Below are positions 1 through 64,000 of a stretch of DNA of 64,000 nucleotides, one piece after another. The DNA is from Chiloscyllium plagiosum (Eukaryota). Each line of letters starts with the position of its first letter. Position 1 is the first letter of the stretch. Under the pieces are notes generated by a model. That model saw only the letters and a list, made by a program, of their open reading frames with translations. It had not been told where the DNA came from and ran no database searches. The position numbers were made by a program, and so were the translations under genes. The DNA is taken from assembly GCF_004010195.1 (NCBI RefSeq), contig NC_057718.1, forward strand, positions 98,965,794-99,029,793, in the 5' to 3' direction.

Positions 1-1799
1 AAACTTACTAATTATACCTCCTACGTTCATATCCAAATCACGTATAAATGACAAAAAGCAGTGGATGATCATGATTGAAATGTTCAGCTGCACAGACAGA
101 CACTTTAACAACTGCTGTGAAAGGGCAAGCATGTAAGCTTTGTGCGAGGTTATGGTGCCAGGTAAGAGTGCTTTGGGTAGGTTGGGCTCTTTTTTTTTGG
201 GAAGGGAGGTTGGGTGGAAATGTCTGGCAGAAAGGAGGGATTGGCATTCATTGTTAGGAGAGGTGGTCCTGGAGTCAGCTGAGTGGGGAGAGTTAGATTC
301 TGGGTTAGTGAGAGAGCTAGCAGCAGGGAGGTAGGTGTTGTGTCCTTGTGCAGAGGCATCTGGTCCCTTTCAGGCCTGTGGTGCAGACATCTGGTCTTGG
401 AGGTACAACTCTATGTTATGCGGTGACCGGCCTCAGGGGTTTAGGACTATGCTCCGATGTGTCCACTCCCAGAGCTTTAGACTGTGCCAGGTATATTGTG
501 ACCCAGTGGGATATGAGGTTTGTAATCATGGTACATTGGGTGGGCCGTTTGGGAAGATGACTCATTGGAGTTGGTGAGTGGTTACTCAGGAGTCAGACTA
601 GGATTTTGATCCTCTATTTTCCTGGGTAACTATTAGCTTAACTGAAACAACGCCATTCAGAATTGCCAACTTTAATGGATTCTTCATTTATGCAAGGAAA
701 TATTCCATTGAGATCTCCAATTTCTACAAAATCTGCTACTTCTGGGATTCCATATGGTCCCAATGCACTATTTCATTGAGTACTGCTCCAATGACTTTCT
801 CGCCATCAGACTATCCGGGGCGTTCTCATGAAGGGGTAAATTAAATAGGCTCATGAGGGAGAATGGTATAGAAGTTTATACTGTGAGAAATAGACGCGGG
901 TTAAAATGAATGATTTGCTTCTGTGCTGTACACTAATTTTCCATGGTATTGGAGTGTTCCCTATGTGGAACAACATAGGCTTAATTTTTATCTGAAATAT
1001 AGTAACTTGATAAAAGTTAACTTGGTGAAGGAAGTAGAAATTCACCGGTAACGACATCAAATTTGTAACAATTAGCTTGCTTTTGACTACAGTCGTTATT
1101 GACCTCCTGGAAATATTCCTGAGCAGAAGACTACAGAAGGAACTCAGAGAGCTGAATTACAACGAATCTTGCAGTACAGCCTTTGTGGTTTCTAAATTTC
1201 AATAAATGGCAGAACTTTCTGCATTATTGACATTCTTAAAAGGTTTTAGAGATGCATAACTCATTTACATCATGCCTTTCCATCATCAGAGCATTTCAAG
1301 TGAGTTGGTCTTGAAGGACTGTTAGATTTATTATGTGTACGGCTAGATATAAATAATAAGATAGAAAGCTTTGATGCTTTTGGTTGAGTGATCAAGATTG
1401 GATTAGCACACAAAGTTTCCTACTCCTGAAGTAATTTCTGTGGAATCTTTTGTGTTTGCCTGAACCATCCAGGTGAGGCCTTAGTTTACAATTTCACCTG
1501 AATGACTGTAAAATTGGACTGGCCCCTCTACTGCACAGAAATATTAACCCGAATTATGTGCTAATGTTATGTAGAATGGCTAAAACTCTCAATCTTTTGA
1601 CTCCTAAATGAAAATTCCATTGATAAGAGCTGGCACTTAGTATTTAATATAGTATTTATATTAAATTAATATTTGGTTTCCATTATATTTCCTTCGACTA
1701 ACTTTTCTCTCTTCACTCAGGCTGACTGCCCTGTCATGTAAATGAGTTGATAGCTTATTTGACTGCAATTGAATGTTGAGCAAGATCTGTTTTTCCACA

Positions 1800-1829
1800 A
1801 TGATGCCCTCAAACAAATTTGTCCTTAAG
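1800..1829 (+). CDS. SLX4IP: SLX4IP first coding exon, coding part (M)MPSNKFVLK; whole exon 1721-1829 includes 5' UTR
   Basis: Polypyrimidine acceptor CTTTTCTCTCTTCACTCAG ending at 1720 and donor AAG|GTAAGG at 1829/1830. MPSNKFVLK aligns with recalled human MASKKFAVK. In-frame ATGs at 1773, 1800 and 1803. Confidence 0.85.
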
Positions 1830-1999
1830 GTAAGGCTATTTAGATTTACTTTGAATGATACTTTCCATTGTATAATCTTGCATTGTGAGTTACTTTATTT
1901 TTAGAAGATCACTTCTTTATAGATAGAAACTGCTTAATCTGCAGGGAGCAAGGCAGAGAAATATACTGACTACTGTCAGCGATGCACGGTTATTGCGCA

Positions 2000-2240
2000 T
2001 GATTGAAGACACTCCCTCCAAGCCATAGACTATCCCGACTTGGATTTGTGTTTCTATTCCTTTGCTGTCGCACGGTCAAATTCCTGGAACTTCCTAACAG
2101 CACTATGGCTGTACTTGCACCACGTGGGCTGTAATTGTTCAAGAAGGCAGCTCGCAATCACCTTCTCGAGGGCATTTACCAATGGGCAATAAATGTTGGC
2201 TTATCTAGTGACTCCCACATTCTGTAAACGAAGAAATAAA
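2000..2240 (+). mobile_element. 3' tail of an old LINE (tail ...CACCTTCTC.AGGGCA...GGGCAATAAATG)
   Basis: The same tail occurs in reverse at about 46570-46620 on an RT-bearing element. Confidence 0.55.
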
Positions 2241-2984
2241 ATACATTGGCTGAACTGCTCACTTAGTTTATTTCCACTGGGGTCTGACTGAGACTGCCGT
2301 AGACGTTTTTCTCCAATTGAGCACAATATTTGCTGTCATTAAACTAGCTATTTTCTTCAACGTTCTCATGAAACATTAAAGCAATTCTCCTGCCCTCCTT
2401 GTAATTCTACTAAACCATGAGTCACTGATTTCATCAGCAAAGGATAAGTGGAGAGACCTGGAGGATTAAACATCATAATTTTCCCACCTTGCTCTAGCCA
2501 AGAGAATATGTGGCATTTTAAAATATTGTATTAAAAAGATTGTAGTTGTTTTGTTAAACTCTCTTTCCACCCTCAATGCTTCTGCTAAACAAAATAATTC
2601 ATTCTGAATTATAATGCAACAGGTTTTAATAACTGCCTGGCAAGTCACTCAATTGGCAATTGTTCATGTTTAAAGCTAAACACTGAGTGTTGCTAACTAT
2701 TCTGCCATGGGGTGGGACTTCACTGTTAGTACTGTAGTGAGATTTTGTGTAGCTGCTGAGAATTACATAGAATGTACAGCATAGAAACTCATTATGAAGC
2801 CTGATCCTCGTCCATTCCTCAGCGAAAAACATAACCCTCTGTTTCCTTCTCCTTCCTGAGCTTATCTATTTCCTCCTTAAATGCTTCTTTACTGTGTACC
2901 TCAACAACTCCCTGTGGTGGCAGACTCCCTACTCTTGGTGACATCTTACATTGATAAACTCTGGGCTTGCTTTTCAACATAGCG

Positions 2985-3470
2985 AGCACAAGAACCAGGA
3001 GCAGGAGCGGGACATCTGGCCCCTCAAGCCTGCCCTGCCGTTCAACAAGATCATTGTTGATCTGATTATGGCCTCAATACCACTTACCTGTATCCACAAT
3101 CCTTGACTCCCTTGTTGATTAAAATTTGTTCAACTTGGTCTTGAATATACTTAATGACTCAGACTGTACTGCTCTCTGCAGAAGTGCATTCCTCAGACAA
3201 AATACTTTCTGGGTGAAAGGGCATTTTTTTTAATTTCCATCTTAAATTGGATACCCTTAACTTTTAAACTACATCCTTCAGTTCTAAACTGATTCCAAAA
3301 GGAAAACCTCCTCACAGCATCCATCCTGTCAAAAGCTCTCGGGAAAGTCCAAATTTCAATATAATCACTTCTGATTCTTGTGATTCTGATGGATATAATC
3401 CAGTCTGTTCAACCTTTCCTCAAAACCTTTTCATCCCAGGCATCTACCATGTTCTCTGAACTGCTAAAGG
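2985..3470 (-). mobile_element. Degenerate CR1-type LINE 3' end
   Basis: Similar to other CR1 3' ends in the window (34805-35370, 38380-38715, and 37110-37575 in reverse). Confidence 0.55.
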
Positions 3471-4371
3471 CATTCTGCTTGTCTGCTCTGTTAAGACTTT
3501 TCCACATTTTTAAAGACCTTTGTTAGGTTATTTCTGAACCTTCATTAGAAAAGAAATCCAGGATGTACATCCTTTCCTGTTATATGGTGACGATCTGTAT
3601 AGTCAGACCTTACTGTGACAAAGCCCTACATTTATATGTTCACTACAGCAAAGTTTGATGATTTTTGCTGGACTAGAAAAATGACGAGGGAACATTATTA
3701 TTCAGGTTTTTAAAAAGAAATAACACAGTGTAGATTGCATGTTATTTATGGTTTTTCGCGATTCACACGGTTTCCAGCTTATTACCAGTCTAAAGAATCT
3801 TCAATTTTTGAAGCTGTGCGATTGCCTTTCTGAACTTATACAGGAAAAGGATAATGAGTTTTATGCCTTCTAAGGCTTTGCCATCCAAAGTTTCCTCAGC
3901 TTCTCTCTGACTCTGTGTCACTGATTCAATGATGTTGTCATCATTTGTAGCTGCTCTTGTAGGGAAATTTCAATTTCTTGTCACTTTCTTTCTGAAATTC
4001 TTCACTATCAAATGCCTTATCAGTGAACAACTGCACACTGGTAATAATATGTCCAACTTCCTGTACAAGAGATTATTTTTCAATTAGCCTCAGTTTGAAT
4101 TTCAGTCGTGTAACTATGTGGATGCTGCTCAAGTATTTCTTATAGTAGAGCTTATTTTCTTGTCATAAAGTATCTCGTCTTGCTGTTGAGATTGTTGGTT
4201 TATTTATGGCAGTGAACCTATACCCATCTTATTCTTATGAGATCATTATATTAATACAGTAGCTTTCAATGAGTTAAAGACATTCTATGCTCCTGAGGGG
4301 TCACATTTAAGGCTGCTGATTTCCTGTTGTCCATGGATATTGTTGGCAAATCTAATTATTAATCTGCTGTT

Positions 4372-4490
4372 CCAGTTCTGAAGAAGGGTCACTAGACGTG
4401 AAACATTAACTTTGTTTTCTCTTTACAGATGATATCAGACCTGCAGAGTTTCTCCAACGATTTCTGTTTTTGTTTCACATTTCCAGCATA
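4372..4490 (+). mobile_element. Penelope-like pLTR fragment (family C) with minimal hammerhead-like motif at 4375-4410
   Basis: GTT-CTGAAGA-AGGGTC-ACTA-GACGT-GAAA-CATT-AAC. The downstream sequence is homologous to 13676-13873. Confidence 0.7.
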
Positions 4491-5954
4491 TGCTATTAAT
4501 CTATTATTATTTGAACTCTTACTAGAGATTTGGAACAATGTGCAGGTTATTTCCTTAGACAGAGATACACCTTCCAGCCTTTGATAAATCTTTTCTTCAT
4601 ACTAAGTCTCTGTTGATGTATTTGTCATGAAAACAAAGCCTGATTGACTATGCACAACTTGGGCACTATAACTACCTTAAACACTTTAGAACATCAACAT
4701 GCCAGGATTACTGTTTCTGTTTACTGTCAAGTGATCTTGTTTCTAGAAAGTGTACATAGATGTTCTTGGGGACGGAATTAGACTCTGTTATGACATCCCA
4801 CAACTGAATTACGAACCATCTGTCTTGGCTCACAAATCAAGATTGGCCATTTGGCCAAGGATCTGGAACACAGCCATCTCCTGTAGAATTGTACCTGACA
4901 TCATTGCTACTTTCAGAAGGGGAGTGGTGGTGGTATTTTGCAACGAAGTACTTCTCACAGTTTGCCTTTCCTTTTAAATTCAATTTATCTAGTGAGTTTT
5001 TGAAATACGCTTGAGTTCTTTATCAAATATTTGCTGAGATCATGTCATGGTATTTGGTCACTGAACATCGGACTCTTTAATAATGTACATTATTTGTCTC
5101 CAAGTACTGTAACCCAGAAGAGGGAGCTCTTGAGCTGCATTTATATACAATATTCTGTTGCCAAAATTCCTTATGCAAAAATATGTAATGGAATTTTAAT
5201 TTGAGGTGAATTTGACATTTGTTTAGCAGTTTTATCCTGTGATGGTTTTATTTCTTGCAGTCTAAGTACATGCAAGATTCTGTTCAATTGGGATCACTAA
5301 TAACCTTTCAGACCAAAGCATTTAAAATTGAATAGATAAAGCTAGAGCCTAAGAATAATGAACGTCAACTACAGTTCAAAACGACAAACATTCCTGATGA
5401 TGCTCAACCAGTGTTCACTTAGGGTCAGTCTTCAGCCTTAGCAAAGTCAGGGATAATTATTATGAATGTTATTATTAATAATTTGATTTTTGGCATACAA
5501 TCCATAACAAAACTAATCCTGTTTTCTTCCAATTTTGCATGGAAATGAGGAAATTAATGCTCTCCATTGTTATTGCTAATTTATGCAACATTGCTTATTT
5601 AATATTCCTATAGAAAGTCAGATCACTGATGATAGAGATGTTCACTGAGATGTATTCAATATAGATTACCACAGTCAACTTTTTGTCTTACTCTGAGAGG
5701 TTTTCCACTTCTAGCTGGTCAGTCATTGCTGACAGTTATTGCTTGCTTCTGCTGTTCAGCAAAAGTAGTGACAATTAACCAGCCAGAACCAGAATGCTTC
5801 CATGAGTGGTTCAAACGTTGATTAATAGGCCTGTGTTCACACTACCTTTCACCTCTAAACTATTTCGCAGTTGGTTCCAAGCTCTGAAGTTGGCCACAGT
5901 CCACCATTTGAAGATCCCTGAAGTATCTGACATCGTGCTAACAGTAACATTGGC

Positions 5955-6305
5955 TTGGCTCACTTGGTAGCAGTCACACTTACTGTTTTAGATTGTTGTG
6001 CTTTTAAGTTCCACATTAGGACTTGAGTAAATAATCATGGCTGTTGACTCAGTGCGTTACTAGGCCAGTGCTATGCTTTAGATGAGAAATTAAACCAGTA
6101 TTGTTTACCTGCTCAGAATCCATGAAGATGTACTGCGAGTTCACTTTCAATCAGCACATAATAATAAAATAATTAGCTGGTTATTCTGCTCATTGCTGGT
6201 GCAACATGACTGGAATGTATACTTCTTTAATAAGTTATTAAGTTTCAAGAAATAATCAGTTGTGTTAAGCACTTACAGGCATTTCAGTGATGCACTATGT
6301 AAGTG
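5955..6305 (+). mobile_element. Degenerate DeuSINE-like (SacSINE1-like) SINE
   Basis: Decayed tRNA-like head with GGACTTGAG motif and a 3' end resembling 44080-44352. Confidence 0.45.
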
Positions 6306-7387
6306 TTCAGTTGTAAATCCCTCCTGACAAAGTGCCATCTGATAATCATTGCTTAAAGCAGCTTAATTTTTTAAATTTTGTATTAGTAGAAGAATGAATT
6401 CTTCATCTGCAGATATTTTAATCAACTGTTCAGACACGTTTTGAGATGCCTCTCAAACAGTGGGACTTGAACCCAGGCCTACTACGTGTAGGTTTTCTGA
6501 TTACCAACAGCATGTTGCAATAAAAGTAATGCATTTATAAGGACTTCTGGTTTGGGGTGGAAATTGAGCTAATTGTTTCTATGTAATCACTCACAAACCT
6601 CTGTAGGATTGCAGTAGAAGATGCGAAAATAATTGGGTTGCAAGGCCAAACATCACCTCACTTGCCTGTGTGAAATTTCTCTATTCCTCCTATGAGACCA
6701 CCAGTAGCTGCCACTCCCATAAATAATTATGGGAGCAGGGCTCAGGTCCACTCTGCTCCATTTAACAAGATTGCTGAGGGTCTTCAATAAAAAGCAATGG
6801 CAGTCGAGCTTTGATAGAAGCCTCCTCTTCCTCCAGTCTGTCCCAAACATTTATCTGCTGATGGCTTTGGTCTGGTCTGAGTAAATTAGTAAAAAACTTT
6901 ATCCAGCTCACAGGGTGTTTCTCTTTATTTAGGAATCCTTCATTTCCTCTTCTTGTGCTGCAGAACTGCTGAAGTATTCCGTCCTTGCACAGCAATTCTT
7001 TTTGATACCAGAAAGCCTGGATAGTGTTTTGTGTATGCAAAGGATGATCCTCAATGCAGAAAAATAGGTTGGGCCAACATGGATCCAGAGTCAGAAATCC
7101 CACTCCAATGCAACTTTGTTCCAAAGGCAAAGATCCTAAGATTAATGTAATCACAATATTGTGGATATGTCACGTTATGCTCATTTTCAAACTTATCAAT
7201 ATCAGTGTAATCTAATTGAAGAGTGGCTGCATGAGAGCATAGCTTCTGGTTCTGATGATGGAATTATCAAAACCGTGTTTAGTTTTTCAGTATAACTAAT
7301 TTTTTACTTTTGGTCAGGGCATGATATTTATTGTTGTCCAGTAGAATTCAAACTTAGAATGAACCTTATGCAAAATTTTAACATTTT

Positions 7388-7490
7388 TTAGATTAGATTA
7401 GATTTCCCGCAGTGTGGAAACAGGCACTTCGGCTCAAGCAGCCCACACCGACCCTCCGAAGAGCAACCCACCCAGACCCCATCTCCCTTA
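7388..7490 (-). mobile_element. 3' fragment of HE1-type SINE
   Basis: TTAGA repeats followed by CAGTGTGGAAACAGGC...CCCTCCGAAGAGCAACCCACCCAGACC, as at 41053 and 47052. Confidence 0.8.
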
Positions 7491-9562
7491 TCTGGTTTCA
7501 AAGATAATCTGAAATCAAATCATTTATCTTCTTCATTGGGCCTCGAGGAGTCAAATGGCCGACTCCTGCTTCTATCTTCTATGTTTGCATATGTTTCTAT
7601 GTAAGCCTAAGATCTTCCCTGGTGATATCTTCTTTGGCTCACTGTCCATTTCTGTTTGATTATGGCTGTGAAAAGAACTTTAAGCCATATTTTTACTTTT
7701 TGGCATGATGTAAGTACAAATTATGGTGTTCTTAAATATTGAAAATACCATGTGGGTTTTTCCAACTGACATCAATTGTCTTCCCTTCAGTAAATGTATC
7801 TTTTAAATAAGGCTGCTGGTTTATAAAATTTGAAGGTTGTTAGTCCAAGGATTCATGTACTATACCGTTTTGTTTATGACGTGTTATATCATGTTAGATT
7901 GAGTTTGAAACACTCTTATCTGCAATGCATGTTATTGCAAGAAGAAATACAGTTAGCCATTGTGATACATCGAAAATAAAGGAAGCAGCAATGCATAGTA
8001 AATGTAATAGTTATTTGCTATTTGCCCCTTTTGGGTTTGAGTCCAGAATTTAATTTTTAATATCCGGCCTGGATTTTAGACTGTGAGTTGGCTGCCTAGA
8101 TTCTGGAGAAATCCTGGTTTTGCAAACTCCACATTTAAAAATGGCTGTCTGGAAGTTGGATTTTCTGTCTGGAGTTTGGGGCAGCCTAAGTTGGAACTCT
8201 AACTGGGAGACTCTAAATGAGAGTAGTGGTTGGTGAGTGCAGAGGCAGGCTGGGCAGAAGGCCAGGTTTATGTCAACTGATGGAGTAACATAGGAAACAA
8301 TGACTTTTTTTTAAAAAGACCTCTGACATTATTTTCAAAGATTTAAATGACAGGACTTTTAAATAACTTGACAGCATTCTTTGATAGTTGGTTTTGACAA
8401 ATCCTCTTGACACTTGTTTTGACAGCTGTTAACAGTTCCAATAAGCTTGATAGTCAATTAATTCATGTACTTTTAAAAAACATATTCTGTCCTATTTTTA
8501 ATGCATATTCATGTGTACTTTGAACAATTCCAAAGGACATCTGACCTCCCCAAAAATGTCTGGGAGTAGATTGAAATGGGCACCCTCACCTTCCAAAGAA
8601 ATCCACAAAGTTCAAACCTGCTCTTACTTGATCCACTTTGCACACTTCAGGTTTCACACTCCTGGAATACAAAATACACATAAGCCTCAAGATGATGATT
8701 TAAACAGCTAGTTGCACCTATAAGCCATGAAAGTGCGAATTCTGACCTGACCCAGTTCCTGCTCCTGCAAGACCTCAAGGCTGGACATGTGATTTCATTT
8801 TCCTATTTTCACCAGGCCAGAAAGTGTTCATGAAGCAGGGAAAAAGATGGACCTCTGAATAGAATAAATCTGAAATCTAAGAACATAGTGAATATTAGTC
8901 TGATATACAAGTCACATACACAAAGCTATCTTGTGGTGCCATTGATTAGTTTCAATTTAAGAGCTTGTGAAGGTAGAAATGTTTTGTATTTCCCAAAATT
9001 AAGTACACTTGGAAGTGCATTTGACGTAAGGATCTATTCAATAATTTGGAATTTCTGTTATATGTCACAACATGTTTAGTCTGGATAGAACTCACATACT
9101 GGAACTGTTGAACAATTTTAAAAATATATATTGTACTAAAGTTTAAGACCACACAGATTGTAAGCACATTAAAATACTTGAGTTATTGATAGTATTGCAC
9201 ATGGAGACTTAATCAAAAAAAATCTATAAGTGGTAAAATCATGATTTGTACAACACATGCTGATGTATATTCTAGCTATTGTTATAGTAAGTGAAATATG
9301 TTACATTGAGTTAATACTTATGCTTATGTATTGTCTTTCAATATCCTAATCTAGACGTGCATGCCTCCACTATGATGCTGATCACTAAAAGACCTGCTAA
9401 TCTTTTCCCTGAAAAACTCAAATGGATGTAGCTTATAGAGCTATTTGTGACTTGCCTCATCAATATGTCCAGAATTTACTTTTACTTAATAAATTCATCA
9501 ATTCAGAGATGCAGAATCTTCTCTCAATGAGGCGATATACCTGAAAGTGTGTATATAAAATG

Positions 9563-10996
9563 TTAGAGTTATACAGCACAGAAACAGACCCCTCGGTTCA
9601 ACTGGTCCATGCTGACCAAGGTTCCCAAACTATACTAATCCCATTTGCCTGCATCTGGCTCACATCCCTCTAAATCTTTCCTCTTCATGTACCTGTCCAA
9701 ATGTCTTTCAAATGTTGAAACTGTACCTGTATTTATCACTTCCTCTAGCAGTTCATTCTCCATACGAACCACCCTCTATGTAGAAAAGTTGCCCCTCAGG
9801 TACCTTTTTAGATCTTTCTCCTCTCACCCTAAATTTATGCTCTTTAGTTTTGAATTCCCCTACCGCAAGGAAGAAAAGACCTTTGCTATCCACCTTCTGT
9901 ATGCCCCTCGTGATTTTATAAAGGAAACCCTTGAACGCTCTACGCTCCAGTGGAAAAGTCCCAGCTTATCCAGCCTCTCCTTATAACTGAAAGCCTCTAA
10001 TAGCAGTAACATCCTTGTAAATCTTTTGTGCACCCTCTCCAATTTAATAATATCTTTCCAGTAGCAAGGTGACTGGAACTTTACACAGTACTCAAAACGT
10101 GGCCTCACCAATGCCCTGTACAATCACAACATAACATTCCAAACTCTTATACTCAATGGTCCAAGCAATGAGAATAAGCATAGCAAGCGCCTTCTTTACT
10201 ACCCCGTCTACCTGTGATGCTACTTTCAAAGAACTATGTACCTGAACCCTGCGGTCTCTCTGTTCAACAACACTCCTCAGAGCTCTACAATTAACTGGAT
10301 AGGCTCTTGTTCATCTTACCAAAATGCAACACCTCGCATTTACCCAAATTATTCCCCAACTCCTTAACCCATTGGCTCAATTGATCAACATCCCCTTGTA
10401 ATATTAAATAACCACCTTCACTGTCGATTAAACCACTAATTTCGGTGTCATCTGCAAATTTACTAACCATGTTACCTAAATTCTCATCCAAATCATTTAG
10501 ATAAACGACAAATAACAGTGGCCTCAGCACCAATTCCTGCGGAACACCGATGATCACAGGTCTCCAGTCTGAAAACAACCCTCCACTACCACCATCTCTT
10601 TCTCTTACTGTCAAACCAATTTTGTATCCAATTGGTAAGTTCTCCTTGAATCACATGTGACCTAACTTTATTAAACAGCCGATCATATGGAATCTTGTCA
10701 AAGGCTTTACTAAAGTCCATTAAGACAATGTCTACCGCTCTGCCATCATCTACCTTTTTGATCACATCCTCGAAAAACTCGATCAAGTTAGTGAGACATG
10801 ATTTCCCATGCACAAAACCATGCTGACCATCCCTAATCAGTTCTTGCCTCTCCAAATGCATGTAAATCCTATTTCTCAGAATCCCCTCCAACAACTCACC
10901 TACCAGTGATGTCAGACTCACCGGTCTATAGTTCCCAGATTTCTCCTTGCAGTCTTTCTTAAATAAAGGTACAACATTAGCCACTCTCCAGTACAT
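9563..10996 (-). mobile_element. CR1 LINE, 5'-truncated ORF2 (RT) and 3' tail
   Basis: Minus-strand ORFs encode CR1 RT motifs: NYRPVSLTS, QHGF..KSCLTNL, DFSKAFD, GVPQ, KFADDT, LVRPRFEYCV. Confidence 0.92.
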
Positions 10997-11289
10997 CAAC
11001 CATTATGTTTTGTACTTAATACTATAATTTGAGCTATGCTGTGTGGGCAAAGTTTTTTACAGTAAAGAAGAACTTGCATTTGTATGGCATCCTTTATAAT
11101 CTGCACACACTCCAAGATGCATTGCAACCAATAAAATAATTTTGAATGTAGTCATTGATTGCTGCTTTACAACAATTTGTGTGTAGCGTGCTTGTACAAA
11201 TAACAACATTGTGGGGGAAACTGAACTGGACCATTCATATAAATACTATAGTTACTAGAGCAGTTGAGAGGCTGGCAATTCTATAGATA

Positions 11290-12470
11290 ATACAAGTAAC
11301 ACCCCAAAAAGAGCTGTAGCTCAGAAAATAGAAGGCAGGGAGTGAGAAAATCAGGAAAATTACAATCACCAGAGAAGTAGTACTGAATTAATTGTTAGAG
11401 CTGGGAAACAACCAGTTGCTTGGGTCCCAATGCATTTCATTATTGGATCTGAAAAGAAGTGTCCAGTGAGATGGTTGATAAACTAGTTTTGATGTTCCAA
11501 GAGTTGGGGAATGTCCCACAAGATTAGAGAATAATAAATGTAACTCTCTTATTCAAAAAGGGAAAGAGACAAAGTATGGATTTACAGGCTAGTTAGCTTA
11601 ACATCTGTCATAAGGAAAGTGTTCAAAGCTGTTATTAGAGATTTTACAGCAGAATACTTCAAAAAGTTCAAGGTAATCAGACTGAGTCAGCATGCGTTTT
11701 GTGAAAGGGAAAGTTTATCTTTGTTCTTTGCGGAGGTAGTGAGTACTATTGATAAAGGGAATACTCAATATTTTCTAACCAACCAGTTCAGGGATGTTAT
11801 AACACACTTTGGGAGCAGGTAGGACTTGAACCTGGGCCTCATGGACCAGAGGCAGGATGCTATCACTGCATCGCAAGAGGCCCACTATACTTAGATTTCA
11901 AGAAGGTGTTCACTAAGGTGTCACATCAAGTGGTGATGTGGGGAAATGAAAGCTTGTGGTTTTGGTGATAACATATTAGCATGGACAAAAGATTGGCTGA
12001 CTAACAGGAAACAGCAGTAGGCATGAATAGATCTTTTTCTGGTTGGCACAGTGGTGTGCCACAGAGATCAGTGTTAGGACCTTTGCAGTTTATATAAATG
12101 ACTTGGATGAATTAATTTTGCCTAATTTGCTGGTGCTGAAAAGATAACTAGGAAAGCAAATTGTGAAGAGTACATAACGAGGCTACAAAAAATTATAGGT
12201 AGGCTAAATGAGTGGACAGCGATCTGGCAAATGGAATATAATGTGGGCAAATGTATAATTCCCTACTTTGGCAGGAAGAATTAAAAAGCATCTTATCCAA
12301 ATAGTGAGAAATTGCAGAGTTCTGAAAAAAGGATCTGGGTGTCAAAATGCGTGAATTGCAAAAAGCAAACATGCAGATACAAAATCTAATGAGGAAAACT
12401 AAAGGAAATGTATTGATTTATTGTGAGGGAAATTGAATACAAAATCAAGGAGGTTATGCTTCAGTTATAA
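11290..12470 (+). mobile_element. Degenerate CR1 LINE RT region, interrupted by a short SINE
   Basis: Decayed codons for YRLVSLTS, QHAF, LDFKK.F.KV.H, SGVPQ.SVLGP, FA..K. Confidence 0.75.
11770..11884 (-). mobile_element. Short (~110 bp) tRNA-derived SINE; related copies at about 6415-6490 (-), 25290-25402 (-) and 59935-60012 (+)
   Basis: The reverse complement shows an A-box-like GCAGTGATAGC and B-box GGTTCAAGTCC, ending in GGTTAGAAAA. Recurs in the window. Confidence 0.65.
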
Positions 12471-13675
12471 AACTTTAAACTGAAGTATTCAGTGTGTTTA
12501 ATAACTAAGTACAACCTATTGTTAAATATGCAGTGCTTGTTTGGAATGCTGCACACAGTGTGTGAACAAGTTCTAAATTATTCAGAAATGAGCACTGAAA
12601 CTGACCCAATGTAATGCATACCAAAACTAGCCTGATATCATCAAAAACTGAATGCCTTTCCTTGGTGAAAGGCAGAAAAAGTTCTGCCTGGACTTCATTA
12701 GGAAGTTCTTGAGTCCCATTTCACATCAGTATCTTTTACCACAGCCGCACAAAAGTAAACGAGTGATGGAATTCAGGAGAAAATGCCATCCCACAGATAA
12801 CATATAGAATGAACAGACTACAAGGCAGCCTTTATAAAAGGCAGCCTCTTTTATAAAATAGTATTTAAATGGTTGAGAATTTAACAAACTCAACCTAACA
12901 ATATGATTTATAGAGTTTAATGGAGAATGTAGCAAATCTTTCATTTCTATTCTGTACCCTAAGAAGTGTATTGTATTTATTTGTAGGTTGCAATTATCGT
13001 TCTGCAGATCTTTTATTATTTTTAATTTTATTGTAATTGTCTGTTATATTATGAATAATGATTATTTTATTTGCATCCTCATCACAATTTGACACCTGTT
13101 ACTATAATGATTTTTCAATGTAGCAATTATCAGTCTATGGGCAACAGGTGCTGGCTTTTCCAGTCATACATACTTCTCATGAAAGTAATTTCTGAAAAGC
13201 ACATTATAGGTTGTGTTAATCTGTTCTACTGGAAAATAATATTTACAGAGTAATTGTGGATTTTCATTGCTGTAGTAGCATTGTACAAGTGAGTAAATTG
13301 TTATAAATAACGTGTTGTAAATTGTAACTGGGATTGTACCCATGTGTTCTGTTTATTTGGATCCAGTTTAGGTTTTTGTGTGATACAATATCCACATTTT
13401 GTAAAATGGTTGTGGTTTATGTAAGGCTTCTGACAATGTAACAACTAAAATCTTGTTAGTTGATCGAAGTGTCAAAGGGCACAGAGGTGCTGAGCAATGT
13501 ATTCATTTAAACTGTCAGTCATCTATGCTGCAAAAACATAGGGTAATGGGAAACTGAGGAGGAGATAAGAGGTGTTGGAAAGATGTCTGAGAGCTGTGTG
13601 TGAAGTAGAGCAGAGCTAATTAGGACAAAATGTGAAAATAAAATTTGTATTAGTACAAAGTTAATTTTAAAAACC

Positions 13676-13873
13676 GAAAAGACCGTGGGTGCTGGAAATC
13701 AGAAATGAAAACAAATTGCTGGAAAAACTCAGCTGGTCTGGCAACATCTGTGGAGTGAAATCAGAGTTAACATTTCAGGTTGAGTGACCCTTCTTCAGAA
13801 CTGGGGAATTCTGAGGAAGGGTAACTTGATCCAGAATGCTAACTCTGATTTCTCTCCACAGATGATGCCAGAC
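13676..13873. mobile_element. Fold-back Penelope-like pLTR element (family C), two inverted copies
   Basis: TGTGGAGTGAAATCAGAGTTAAC...CCCTTCTTCAGAA followed by TTCTGAGGAAGGG...TAACTCTGATTTCTCTCCACA (inverted). Confidence 0.75.
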
Positions 13874-14149
13874 AAATTTTAATTTGTTAGTCAATTAGTA
13901 GTCTAAAACATAACTGTGAGAAATAGTTATTGGGTTATTAAACTATAACATGCAGAATAAAATTCCATTTAATGATAATATCCTAAATATATCAATTTAT
14001 TTACATAGATAAAAGAGCATAGTGCATTTGTAGGTTACTTTTGCTTTGATTGAAACTACTTTGAGCTGAGCTGCTCATCTTGAATCCATGGCTCCATCCT
14101 GACTGCTTACTTTATTAAAAACAAATTTGATCACTGGCAAGCTAGTATT

Positions 14150-14460
14150 GATCGCTCATTGCTAATTGCCTTCAATTGAATTGAATTGTTATGCCATTTC
14201 AGAAGGGAGTTAAGAGTCAACCATGTTACTGTGGGTTCTGGATTCACATGTAGATCAGACCAAGAAAGCTCAGCAGATTTCCTTTTCCAAAGGATGTTGA
14301 TGAACGAGATGGTGTTTTTCTCAGCGTTTGAGAATTTCTTGGTCACCATCACTGAGACCTGTTGTATATTCAGATTTTATCGTTGAATTTTAAATTCCAC
14401 CAGTTGCATAGTGAGATTTGAACCCACAATCTAAACCACTAGCCTAGTCTTTTGGTTTAC
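14150..14460 (-). mobile_element. tRNA-derived SINE with LINE-like tail; related plus-strand copy at about 25415-25790
   Basis: B-box-like GAGATTTGAACCC on the plus strand, central AGAGTCAACCATGTT..GTGGG, and a tail resembling 2140-2230. Confidence 0.5.
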
Positions 14461-14633
14461 TGGATAACTGACAAAGCAGTATCTCTCTGTATCCACCTCC
14501 ATAACATCCTGGGGGTCAATCAAAACCCTGCCTGTGTCCTAAATGGCTCCAAGTCCTGTTCATCCATCACCTGCCATTGCCATCACCAAATTATCTCCCA
14601 ATGCAGTGACACTTCAACTTAAAATGTTTCACT

Positions 14634-16424
14634 GGGGGAGATCCAAGATGGCGGCGACTCAGCAAGTCTGAGTCTATAGTGCTCCTCCCAAGTCCAAGGC
14701 AAAGTGGGCCACCCTCCCCCACCACACTCACCAAATCAACTAAAAATAGTTTTTATTTAATGTAGTTAGTAGTTTAGTACGAAATTTATACAGTTCAGTC
14801 TCCTGTAAAAATGACTAGGGGGAAAGGAGCCCCCAGTTCTCAGCAGGCAGGAGCCCCTCCCCAGCTGCAGCAGAGGCTTCCGCAGCCGCCCTGGGGGACT
14901 TATCTACAGTGGCGAGCCTTGCGAAAATAATCTCCAAACTCAACGTGAAGATTGATGCTTTCATAGAAGAGTCCCGAAGTCAGTGGAATTCACTCTCGGC
15001 CGCGCTACAAAAGCTCGACCGAAACATCGAAGAATTTGAATGCCGAGTCGGAGGGGTGGAGCTAAAGGCCGCGACCTCCAAGGCCATTGCAGAATCAGCC
15101 GTGGATCGGGTCCGGCCTCTCGAACAGCAAGTGCGGACCTTAGAGAACCACATTGACGACCTCGAGAATCAAAGTTGTTGAAAAAATATTCGTTTGCTGG
15201 GCCTTCCCAAACGGGAAGAAGAAGGCCAGCTTACAAGGTTCCTTGAACAGTGGCTTCTGCAGTTATAGAATGTGGAGGCTGGATCAGGCCAGGTAAGGGT
15301 GGAATGGGCCTACCGGGTTGCAATACGCGGGCCGGCTCGTACCAGCAGCCCCGCCCGGTCCTGTTCCAGCTGCAGAGCTATAAGGTGAGGCAGATGCTCT
15401 TGGAAGCCTCCAGAAGTCTTGGGAAAGATCCACAAGCCATGACTCATAAAGGATCCAAGATTGTGATTTCAGGACTTTTCCCCAGCTTTGGTTTGAAAGA
15501 GGAAGGCATTTAATGAAGCAAAGAAGTGTTTAAGGGATTTAAACATTCAAATACTCCTTGCGCTACCCAGCTATACTACGCTTTAGCCATGAAGGGTCTG
15601 TGTTTAACATCGGCTCAATGGAGAAGGCCATGGAACTTTTGGATTCTCTTAGACAAATTATAAGAGTTAGTTGATGTTGTTTTGCCCTACCTCCACCCCG
15701 GTTTATCCCCCCCTTTTTTTTTCCTTTCATTATCTTACTGTTTATTATTATCTCCGGGGGGTGGGAAGAAGGGCTTATTTATTCATCCTTTACTTAGCAA
15801 TTTCCTTTCCCCCTTTTTTTATGTATATATAGGCCAGGAGGTCTAGTTAATGTAGATGGGGGGAAGGTGGCTACCTTATTTTATCTTTGTCCTTGGGAGC
15901 GGGGTTGTTTTCCCCTGTTATTTTGTATTAATATATTTAATTATTATTTGCTGAGACTGTAATTTTATAGTCATATATGTTCATATATGGTATTAACATT
16001 ACCAAATATATCCAGGTGTTGGTGTGGGTGGGGGATAGGGTAGTCACTGTTAGTTCTAGTTCAGTAGTATACTTGCATTTTCTTTATATGCTCTATGCTT
16101 GGGATGTTTTGGATAAATACAGGTTTTGTTGTGATCTGATGTTAACACGTTCCGAGCATGTATATCACTGCTCAATTTGTGTTATCCGTTGGAATTTTTT
16201 TTTTCTCTTGAATAATGTAAGAATTTTAATGATACACTCTGGTTAGTTGTAAGTTAGATGAGTAGTTAGTTGAGTTTTGTCTCTTTTTTTTCTTGGTATT
16301 TCTTTTTTCTTGGTTGATAGATTTTGGTTATCATTTATTTAAGATTTAACTGTATATCAATGTTTATACTTGGGTCTTTTTTTAGTTTTCTTTTGTAAAC
16401 TTGTGGAAAAAAATTTTAAAAAGT
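14634..16424 (+). mobile_element. L1-clade ORF1-only (HAL1-like) element, decayed; ORF1 about 14811-15670
   Basis: 5' GGGGGAGATCCAAGATGGCGGCG. Coiled-coil followed by IDDLENQSC*KNIRLLGLP (L1 ORF1p DLENRSRRNNIRI.GLPE-like), PRPVL, QDFS, LRYPA. No ORF2 follows, only a T-rich tail ending in an A-rich stretch. Confidence 0.8.
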
Positions 16425-17819
16425 ATTTTGTCATTTTCAAATGCTTCAATGCACATCCCCCGACTGAGCCTTTCTATGTAACATTCTTCAGTAATACAGC
16501 TGTTCAAGATCTCTGCACCCCCTTTAGCATCCTCTCTTCCATCCCATCATCTGCTGCTGTGCTTTCAGCTGCCTGTGTCCTAAAGTATGGAATTTCCTGC
16601 CTCCGACCTCTCAAACTCTACTTCTTTAAAACATTCCTATAAATTTTGCCACTGTAGTAAGCTTTGATCACTAGTATATTTCTTTATCTGCAAGCATGGC
16701 ATTTTTTAAATTAAATATTTATGGTTAGTGCGACATGTATTTCTATGCCTGTGGGAGTGTGGCTAGTTTGTTTTACTGATTTATGCAAGTCACTTAAATG
16801 ACTTGTATCATTCTCAGTCTAAAATTCTACTGTGTGGGACAAATTTAAATATACTTTAAAATTTGTTTTTTTTTTGAAGAGCTAAAGTGACTGTAATGTG
16901 TTTGGGACATCCTGAGATAATTAAAGCTACAATAAAAACACAAGTTCTTTCTTTTAGTCATTTCAAATGCATTATGTGCCTCACTCATCCCCTTTAATGT
17001 AGTACTTTTGCACCACTTGTTCTGTGACTTGCTCATGATCTTCTACTTTAAACCTAATCAATGGTTAAAGGCATCCATTTCACTTTAACCAATATCTCCA
17101 GTTTGTTGAAGGTATTAAAAGAAGGGTTATCATGATGGTGTAAACCATGATCTAAGGTGTGCCACAAACTGATTGAACATGATTGCTTTGACCCGAGAAG
17201 CAATGTTTGTTTTACATTATTATATTTTTGCTACAAAGTAACATGCATTGTCTGCCATAATGTAGATCATCCAGTGTAAAATAAAAAATGGCAAGAAACC
17301 AAAATGGCATGAAAGCTATTATGGTGGATACCATAGTATAAATGATTTTAGTCTGGTGTGGTGCATGTTATTGTCTGGTTCAGATTAATATTTTTCCTCT
17401 CCCTGCCTCTCAAACCTAAAAATAAAAGTTCCCCCAACCATCCTGTAACCCCTTTTGACTTGAATACTCCATTTGGTCATGACTTTCCATGTGCAATGGC
17501 AATGCATATTGACCAAAAGATACTTACAGAAAATAAAAATGAAAACTGCTGGAAATTCTCTACAGGTCTGGCAACTCCTGAAACTGCATCATAATTAACT
17601 CAAAAAACAACCTCTGCTTCCCTCTCCAAAAATGCTATTAGACCTGTGGAGAACTTTCAGGACCTTCTGCTCATATATTAGATGTTTAGAATTTGCAGGG
17701 GGTATTTTGCTTTTAGTCAATAGCAACGGTTGTGTACTTGTATTTCAAATGCATGTGACTTATCAAATACTAAGTGCAGCATTAAAGTTCTTATCCATAG
17801 TTTGACGCTGTCTATAGCA

Positions 17820-18123
17820 GAGCTGGAAATGTGTTGCTGGAAAAGTGCAGCAGGTCAGGCAGCATCCAGGGAACAGGAGAATCGATGTTTTGGGCATAAG
17901 CTCTTCTTCTGGAAATGTGTTGCTGGAAAAGCGCAGCAGGTCAGGCAGCATCCAGGGAACAGGAGAATCGACGTTTCGGGCATAAGCCCTTTCCTGAAGA
18001 AGGGCTTATGCCCAAAACGTCGATTCTCCTGTTCACTGGATGCTGCCTGACCTGCTGCGCTTTTCCAGCAACACATTTCCAGCTCTGATCTCCAGCATCT
18101 GCAGACCTCACTTTCTCCTCAAA
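17820..18123. mobile_element. Fold-back Penelope-like pLTR element (family A): two tandem minus copies and one plus copy, 13-bp TSD
   Basis: TSD GCTGTCTATAGCA at 17807-17819 and 18124-18136. Internal direct and inverted repeats. CTGAAGA-AGGGC-TTAT-GCCC-AAAA-CGTC at 17994. Confidence 0.85.
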
Positions 18124-18529
18124 GCTGTCTATAGCAATCTGTCCTGGTGACTAGAATCTTAAATGCTCCCCAACCCCAACTGTATTTGCTTCCAGCGCTA
18201 TGTGGAAGATGTAAACGAGATAAAGTTTTTCTCAAATTTTCCTCAATTTTTCACAGAGCCAGTCTTCACTTGCACTTTTTTTTGCATTCTTGTTACTCTT
18301 GTTATTTTGAATATTTCAAAATAAATGCAATTTATGGTAAAACGTGTATAATTTACAAATTAATGTCATTTTTTGGAATTCAACATAGTCATAGGTCGAT
18401 GTTAGTTACTTCAATGAAGCTTTCTCTTACAAAAAAACGAAGATCTGTGAATGATTCTGGAACAGTGACCTAGTCTAGTATGTGGCAGAGAGCAGATGAT
18501 TATAAGCCCTTGTTTTGTTGGTGGAACAG

Positions 18530-19274
18530 TGTTGATACTGTTGGCTTTACTACCTTTGGAGTAAACTTGCAAGGTTAGCTTTGTTTTCAGTTCAGAAGAA
18601 ATTATGATGAATATGATTTGTTTTTAATTGGTTCAGAAAATTCAGATTTTCATTTCAGAAACACTAATGTTGAGCTGAGAAGCCATTTAAGTTTTGCTCT
18701 GAAAAGCAGTTCAGAAACCAAGACACTTCAGCAAAAGGATTTAGTTTCTGAAACAGTCAAGCCAGGGGAGTTCTGTTTGAAGTTTGCAAGTTATTAGAAC
18801 TGAGAAAATTTAGGCTCTCTTGGATTCATGATAAGTTCACTTTAGCAGATTTGGAAAGGACTCATCAAATTGTCTCTGTAGTCCACAGGAAACAAACTTT
18901 TGAGGAGTCAGTTAAGTAGAACCCTAAGGAGTTGAGTTTGGGTGTTCAATTTCTCTAGACTTGAGTCTCTGAATATCTGAATAACAGTGTTAGGAAACAG
19001 TTGAAACTTGGTTTGTTTTGAGATCATTCTATCTGTTGTGTATATAGTATATTCACAATATATAAGATGTATTTATGTATGTTGTTTTGTATTCTATATT
19101 CTTCCTTTTGTGTAGTAGACGTCTGTTCTGTTGTTAAAAAAAAAACTGCAACCTTATGTGGATGTGTTTTAATCTCGGACCACCGCGTTAATTAACTAAA
19201 TAAAAACAATTTGTCAAACTAGATTCGTTCGGAGATTTGACTTGTCCAGTAGTACCATCATCTGGAATCAAAAC
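18530..19274 (+). mobile_element. Possible degenerate solo LTR
   Basis: TGTTG...AAAACA termini and LTR-like length and composition. No TSD could be resolved. Confidence 0.3.
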
Positions 19275-19849
19275 AAATTGCAATCTTTTATACCATGTGG
19301 GAATGGTGAATACTGTGTGGGGAAAATACAGTCATTGGAAACATCTTAAAGAGAAGTCCCTCACATAATTTCCGTGAACATGATCCAAGCCTGGATTAGT
19401 TCAAGTCATATGTGGAAAATACCTACAATCCATAAAAGCTGTACAAGCTAGGTAATCTTTCTTTTTAACTACTGAACATTAAATGGCATGGGAAAACAAG
19501 GTCTGCTTAACGTTTGGCTACTCATTCAGATGGAATTGAGAACTGTCTGAGGTTTTCTTTTAACATACACATGGAGGCTATGAAATATAACTTGGGATTT
19601 GAGCTACAACCTTGCATAATAGCTTCATTCTGCATAACTTAACTGAATCCAGTATACTTTTGCTGCCCTTGAGGTAGCTCCCGAGTTGAGTTTTCTAAAA
19701 ATCTCATTTGAAACTGGTCTGGTACAAGTTAAATATCAGGAAGTTAGGATTAAGAGGGGAAGCTTGGCAGGCATTTCGTAGAATTGTGGGTAGGGGAGGA
19801 GGGGAGGGGATGGCATGTTTTACGCAAAAAAAGACAGAAGGATTTCTGG

Positions 19850-22320
19850 CAGAAGCTTTCATGGAATGGTTGCAACCTAGAGCCCAGAAGGAGGGCATTT
19901 AGCTCATCGTCTCCATAGTGGCTGTCTCTAACAGTAGCCCAGTTAGTTTCACTCCCTATCGTTTGCCCGTAACCTCACAGATATTTGCTCTTCGGATAAT
20001 TAACCAATTTACTTCTGAAAGCTGCAGTTGAAGCTAATTCCACTAATGAAGTGCATTTTAAATTCTCGTTACTTGCTCTGTGAAAATAAAAGACTTTGAT
20101 CATGTAACCTTTGGTGTTTTGCCATTTACCTTTAAATTAGTGTTCTCTGTTTCTCAATCCTTCCACCAATACGAACAGTTTCTCCTTGATTACATGTTCA
20201 GACCCCTTACGATTTGCACAGCCCTATAAAGCCTCCACTCTACCTTATTTTCCTGAGAAGAATGATCCCAGCTGTTCCAACCTACCCATGTAACTGAAAT
20301 TCTTCATTACTGCAATCATCCTTGTAAATCTTTTCTGCAGTCCCTCTAATGCCTTTGAATTCTTTCTAAAGTAGGGCAAACAGAATTGAAAGCAGTGCTG
20401 CAAGTGAGACCAAACCACTGTTTTATATTAAAAAAACATAGCCTTCTTGTTTTTTATGATCTCCATATCTTTGTTTTCCTACCAGTTGTATCACTTCACA
20501 CTTCTCTGCATTAAGCATTATATGTTATTTGTCTGCCCATTTGACCAGCCTGTCTATGACCTTTTGAAGTCGAGTGGTATCCTCCTCACAGTTCATAACA
20601 CCTTTAGGTTTTGTGTAATCTTCAAACTTTGCAATTGTACACTGTACACCCATTTCTGATGATGGGCTTATATCCAATTCTTCTGCTCCTTGGATGCTGC
20701 CTGACCTGCTGTGCTCTTCCAGCACCACACTCTTCGACCTAAATCATTAACAGATTGAGAAAGTGTGATCCTAAAACGTTGTCTTGAATAACCAACTATA
20801 TACCTTTGTCCATTCTGAGAAACATTCATCCCTTGCTATTTTCCGTGCTGTGTATTCCATGGTCTTTAATTTTATGGATAAAAGTCTATTATATGGCATT
20901 TTACTTGATGCTTTTGGAAATTCATCTCCAGAGTGAAGTAACCACATTACCCTTATTCATCCTCTTTGTTGCTTCATCAAAAAATTAAACCGAGTTAGTT
21001 AAACATTATTTTAACCAGTTCATTGATGGTTTTCCTTAATTAATCAATATTTGTCCAAAGTGATTGTTAATTTTCTCCCAGATTATGATTTCTAAAGATT
21101 TCCCACCACTGACGTTGCTGGGTTTATCCTGAAATCTTTTTAATGAACAAGAGTATAACGTTGCAGTTTTCCAGTCCTTTTGCATCCTCGTTGATTCTAA
21201 AGAGGATGAAAGATTATGGTTTGTAACTCTGCAATCTCTGCCCTTTCTTCCCGTAGTGTCTTCAGATATATGTGAGCTCAATCTTGGTAACTAATCAAAA
21301 GTAAGTGCAGTGAACCATCTAATACTTCCTCTTTATCAATGTTTTGCCCTTCCAGTGTCTCAACTATCTTTTATTTCAGTTGAGTTTTTACAGCCGGTTC
21401 TTCCTTGGTAAGGACAAATATGAAGTATTAATTCAGAATCTCAGCCTTTCTGAATAAATGCTCTATTTGATGCCTAGTTAGCTGCACTCATCTCTTTTTG
21501 ACACTTGTTTTAAAAACAAGTATATAAATAGCAAAACTTACTATTTATATACTTTTGCATTGTCTTTGATGTTAGCTATCAGACTCTTTCCATAGTTTTG
21601 ATTCTTCTCATTTCTTTTCTCCCTTACACCCTGACCTTTATGTTCAGGGTGGTGCTCACTAATGTTATCAATCTGACATCTCATCTATAATCTTTTCTGC
21701 TTCAGCGACTTCTCTATCTTTTTCATTGTCCAGGAAGCTCTGAAATTGTATGTCCTACTTTGCTCCATCATGGAAATGTATTTTGATTGTACCCAAACTA
21801 TCTCTATAAAGGCAGCCCAGTGTTTCATTCCAATTTTGCTGTCTCTTATTTTGAATTTACTTGGGCTAGATCTGGGTTTTTTTCCATTTAAATTGGCCCA
21901 TTGCCACTTAATTATTTTTACTTTGGATTGTTGTTTGTCGTTTTCTGTATCTGATCAAAACCTGATGACGCTATGATCACTGCCCTTTAAATGTTCCCCA
22001 ATTGACACTTGATCTAACTTATTCACTGGAACCAGATGCGACAATTTCTTTTTCCTTGTTGAGTGGAAACATACCGAACTAGAAAATTCACAGAAATGCT
22101 TTCTCCTCTCTGAAACTTACAATAGTACCACCCTAATCTTTATTAGGATAATTAAATAAACCCATTATAACTCATTTATTTGCCTGTCTGTAATTTCCTT
22201 GTAAGTTTGTACCTGTGTTTGCATTCCGCCCTCACTTGGTGGCTTGGAGACTACACCCAGCAGTGTAATGATCTGTACCTTGTTTTGTTCTGTCCCTGAC
22301 ACCTTTAGGACATCTCTTTC
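19850..22320 (-). mobile_element. Long degenerate CR1 LINE (ORF2 remnants)
   Basis: Minus-strand peptides AKFEDYTK..RLQKVIDRLVKWADK and DWKTA...KSLEIII. CR1-like 3' end near 19900-20400. Confidence 0.65.
20652..20740 (+). mobile_element. Family A Penelope-like pLTR fragment inserted in CR1
   Basis: CTGATGATGGGCTTAT...GGATGCTGCCTGACCTGCTGTGCTCTTCCAGCA, matching 17994-18075. Confidence 0.75.
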
Positions 22321-23240
22321 AGGGTAAAAAAAAAGATGGATAGTCTAAATAAGCCTATGAGAGTTGCATTTTTGTAGAGAGAACAAATGGAGGAGTTTGC
22401 TAAAAAAGGAGTGTAGGTGGACATAGCAGATAGGTAAGATGATGGGTTTGTTCAGCCAATGGCTTTATTCCTGTACTGAACCATTCATTTTGAGTTAGCT
22501 ATTCTTAACTCCAAGGTATCTGAAGTGCAAATCATTCATTTAAAAATAGTCTGTTTTGATCTTGACATGATCTTGTCGGTACACACAATTATTGGAACTG
22601 GTACTATTTTGCTCTCCAGCAAAAATTCAATTCAGGTGCATTCAGAGAGATTAATTTACATCCTCTTGCCCTTAAATTATTGTAAGGAACAGTTAAAGAG
22701 TGCTGTTCTAAAAGATTAGACAAAATTTTGCAGCACAAAGGGAAATACCAACTTAGTAATAAACAATGCTGCTGTGATCATTATGGACAAAAAGATTTTA
22801 AGCAGCTTTGAAATGTGAGATACAACAATTTAAGATTGAATTTCAGGAGATGAAAAGTAATTGAATACAGTGGCATTGTATTATCTCCTTGTCTTAGAAG
22901 CAAGTCCTTCAGCTGCATTTGTGCCAAGCCAAACTTACAACAAATTGTATTATGAAGTGGATAAATTGGAATTTAGTACCTGCAGAAGCTAATTGAATTT
23001 TTAAACCATATTTCATGTGGAAGAAGTGTTTGTTTTTAATGGATGTACCTAATGCACAAATATTAAATTATTTGGAATTGAATCTGCCTTAGTACCCCCT
23101 TGTGAGCTGGGAGCCCGTAAATCAAACATTACCTTGATGTAATCTGGATGATGACCATCTTAGTCATACTGTTGAAAAAGTCATTGCAGTGGCAAAAAAT
23201 TCTGACACTCATTTCTTCTGTCTGTGAGGCATGTGACTAG

Positions 23241-23456
<216 letters not shown>

Positions 23457-24363
23457 TAGGAAGGTGGTATTATGAGTTGCACCTGAATTCTCAACAATTT
23501 CTGTGATATTTGAAACTTTTGATATGTTTTATTTCATTGGATCCCTAGAAGCTTTTCTTAATTGGTTTTAATATTTTAGCAAACTATCAAAAGAAGTGGC
23601 AGTGTTTAACTTATCTAATAAATTTGTTAAAATAATTGGCCTACCTGCATATAGTGAACTGCAGTGACTTGAAAAACCTTTGCTGGAAAGAGGCATCCAG
23701 CACCTCCCTTGTTCAACTTGTTTGTGCACATTTAGGTCATAATACTTTCTGGGCAAAGTTGCTGAAAAGGCAGGGATTATTTAAATAAAGAGAGATTGAA
23801 GATCTTAGATCCTGGTACTAAGGGATCGCAAAAAATTAGTATAGTGATAAAGCAAGCGATTAGGAAGGCAAAAAGAATGTTATTCACTCTGATGGGTCAA
23901 GGCATTGTCATATGATCTGCCAGTCTTTGGGATGTGTCACCCATCTGACTAACATAGCACTGGCACTAAAATTTAATATCACATTAATTTGTGAGATAGG
24001 TCGAACATCACAAATACCATTACCACAATAGGTATGGTAATGACAATCACCACTGGTTCGTGCTTGTAAAACTCTAAACATCCTGTCCTATTAGATGTGT
24101 TTCTGTGAATGGACATCATCTACTAAATATTTCTGAATGTGCTAGGAGTAAAGCTGAATGACCAGGTTAAGATTGTCAGCTGGTGTGGGTGTTAGGGTGT
24201 AGCATGCATCTGTATACTGGAAAATGTGCACATTAATGCACAGTGTCCTATTCCTTGCAGACAAAAAGAGCATTGTGTCTGTTTCGACCAAACAAACAGG
24301 CGATGCCTTGATCAGTCAGTGTCAACCTGCCTGGTTGAAATTTAAACAAAGTTTGGCAGTTAG

Positions 24364-24601
24364 TTGTCATAGAGATGTACAATATGGAAACAGACGCTTT
24401 GGTCCAACTCATCCATGCCGACCAGATATCCTAAATTAATCTATTCCTGTTTACCAGCATTTGGCCCATTTCCCTCTAAAGCCTTCAATTCAGGTACCCA
24501 TCCAGATGCCTTTTAAAAGTTATAATTGTATCAGTCTCCACCACCACCTCTGACAGCTCATTCCATACACGCACCACCCTCTGCATGAAAAAGTTGCCCT
24601 T
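24364..24601 (-). mobile_element. CR1 3' tail
   Basis: Close reverse-complement match to 48700-48930. Confidence 0.85.
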
Positions 24602-26229
24602 GTCAGTCATGATTGAGCTGGTGCATTCTCCATGGCAGCTAACCAACCTGCACTATTTTCGTTCAACAAAAGTACATTATTCCCTTTATGTTGGTATTTT
24701 GCCTGTAATATTCTGATGAGTGCAAGACAAAAAGCTTTGAAAAATTTTTTTTCAGCAATACTCAAGTTTCCTATTACCAAATAACAAATTACCAAGTTGA
24801 TGATATTTACCAATGTTGCCTTTGAATGTTTGGCTGTGTCTCTGCAAATCAATCTCGAATGTCCCAAAAACAGGTTGTTCTCCTTGAAGATGTGTGCATG
24901 TGCAGCCAGATGATAATCTTAAAGGGACCGTGCAGAGCCACAAACAGACTGTTCAGAAAAAGAGATACTGGAGAAGTCATTTTTTATTTGCAGGTCTTGG
25001 GGCAGTTAGTGTGCAAATGTAGTACCTCTGTGGTGTACAGGGGAGGTTAAAATGAAACATTCCTTTAATAAAGGTGAAGACAGAGCGGTACAATCAATCA
25101 GCAACTCATGATTCTCAAATTCAGAGGATATCTCTTTTTGCAAATTGCTGGATACTTTGTGCACTAATAACTACGTGTTTTTTAAAATTTATTATTATTT
25201 TTAGAAAAATCTGACACCATTATTTAAACCAAGTTCAACTGACTGTATTTTTGAAACTGAATTTATAATTATATGATAAATTATATGATAAATTCAATCG
25301 ACCTGTTCAGATGTGTTGCAGCATACCTCTAGCACAAATGGAACTTGAAACCAAACTTCCTGCCCAGAGATAGGGACACTACTATTGTGCCACAAGAGCC
25401 TCCATCCTCTTGGGTATGATTATCTCATGGTTCTGTTATTGGAGTAGTAATCCAGAAACTTGGGTTAATCATCCTGACAATTTGAATCAACTTGAAATTT
25501 TTTTTATGTAAAATGTGGGGCCAGTAAAAGGGACCATGAAACTGTTGGATTCTTTTAAAAAGCCAGTTGGTTTATGTCCCATCTTTTAGGGAAAGAACTC
25601 TCTCAGCCTTATCTTATGGGACCTGAGTGTGACTCCAGTCCCCATACTAATGTGATTTACTATTAACTGCCTTCTGATTTTGGTGTATCAAACCATTGCA
25701 TACATTTAAAGTAAGCTTCGCATCACCTTCGGAGTACAGCTAGGGTTGGATGATGATTATTGGCCATTCCAGCATGACATGAGTGAGTAACAAAAAAAAA
25801 ATTTCTTTCAATCGGGCTAGTCATTCTGCTGAAGTTTTGCAGTGTATGCTTTGCTACTTCAGTCTTGCGTGTACAAATTATATTCTGCTCAGTCAGAGTG
25901 AACCTTACATGAATCTTTTTAATAGTGTTGAGTTGACAGTTTACAATAGCGTATGTGTTTGTTTCTCTTTAGAATTAAAGCACTTATTTCAAGATTTTAA
26001 CTTCAAATTTGAAACCTGTCACCTCCCAATTCCATGACCATATTTCTTGTACCTCTCCCTCTCATACCTGTCGTAGAACCTGATATATAATCATAATCTC
26101 AATGTTGTTTATTCAGGCCACTATGATTGATGCAGTCTTGTTCCCTTGTAGACCTGAGAATCTGCATATTTACAGTATGAGGCTATATATAGTAATTCTG
26201 CCCTTGACTTCACTTACACTTGAGCAACT

Positions 26230-26900
26230 GGTGGCTATCTTCCTGCAGCTTGCAGGAAGAAGGTAAATCCTTTTGGCACTGAATTAGCTCCAGGATTACA
26301 CATCTGACAGAAATAGGACAGGGGTGTCCCATCTAGAAATTTGGAATTGTCTTTGTTTTGATGATGAGCTTGGCGGACTAATGATCTTGTTGTAGAGCCA
26401 ATTGAAATTGAAGAAATAAAGAAGGAGGGGGTGCGGTGTTGAAGAAAGTAAAGCATTAGGATGAGAATTTTAAATTTCAGGTTTTTGAGGATGGAGAGCC
26501 AATGATCAGCTCTGATAAATGAATGGAATTTGATGTGAGGTAAGACTCATAATTTTGCATGAATTGAGATTTACAGATCATGGGGCATAGAGAGTCCAGA
26601 GAAGCAAACATTGAAGTAGTAAGGTCTGGAAGAGACAATGGCATGAATGTGGATTCATTATCTACAAATGATTTTCCCTAAAGAGTGGCACATATATTAC
26701 AAGGAGAGGGCCAAGGATAGATGTTTGGAGACTTCAGGTTAGTGGTGCACAGTGAGAAATGAAGTCATTGGGGGATTTGTTCTGCCTAAATTCAGATTGA
26801 CAAGACTATTACAAAATGAGTGCAGTTCCACATCACTGGGTATTGGATGAGAGACTTTGAAGTTGGATGGTGTAGATAGCCATGTGAAAAATTATAGAGA
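26230..26900 (-). mobile_element. Highly degenerate LINE fragment (L2-like)
   Basis: Remnants such as CATATATTAC..GGAGAGGGCCAAGGATAGA..TTTGGAGAC, the reverse of GVPQGS.LGPLLF..Y codons. Confidence 0.45.
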
Positions 26901-28882
26901 TTAAGGATGGGTGATGCACCGGTCGCACAGGGTAACTTCGCGATTCCGATTCGGATTTGGATTGTTTTGGTGCTACGGCTGATCAATGTTTGTTTGGAGT
27001 ATGCTGATTAATACTCCGTTCAAACCATGTGCGTCACATCTGGAAGAAATCTGATTCAACTTGTACTTTTGGATTAATGTTTCTTTTTACTCAGTTGCCT
27101 ATGAAGTAAAAACAAATTTTGAACAGGATTCATTTTTGTGAGCTTTAAACGTGATTCTTTGCCTTTCTTACAAGACTGAATTGTTTGGGTAATAAAGTAC
27201 TGATTCATGTTTCTTGCTATTGTGCTATTGGGGAGAGGTTGGTGACGTCAGCCGGTGTGGGAATTGAACCCATGCTGTTGGCATTAGTCTGCATTACAAT
27301 CCAACCTTCTAGTCAACTGATCCCCTGGACAAGGAGTATCCAGAATCAATCTTAAACATCTCCAGTGTCCATTCTTTGCTCTGATGCTAACTTATTCTGC
27401 GCAATCTAAATGAAAGTCTGTGTCTGGTACAAATCAAATGCAAATAATTTTTTAAAAACTCAAAACTTCCCTGATTTATGTTGTGTGTAGATTTTTTTTG
27501 TCATAGTGGCTCTACTTGACATTGGGTTTGGATGTGATGCTTATATAATAATCTCTCACTTCAAAATGGTTGTATTGCAACCTTTCAACTGATTCAGCAA
27601 TAGGTAATGTCTCAATAATTGGCTGATTTGGTGGCACAGTTGCTGTGATTTTACCAGGGATGCTGAATGGATGAAGCACAGCATTGCCTCGAGACAGCAG
27701 CCACAAATGTATCTACTCTAGACATGCTGCTACTGGACTCTTCCACTCTATGTCCTGTGGAACCAGAATGCTGGGTGATAATGAAGTCTGCAAATTTCTG
27801 CCTCCGGCTTCTCTCAATCTAATTATCCAGCATGTTGAAGCTGGAAGAAGGAGTTTCTTTATAGATTGGAGTCCAAGGCCTCAATAGCAGCAAGCTTAAT
27901 GTTTGTGAGCAATGCTCCCACTGTGCTTTGCATCACAAAGAGCTCTGCTGCTGTCGATGATGGAGTCTTCCAAATGCCTGACCAGATTTATGTTCAAGTG
28001 CCATCTTGTTAAATGTTTATTTAAAAACTGTCAAGTTTAGCTAACACAGAAGGGAACATATTACCCTGTTACTCCTCCAGCCCATTCTGTTTGTATTCAT
28101 TAACATAGGCTGACTTGCAATGAATCCTTAGGTTGCTTACTGTATTTCTCCCATGTTGTGAGAGGGCAGTGCTTGATAGCATTAAGTGTTCTGCCTGGCC
28201 TTATAGCTGTGCTGCATAAAATAAACTTCTATTATTTTCTAGATGTTCATCACAAAATTACCTACCAATTATAAGGGTGTATTTTGCAGCTAATCCTTTT
28301 GATCTCAATGTTTGAAATATTAAACTGTACTTTAGGCAGTTTTACTGGCTGCTTTTTTTGACCTCACTGATTTTTGGGAATTATTTATTCTGTCTGCTAT
28401 TTGTTCCCAAATTTGTTTGCAAACCTGCCAGACAATCAGGATAAAGATTTTAAAGATTCATATCAAATCATCCTGTTGTTCATACCTTTTGTACCAATGT
28501 TTCCACTGTCTAATTGTCAAAATAGCTCTGGTGTATTCTGGATGTCTGTAATTTACAAAAATCTTGCTAAGTAAATTCCATGCCCAGTCTTTCTGCAGTT
28601 GGAAGTTTTAAATGCCTTCTTAATACAGTTGCCAACTGTTGGGCCTCATTGTAGCTTCTACAGCTTTATTGATGAATCTGCTGTGCTGAAACAGTGTTGG
28701 GTTAATGGGCAGCAATAAATTTTTCCAGAAACCTTTAGTGAGCCACAATTAACTACCGGGTAGGACACCAACAGCCATCTCATAATTATCATATTAGACA
28801 CATTAGAGTCATGATCACAGTTTATTCATTTTTTTTTTGAGATTCCACAATGATAAATTACAATATTTTTTAAAATCAACTG

Positions 28883-29208
28883 GTGCTTTCAATTGGACTA
28901 TAATCTGGTGTTGCATGATTTTTAACTTTATACATCCCAGTCCAACACCAGCATCTCCAAATCATGAATTAAGATGGGCTGTGTGATCTTTATACTTTTA
29001 AGTTACATACTGTTCTGTTATAATTCTGTCAGTGTCATCTTACCTTTGAGACATGCTCATGACATAATCACTATAGAACAGTATGTAACTTAAAAGTATA
29101 AAGATCACACAGCCCATCTTAATTCATGATTTGGAGATGCTGGTGTTGGACTGGGATGTATAAAGTTAAAAATCATGCAACACCAGATTATAGTCCAATT
29201 GAAAGCAC
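28883..29208. repeat. Perfect inverted repeat, 134-bp arms (28883-29016 and 29075-29208), 58-bp spacer
   Basis: The arms are exact reverse complements when read base by base. Confidence 0.95.
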
Positions 29209-30856
29209 TAGCTTTCGGAGAGCTGTTCCTTCATCAGGTGGTTGTGGAGTACACCAGGTACATTGACGACATTTCTTCCTCTGAACCCGTGGCGAGGAGT
29301 CACTGAGAAAACTACACAGTGATATCAACAAGTTTCATCCCACCATCAAACTCACCATGGACTACTTTCTACTATCTGTCTCATTCTTGGACACGTGCAT
29401 CTCCATCAAGGATGGGCACCTCAGCACCTCACTCTACCGCAAACCCACGGTTAACCTCACAATGCTACACTTTTCCAGCTTCAACCCAAAACGTATTAAA
29501 ACAGTCATCCTGTATGGATAAGCCATATGCATACATAGGATCTGTTCAGATGAGGAGGAACGTGACGGGCACCTGGAAGTACTTGGAGAGGCCGTCATAA
29601 GAACGGGGTACGATCATCATCAACTCATCAACTGCCAGTTCTGACATGCCACAGCAAGGAACTGTAATGACCTCCTCAGGAGACAGACATGAGCTGCAAC
29701 CAACAGGTTGCCCTTCATTGTCCAGTACTTCCCAGGAGCTGCAAAACTATGCCGTGTTCTTCACTGCCTACAACACCTTATCAATGAGGATGAGCACCTC
29801 GCCAAAACCTTCCCCACAACGCCGCTTCTCACCTTTAAACAATCACCAAACCTCAAACAGATCATTGTTCGTAGCAAACTGCCCGGCTTTCAGGAGCACT
29901 CCATATAACCCTGCCAGGGTCGACACTGCAAGACGTGTCAGAGTGTCGACATGGATATCACCATTATGTGTGGGGACACCTCCCACCATGTGCGTGACAG
30001 GTACTCATGCGACTCAGTCAACATTGTCTATCTCATACGTTCAGGCAAGGATGCTCTGAGGCATGGTACATTGGGGAAACCGAGCAGAGGCTATGACAAT
30101 GGATGAATGGGCACCACACAATAATCAACAGACAGGAATGCTCCATTCCAGTTGGTGAACACTTCGGCGGTCTGGGACATTCGACCTCGGACCTTCGGGT
30201 AACCATCCTCCAAGGAGGACTTCAGGACAGGCAGCAGTGAAAAGTGGCCGAGCAGAGGCTGATAGTTAACTTCAGTACCCATAGGGATGGCCTCAACCAG
30301 AACCTTGGGTTCATGTCACATTACAGGTGACCCCATTGCACTATACACACAGACACTCATGTGCACACACACATTTGTATATGCACGCGCACACGCACTC
30401 CTTTATATATATACACACGCGCACACACAAACTCCCACAGAGTTACATTGTACTTGGTCAAAAAGTGCACGAATCCATGTAAGATTCTGTTAATTCATTT
30501 TTTAGATTAGAATCAGTCTAAACATTATGGCGCACACAGGTGCTAATACCTAAGACAATTGGGCTAACACCAATTGTTAAAGTTCACTTGAGAATGTAAC
30601 TTTTTTTTTAAAAGTTTTGTGATTTACATATGAAAGAAATGAAACTAACATGGTCATTCTAACAGATGAGAGATTTAGCAAACAATCAAGGTATGTTTCG
30701 ATGTATAATTTTAGTTACATCACACTGTAAACTTTTGCTATAAATTCTATGTCTTACAATCATGTATTCCATAACCACATGATGAAGGAGCAGTGCTCCG
30801 AAAGCCAGTGCTTCCAATTAAATCTGTTGCACTATAATCTGGTATTGTGTGATTTT
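29127..30856 (+). mobile_element. Penelope-like retroelement (family B): inverted 5' pLTR, RT/GIY-YIG remnant and 3' pLTR, 12-bp TSD
   Basis: TSD CATCTTAATTCA at 29115-29126 and 30857-30868. Translation gives RYIDD, INKFHPTIKLTM, SFLD..I..KDG.LSTSLYRKPT, NIVYLI..WYIGET.QRL..PVGEHF..DGLN, with stops and frameshifts. Confidence 0.92.
29206..29240 (-). ncRNA. Minimal hammerhead ribozyme motif with intact core (PLE-associated type)
   Basis: The minus strand reads CAC-CUGAUGA-A-GGA-ACAGCUC-UCC-GAAA-GCUA-GUG: conserved core, stem I CAC/GUG, palindromic AGCU in place of stem III. Activity not shown. Confidence 0.65.
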
Positions 30857-31442
30857 CATCTTAATTCAGATTACCTGTGGCATGACAGGTTATTGACGCA
30901 TGCTTTCAGTTGTAATCTAATAGTTAAAATGTTAGCGCAGGCACTGAGAGTGGCTGAGAGTGTAATGTTTGTGTATAATAGTGGCCATAATGAATGTCTG
31001 TTGAATTCTTCAATAGCATTCTGTCAACATTTAGTTTGTTATGTTTTGAGGGACAACATAAGTATTGCTACATGAGGTGCAATATCCCTATGGAAACAAA
31101 GCCCACAGCAAGTTCTTTTCTGTTATTTTTCTCCGTCCTCTTTTACTTCATAACTTTCTGTTCCTTTCCTTGAAATTATATACATTTTCTTTTTAAAATC
31201 TTTCAGGTCCTATACATAATTGAATGAAAGCTGTAAACCAATGCTATGTTGGATTAAAACAAATCTGCTCATCTTCAAAGACACATTATTTTAATTATAG
31301 TGATTCTGAAATTTGCAAATTGACAATTGTCTAACTTTCACTATGTGGACTTTGGTGACTATGATGTTATCCTATAATTGGCAAGCAAATTATGCCGGTG
31401 CTAACAGCAAAATTAAGAAGTGTCTGTCATTAGTGTTCTTAG

Positions 31443-32147
31443 TGTTATGAAGTTGAAGGTGTATACTGTACCTTTAAGAGAGAGTGAAGACTGTTTTGGC
31501 AGTGAGACTTTGCAGGCAGCTGTCATGTGACTGGCTAGCAGTCTCAGTGTATTGGAAAATTGAAAATATGTAACATTTGGCTGTAAACTAGATACCTCAG
31601 TTGCTTTGACCACCATTTGAACATAACCAATCAGTGTAAATTATGCCCCAGGATAATGAGATGATCTGATGTTTGGGATATAAAGTAGCTGGTGGTTTGA
31701 GAGTTAGCCAGAGAGAGAGAATGGCAAACTGCCATCTAGAGAGAGACTGCTATCCAAAACACCTTCTATCAAAGGTACCTTTTTCATATGAAACATCTTT
31801 GCAACAAAAGACCAAAGATTACCCAGGGAGATCTATAGCCAGAGGATGACAGCCACTGTCTGGTTTTGAAAATTAAGTTGCTGTAATTTTATTCGGGGCT
31901 TTTATTGGATCAGTATATTATTATAGAGTTGGAGGTAGATAACAGACCTTTGAGAGAAAGGAGACTGAGAGTTTGTAAATAGTTGTTATTTAATGTTCAC
32001 TTTTAAAGTTAAAAAATAAAATTGATATCTTTCTTTAAATCGTGGAGTTCGGGTAGTTTTCTGTCACTCATACTTTAACGGATTACAAGGTGAGGTGAGG
32101 GTGTGTTTGGTTTAATTAGCAGAAAGGTTCACTGCAGTGTCGTAACA
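31443..32147 (+). mobile_element. Solo LTR (705 bp) with 4-bp TSD
   Basis: Termini TGTTATGA...TCGTAACA (inverted, TG..CA). TTAG duplicated at 31439-31442 and 32148-32151. CCAAT (~31627), TATAAA (~31679) and AATAAA (~32015) occur in LTR order. Confidence 0.82.
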
Positions 32148-33019
32148 TTAGTATCAATTCAAAGTTATTACCATTCCAGAGGTTACAGACATCCTGTTCC
32201 TTATTCCAAGCTTGTTTCCAATTTGAGATATCTAGCAAAAAACCAAAGTCCACAATACAGATCATTCCCAAGGACTAAATGACAAAAAAAAATTTAAGTT
32301 GGAAAGTCAAATTGGGTTTTATCAAGCATATGTTTAAAAGCTTAAAGATTACATCAAGAAGAAAGGACAGTGGAAGGGAAAGTAGGCCATTGTTTTAAGG
32401 CAGCAAGAAAGAAGTATTTCAGGTAGAAGATGGATGTTGCATTAAGTCTTGATGGCAAGAAGGAAGCCCGTGTGGGGCAGCATGATTACAGCTTAGGACA
32501 AATGATTTCAAGGCTCAGATTCGAGGTTCAAGATGTTAGAGGCTAGGAAGACTGCAAGGTAAGAGTGATTAAGATAATTATTATTCTACCGCATGTCAGA
32601 GTTGTCACCAGACGTTTAAGGTATCAAGCATTATGTGCTGTTGTCGAGAGCACAGCATGGTGTGTTTTAAATGCAGTTTGTTGAGGCCAATGACCCCCGA
32701 TGCAATAAAGTTTTACCATTTCTTGATTTAACAGATAAAACACACCAACACCTCTATAAAGTTTCAAGGTGGAAGGAAAATATTGTAAGTAGTAGTCCAA
32801 ATATGTTGTAAATCCAATAAGTGCAGCTTTTGGAAAGAGAGAGTTAGAGAAATTTTACTGAAACTACCCTGACAATAATTGTCCCACTGAAGGAGATAAT
32901 GTACAATAGACTTGAACTGACCTGAAGTTCCAAGTGTTTTGTTATTAATGGATCAAGGAAAGTTGAGGAAGAACGTAAAAGGAGGAACAAATTATATAAC
33001 AACTTTCACTGTTGTAAAA

Positions 33020-33310
33020 TGTTGTATATTTTCCAGCTATTACTTTTGAAATGCAGCAGTTAGTTTATACACAGAAAGCTGCCATAATTAAAGAAATAAA
33101 TAAGTAATTACCCTTGTTTCAGATGTTAATCAAAGAATAAATATCAAGGATTATTCTCCTGCTCTCTTTCATCCACCTGGAAAAGCAACCAGAGCCTTGG
33201 TTTAACTTCTCAGCCAAAAGACACCGCCTCTTACTACAGTGCTGGCTTAGACTGCAGCCTAAACCATGTGCTCATTGTCTGTAGTGAGCATTGAACCCGC
33301 AACGTTTTGA
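33020..33310 (-). mobile_element. Degenerate DeuSINE-like SINE
   Basis: ATTGAACCC B-box on the plus strand near 33290 and a central CTCCTGCTCT..CATCCACCTG..GGTTTAAC motif. Confidence 0.45.
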
Positions 33311-34183
33311 CTTACAGCTAGTAGTTTGAAAGAAGGCTGAAACTTTGAAATTCATGAGAGAAGGGATTTAGTTCTAGCAGAGCATTGTGATAATTCAAGG
33401 TTTAATTTGAAAATGGTAGTGTAAATTTTGACACAACATGGCATCTGTATTTTTGAAATCAAACATTTGCTGGTAGTCTGGTAACTACAACCTCAGGGAA
33501 AATATTAGCGTTTTGTAAATTGGACTGTTGTTCATTTTATTTTCAAATTTGTTCAGAATAATTGAGCAGAATTATATGAGGCACCCGAGAACTTAAGCAG
33601 GTAGACCTCTATGTTAGGGTGCTATGCCATCGGTGGTATCCCTACTGCTGACTGGCACCATCCCTAGCCCCACTGTGATTTTATAAGCGGTGGGGATGTG
33701 TGTTGGGTGGGGTTACCCACCCATGGCCTTTTATAGGCTCTTTTAAGTGCACACCTAATGTGCAAGTAAGGCCATTATTCTGCCTCTGCTTTGACTTATT
33801 TGGGGGTGGTGGTGCTTGGGAGAAATTGATGCTCAACCTGCAACCCTGCAGGCTTAACCATGCATGCTGGTGGCAACTTGGGACTGGAGGTGACTCTTGC
33901 CGAGACCCAGGTGTGAACTGGGTACCTTCTCTGACAGTGTTGCCTCTCCATGTCCACTTGCCTTCACTGCCCAGTCCAATGTGCTCCCACCCCAGTCACT
34001 AGGGCCTTCTAGCCTGGCCCCAACAAGCCCCTGGATATATCTGACTGTCCTGGTACACAGGGGCAGTCTCACCTCTGACACTTAAATCAGAGTGGGGCTG
34101 TTAGCTCTCAGCATTTAATCTATTTGATTTCAAGTCTGTAGAAAATTTGCTAAATAAAAGTTTGTCAATGCTGATCTGCAAAG

Positions 34184-34260
34184 TATCAAAATTAGACAAT
34201 AATTTCAATTGTTAAAATTAAATTACAACCTTCAATTGAAATTATTGTCTAATTTTGATA
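34184..34260. repeat. Perfect inverted repeat, 28-bp arms, 21-nt loop
   Basis: TATCAAAATTAGACAATAATTTCAATTG (34184-34211) and CAATTGAAATTATTGTCTAATTTTGATA (34233-34260). Confidence 0.92.
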
Positions 34261-34804
34261 AATTATTGATGGTGGATTTTTATTTTCAATTACATTTTAC
34301 TTTTAGTTTTAATTGAACAATTATATGCAGTCATTGAAGTCTTAATTGGCTCTCCATTACCTTAATGATGCTGGACACCTCAATAGCAATATTATTCCTG
34401 ACTACACATGTTTTTAGAAGTATTCATGATAGAATATAAATCGAATGTTATGTTTTCATCTTTAATATTTTAGGAGGAAATAGTCCAAGCCTTTTAACGT
34501 GAAAATGGTGCACTGATAAGGCAAGGAGACAATGCATTAATGCTTTTACTCTGCAAAGAGTTCCCAGTTGTAATGGCATTGCTGTAGGAGGTGATGAATG
34601 AAGGGAAAATAGCAACGTGGAAAGAAATGGCTGAAGTTATTGTTGGAATATTTCTTCTTGTTGCTTCAGAGTAATAATGTAATTTACTTGGGCACAGGTC
34701 ACATTTCCATGTATCCAATTGCAGGTTGTGCAAAGCTTGGGAATATAAAAAGGAAACTAAAATGAAATAAGATAATACTAGATTACCGACATCCTAAGCT
34801 CTAG

Positions 34805-35620
34805 TAGCAGATGTAGGCTATTCGCCCCATCAAGTTGCCTCTTCCATTTATTGAGATCATGGCTGATGTTACCCTACAACCCTTGTTTACCTTCAGATTA
34901 AAAATCTGTCTATCTTGGCTTTGAATATACTCAACCTTGGAACCCCTCTATAATAAAGAATTTCATAGATTCATTATCCTGAGAGATGAAATTCTCTCTC
35001 CTCTCATTTTTAGATGAGCACCCCTTATTCTGAGATTATGCCCCTTGGTCCTAGACTCTCCCATAAGTGGGCCACCTCTCCGTATCTACCCTGTTAAACC
35101 TTTAATAATCTTGTATGTTTCATTAAGGTCGCCTTCCATTCTTCTGAACTCTGGTAAAAAAATCACTCCACTCGGAATGACCCTAATAGCCTCCTCTTCA
35201 CTGCCTCCAATGCCACTCTTTTCTTTCTTGGGTAAGGGAACCTGAACTGTTCACACCACTCTACCTGAGGTCTGACTAGTGCCCTCTATGTTTTTGAAAA
35301 TACTGCCCTATTTTTAATGTTCCATTCTCTTTGAAGTAAAGGGTGACGGTTCATTTGCATTCCCTATTACCTGCTGAGGAGAAAGTGAGGACTGCAGATG
35401 CTGGAGATCAGAGCTGAAAATGTGTTGCTGGAAAAGCGCAGCAGGTCAGGCAGCATCCAAGGAATAGGAGAATCAACGTTTCGGGCACGCTTTTCCAGCA
35501 ACACATTTTCAGCTCTGACCTCTAGCATCTGCAGTCCTCACTTTTTCCTTTTGTGATTCATGTACAAGGACCTCCAGGTTCCTCCAAACTACTGCTTTCT
35601 GCAGTTTTGTTGCATTAAAA
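34805..35620 (-). mobile_element. Degenerate CR1 3' region interrupted by a family A element
   Basis: GAGATCATGGCTGAT tail and RT-like remnants on both sides of 35376-35549. Confidence 0.6.
35376..35549. mobile_element. Fold-back family A pLTR element with deleted centre
   Basis: GAAAGTGAGGACTGCAGATGCTGGAGATCAGAGCTGAAAATGTGTTGCTGGAAAAGCG and its near-exact reverse complement at the 3' end. Confidence 0.85.
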
Positions 35621-35959
35621 TAATAATCAATTCTTATATTGATTTAACACAAATCTGCTGGGAATAATGCTGATCAGGAATTTGGTCATTGATATCAGCA
35701 GACTTAATAGAGTTTCTGGTCTTCATGCCTGAAATCCTGACGTACGTTAAACTCCTTGCCCGGTGCATGAGGTCAGAAAATCAATTTTGTTTTTTTTCTC
35801 TCCATCTGAAAGACTCAAAAAGAAAATTTGAAGAGTAAAAGTCAAATTTGAAATTCTGCATTTTTAGGATTTCTCTCAGGTAAAATTAGTATCAACTAAG
35901 AACAAAGAATTTGAATAATTTTAAAATGTAATTATATTGATTTTTAATTTTTTTTGTAG

Positions 35960-36092
35960 GAGGTTAGTGCACTTGTCAAGGAAGATGTTGATTTTAAGAT
36001 AAAACAGTACCTTGAAATGAGAAAACAGCGTGGTAACGTGCAATCTAAACTAAACAAAGAATTGACACCCAGTAACCCGCTGTGTCGTAAAG
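35960..36092 (+). CDS. SLX4IP: SLX4IP coding exon 3 (133 nt): EVSALVKEDVDFKIKQYLEMRKQRGNVQSKLNKELTPSNPLCRK(G)
   Basis: Acceptor TTTTTTTTGTAG, donor AAAG|GTAAGA, open frame. Resembles recalled human [23 protein letters not shown]...SNPLSLKG. Confidence 0.93.
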
Positions 36093-36596
36093 GTAAGAAA
36101 TTCTTTAAATGTGTGATAATGAGACTAAAATCTACTGTGAAATCATTGAAATATATGCAGCATTAAAATGTTGAACAAATGAGGGAGAGATGTAGATTTT
36201 GAGTGAACATATTAGCCAATGATAGAGATTTGGCTAAAGGTTGGAGCAATATATTCTAGGTTATGACAGCAACAACTACTGCATTTATATAGCACCTTTA
36301 ATATACAAACACAAAGGCAATTCACAGTAGCATTGTCAAATTTAAATTAAGATTAAGCCACATAAGCCATATGAGCACAGAGGACCCAAAATCTTGATCT
36401 TTGAGGTATGTTTTTAAGGAGGAGAGAGAGAAAAATGTTTAATGAGGAATTTACAGAGCTTTAAGACTCTGGTCATTGAGGGTATAGCTGCCATCTCTTC
36501 CACTTCCATTGTCACCCCATTGTTATTCTCATCCACTCTTGAATATATCCACCGAATATGATTCATAGATCTGCGGGATAGATTATCTGTACCTGA

Positions 36597-36779
36597 TGTG
36601 GAGTGCCAATGTTGGACTGAGGCAGACAAAGTCAACAATCACACGATGTCAGGTTGTAGCCCAACAGGCTTATTTGAAACCGCAAGCTTTTGGAGTCCCC
36701 ACTCCTTCCTCAGGCAGCTAGCTTGCAGTTTCAAATAAATGCGTTGGACTATAACCTGGTGCCTTGTGATTTTTTACTC
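36597..36779. mobile_element. Fold-back family B pLTR element with imperfect 13-bp TSD
   Basis: TATCTGTACCTGA (36584-36596) and TATCTATCCCTGA (36780-36792). Inverted arms homologous to 29127-29250. Confidence 0.75.
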
Positions 36780-37109
36780 TATCTATCCCTGAACATGAAG
36801 CACTCTTCTGCAAAACACAATACTGTACAGTGGAGACTTTTTCTCTTGCAATGCATTCACTGACTGGTTTAACCAATCAAATATTTATTTACAACAAACT
36901 TATTGATAAGTGTTTTGGTATAGAGGAGCAATGTTAATTCAGAACTTGATAATAGTCAATGGTCCTCAATGGTGTAGTGATTATTCCATTCTAAAATACA
37001 AGTCCACATTTTGCATACTACTTTATTCTCTGAAAATAATGATCTCAGTTCAAATTCGTGCAATTTATTACTTTATTCTGGAAAAGTAATTTTAAGATTT
37101 ATGAGGTCA

Positions 37110-37575
37110 ATTCCCGGAATGGCGGGACTATCTTACGCTAAAAAGGTTGGAGAGACTGGGCTTGTATGCACTTGAGTTTAGAAGGCTGAGAGGGAATATG
37201 ATTAAGACGTATAAGATTATAAAAGGTTTGGACACTCTGGAGGCAGGAAGCATGTTTCTGCTGATGGGTGAGTCCCGAACCAGAGGACACAGTTTAAAAA
37301 TAAGGGGTAGGCCACTTGGAACAGAGTTGAGGAGAAAATTCTTCACCCAGAGAGTGGTGGGTGTATGGAATGCTCTGCCCCAGAAGGCTGTGGAGGCCAA
37401 GTCTCTGGATACTTTCAAGAAAGAGTTGGCTAGAAGCTCTTAAGGATAGTGGAATCAAGGATTATGGGGATAAGGCAGGTACAGGATACTGATTGAGGAT
37501 GATCAGCCATGATCATAATGAATGGTGGTCCTGGCTCGAAGGGCAGAATGGCCTACTCCTGCACCTATTGTCTAT
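37110..37575 (+). mobile_element. CR1 LINE 3' end
   Basis: RLGLYALEFRRLRGNMIKTYKI...RTRGHSLK...FFTQRVVGVWNALP followed by a CR1 tail. Confidence 0.88.
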
Positions 37576-37599
37576 AAGATGTGGTAGAACTGCTGTAGG

Positions 37600-38350
37600 A
37601 TTGCAACTCATAACATTTTCTCGATGTCATGTCCATTTGTCTGATTCCAAGTATATATTGGTAATGCCCAGTTCTACCTCTACCACCGCTTCAGTCAACT
37701 CATTTACTGTCTCTGATTTTCCACTCCACTTGGAGAAGTAGAAGTTTGTTCCATTTAACTATTGCAAATACTGAAACCAGTAGTTTCTGTGTCCATCACA
37801 AGCTGTGTTGTCTAGCTATTGACTCCATCGTCTTTCCTTGTCACTGTCATGAGCCTGAATCAACTGTTGGAATTTTGCACCATGCTTAATCCCAAGCCAG
37901 GCCTCTGATCTCATAAACTGTCCTTCACCAAGATTGTATGTTTCCACCTGTGCAATATTGCTCAACTCTGTCCCTGCTGCAGCACATTTATTGCTGAGAC
38001 CATATCCATTCCTTCTTTAACTTCTGTCTTAGCTATTCTAACGTTCCCTTAGCCCACCTTACATCAACCACCCTCGTACTCTTGAAATTTCAAAATCTCG
38101 CACCTGTATCATAACATGCAGCTATCCCAATCTAACACCATTCCAGTGCTCGCTGATCCATGCTGACTTTTAATGCAGCAATGCCTCAATTTGCAAGTGT
38201 TTATCTTTGTGTTAAAATCGCTCCAAGTCTTTTCCCCTCTTTGCCTTTGTTACCCCCTTCAGCCCTAGGGTTCTCTGCATTTCTCCAACTCATCTAACCT
38301 GGCCTCTTGCCCATTCCCAATTTTCAGTGCTTCACCATTGACAAATTTGC
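37600..38350 (+). mobile_element. Degenerate L2 LINE 3' region
   Basis: L2-like codon remnants (FHLCNIAQL.P, AETI.H, L.YSN..LA). Similar to 14500-14630 plus 16425-16640, and to 63550-63850 in reverse. Confidence 0.55.
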
Positions 38351-39360
38351 CTCATCATACAATCATGTAATATCAGAGCAAAAGTAGACCATGCAGCCCC
38401 CTGTCTGTCATTAACATTAGATCATGGCTGATCTGTTTGTGTTTCAAATTGTACATTTTCATTTGCCTATATAACCCTTAATTCCCCAGCCTAGCAAGAA
38501 TCTGTCATCCTCATCTTAAAATATTCAATGACCCACACGTGCACCCTCTTCTGAAACAGAGGGTTCCAAAGTCACACAACCATCTGAGTTCATAATAATC
38601 CTTTTCTTCTCTGTCCCAAAAGGGTGACCCCTTATTTTATAGCAATGACTCCTAATCTGGACTGGCCCACAAGAGAAAACATCCTTTCCATCTCCACCTT
38701 GTCGATACTATTCAGAGACAGCAGCATAAGTTGATTATTAAAACCTATACCTTTTACCAAGTTATTTAATGACATGCCCTGTGTGGCTTTGTGAGCAAGT
38801 TTATTTTTTGTAGATACTCCTGTGAAATGTCTTCAAATGCTTTTGCTATATTGTCGAAATGCCAGTTCTTCTTGTTATCATGAGGCCAAGTGTCAGTCTG
38901 GAAAGCAATTAATATATTTTTATTTTGCTAGGTACTGGAGGAAAGTTAGTTTGTACTTTTAATTACATCTCTTAAAGTGTAGATATTATTTCCTTTGGGA
39001 ATTTGGCAAATTAAAACAAAAACACTTAAACAAAATAAGCAACAGTTTGTTCTTTGCATAATAGAATTGCAGCATGTTCACTCCACCCACATAAATTCCC
39101 TCCAGATCAGAAATTAACGTGGGTGGCCCACTTTTCAAGCTGCTATGTCTGTTCAGATGTGACTAATATGCAATAGAGCCAAGGCACAACAGGACCTACA
39201 CAATGCAAAAGTGAAAATCATCAACTTTGCACTGTTTAGGAAAGCTCTGGCACTCCATGACATCAGAGTGGCTGTACATTCATCACAGAATCCTATCCCT
39301 GAGCTTACTGACTCTAATCCACATATGTCCCTTTGTTTCACTGTCTGTGACAACTATGAT

Positions 39361-39773
39361 GTTGAGGTGCCAGTGTTGGACTGGGGTGGACAAAGTTAAA
39401 AAATCACACAACACCAGGTTATAGTCCAGCAGGTTCATTTGGATGTAGTAGCTCATGAATGCATTGTCTGAGCTAAGATGTCCCCTTTTTTAAATAAGAC
39501 CATAAGTTATCTTAAGAATGTGACTTGGATGAAGTTCTGGTTTTTACATATTAATGAACCAAAACCAAATCGATTCCAAACGATGAAAGACTTAACATCA
39601 ATCTAGGTTTGTTCAATATATCATTTCAGTTGCGTGACACTGTGATCCTTTGCTATAAATTCTGTGTTTTATGATCCTGCTGCATGGCTACGTCATGACT
39701 AAGCAGCGCTCCGAAAGCTAGTACTTCCAAATAAACCTGTTGGACTATAACCTGTTGTTGTGTGCTTTTTAAC
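39361..39773. mobile_element. Family B PLE: short inverted pLTR and longer forward pLTR, imperfect 13-bp TSD
   Basis: TGACAACTATGAT (39348-39360) and TGACAGTTATGAT (39774-39786). 39460-39773 is homologous to 30540-30856. Confidence 0.82.
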
Positions 39774-40129
39774 TGACAGTTATGATATAGCCACAGCATT
39801 TGGTTTCAAATTGAATTTTCATGCTAATATATAAAGTGACAAAGATTTGAGGACCTGATTTAAGTACACTATTTATAAATTACATTTGTGTTATGCAATG
39901 CAAAATACCTACTTGACTATATCTTCCCTAATCCCATAGATTCTACTGTTCTTTGATGCATTAGCTGCACATGTTATATAATTTTTCATCGTGTTGTAGC
40001 ATCGTTTTCACCCTCCTTTCCAGAATTTACTGAAGAGGGCTCAATTCTTTAATCCTGCCTGTCTAACTGTGTTAAATGGAAAATACTTTTTCCCTATTGT
40101 ATCACACAGAATGAGTATAAAAATAGGGA

Positions 40130-40206
40130 TGCTACCTGACTGTGCTTTTCCAGCACCACACACTCGACTCTGATCTCCAGCATCTGCACTCCTCACTTTT
40201 CTCCTC
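40130..40206 (+). mobile_element. Family A pLTR 3' fragment with 12-bp TSD
   Basis: TAAAAATAGGGA (40118-40129) and TAAAGATAGGGA (40207-40218). Confidence 0.72.
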
Positions 40207-40218
40207 TAAAGATAGGGA

Positions 40219-40785
40219 AGTCCTGTTAAAACTATAGTCATACCTCACCTAGAAAACTGTGAACATCCTTTCCCTTATCTCAGGAAGGATATACTGGTAT
40301 TGGAGGAATTTCAGAGAAGGGTCACTAGGTTGATTTCAGACATTTGAGGATGGGGGTACTCTTCTTGTCAGGAGAAGTGTTGCCTGTACTCAATGGAGAT
40401 TAGAAGAATGAGTGAGACTTTATTGAAACATTCTTGGGGGCGTTGATTGGGTAGATGCTGAAAAGTGGTTTTCCCATGTGGGAGGTTCAGGACCAGGGAG
40501 TATTATCCAGCAAAAGATGACACACAGTTAGGAGATAGATGAGGAATTTCTTCCCTTAGTGGGTAGTCAGCTGTGAAACACATTACAACAAAGGACTGTC
40601 GAGGTTGGATCATTGAGTATATTCAAGGGTGTGATAGATAGATGTTTTAGTCAGTGAGGAAATTGAGACTTGTAGGCAAAAGGAAGGAGAATGGAGTTGA
40701 GGGTTACCAAATCAGCCATAGCATCACTGAATGGTGAAGCAGAGTCAGTGGGTCAATGGTCTGCTTTTGCTCCTATGTCTTATAG
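40219..40785 (+). mobile_element. Degenerate CR1 3' end
   Basis: Remnants of P.LE.C..SPYLRKD...QRR.TRLI and a CR1-like tail. Confidence 0.65.
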
Positions 40786-41052
40786 CTTTTCCAGCAACTT
40801 CTTTCGGTTTTTATTTAGTATATTATGCTTGGGTAATCATTTCTGAATTCCGTCAATTTTATGATTTTTAGTCTTCATTCTTTTAAATTCTCGCGACTTT
40901 TAAGTAAATAATGGATTAAAATACTGGCTACACATGGCCCTTTCTTCTGCTATACACCAGATCATTTTTTTGTTTCTTCTTTGCATCTTTACATTGTGCA
41001 TGAACATTTTAGTAAGGGAGTGAGTTTTATAAAATTGTTCATCAGTATATAT

Positions 41053-41361
41053 GATTAGATTACTTACAGTGTGGAAACAGGCCCTTCGGCCCAACAAGTC
41101 CACACAAGACCCTCCGAAGAGCAACCCACCCAGACCTACTCCCCCACGTTTACCCCTTCACCTAACACCACGGGCAATTTAGCATGGCCAATTCACCTAA
41201 CCTGCGCATTTTTGGACTGTGGGAGGAAACCAGAGCACCCAGAGGAAACCCACGCAGACACGGGGAGAATGTGCAAACTCCACACAGATAGTTGCCTGAG
41301 GCGGGAATTGAACCCGGGTCTCTGGTGCTGTGAGGCAGCAGTGCTAACCACCGTGCCGCCC
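41053..41361 (-). mobile_element. HE1-type shark V-SINE, near full length
   Basis: Minus strand: GGGCGGCACGGTGGTTAGC (A box), GGTTCAATTCC (B box), V-domain TGTGTGGAGTTTGCACATTCTCCCCGTGTCTGCGTGGGTTTCCTC, TCTAA tail. Confidence 0.9.
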
Positions 41362-42349
41362 AATATAAATACACTCTCTCCAGTATTTTTGTGTCTATAG
41401 ATGTAAAATCTGATTCACATCTTTAAAGGAACAATTGATCAGATTTCAATGCTAATTATATTTGCGTGAGTAACAGCAGATAACAAAAGCCTTGGGAGTG
41501 ATGATGAGAGAATAAGGGCAAACTGAATGCAGGGGAATTTGAGAGTCAGACCTGTTATTGGAAATTGAAGTGTAAATGTTTACTGCAACATTTCTAATAA
41601 AAAGGAGAGAAGCACGGAGTAAGCAATTGATAGTGATGGGATGTCCCTGTTGAATTACTTTCTCTCTCAAGCCTTTTTCATGGCATGTGATACCTGTGTC
41701 CACTGTTTGTTGGGCTGTGATGTGGGAGATTGGTAAGATCTAACACTGCCACAAGTCTTTCAACTAACATTGTCCCAGCTTCAATTGCTACTTGATCTGC
41801 TTTTACAGATGATCAGTTTGCAAATAAAAGCAAATAAATAGGAAGCTATCTTAGCAGTTAGCCATTTTTTTCCTTCTACTTTCAGTTTTAGCTATCCTCG
41901 TGAACTGGGTTATCCCCTTCTCTCACCCAAGATAGGTCTTGGATTAAGTTATCCTTACTTCTGGTACTTAAGAATTTAAGCAACTAAAGGACTACACTTG
42001 AGCTTAATCAAAATTCTGGAAAGTGACTAAGAGTAGCCACTGCAGTGATTGAAGAACAGCAAGGCTTACTTAGAGCAGGTAAAGGTTTGCAAACTGTATG
42101 GTTCATCTTTTGTCCATGACATTCTTACTATGAATTATCAGAAAGATGTATTATATATGTGTACAGCAGATATTTAAAAGAAGGCAGATCATGTACATCA
42201 TGTCTTTCGATTTCTAATTACCTTCAAGCTTGTGTACTCAATATCAAAACTTCACTCATTTTATTAGAAAGTCTTGTTAATGTTTGAGACTGACCAAATT
42301 TTACACGCCAAAAATTTCAGTGCCTCAGCTCCTAAAGTAGTTTATGTCT

Positions 42350-43005
42350 ACATTGGAGAAACCAAATGCAGGCTGGGTGACTGCCTTAAAGAGCACCTCA
42401 GGTCTATGCGCAAGCATAACCCTGATCTTCCTGTAGCTGGTCATTTTAACACAGTGTCCTGTTTGCATGCCCACTTGTCTGTCCTCGGCATGCTGCAATG
42501 CTCCAGTGAATCAACCTCTCCTTTTCAGTCTGGGCACTTTACAGCCTTCTGGACTTAATATTAAATTCAACACTTTCAAATTGTGAACCAACTCCCATTC
42601 TTTCTTTTCTTTTAGCTTTGCTTATTACCTTCTCCCATTTCTTCCCTTTCTTTTAGCTTTACTTGTTACTTCTCTGTCACTGTGTCTTCCCTCCTCAATC
42701 CCTACCTCAGTGGGACTGTCAGCACATTCAAGCCAGCAGTTAGACACACAATTGTTCTGCCATTCTCACATTCTGATCACTTAATCTGAACTATCAACAT
42801 CTTTTATTCACCACCACTTTACACCCACTGCCCTCAACTGCAATTTCCACCCCCCTCCCCCCAGCCTTGCAAGCTATAGCATAAATGTTGCCCCCCTCCA
42901 CAATTCACTTCAGCTCTGATGAAGAGTCATCTAGACTCAAAATGTTAGCTTGTGCCCTCTTTGGATTCTGTCTGACCTGCTGCAATCTCCAGCATTTGTT
43001 TTTTC
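42350..43005 (+). mobile_element. 5'-truncated Penelope-like element (family D): GIY-YIG remnant and pLTR with hammerhead-like motif, 14-bp TSD
   Basis: YIGETKCRLGDCLKEHLRS...PVAGHFN. GCT-CTGATGA-AGAGTC-ATCTA-GACTC-AAAA-TGTT-AGC at about 42913-42949. TSD AGTAGTTTATGTCT (42336-42349) and AGTGGTTTATGTCT (43006-43019). Confidence 0.85.
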
Positions 43006-44079
43006 AGTGGTTTATGTCTCTCCTCACTGCTATCAACCAACCTATTTTTGCCATTTACAAGTAGATGGATAGAAAGAATGGAACGTAACCATAAAATAAA
43101 TTGTTCAAAAGGGTTCTGATTTTATTCTGGTTCCAAAACTTAAGAAAAAATAAATTTATGAATAGTGCCAAAGAACCTCAGTAGGTTTGGCAGTATCTGT
43201 GGAGAGAGGTACAGAATTAACGTTTCAAGTACAATATGATTGTTCGTTGGAGCTGTGTTTTCTGTTTTGTTTTTGATGTCCAGTATATACAGTGTTTTGC
43301 ATTTATAGAATTATATTGTTATATTAACTTATATAAGACTGGGCCAGGAGCATGAAAATAGGATTAGAATAGTTATGTGCTTGTTTTGATCGGCATGTTC
43401 TTGATGGGCTGAAGGACCTTTGCTGTGCCACAGACCTCTATGACTCTGACTCTGAAAATTAATACAAATATGTCTCTGTGATAAGGGAGACTACAGTTAT
43501 TTTGTTCTTTCTTAAAAACAACTGGAGTTGCTAGAGATCTGAAACAAAAATAAATACATTTCTGGAGGGACTCACCAGATCTGGCAGCATCTGTGGAGAG
43601 AGAAAGAGTTAATATTTCAAGTCCAGTGACTAGTCTGAAAATGAGCAGGCAATTCTCAGTATTTTGGCCAACATTCCTACCTCAAACAGTGTCAACCAAA
43701 AAGTATAATGAGATTAGCGGTCATTTATTTGCTGTTCTCAGGACCCTTGTAGGTGCAATTGGTTACCATCTTTACCTTCGTAACAATGCCCTCTCCTTTC
43801 TATTTATTTTTACTACTTTCTCTCAAACATCCAAGTAAACAAAGCCTTCAAAAGTTACCCTAATCCCCGAGTAGACAATTCAGCAAAATCGCAGTTTGCA
43901 ATCTGCACTACTCAACTATAGTTAGTGATATTCCACCATTGAGAAAGTCAGAACGCAGCAAACGTACAGTATGCACAAATGGCTGGGCAAAAAAAAACTC
44001 TAACTGAAAAGGCAATCTTTCCAGTCTGTTCAATTATAATTAATTCCCAATCTGAGAACCAGCAGCTCTGAAGAGAGGG

Positions 44080-44352
44080 CTGCAGGACTCCAGGACTTGA
44101 GCACAAAAATCAAGCTGACAGTCCTGAGGGAGTGTTGCACTGTGGGATGTTTTTCACAGGAAACTATTTTGAAGAACAGCGGGGAATTTATCCCCCAGTC
44201 AAAAACAGACAATCTGGGTTATTACAGCATTGCTTTTTGTGGAAACTTTGTGTGCCCTATATAAAAGAATGACCACATTTTAGAAATACTATTTTGGTTG
44301 TACAGTGCTTTGGGATTTCTGGTGGTTGTGAAAGGTGCTGTATAAATGCAAG
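44080..44352 (+). mobile_element. DeuSINE-like (SacSINE1-like) SINE
   Basis: GGACTTGAGCACAAAAATCAAGCTGAC head, CATTGCT..TTGTGG central motif, GTGAAAGGTGCTGTATAAATGCAAG tail. Confidence 0.6.
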
Positions 44353-47051
44353 CATTTTTTTCTCTGTGTAGATCTCTGTCAAAAAGTGTGTTTAGAAAAT
44401 AATTTAGATAGCTGTAACTTGGATATCATTGGAGTAGATATTTTTAAGTAGTTTCTCGAGGTGGTTACCAGAATCATAGACCTCAGTGCTCCATAAGGAG
44501 CCACTGCACTTGTTGAAAGCCAGTGGAGAAACTGAGAATTGTTGAAAAACATGTTAGGCTGCATTGGAAAAATCCAAGTCACAAAACTATGTATCCGGAA
44601 ACATGGTAACGGCAGAAAGCATTAAACAATATAAAGATGTGATCATTGCAGTAGGGAAAGATTCCAAATGGCTTTAATTTGGAATCTTGCGCTGCAGTTG
44701 TTCTAATATGCCTGAGGCAGAAAGTGTTTGCTATGGATTTCATACACTGGAGTGAAGTCCAGATAACGCTAAGGATTGTATTCAGGATTTAATTCTTTTC
44801 TTGTGAGCTTGGTATGTTATAGTACTTATTTTTAGCTTTGCATCCTAAGTCTGATTCTGCGTTCCTACTATTTCTGTTGTGACATACTGCAGTTTCCAAC
44901 AAGCAAGAGATTAGGCCTTGAATGAATCAGCTAGAAGAAACTTACTGTGGAGCTTTGGTTATGGTTATGTTCAAAACAGAAAATATGATGTGCCATTTCA
45001 TTTCATTATTTACTTTTGGTTTACCTTTTGACACTAAAGATAGTTTGGATTGCAAAGAACAGCAAAGTTTGGGATACAATGCAGATAACCAGTATTCCCC
45101 ATTTGAACTCAGTAATGAATCCTCAACTGATGTAATTCAGTTTGATGAACAGGCATTGATGACAGCTTGAGCCTATTGTCAGATGCTGAGTAGATGCAAG
45201 TTCAAACAGAAAAATTTACTCCTCTGTCTTCACAGGAAGAGTTAACAGTACTCATGAGAGCTCATATCAAGCAAGAAATATTCCTCAGTTAGTGACTAAA
45301 GAGTTGGATGTGTTGGTTACACCAATCATGCCATCAGCGTGGACAAATGAAAACGTAGACTTTCGGAGCAAATTGAAGTAGAGAAAACCTGCACACCAGC
45401 ATTGGTTTGCCGGAAGATTGAGAATAAAAGTCTGCTCCCACAACAAAGATGTGGTGCTTGCGATTCTGTGGACACTACCACTGAGATGGGATAACCAGTG
45501 TTCACAGGCTCAGGATATTATCAAGAAAAAAACGATACCTTGTTTAAATATCCAGGATACTGCAAAAAAAACTTTCAACAAGTTACCAACCCCTGCAAAA
45601 GAAGGAAATTCATAAGATTAAGACTTCTGTAGATATTACAATTGCCCTCCGTGAGATGTACTCCATGGAGGAGATCGAAGGGATTAAAGATCCTCTACTT
45701 TAAAGGGACCCAGACACCTCACTTTGTTGAGAATGGAATCAAAGTCAACAGTCTTCAAGGAGACCTACAAATCTTCCTGAAGTGTTGATACAAGCGAGAC
45801 TGGTTCATGTAGCACAGATCAAGAACAGAAATGAGTAGAAATTAGTCAGTGACCAATTTTGTGTATGAAGTGGGTGATGTACCAAAATGTACACCCAATC
45901 CAAAAATCCCAGAGCCAAGTCAAAGTGTAATCTTAGGCCTTAGTTAAATAATCTAGGCAAACTGCAGATGTTTGTAGCTGAATCACAGATGACTTCCCTT
46001 TATGCAGGGATGAATGCTGTTTGCCTTGCTGGCAGCACTCTTGGGAAAGTGCCATGGAAGTGTGGAGAACCAAGGCAGCACAGCTAATTGTCCTCGAGTG
46101 CTGTGGAACCAGAAAATGGTCTCCTGCTCCTCCTCTTCCTCCTGCTGCTGCTCTTCCCCCTACTTCCTATATCAAAATTTAAGAAAATGTTTATTTCTCA
46201 TGCTAATTGTTTTCTATACTGGATCTGTTGATTAACACATGGGTGGAGCAGGCCCCTGGCAGCCCATTTTTGAAACTGGTGCAGATGATTTGCATGTTCT
46301 AATGAAGAAATTAACACCTGCCCAGCCACATGAGAGAGGCCCACTCCAATATTGGGTTGACCATCTTTCGGGTGTCCTTGAGCCATGGGATGTTGGTCCA
46401 CAAAATTGCTCTATTTTGCATCTGTAAAATGGGTGCAAATATGGCTGCCATGAGCTCTAATGTCTAAAGCATGTTGTATTGAGGCATTGAAGGATAATCA
46501 ACACCATTGTTGACCAAATGTTGGTCAAAATATCGTGTAATAAATTTTTAAGATTCGTTAATAGAGCCTGGATTTATTGCTCATCCCCAGTTACCGTTGC
46601 AAAGGTGATGGTAAGCTGAAGTCTGTTAGGTGTCAGTACCCCACAATGCTGTTAGGGTGGGAATTACAGAAATCTGATCCTGTGGTACTGAAGGAACGGT
46701 GATGCATTTCCAAGTCAGGTCTGTAAGTGGCTTGTAGTGGAACTTGCAGGTGGTAGTGACCTCTATATTTGCTGCTCTTGAGCTTCTAGATGGTACAGTA
46801 TTGATCAGGAGTGTGAAAGCTTTTGTCTAAGGAGCCTTGGTGAAATTCTGCAGTGCATCTTGTAGAGCTGCTGCTGTATATCAGTGGTGGAGGGAGTGAG
46901 TGCTTGTGGATGTGTTGCCAGCTGAAAGGGCTGCGTTGTCCTGGATATTGTCAAGCTTTTTGGATGGTGTTCCGGCTGCACTTATCCAGGGTTTCTGTCA
47001 CATTCCTCATTTGGTCCTTGCACATAGTGGACAGACTGTGGGGAAAGACAA

Positions 47052-47377
47052 GATTAGATTGCATTAGACTAGATTACTTACAGTGTGGAAACAGGCCCAT
47101 CAGCCCAACAAGTCCACACCGATCCTCTGAAGAGCAACCCACCCAGACTCTTTCCCCACATTTACCCCTTCACCTAACACTACGGGCAATTTAGCATGGC
47201 CAATTCACTTAACCTGCACATCTTTGGACTGTGGGAGGAAACCAGAGCACCCGGAGGAAACCCATGCATACACTGGGAGAATGTGCAAACTCCACACAGT
47301 TACCTGACGTGGGAATTGAACCCAGGTCTCTGGCGCTGTGAGGCAGCTGTGCTAACCACTGTGCCACCGTGCCACCC
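47052..47377 (-). mobile_element. HE1-type shark V-SINE
   Basis: Highly similar to 41053-41361. Confidence 0.9.
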
Positions 47378-47421
47378 AGATATTCCTAGTCTAGGACCTG
47401 CTGTTGTAGCCATGGTATTTA

Positions 47422-49037
47422 CAAAGGAACCTCGATTATCCGAATAAGATGGGCGGGCGCTATTTCATTCGGATAATTGATTCAATGCTTCTCCTCTGCG
47501 GGCCCGAAGTTTTTCGAAGTTTCCTTTTTCCTTGCTCTGCCTGCCTTGCTCCCTCTCTCTATCTCAGGGTTTGTTTCTGAGCAGACACACAGTTCTGTGT
47601 AAGGGACCTGCAGCATTGCTGAAGCCTACCGCATTCTACCCCCCACCCCCCAAAAAAAATCAGTTTGATGGGATTGAGAGCGAATACTTGCTACGTCAGC
47701 TCCCTGTTCGGGAGACTAGACAGCAGCACACCACGTTCAAGGCGCCCCCCCCCCGCCCTGTCCAACACTGTCTCCGCCTGCCCCCACCCACTGTCTGACC
47801 TGGTTGACCAGCTCCCCGTGCCCCCGCTTTCCTTCTCTGGGGCAGCTGGCTGGAGACCAACAGCAAGACTGCTACACCTAGGCGCACACACCCAGACAAA
47901 CACAGACACGCACACACTCTCTGTACAGGACAATTTGGAAAGAGTATCTGGGGAAGGGGGGAGGGGGGTTTAGGGTAACTTTAGAACTGTGTAGAACTTT
48001 AGGGAAAGTGTGGGAAGAGAGAAGGCAGGCAGTCAGTCATTTGGAGACAGTGCCTGGGCTCCCATCAATGTCCAGGACTGTTCTTGGCAGCATTTCAGAG
48101 TTCATTTTTAATCATTGTGAAGTGGCAGATGGAGTTTAATTCAGATAAATGTGAGGTGCGGCATTTTGGGAAAGCAAATCTTAGCAGGACCTATACACTT
48201 ATTGGTAAGGTCCTAGGAGTGTTGCTGAACAAAGAGACCTCAGAGTGCAGGTTCATAGCTCCTTGAAAGTGGAGTCGCAGGTAGATAGGATAGTGAAGGA
48301 GGCGTTTGGTATGCTTTCCTTTATTGGTCAGAGTATTGAGTACAGGAGTTGGGAGGTCATGTTGCGGCTGTACAGGACATTGGTTAGGCCACTGTTGGAA
48401 TATTGCGTGCAATTCTGGTCTCCTTCCTATTGGAAAGATGTTGTGAGACTTGAGAGGGTTCAGAAGCGTTTTACAAGGATGTTGCCAGGGTTGGAGGATC
48501 TGAGCTATAGGGAGAGGCTGAACAGGCTGGGGCTGTTTTTCCTGGAGCGTTGGAGGCTGAGGGGTGACCTTATAGAGGTTTACAAAATCATGAGGGGCAT
48601 GGATAGGATAAATAGACAAAGTCTTTTCCCTGGGGCCGGGGAGTCCAGAACTAGAGGGCCATAGGTTTAGGATGAGAGGGGAAAGATATAAAAGAGACCT
48701 CAGGGGCAACTTTTTCACACAGAGTGGTACGTGTATGGAATGAGCTGCCAGAGGATGTGGTGGAACCTGGTACAATTGCAACATTTAAGAGGCATTTGGA
48801 TGGGTATATGAATAGGAAGGGTTTGAAGGGATATGGGCCGGGTGCTGGCAGGTGGGACTAGATTGGGTTGGGATATCTGGCCGGCATGGACAGGTTGGAT
48901 CGAAGGGTCTGTTTCCATGCTGTACATCTCTAAACAAAAGACACGATCAAATGTAATGTTTCTATTGGGACTTTGAGATCTTCTTTGGATAATCCAAAAT
49001 TCAGATAATTGATACTCACATAATTGAGGTTCCTCTG
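47422..49037. mobile_element. Non-autonomous Tc1/mariner (pogo/Tigger-like) DNA transposon carrying a CR1 insertion
   Basis: TIRs CAAAGGAACCTCGATTAT and ATAATTGAGGTTCCTCTG. TA TSD at 47420-47421 and 49038-49039. Confidence 0.8.
48115..48930 (+). mobile_element. Young CR1 LINE 3' end
   Basis: Well-preserved peptide LYRTLVRPLLEYCVQFWSP...QKRFTRMLPGL...RLRGDLIEVYKI and CR1 tail. Confidence 0.93.
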
Positions 49038-52000
49038 TATATGGCTAGTCCAGTTCACTTTCTGGATCAATGGTAACCCCCTACTAAGATGTTAGTGGCA
49101 GATTCAGCAATGGTAATGCCATTGAAGTTTGAGGGGCAATGGTTAGATTTTTTGTGGTGGAGATGGTGATTGGATTGCACCTGTTAATGTTACTTGCCAA
49201 CTTATCAGCCCAAACCTGGATATTATCCAAGTCTCGCTGCATTTGAGCATAGACTGCTTCGGTGTCTGAGAAGTTGCACATAGTGCATAACCTTATACAA
49301 CCATTGTCCCTGCTTCTGACCTTAAGATATAAATCAGATTATTGATGATGTAGTCTACATAATGAGCATCTATACTTTGTTAGCAGAAGTGTTTCTAGAC
49401 CAGAATAGTCTGTGGTACATCTGTTTCTGAGGATACCCAAGTTTGATCGGACGTTGTCACAGGCATGAATTCAGTGCAATTAATGCTGGCCCTGTACAGA
49501 ATATTGTTTACACAAACTGAATACTTTTCCAGTCAGTCCTTGAATGGAAGCCATTTTCCAGTGGACATTGATGAAGCCTGGCTAAAACCTGAGGTTATTT
49601 AAGTGTTTGACATGCAAGATATTATTTACAGCTGAACAGCATTGCAACTTAAATTGCTCTCAATATTACACGTGCTTCTAATATTGAAGGGAGATTGAAA
49701 ACATGAACAAAACCTGTAGTATTGGCCTGCTTCAACCATCTACTTGTAACTGAGCCAGTTTCAACCATTTAGTTGCTATTTAAGGGATACCAAACCAATA
49801 GCATACCAGCATGTTCTGCATCCATGACAAGGAACCACAGTCATGAAGCATTTGAAGTGATTATGCTAGTAAACTCCCCAGCTGTCCACAGGCTATTTGA
49901 GGTAGTTTTTAGAAAAGCAAATCTGCTTTATTTCTAAAATAACTTACTTATCTGGCTTCATGAACTCTGCCTAAATAAACCAGTTTAATTATCATGCACA
50001 ATTTGATAAATGCAGTTTTGAGACCCTTCCTATTTTACACTGCCTTTCTATCTTACTCTTGCTTACATAAGCTGTTAATTAACTTTAAGGTAAATGTGAG
50101 TTATCCTTTGTAACAGCTTGCAGTTGTGTTTAATGTACAGCTAATATGTTACCAACTTGCAAGATTAGTTATGTGATCTTGATTGAAAGGTTATCAAAAA
50201 TGTTGAGAATGTAATGATTAAATTCCCTAGTTAAAATTGAAGTGTTACATGAATTTGATTTTTTTTTTAAATTATGAGCTTATTTGTCATTTTGTAAGTA
50301 GCCAACAATGTGCCTTCTTTACTCTGAAATGCAGTTTATACAAAATGTTAGTGGTGAAGTTATGCAGGTGCCAGATTCCGCTGGGACAGGAACACCTGCC
50401 AGGCTGCTCCAGATAACTCAGCAGCTTTGAGGCATTTTCCCAGGCTCCCAGATGAATGGTCACTAATAGCCGTGGGAGAGGGCTTCCAGTGTCGCATAGT
50501 GTACCACATTCTCTACTTGGCACTGTTATGTAGCTAAAGTCTGTTTGGCTGTGATTGCAACTTTTAAATAAGATGGAAGAAATATGCAGCTGAGTTTTTT
50601 TTTTATTTTCATTTGGATAATTCTTAAGTTTAGTAAGCATAACAAAACACTCTAAATTTAAGTTGGTAACTTTGAAATATAAGCAACTGCGGTATCTCCT
50701 AAAATGGTGTAACTTGATTACAGCCAGTGTATCAGATAAGTGCAAGGCTGGAAAAGGCTGAAGGTAGCTGCCAAAAATGACTAAAAGTAATTGCACATCA
50801 TTCTGCAGTCGGTGAAGTTATTTTGAAAGTTTACATGACTTGAAATGCTCAGACATACTTGACCACTTCCCAGCTTCAAGCAGAGACATGTAACTGTGCT
50901 ATCTCCTGGGAAATAAAAAATTCACTGAAAACATTATTTGTAAAAACCAGTGTGGTCAGCAATCTGCTTGTTGTGTGGCTTAGAATTTTTTCACAAATAG
51001 ATTCAAAAGTTTTGCGTTCATGCACTTTGATGGATTATTGCAGCTGATCATTTTATTAGCTATGCTGATATTCAATATTTGTAAGTTGACAGTTTCTTTC
51101 CTATTGAGTTGGATTCAGTTCCTCAACTTTGTATTTTGTTGAGAAAACCTGATATTGTAAAATGATGAGCATTATTTAACATACAATAAAAGTTAGGAAT
51201 TCTTTGCCGAAGCTACATCTATTGTTCATTATGATTTATCACAATGTGCCCACCATGATTTTAGCTTTCACTCTTCTTTTTCATCGATTATTATCTTGTT
51301 AACTTTATTTTATAGAAATTTGTTTGTTATCTTAGCTTGTTATTATTGGTCAGATGAGAAAAAAAATTAATTTTGCAGGCACACTTGTGAGAGTTCACCG
51401 TTAAGTCTTAAATCAAAAGGTATTGATTACCCCTTGAGAAAAATGTCTCCTTGATTGATACAGTTCCAAACGGGGTTGACTGATAGGTGAGAGATTTTTA
51501 AACACTTGTTCTCCTAAAATCCATTTGAAGAATATGAGATTCTAAGAATCCCTTGAGGCACCACTTCCTTAAACCTTACATGAATGAGTCTCTCTCTGGG
51601 AACAAGCTAACATAATCCGTTTGCTATAATAACTTAAGTTCTCTCTTACAGCAGGCTCACTTGACAAGGTGGCTAGATTTAACTCTGATTACTTCTATCA
51701 ATGGGATCAATCCTAATTGCCATTGTAAGCTTTAGATTAGACAGGGCATTGAAATCTCCATCCTCACACCTAGTACTTTATTGAATGGAAAGGAAATGAG
51801 AGTGAACTTTGCATTGTAATACCTGATTTGAAAATGTGCATGTCCTTTTCTCATTTTTATGATTTTGTTTTGCATGTTCACTATTACCAAATGCCTAAGT
51901 GTTTTATCTTTCCAGTTAAGTGATCCATCTTGCCTTAATCAGTTGTACATTTATGGACACCACTATTTTCCATTGTGAATCTTTGAGGAGCACCTTTGGA

Positions 52001-52853
52001 TAATGCAAAATGGTTTAAGATGTCAAAAGTTCAACATCAATCAATACTTTGATCCTCATGACCTTAGTGGGAAAAAGTGCACTGGAAATCAAGCCACGAA
52101 TCATCCCGCACATGAAATATGACCAATCTAATGTCCAGGATGTATAATGCCTGACCACTATTTAAGATAAAATGAACCTGTACCAAGTCTCTTTAATGAA
52201 CAAGAAAACAAAGCCTATTTATTTTAACTAATTATTCCTCTAACATGGGGAAATAAACAGAATTTGTGTGGTCAATGTACACACTTAAGCTTAATATCCC
52301 TTTAAATCCAAGCACACACATGTCATTCATAAATGGGTAGGACAAGACAGATGAGAGAAACCTTTTTTAAGAAATATCGTGGGTGGAAAATATAAACAAA
52401 AAGGCACAAAGTCTGTGGATCAGAGTCCAAACTAAAATGGGTGGGACGAAATGAGATGACTTGCTTTTTTTGTTGTTTTGATAGCACGTTGTTGATAGCT
52501 TATAGTTGTCAATTGCAGTCATCCTCAATTTGGTAGCCAGTCAATTAGACCTAGGTCTTGGCCAGATTTAAAAATTTTCTTTTTTCTTTGCAAAGTCTTT
52601 GAGAGTTATTACTTGACATTCAGAGAGAGAGAGAGATTTCACTTGCTGCCAGGCTTGAAGGTTTATGTCCTAACTGTTCTCTTTCCTCTCAATTCTGTGG
52701 CAAACTGTCACGACCAGTCCACAAGCTTTTGCCAGGTAGTTACTTAGATTTCAAAGATGTCTGGTGCTGGTGAATCCCACAAAACTATCAAAATCCTGTT
52801 TCCTTAAAAGAACACCACACAGTTCAACTTCTCCTTTGAGAAGTTTTTTTAAA

Positions 52854-53353
52854 NNNNNNNNNNNNNNNNNNNNNNNNNNNNNNNNNNNNNNNNNNNNNNN
52901 NNNNNNNNNNNNNNNNNNNNNNNNNNNNNNNNNNNNNNNNNNNNNNNNNNNNNNNNNNNNNNNNNNNNNNNNNNNNNNNNNNNNNNNNNNNNNNNNNNNN
53001 NNNNNNNNNNNNNNNNNNNNNNNNNNNNNNNNNNNNNNNNNNNNNNNNNNNNNNNNNNNNNNNNNNNNNNNNNNNNNNNNNNNNNNNNNNNNNNNNNNNN
53101 NNNNNNNNNNNNNNNNNNNNNNNNNNNNNNNNNNNNNNNNNNNNNNNNNNNNNNNNNNNNNNNNNNNNNNNNNNNNNNNNNNNNNNNNNNNNNNNNNNNN
53201 NNNNNNNNNNNNNNNNNNNNNNNNNNNNNNNNNNNNNNNNNNNNNNNNNNNNNNNNNNNNNNNNNNNNNNNNNNNNNNNNNNNNNNNNNNNNNNNNNNNN
53301 NNNNNNNNNNNNNNNNNNNNNNNNNNNNNNNNNNNNNNNNNNNNNNNNNNNNN
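52854..53353. other. Assembly gap (500 N)
   Basis: Run of N. Confidence 0.99.
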
Positions 53354-54420
53354 GCATGGATAGAGGATTGGCTGACTGGCAGAAGGCAGAGACTGGGGAT
53401 AAAGGAATCTTTTTACAATGGCAACCAGTGACTAATGCAGTTCCGCAGTGGTCGGTTTTGAGACCACAACTATTCACGTATTATTAACGATCTGGACAAA
53501 GGAACTGAGGGCATTGTTGCTAGGTTTGCAGATGACACAAAGATAGGTGAAGGGACAGGTAACGTTGAGGTGGTGGAGAGGCTACAGATGGTTGAGTCAT
53601 TCCTGATAAAGGGCTCCTGCCCGAAACGTTGATTTTCCTGCTCCTCGGATGCTGCCTGACCTGATGTGCTTTGCCAGCACCACTCTAATCTTGACTGTAA
53701 TCTGCAGTCCTCACTTTCGCCCTTCAGATTTGGAGGCTAGCATTCCTTTCGTTTTCTTATCAATTTTCTGCATCTGTTCATGGCTATGCACCTGAATCCC
53801 CAAATCCCATTGGGGCATCCACTATATTTAACTTTGTGCTTTCTAATGCTTTCATTTGGCATTTGGGAAGGCAAATACAATGTTAGCATTCATTTTGAGA
53901 GGGCTAGAATGTACTGCAGAGGTTATGTGAGCATCCGGTCAGACCGCATTTGGAATATTGTGAGCAGTTTTGGGCCCCATATCTAAGGAAGAATGTGTGC
54001 TGATCTTGCAGGGGATCCGCAAAAGGTTTACCAGAATTATCCCAGGAATGAAGGGCTTGTCATATGAGTAGTGGTGAGGAATTGAAGAGGAATGAGGAGT
54101 GATCCCATTTAAACTTAGATACTGAGAAGCCTGCATAGGATGTGGAGATGATTTTTCTATTCTGAGGAGAGACGAGGACCCAAGGGCATAGCTTCAGAGT
54201 GAAGGGATGATCCTTTAAGGGGATTTTTGTCACCCAGAGGATGCTGAATTTGTGGAACTCATTGTCACGGAAGGCCATTGAGGCAAAGTCACTGTATTTA
54301 AGATAGAATGCATTCTTGAATAGTAAGGGGATCAAAAGTTATGGGGAGAAGGCAGGAGGATGGGGTTGAGCAGCGTATCAGCCATAATCAAATGGTGGAG
54401 CAGACTCGATGGGCCAAATT
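53354..54420 (+). mobile_element. CR1 LINE RT 3' region, interrupted by a family A pLTR at about 53598-53722
   Basis: VPQWSVLRP, RFADDTK and VRPHLEYCEQFWAP remnants. The insert reads CTGATAA-AGGGC-TCCT-GCCC-GAAA-CGTT. Confidence 0.78.
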
Positions 54421-54442
54421 ACCTAATTACACTCCTGGCACA

Positions 54443-54571
54443 TAGTCATAGAGATGTACAGCATGGAAACAAACTCTTCGGTCCAACCCGTCCATGCCGA
54501 CCAGATGTCCCAACCCAATCTAGTCCCACCTGCCAGCACCCGGCCCATATCCCTCCTAATCCTTCCTATTC
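54443..54571 (-). mobile_element. Young CR1 tail fragment
   Basis: Reverse-complement match to 48810-48930. Confidence 0.85.
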
Positions 54572-56336
54572 AACATCTTATGGTCTTATGGAACTTTTTC
54601 ATCCAGTGAGTGGTAAGCCTGTGGAAATCTCTACCATGGGAACCTATTGAGGCTAAAGAATCAAAGAGTATGGATAGAAATCAGGAACAGAGTGCTGAGT
54701 TGGATGATCAGCCATGATCATACTGAATGGAAGTGCAGCTCAAAGGACCAGATGGCCTACTTCTGTTTTCTATGTGTCGGAGTTTTTGTTTATTTTGAGT
54801 ATTCTGAAATATCCTCTTAAATGTCTGCTACTTTGTCTCTATTGAGCTATCCCCTAGCCTAGTATCAGTTCGCTTTAGCTAGCCCAGCTTTGATGCCTAC
54901 ATCATTGTCCTTGTTTAAGATTAAAACATGAGTCTTAGACCGAATCTTCTCCTTTTCAAATTGGATGTTAAATTCAATCATATTGTGGTTGCTGTAACCA
55001 AGGTTGCTTTAACTCTGTTATTAATTAGTCTTGTTGCACAATATCACATCTAAAATAACTTATTTTCTGGTCAGTTCCAAAATATGCTGTTCCTAAAAAA
55101 AAAAAAAGTGATGTTGAAAGCATTCTATGAGCTCCACATCCAGGCTGCTACTGCCAATCTGATTATTGCAAATTGTATGTAGATTACCATCACCCATCTT
55201 TATTCATATCCCTTAATGGCAAGCGCTTCATACTTTTTCTTGCAAATATTGTCCCATTTTCTCCCACATTGTGTTTACTATTAGGGGACTTGCAAACGAC
55301 TTCCACTAATGACCTCTTTCCCTTACCATTCCTCATCTCCATCTGAAACAGTTCTACGTCTTGATCCCCTAAACCAAGGTCATCTCTAACTATTGCTTAA
55401 AGGATCAACAGTGCTACCCCTACACCTTTTCCTAGATTTCTATTTTTCTTCAATGTCACATACCCTCAATATTCAGGACACATCTGTTATCCTGAAGCTA
55501 TGACGACATGTTAGTTGTCAAATTGTATTTATTACTTCAGAGTACTATGAATGCTATGAATATTCCGAGTCTTAGTTTTGTCTTTTTGCTTTCTTTGCAA
55601 CATCTAGTCTTGATTTTATTATATTCCTCGGACATTTTTCTCTCTGCTCCTTCCAGACCCTCATTTTTTTGTATTACTATTTTTCTGTCTTGCCTAAACT
55701 CTACGCTAGGATAAGCCACATCTTTCCACATTTGATCCCTTGCCCCAAGTTTAGCTTAAGTTTGGTTTATTTAGTTTAAAACTCTCACTTTTATAGTTAT
55801 GCAGTTCACAAGAAACTAACCCAAGCATTGTTCATGTGTAGACTGTCCCGGCAGTTTAGTCTCTTTTCCTCCGTACTTTTGCCAGTTCGCCTTCAAACTA
55901 GAGCATACTTCACCCACAATAATTTTTGAGCAATGTGTATATCTTTTAAATTATGTATATCGTACACCAGTTTTGATGTGGCTCAGGAAATAACTTAGAG
56001 ATTATAACCTTTTTGAGGTTCTGCTTTTCAGTACCTAGTTCCTCACACTATATATGTGAAACTTTGTTCCTATTTCTACCTATGTCATCGTACCTACCTG
56101 GACCATGACTGTCAAACCCCACCTCTGCCAACTGCATTCATTTTCAGTCGTGAGCAGATTCATTCTGCTCAAAAAAGGCCTTTCAACCCATCAAGTTTGC
56201 ACCGACATAACTACCACTGAAAGTATGCTTGTCCCAATTTTCTGAGCTTGTTCCATATCCTTGAATGTTGTGATATTTGAAATACACATCCAAATATCTT
56301 TTAAAGGTTGTAAAGTTTCCAGCCTCTTTGCTGCAT

Positions 56337-57910
56337 CCTTGAACACAGGTGAGGACCCAAAGGTCTGGAGAATTGCCAATGTCCCCTTGTTTAAGAAGGG
56401 TAGTTAGGATAATCCAGGTAATTATAGACCGGTGAACCTTGACGTCAGTGGTAGAGAAGCTGCTGGAGAAGATACTGAGGGAAAGGATCCATTTATGTTT
56501 GAAAGAAAATGGGCTTATCAGTGATGGGCAGCATTGTTTTGTCAGGGAAGGTCATATCTTACCAATTTAATAGAATTCTTTGAGGAAATGACAAAATTGG
56601 TTGATGAGGGAAGGGCTGTAGGTGTCACATAAGGCATTTGATAAGGTTTACTAAGAGAAAGTGAGGACTGCAGATGCTGGGGACCAGAGTTGAAAAGTGT
56701 GGTGCTGGAAAAACACAGGCCAGGCAGCATTCGTGGAGCAGGAGAATCGATGTTTCAGGCATAAGCCCTTCTTCAGGTTGATAAGGTTTTCCATGATAGG
56801 CTGGTGGAGAAAGTGAAGTTGCATGGGGCCCAGGGTGTACTAGCTAGATGGATAGAAAACTGGCTGGGCAGTAGGAGACAGAGTGGTAGTGGAAAGGAGT
56901 TTCTCAAAATGGAGAACTGTGACCAGTTGTGTTCCACAGAGATCCATGCTGTTTGTGATATACATAAATGATCTGGAGGAAGGTATAGGTGATCTGATTA
57001 GCAGATTTGCTGACGCTAAGATTAGTGGAGTAGCAGATAATGAAGGGGACTATCCGAGAATGCAGCAGAATATAGATAGATTGGAGAGTTGGGCAGAGAA
57101 ATGGCAGATGGAGTTCAACCCCGGCAAATGTGAGATCATGCATATTGGAAGATCCAATTCAAGAGTGAACTATATGGTAAATGGAAAAGCCCTGGGGAGT
57201 ATTGATGTACAGAGAGTTCTCTGAGTGTTAAGATCCATTGTACCCTAAAGGTAGTAATGCAGGTCGATAGAGTGGTCAAGAAGGCATATGGCATGCTTCC
57301 CTTCATTGGATGGCGTACTGAGTCCAAGGGTTGGCAGGTAACGTTACAGTTGCATAGGACTTTGGTTCGGCCATATTTGGAACACTGCATACAATTCTGG
57401 TTGCCACATTACCAAAAGGATGTGGATGCTTTGGAGAGGATGCAGAGGAGGTTCACCAGGATGTTGTCTGGTATGGAGGGTGCTAGCTATGAAGAGAGCT
57501 TGAATAGATTATGATTATTTTCATTAGAAAGATGAAATTTGAGGGGGGACCTGATTGAGGTTTACAAAATCATGAGAGGTATAGACAGGGTGGATAGCTA
57601 GGCTTTTTTTCCCCAGAGTGGGGGATTCAATTACTAAGGGTCACACGCTCAAGGTGAGAGGGGAAAAGTTTAAGGGAGATATGCTTGGAAAGTTCTTTAC
57701 GCAGAGGGTGGTGGGTGCCTGGAATGCATTGCCAGCAGAGGTGGTAGAGGCGGACACGATAGTGACATTTAGGATGTATCTGGACAGATACGTGAATGGG
57801 CAGGGAGCAGAGGGATACAGAAAATAGGCGACAATTTTAGACAGAGGATCTAGATAGGCGCAGGGTTAGAGGCCGAAGGACCTGTTACTGTGCTGTAATT
57901 TTCTTTGTTC
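56337..57910 (+). mobile_element. CR1 LINE, 5'-truncated ORF2 and tail
   Basis: NYRPV, LTNLIEFF, VPQRS, SRFAD, LVRPYLEHCIQFW and FFTQRVVGAWNALP. Confidence 0.92.
56650..56777 (-). mobile_element. Family A pLTR inserted in CR1 with 12-bp TSD
   Basis: TTGATAAGGTTT at 56638-56649 and 56778-56789. Minus strand CTGAAGA-AGGGC-TTAT-GCCT-GAAA-CATC. Confidence 0.85.
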
Positions 57911-58197
57911 TCATTGCAGAGGCTGACACTTCAGCCCTCTAGCTCCTCTTACTTGTCTCAGTCACAATCACACCCTTCTGTACCTGACTATCAGCAAACC
58001 TTGTCCTAAGTAGTGCATCAACCTCCTGATATAAAGACTCCAGGTAAACTTCACCTCCTTTGATGCATCAGTGTCTGTATTTCAGTCTTCAGTCTATAAT
58101 TTCTGAGCCAAGTCTGCTCGAACGTCACTTACTGCAGATGTGTTTGCTATAGATTCTGCAGCCTGTTCGCATCAGCTGAACTTCTCATCTCAATGAG

Positions 58198-58368
58198 TTA
58201 AAATTCACACCACACCAGGTTATAGTCCAACAGGTTTAATTAGAAGCACTAGCTTTCGGAGGAGCAGTGCTCCAAAAGCTAGCGCTTCCAATTAAACCTG
58301 TTGCACTATAGCGTGGTGTTGTGATTTTTTAATTTTGTACATCACAGTCCATCACTGGCACCTCCAAA
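58198..58368. mobile_element. Fold-back family B pLTR element with imperfect 13-bp TSD
   Basis: TCATCTCAATGAG (58185-58197) and TCATCCTAATGAG (58369-58381). Inverted arms centred on GGAGCAGTGCTCC. Confidence 0.8.
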
Positions 58369-60159
58369 TCATCCTAATGAGGTTTAATTATGTATTGATC
58401 ATTTACTTATGCTGCCTTTTATATATTTTATTGGTGTTACTGCCAATTTGTATGTTATGTAAAAATTTAAGAATAGAAAGATCTTAACCAGAGACTTATC
58501 AAATAGCAAGCTTCTTTCACTATAGTAGACTTAGAACCAATTCCAGTTAGCTTCACTGAGTCTCTGACTACCTGCCTTTGTGTCCTAACCTCAACAGCCC
58601 ATGATTTTTGTTGAATCATGTTAGATCCTTCCCTTGCCATCTAGTGTTGCTTCTCTTAATGATTGTATGTGCACATGGAATAACATGGTTGATTAACTAG
58701 CACAAAACAGAAAGTACCAGGAAAACCTCGGCAAATCTGGTAGCATCTGTGGAAAGAGAAACAAAGCTAACATTTTGAGTTCAGTTCAGCTCCTCTTGAG
58801 AACTTTAGCTTTTATCACTGTATTTTTATGTGGCTTTTCTGGCATCCCAAAGCACTCATGGAAATTTTATCAAAGAAAATGACAATGAAGGAGATATTAG
58901 ATGCGAGTGAAAACTTAGTCAGTGATTGGTTTTAAGGAAGGTGCTAAAGGTGAAGGGAGAGGTGTAGAGTTTTCAGTGGGGAATCAAAAGCCTGGGATTA
59001 ACACAGCTGACAATGATGATGCACACAAGGTGCCAAAGGCAGATAACTGGTAAATGTTGCAAAGTTAGGGAAGGAGAAACTATCAGATTTAAAGATTAGA
59101 ATTTTAAACTTGAGGCATACTAGCTAATTCTCTGAAGATCAGACAGCAGTTTATTTGTTTAGTTATTTGTACTAATGTTTGTCAAATTTAACGTGTATGT
59201 AATAAGAACATAAATGCAAATATATGAATTACAAACAGAAGTAGGCAGTTTGGCCCCTCGAGCCTGCTCTTCTATTCACTAAGATCATGGCTGATCTGAT
59301 TGTGACTTCAGTATCACATTCCCACTTACCCAATAAGTTATGATGCCTATGCACTTCAAAATATTGAATGACCTCGTCCCAACTGTTGTGGCAGGAGGAG
59401 AGTCCTAGAATATGTTTAAAGTTGAGATTGATAGATCTGATTGTAAATGGTGTAAAGAATTATGGGGATAAGTAAAAGGCATTGAAGTGTTTGATCATAT
59501 TCAATGGCAGAGCAGGCTTAATAGACTGAGTTTCCTGCTGTTGTTCCTAAGTTCCCAATAGAGTTCCAAAGATTCATGACTCTGTCAGAGAACTAATTCC
59601 AAATTAAGTGGAAGACTTAAACTGTGTTCTTCACTCTAGTCGCTTGCATAAAGGGAAACATACTTTCAGCATCCACCTTGTTTAGCCCTCTCGGAATCTT
59701 CTATGTGGGTAATGATGCCTTTTTAATAAACTAATGCAGGCATGATGGGTTAAATGCCCTTTTTCTGCACTGTAACATTTCTGAGATTCTGTGACCTATC
59801 TCAATAAAATCACCTCTTATTTATGACAAACTGCAATAGGATGTTGGCACCTTGAATCTGGTTATTCCTTGAATAGAACAGAGGATAACATGCCCCTTAA
59901 AATAGAGGAGGTCTCATGAACATTGTCTGGAACGTGACGAGGAGGTCAAGGTTTAAGGCCCACTTGTAGCAGAGGCGTGCTATAACATGTCCAAACAGTT
60001 TGATTGAAAATAATTTACTTGAAGTCCTTTAAAATTGAGTATACTATTGCACTTTATGTCGGGAAAAGGATGATGTTTTCCATTTTTTACATAGTATAAA
60101 TTTTTATATACATATATATATATATAAGTGAAGCAGCAGTAGCAATGGATGTTGGAATA

Positions 60160-60378
60160 CAGTCAGTTCTGAAATAAAGTGATAGTTGTGTTCTCGTGCA
60201 ATCTCATGTTATAAAAAAATCGCGCAATAGCTGCGCAATTTAAGCTAATGGGGCCGGAATCACGTTATAGCCAATACAAGTGAGTAAAGTTCGTGTTCTA
60301 CCAACAACAGTCTAAATTCTTCAACCGTGTTAAAACCAATTTGTTTTGAAGAAATAAGTGTTATGGCAGAACTGACTG
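60160..60378. mobile_element. Tc1/mariner-type MITE
   Basis: TIRs CAGTCAGTTCTG and CAGAACTGACTG, TA on the left and TG on the right, CpG-richer interior. Confidence 0.75.
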
Positions 60379-61489
60379 TGTTGCATATTTTGCCATTACA
60401 GGGGAGGACTGCACCCATGTTTATGGGCTGAACATTTGAGGAGGTGTGATTATCTAAAAACAAGAATCCTTAAAGAACAGAAGGGCTTTTTTTGTATCCA
60501 CCTGACATACTTAAAGTACAGTGAACTGGGGGAGAGATAATGCCATCTGAAGTTCCACCTTTCTTAATCCCAGCTAATGAAAACTATGCCTGAATGATGT
60601 TGGCATTTTTACTCAGTCACCACAGCAGTCAGGATCTGGTGCTAGTTTTCTGAAAGAGGTCAAACAACTTTTGTTAAAAAGAGGCAACAAAAAATGCAGC
60701 ACTTGTTTAATAATCCATTGATTGGCCAACTTTTCCATTGGAGCACCATGTTGCCAGTCTGATTATTCCTGTGGGATTGAAATTCAGGGACTGGTATGGG
60801 TGCTGAATCCCTTTTTAAATTAATCCACTCCAAGATTCACCTTAGTGGTTAAAAACAATAATTTTTAAACAACTTTAATATACTCTTGGAAATATGTTGC
60901 TGGAGTGTGGTGACCCTCAGGTTAAACCACCACTAGTTGTCCCTCTCCAATGGGAGAGCAGTCTTTTGGCTCAATAGGACAATGACAACTTTCCCTTCAA
61001 TGCTGTGACAGTACAAACAGTCTTGCTGCACCACAATATTGGTAGAACAGGTGTGGAGTACTTGAGCCCTTTAATATTTAGATGGTGCATTGGTGAAGTT
61101 GAGTGGCATATATTGAGATTTAATTGACTCTTTTTGCCTTGTTTATTTTTTTCTTTTGGAGGAACAAATTCAATAACCCTGCTTATGTTTCTTATGCCTG
61201 GAACCAGTCTCTGAGGCAGCACCTCATTCACAGGAAACTCAACAAACCATGGAGCTTTAGGCACTCAAAGATTGCAGATCCTGAGGTCCCTAGTTTATAA
61301 TGTAATATAGCCATTAAGGGAAGCATAAGAGTAGGAACACCTCAATGCAGCAGCAAAGGATATGATTCAGCCACAAGTTAATCTAGAAACATTGCAGACA
61401 AATGAAGTAGGTGTCATGTTAGCAGTTAGTGATATGAAATGAAAAATGTTTCTCCAATGCACTTACTGTTGGGTGATTTAATTTTGTAG

Positions 61490-61567
61490 GTCAAACTTTT
61501 CGTCTTGCTGCTTACTTTATGAAGAGGCATATGAACTTGAGATGTGTCACACAGCAGAACTATTGTG
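61490..61567 (+). CDS. SLX4IP: SLX4IP coding exon 4 (78 nt): (G)QTFRLAAYFMKRHMNLRCVTQQNYC
   Basis: Acceptor ATTTTGTAG and donor TG|GTATGT. The phase-1 junction continues exon 3. Resembles recalled human GYGFQITAYFLKRGIRLRC. Confidence 0.92.
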
Positions 61568-63549
61568 GTATGTACATATTTCAGAATGGTTAGAAGATTA
61601 ATCACATTTCAACTTGAAAAGATTTTTTATCGATTGCATACCTACAAGTAATTGAATTAGCTAAAAATGTTGCATATAATTAAAGTGCAGCTTTGAATAT
61701 GAATGCTTCAGTTTTCAACTGAATGTCTTTGATGTAATTTTCATGATGTATATTTGCTTGGATTTTCTATCCTATGTTTTACTGTGCAAACAAAAATAAT
61801 TAGACCAGGAGTGGATTAGAATATGACAAGAAAGAGAATAGCCATTGAATAATCCCAAATCCTAAACTCATTGTCGGTCACATCGCTGACAGATAGGCAG
61901 CATCCCAGAGTGGTTCCATAAGAAACAAGAAGATGCTTTTATGTTGGGCTAAGAATTGCTTCAGAGACACTCAACACCATAAAGCCATATTATAAATGGG
62001 AAATCTGCCATTAAGAGGCCATTAATGACTGTAGGGCAGATTTGGGTAGAATCCCAACATATGGCAGAAGTTTTAAATGACTACTTTGCATCACTCCTTA
62101 GAAGTGAAGATGATGCTAAGTTAATAATGCTGCAATATATAGCTGGTGCTAACATTATAAGTGTAAAAGTGAATATGGAAACAGTCCTTGCTGGATCAAA
62201 ATTAAAATTAATTGGGTAATGTTACATTGGCTCATTAATTTAGTGGATTAAAAATTCACGTTGCTCAGGTGAAACCACCACCACAGGGTACGGGCCTGGA
62301 ACATGCCCATGTTTAAAAAGGAAAATGAGGAGTTCCAGGAAACTGCAAGTCAATTTTATCCTGAAGACTTCTATACTTAATTTGTACTTTCCACTTTCCC
62401 TCCCTCCTGATCCAACTATTTTGCATTGCTGATCTGCAGTTTTATTTGACAATTTGTACTTTCACTTAATGTGGGCAAGATACATTTTCATGTTGCTTTT
62501 TTTTAAATCAAATGTTTTTGTCCTCTCTGTTTTTAGCCCTGTTCTTAAACTGAGCCTAAATATGTTGTGGTCACTATTTGAGGACTCTTCCCTACTTTTA
62601 GTTGCCTACTTTCTCCTTTTCATTAACCAGATTAGGTCAAGTAGAATTTTTTTCCTCCTTGAATTATCAGCATGTTAATTGAGGTAACAGTTTTGTGTAC
62701 ATAGCTTTTTTTTTAATCCACAAACATTTTGTCTAACAGAATATATTTTTGAATAATTAGAATTTCCTCCTTGTTATTTTATTGAATTCTACATTATATT
62801 TGCACCAGAAAACAAAATAAAGTAATGCTAAAAGCCACTGCTACCTCAGGCTAGACTTAAAAAAGTTAGAGTAGACAACCTCGGTTGAGCCTGATACTCA
62901 GAATAGTTCTTGTTCTTCTACCAGATGTTGTTGTCTGGGGTTTAGAGCCAAGAATGATCTGCAGTTAGCTGAGTCTGTACTGACTCCAAGCAAGCCATTT
63001 TCCTTCGCCTGCGCAATAGTAGGTCAAACTCCCACAGTATGTTAAATATGTGGAATACAAGAAAATAATATGACATCTTTAGGGGCTTCCTCATTCTTCT
63101 AACTGTTCTTCACATACCAAAATGCATGCCCCCTTCCCCCTTTGGAACTGATTGTATATATTTATACCACATTTCATTTTCTGCTCACTGTGAGGAATGA
63201 TTTGTACATCAGCAGTTTCACACAGCAATAAAGGAGTTCTTACAGTTAAAATAATTTTAAAGGGACTGTATACACATCTGAAGATGGAAAATAATTCATC
63301 CCCTATCGTGCCCCCTCCACTTTCCTTCCCCACTAAATCAGAGTTATCTTTGAAAGGATTCAAATATCTGGATAATCCCAGCTTTCCAGAATGGGATTGA
63401 ACCTTTTGAAGACTCCTGTCAATGTTGTAATGTCTGATTTATACAGAGTAAGGAAGGAAGAGTATGTGGAAATATCAGAAAATTCCCACCAAGCATGTTG
63501 TTTGGCACAGAAGATTTGTTGAGAATGATTGATTGGTCTGTGGCACTGC

Positions 63550-63850
63550 ACTAATACAACTACTAAAATTAAATATTACTTTTGAAGTAACATAACCTCC
63601 CAGACTACTTCTCAGGATTATTATCAAACAAAATTTGGCACCAAGCAACATAAGCTGATATTGGAGCTTGGTCGGAAAGGTAGCAAATGCACAAGAGGCC
63701 AGAAATGGAGGAGCCAGAGATCTTGGGATGGTGAAGAGAGAATGGGTGAGGTATAGCAAATGTACATCTGGAGGAGATTACAGAGATATGGAGGGGATAG
63801 CAACTGGATATTGGGAAGCTTTTGAGGAGAGGTAATAAAAAGCTGCATTC
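63550..63850 (-). mobile_element. Degenerate L2 3' region
   Basis: Reverse-strand similarity to 38200-38350 (GAGGCCAG..TGGAG, GGAGATTACAGAGAT.GGAGG). Confidence 0.5.
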
Positions 63851-64000
63851 ACTTTTGCTTACTTCTTAACAATGCCCTGGTTCTGTAAAGGAAACATTTT
63901 ACTTACCTTCCTTCCCCCTCTTTCCGATTGTGATTCCATATGGTTACTGTCCTACTCCTCTTGCATTTGGCATTGCCAAGTTGAAAGTTGTTTTTGCTAA

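Follow-up and report, generated by a model that had tools for sequence, protein, structure and literature searches.

A 64,000-nt window of the Chiloscyllium plagiosum genome (the whole stretch that was analyzed: GCF_004010195.1, contig NC_057718.1, 98,965,794-99,029,793, forward strand) contains six short fold-back inserts, a decayed coding PLE in fold-back layout, and six single-arm pLTR copies (Table 1). The fold-backs (L1 to L6) and the coding element (E) make up the seven inverted units of the window. Hammerhead-bearing pLTRs of three families, A, B, and C, lie behind the six fold-backs.

Table 1. Features of the inverted units and single-arm copies, with target-site duplications (TSDs). 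Positions within arms are numbered from hammerhead C3 = +1; negative numbers lie upstream.
Feature	Family	Coordinates	Strand	Description
L1	C	13676..13873		
L1, tailed arm	C	13676 to ~13806	-	5' end about -6 to -9
L1, second arm	C	13809-13873	+	short, -2 to +63
L1, TSD		13655-13667 / 13872-13885		weak, gapped; AT-rich, 12/14 columns
L2	A	17820-18123		
L2, two tandem arms	A	17818-17909, 17909-17991	-	tail-less; +3..+94, +7..+89
L2, third arm	A	17991-18123	+	tailed, begins -3
L2, TSD		17807-17819 / 18124-18136		perfect, 13 bp
L3	A	35376..35549		both arms tailed: - arm from +16, + arm from +65; TSD not found
L4	B variant	36597..36779		tailed - arm, 5' end -1 (alignment) or about -8 (by eye); tail-less + arm from +25
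L4, TSD		36584-36596 / 36780-36792		11/13
L5	B	39361..39773		
L5, tailed arm	B	39361-39453	-	5' end about +25
L5, second arm	B		+	tail-less; extends to at least -199, into element 3' region
L5, TSD		39348-39360 / 39774-39786		11/13
L6	B	58198..58368		tail-less - arm from +18; tailed + arm from +8
L6, TSD		58185-58197 / 58369-58381		11/13
E, decayed coding PLE		29127..30856	+	1.73 kb
E, inverted arm		29127-29253	-	tailed pLTR, reaching -16; joined to body at RT YIDD motif
E, body			+	RT thumb, CX4CxxC linker, GIY-C-C-YIG endonuclease, 3' region, pLTR; tail-less end
E, TSD		29115-29126 / 30857-30868		12/12
Single arm	A	56650..56777	-	-1 to tail; TSD 12/12
Single arm	A	40127..40209	+	+45 to tail; TSD 11/12
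Single arm	A	53600..53721	+	-3 to tail; no clear TSD
Single arm	A	20651..20740	+	from -5, tail-less; no clear TSD
Single arm	C	4372..4493	+	from -6; candidate 9-bp TSD
Single arm	C	43520..43630	-	from about +11; decayed hammerhead

All six loci proved to be fold-backs where the original prediction had placed them, with arm matches of 56/66 (L1), 81/83 (L2), 59/62 (L3), 51/67 (L4), 53/60 (L5), and 53/62 (L6). RNA folding against 40 dinucleotide shuffles per locus gave z scores of -10.1, -24.9, -21.0, -3.9, -8.4, and -12.6, respectively. Their description as palindromic inserts holds in that all six fold back, but it simplifies three of them. L2 combines an 86-bp tandem pair with an inverted arm and so has three arms; the center of L5 is a long loop, because one of its arms continues for 200 to 235 bp into the element on the upstream side of the hammerhead; and the right arm of L3 begins 65 nt into the pLTR, i.e., downstream of the hammerhead. 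No coding remnant was found in the fold-backs, as had been proposed: tblastn with 3 of 13 relatives matched only 29205-30366 of the window. ARAGORN predicted no genes on the sequence. The 17820-18123 insert is apparently absent from a related species, which shows an apparent empty site, and the arms within L2 are 98% identical, versus 94 to 95% between L2 and L3; the corresponding contrast in family B is ambiguous, the alignments being short. L2 also gave a sub-threshold mir-722 match in Rfam (39.8 bits versus 81).

Comparison of E with RT/GIY-C-C-YIG proteins gave an E-value of 1e-101 and 62 to 68% identity to shark proteins. Its GIY-C-C-YIG endonuclease region carries stops and a frameshift, and Pfam searches with two pieces of the decayed ORF (X at stops) returned no relevant family; RVT_1 was detected in four of four relatives. 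The linker reads CQGRHCKTC in E and was seen in all six relatives printed. Judged by its sequence, E appears to be a Neptune-like PLE. The arms of family B (L4, L5, and L6) match E at 30450-30860 and 29126-29252, confirming the proposed relationship between these arms and the RT/GIY-YIG element. No coding partner for families A and C was found within the 64-kb window, and their putative PLE origin rests on the hammerhead, the tail, and the TSD.

An alignment of 10 arms revealed a minimal hammerhead with a conserved core, helix II, and a short helix I that reads CAC/GTG, TAC/GTA, TGC/GCG, or AGTT/AACT. In a count of structure pairs, 64% were paired, with a slid control about as high and the alignment off by one between families. 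Rfam matched no hammerhead family and returned only six sub-threshold matches. Lunse et al. reportedly described hammerhead dimer cleavage. Minimal type I hammerheads are known from PLE pLTRs, and opposite-strand pairs of them 100 to 700 bp apart, as well as solo motifs, have been considered probable truncated PLEs (PMC4209133).

At their outer ends, the inverted units carry the element 3' end, which falls at one of two fixed sites on either side of a ~35-bp Penelope tail. Exactly one arm is tailed and the other ends at the pre-tail site in five of the seven units (L2, L4, L5, L6, and E). The exceptions are L3, with two tails, and L1, whose arms differ by about 60 bp and whose short arm stops at +63 rather than at the pre-tail site. 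The center is a head-to-head joint of two 5'-truncated ends in all seven. TSDs directly abut the insert ends at four of the six fold-backs (13/13 at L2; 11/13 at L4, L5, and L6), in agreement with the clear flanking duplications predicted at four loci; L1 has a weak gapped TSD and L3 none, and that of E is 12/12. For a random pair with fixed boundaries, P(at least 11/13) is 2.75e-5. In a loose search within +/-12, 7 of 300 random position pairs scored 7 or more, equal to the 11/13 cases, and the 11/13 TSDs thus depend on exact abutment. Two of the six single-arm copies have a 12-bp TSD and one more has a candidate 9-bp TSD, so that duplications of 12 to 13 bp are common to fold-backs, coding PLE, and some single-arm copies.

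We consider it probable (roughly 0.8) that the inserts are extreme 5'-truncated inverted PLE insertions, each made in one step from an EN+ PLE, and that they are the smallest members of a graded size series: one layout recurs in E (1.73 kb), L5 (413 bp), and L6 (171 bp). The hairpin is best read as built anew at each insertion, not inherited from a hairpin master, most likely with reverse transcription primed at both nicks in the target and begun at two internal start sites. In such a mechanism, the GIY-YIG domain would cut both strands with a 12- to 13-nt stagger, and both target 3'-OH ends would prime cDNA, each using a different one of the two internal RT start sites that delimit the tail. 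Both cDNAs would stop early, often near the hammerhead, and their ends would be joined through short microhomology or end joining. PLEs with an inverted pLTR, an optional 31-bp tail, and a TSD of 9 to 10 bp have been described in Adineta (PMC3846280), and an adjacent inverted 5'-truncated copy with a 30- to 40-bp tail has been reported as well (PMC8557442). The PAc protein cuts and extends both strands, is modeled as a dimer, and starts reverse transcription at two sites bounding the tail (PMC11167929). The inverted-plus-tail layout having already been described for PLEs, the inserts are ordinary as a class and show a known pattern in miniature. We found no paper stating the two-ended priming model in the literature search or in the main text of PMC11167929.

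The 5' ends of the arms are not random: 10 of 21 lie within -9..+8 of the hammerhead, including those of four of the six single-arm copies. As many ends fall at the front edge of the hammerhead, the template may be a short non-autonomous RNA of ~130 nt running from the hammerhead edge to the tail (a solo-pLTR or retrozyme-like monomer), mobilized in trans by the PLE protein. This would modify the preferred reading, with fold-backs still built at each insertion, and it can hold for family A only; we regard it as a tentative possibility. It is in line with the abundance of family A (52,000 to 58,000 contigs in each of three genomic runs) and its head-to-tail tandems (18119->17992; 31, 14, and 29 contigs in the three runs), with the finding that pLTRs suffice for trans mobilization in Adineta (PMC3846280), and with the proposal that retrozymes are non-autonomous PLE derivatives (10.64898/2026.07.22.740005). 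However, the starts of family B arms form a continuum between +25 and about -1,530 (E), which needs a long RNA, and the predicted cleavage site (about +29) is not the 5' end of any arm in the window. Stalling of the RT on the hammerhead structure would yield equal clustering, and the reference for the genomic contigs began at -2, so that ends farther upstream were not countable.

An inverted arm might also arise by self-priming, with one cDNA or antisense template snapping back at a short palindrome and copying itself, as proposed for PLE inverted junctions (PMC3846280). The longer arm covers the full extent of the shorter one in L1 to L4 and L6, and these units are compatible with self-priming by that measure; several junctions have 1- to 2-bp overlaps, and the breaks in both L4 and L5 fall at AGCT, a self-complementary stretch of the hammerhead. 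In L5 and E, however, each arm holds sequence absent from the other, and therefore neither arm is a snap-back copy of its partner. Moreover, nothing evident would make a snap-back copy end at the pre-tail RT start site, where the tail-less arms of L2, L4, and L6 end. This route is accordingly an unlikely source of the inserts.

The inversion junctions bear on the other alternative of the original prediction, a propagating non-autonomous hairpin class in which the entire fold-back is transcribed and re-inserted by the PLE RT. No two of the seven junctions in the window are alike (four of four within family B, two of two within family A), and mapping them thus uncovered none of the shared identical junctions by which such a class was to be recognized. 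The three genomic runs on the family A arm likewise revealed no dominant fold-back junction among the 15 of 66 joint rows listed. The nine opposite-strand rows among them had at most 16 contigs each and depths of at most 871, compared with 16.6 for single-copy flank and millions for the arm, and no junction among the rows listed reached 0.1% of arm depth. The units are bounded by TSDs, and a few junctions do recur at about 15 to 50 single-copy equivalents in two or three runs (e.g., 17992/18024 and 17992/18037). At 18037 and 18083, the positions of the larger rows, the reference differs from other subfamilies, and these rows therefore pool several junctions. L2's own junction is absent from the 15 of 66 rows listed, which thus hold no positive control for it. 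Altogether, of the two alternatives first put forward, truncated inverted insertion stands, and the propagating hairpin class is very improbable and already largely refuted. Loose ends with long unlike flanks piled up at the tail end, 18118/18119 (1,853 in X1; 1,974 in X10), and at 18074/18075 (1,102 in X1; 1,207 in X10), the latter read as the tail-less class. Sequence-pattern scans gave no matches in viral contigs, and 17 loci in metagenome contigs, all chance matches of 20 to 26 bp without extension.

The likeness to MITEs moved by a DNA transposase proved superficial, and there is next to no chance that the short, non-coding, inverted, TSD-flanked inserts are such elements: their termini are not mirror images, one being tailed and one tail-less, their lengths and centers vary, and their 12- to 13-bp TSDs are unrelated in sequence and shared with single-arm copies and the RT-coding element. 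MITE identity was rejected on the unequal ends.

Extending the reading as one-step PLE insertions, we offer as a rather doubtful conjecture that a ~130-nt pLTR RNA headed by the hammerhead is a non-autonomous, SINE-like partner of shark PLEs, for which a dimeric RT-endonuclease would prime both 12- to 13-nt staggered nicks at two internal start sites, creating a new hairpin at each insertion. If so, the unsolved geometry of PLE integration, including why inverted copies and one-sided tails form, could be read naturally from the numerous copies in the genome. Short, abundant, and TSD-bounded, the units make the origin of PLE inverted copies testable by counting nested versus non-nested arms, tails on one or both arms, TSD lengths, and 5'-end positions. 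Repeat pipelines could mistake them for MITEs or microRNA hairpins.

No mini-Penelope class, palindromic or non-autonomous, is described in the literature searched, which did not extend to Repbase or most subscription papers, where such entries may exist. MITEs are likewise short, non-coding, hairpin-forming, and flanked by TSDs, but the inserts have no fixed symmetric TIRs, superfamily-type TSD, or fixed length. Non-LTR retrozymes resemble the inserts in being non-coding and related to PLE pLTRs and in carrying a type I hammerhead, and family A also forms short head-to-tail tandems (10.64898/2026.07.22.740005). By definition, however, retrozymes form direct tandem arrays in which every unit has a hammerhead, whereas the inserts are inverted and a complete core is missing from most of their arms; a tandem pair occurs in L2 alone, and both of its units miss the start of the core (+3 and +7). 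The minimal hammerheads of PMC4209133 share with these arms the CUGANGA core, an extra base before helix II, GAAA, a palindromic 4-nt helix III stub, and a short helix I; the available text of that source, unlike the present data, leaves the junctions, tails, and TSDs of such pairs undescribed and names no shark families. Neptune- and Nematis-type PLEs, like E as the donor of family B, have a C-terminal GIY-YIG domain with two in-motif cysteines and a CX2-5CxxC linker, which occurs in Nematis too and is thus common to both; families A and C, unlike this Neptune-like donor, lack a linked ORF in the window. Finally, the canonical EN+ PLE unit (PMC3846280; PMC8557442) shares with the inserts a head-to-head inverted copy, a tail at one end, a TSD around the whole unit, and a partial tandem (L2), but here the body is reduced to the pLTR alone and the TSDs measure 12 to 13 bp, compared with 8 to 10 bp in Adineta.

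All six inserts fold back on themselves, as their palindromic appearance had suggested in the original prediction: their arms match at between 51/67 and 81/83 positions, and their fold z-scores range from -3.9 to -24.9 against 40 shuffles each. None of the six (0/6) contains coding sequence, and the flanking duplications announced for four of them proved to be 13-bp target-site duplications (TSDs) abutting the ends (13/13, 11/13, 11/13 and 11/13 matches). With boundaries fixed, the probability that a random pair matches at 11/13 or better is 2.75e-5; in a loose search, the same score was reached by 7 of 300 random pairs. The duplication of L1 is weak and gapped, and a search at the ends of L3 found no TSD. 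In the three 11/13 TSDs (36584-36792, 39348-39786 and 58185-58381), the two mismatching bases both lie between positions 6 and 8 of the 13, a clustering noted post hoc in three cases only, which could reflect staggered-cut repair or chance.

The arms belong to three sequence families (A, B and C), those of B and probably also those of A and C being terminal repeats (pLTRs) of Penelope-like elements (PLEs). Each family has a minimal type I hammerhead motif like those that PMC4209133 describes in PLE pLTRs; an Rfam search does not detect the hammerhead of these families. Positions are numbered on the sense strand of the element and count from C3, where the hammerhead core begins, as +1. In every unit, the element 3' ends are outermost and two 5'-truncated ends meet at the centre, the pair of 5' ends being different in each of the six. 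One arm of L2, L4, L5 and L6 carries an extension of ~35 bp, the tail, and the other arm ends just short of it; both arms of L3 are tailed, and the short arm of L1 ends at +63. Arms start within -9 to +8 of the hammerhead in 10 of 21 cases and at the predicted cleavage site in 0 of 21; starts near the hammerhead may correspond to the RNA 5' end (a short template) or to a reverse transcriptase (RT) stop at the structure. L4 (36714-36722) and L5 (39450-39453) have a common break at +25, at a self-complementary AGCT in the stub of helix III; cleavage is predicted 4 nt further on.

Fold-back inserts and other features of the window
Feature	Position	Family	5'-end pair	Remarks
L1	13676-13873	C	about -6 to -9 / -2	
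L2	17820-18123	A	+7 / -3	plus tandem arm from +3
L3	35376-35549	A	+16 / +65	
L4	36597-36779	B	-1 to -8 / +25	
L5	39361-39773	B	about +25 / -199 or further	
L6	58198-58368	B	+18 / +8	
Dispersed ~310-bp repeat	41053-41360, 47063-47368, part also 7392-7478			copies 90% identical; short simple repeats at ends, presumably SINE-like (by eye); no tRNA found by ARAGORN
AT-rich palindrome, about 80-100 bp	34172-34272			unrelated to pLTR families
Decayed LINE RT remnants	9563-11002, 48119-48933, 53353-53590, 56365-57805			presumably CR1-like
Open frame, 120 aa	14819-15181			taken by us to resemble LINE ORF1 coiled-coil region
Old fragments related to C	17529-17575, 43174-43230, 58720-58775			
Assembly gap, 500 N	52853-53352			

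The decayed coding PLE at 29127-30856 (E) has the same layout. Its left end is a tailed inverted pLTR reaching -16, the inversion junction (29250-29273) falls on the RT catalytic YIDD motif, and the sense body, interrupted by stops and one frameshift, encodes the RT thumb, a CX4CxxC linker as in Neptune/Nematis PLEs (PMC8557442) and a GIY-C-C-YIG endonuclease. The right end is a pLTR without tail, and a 12/12 TSD encloses the whole. E lies in vertebrate DNA, and its best named relatives are shark proteins carrying RVT_1 (62-68% identity). Because E shares this layout, the members of family B, which measure 171, 183, 413 and 1,730 bp, form a size series on a single architecture. The layout common with E, the outer 3' ends and the TSDs thus support the proposal that the inserts are extremely 5'-truncated, inverted PLE insertions, to which we assign a probability of about 0.8.

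Six single-arm copies were also inspected, with a 12-bp TSD in two, a candidate 9-bp TSD in one and none in three; those of family A at 53600 and 56650 are inserted into LINE RT remnants. At 28880-29211 lies an inverted duplication (146/152 matched, ~45-bp spacer) that copies 86 bp of E's tailed pLTR and about 57 bp of host flank. Since its pLTR parts are 99% identical with a 9-bp deletion in common, against 85% identity between E's own arms, it is much younger than the E insertion; a template switch during replication may have produced it, or else an error of assembly.

According to PMC11167929, the purified anole PLE protein, modelled as a dimer, cuts and extends both strands, reverse transcription begins at two internal sites bounding the tail, and hammerhead cleavage is dispensable in vitro. 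In the window, 3' ends are fixed at two sites, 5' joints are variable, TSDs measure 12-13 bp and the units form a continuum with the coding PLE. We propose that both nicks of a staggered cut would prime cDNA, one per internal start site, and that both cDNAs would stop early and then be joined. Such two-ended priming would explain why the 3' ends face outward, why only one side has a tail and why each centre is unique. Snap-back self-priming, put forward for PLEs in PMC3846280, could possibly have made the inverted arm of the five nested units; however, each arm of L5 and E holds sequence missing from its partner, and in L2, L4 and L6 the shorter arm stops at the pre-tail site. Because of these non-nested arms and pre-tail ends, two-ended priming is preferred.

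Shared junctions were sought genome-wide for family A in four sequencing runs, three of them DNA, using the sense arm of L2 with its right flank (17992-18600, 82% likeness) as reference; this starts at -2, and short-read contigs break in repeats. The DNA runs gave 57,951, 56,819 and 51,670 contigs, showing a very high abundance of family A both in this organism and in a relative. Loose ends bearing long, dissimilar flanks accumulate at the tail end, 18118/18119 (1,853 in run X1, 1,974 in run X10). A second pile at 18074/18075 (1,102 and 1,207) would represent a tail-less class, the alignment breaking about 10 nt early where other subfamilies differ. Nine of the 15 joint rows listed, out of 66, are opposite-strand joints with depths of at most 871, compared with 16.6 for single-copy flank and several million for the arm, summed depth being no copy number. 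As these nine comprise at most 16 contigs each and the 5'-end pairs of the inserts differ, a propagating non-autonomous hairpin class, the other reading in the original prediction, is highly improbable. The junctions of L2 (17992/18000) and L3 (18009/18058) are absent from the 15 rows listed of 66, some of which recur with about 15-50 single-copy equivalents; larger rows probably pool junctions, placed where the reference departs from other subfamilies. Row 17992/18024, with 2 shared letters, could extend to the predicted cleavage site at +29 and is equally well explained by short homology. Head-to-tail tandems, from 18119 back to 17992, occur in 31, 14 and 29 contigs.

A 2,185-bp contig of the relative matches 18124-18600, the match beginning exactly where the TSD begins, and continues for at least 274 letters without match to the L2 arm; an X1 flank contig takes in the L2 tail (from 18102). 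Since the former leaves the arm out while the latter keeps the tail, the L2 site is apparently empty in the related organism.

Within the incomplete coverage of our literature search, no hairpin mini-Penelope class was described and no two-ended model stated. Minimal hammerheads paired on opposite strands at a distance of 100-700 bp were earlier taken as probable truncated PLEs (PMC4209133). The arrangement of the six inserts and of E is that described for EN+ PLEs, in which an adjacent copy, inverted and 5'-truncated, comes with a TSD and optionally with a tail of 30-40 bp (PMC3846280, PMC8557442).
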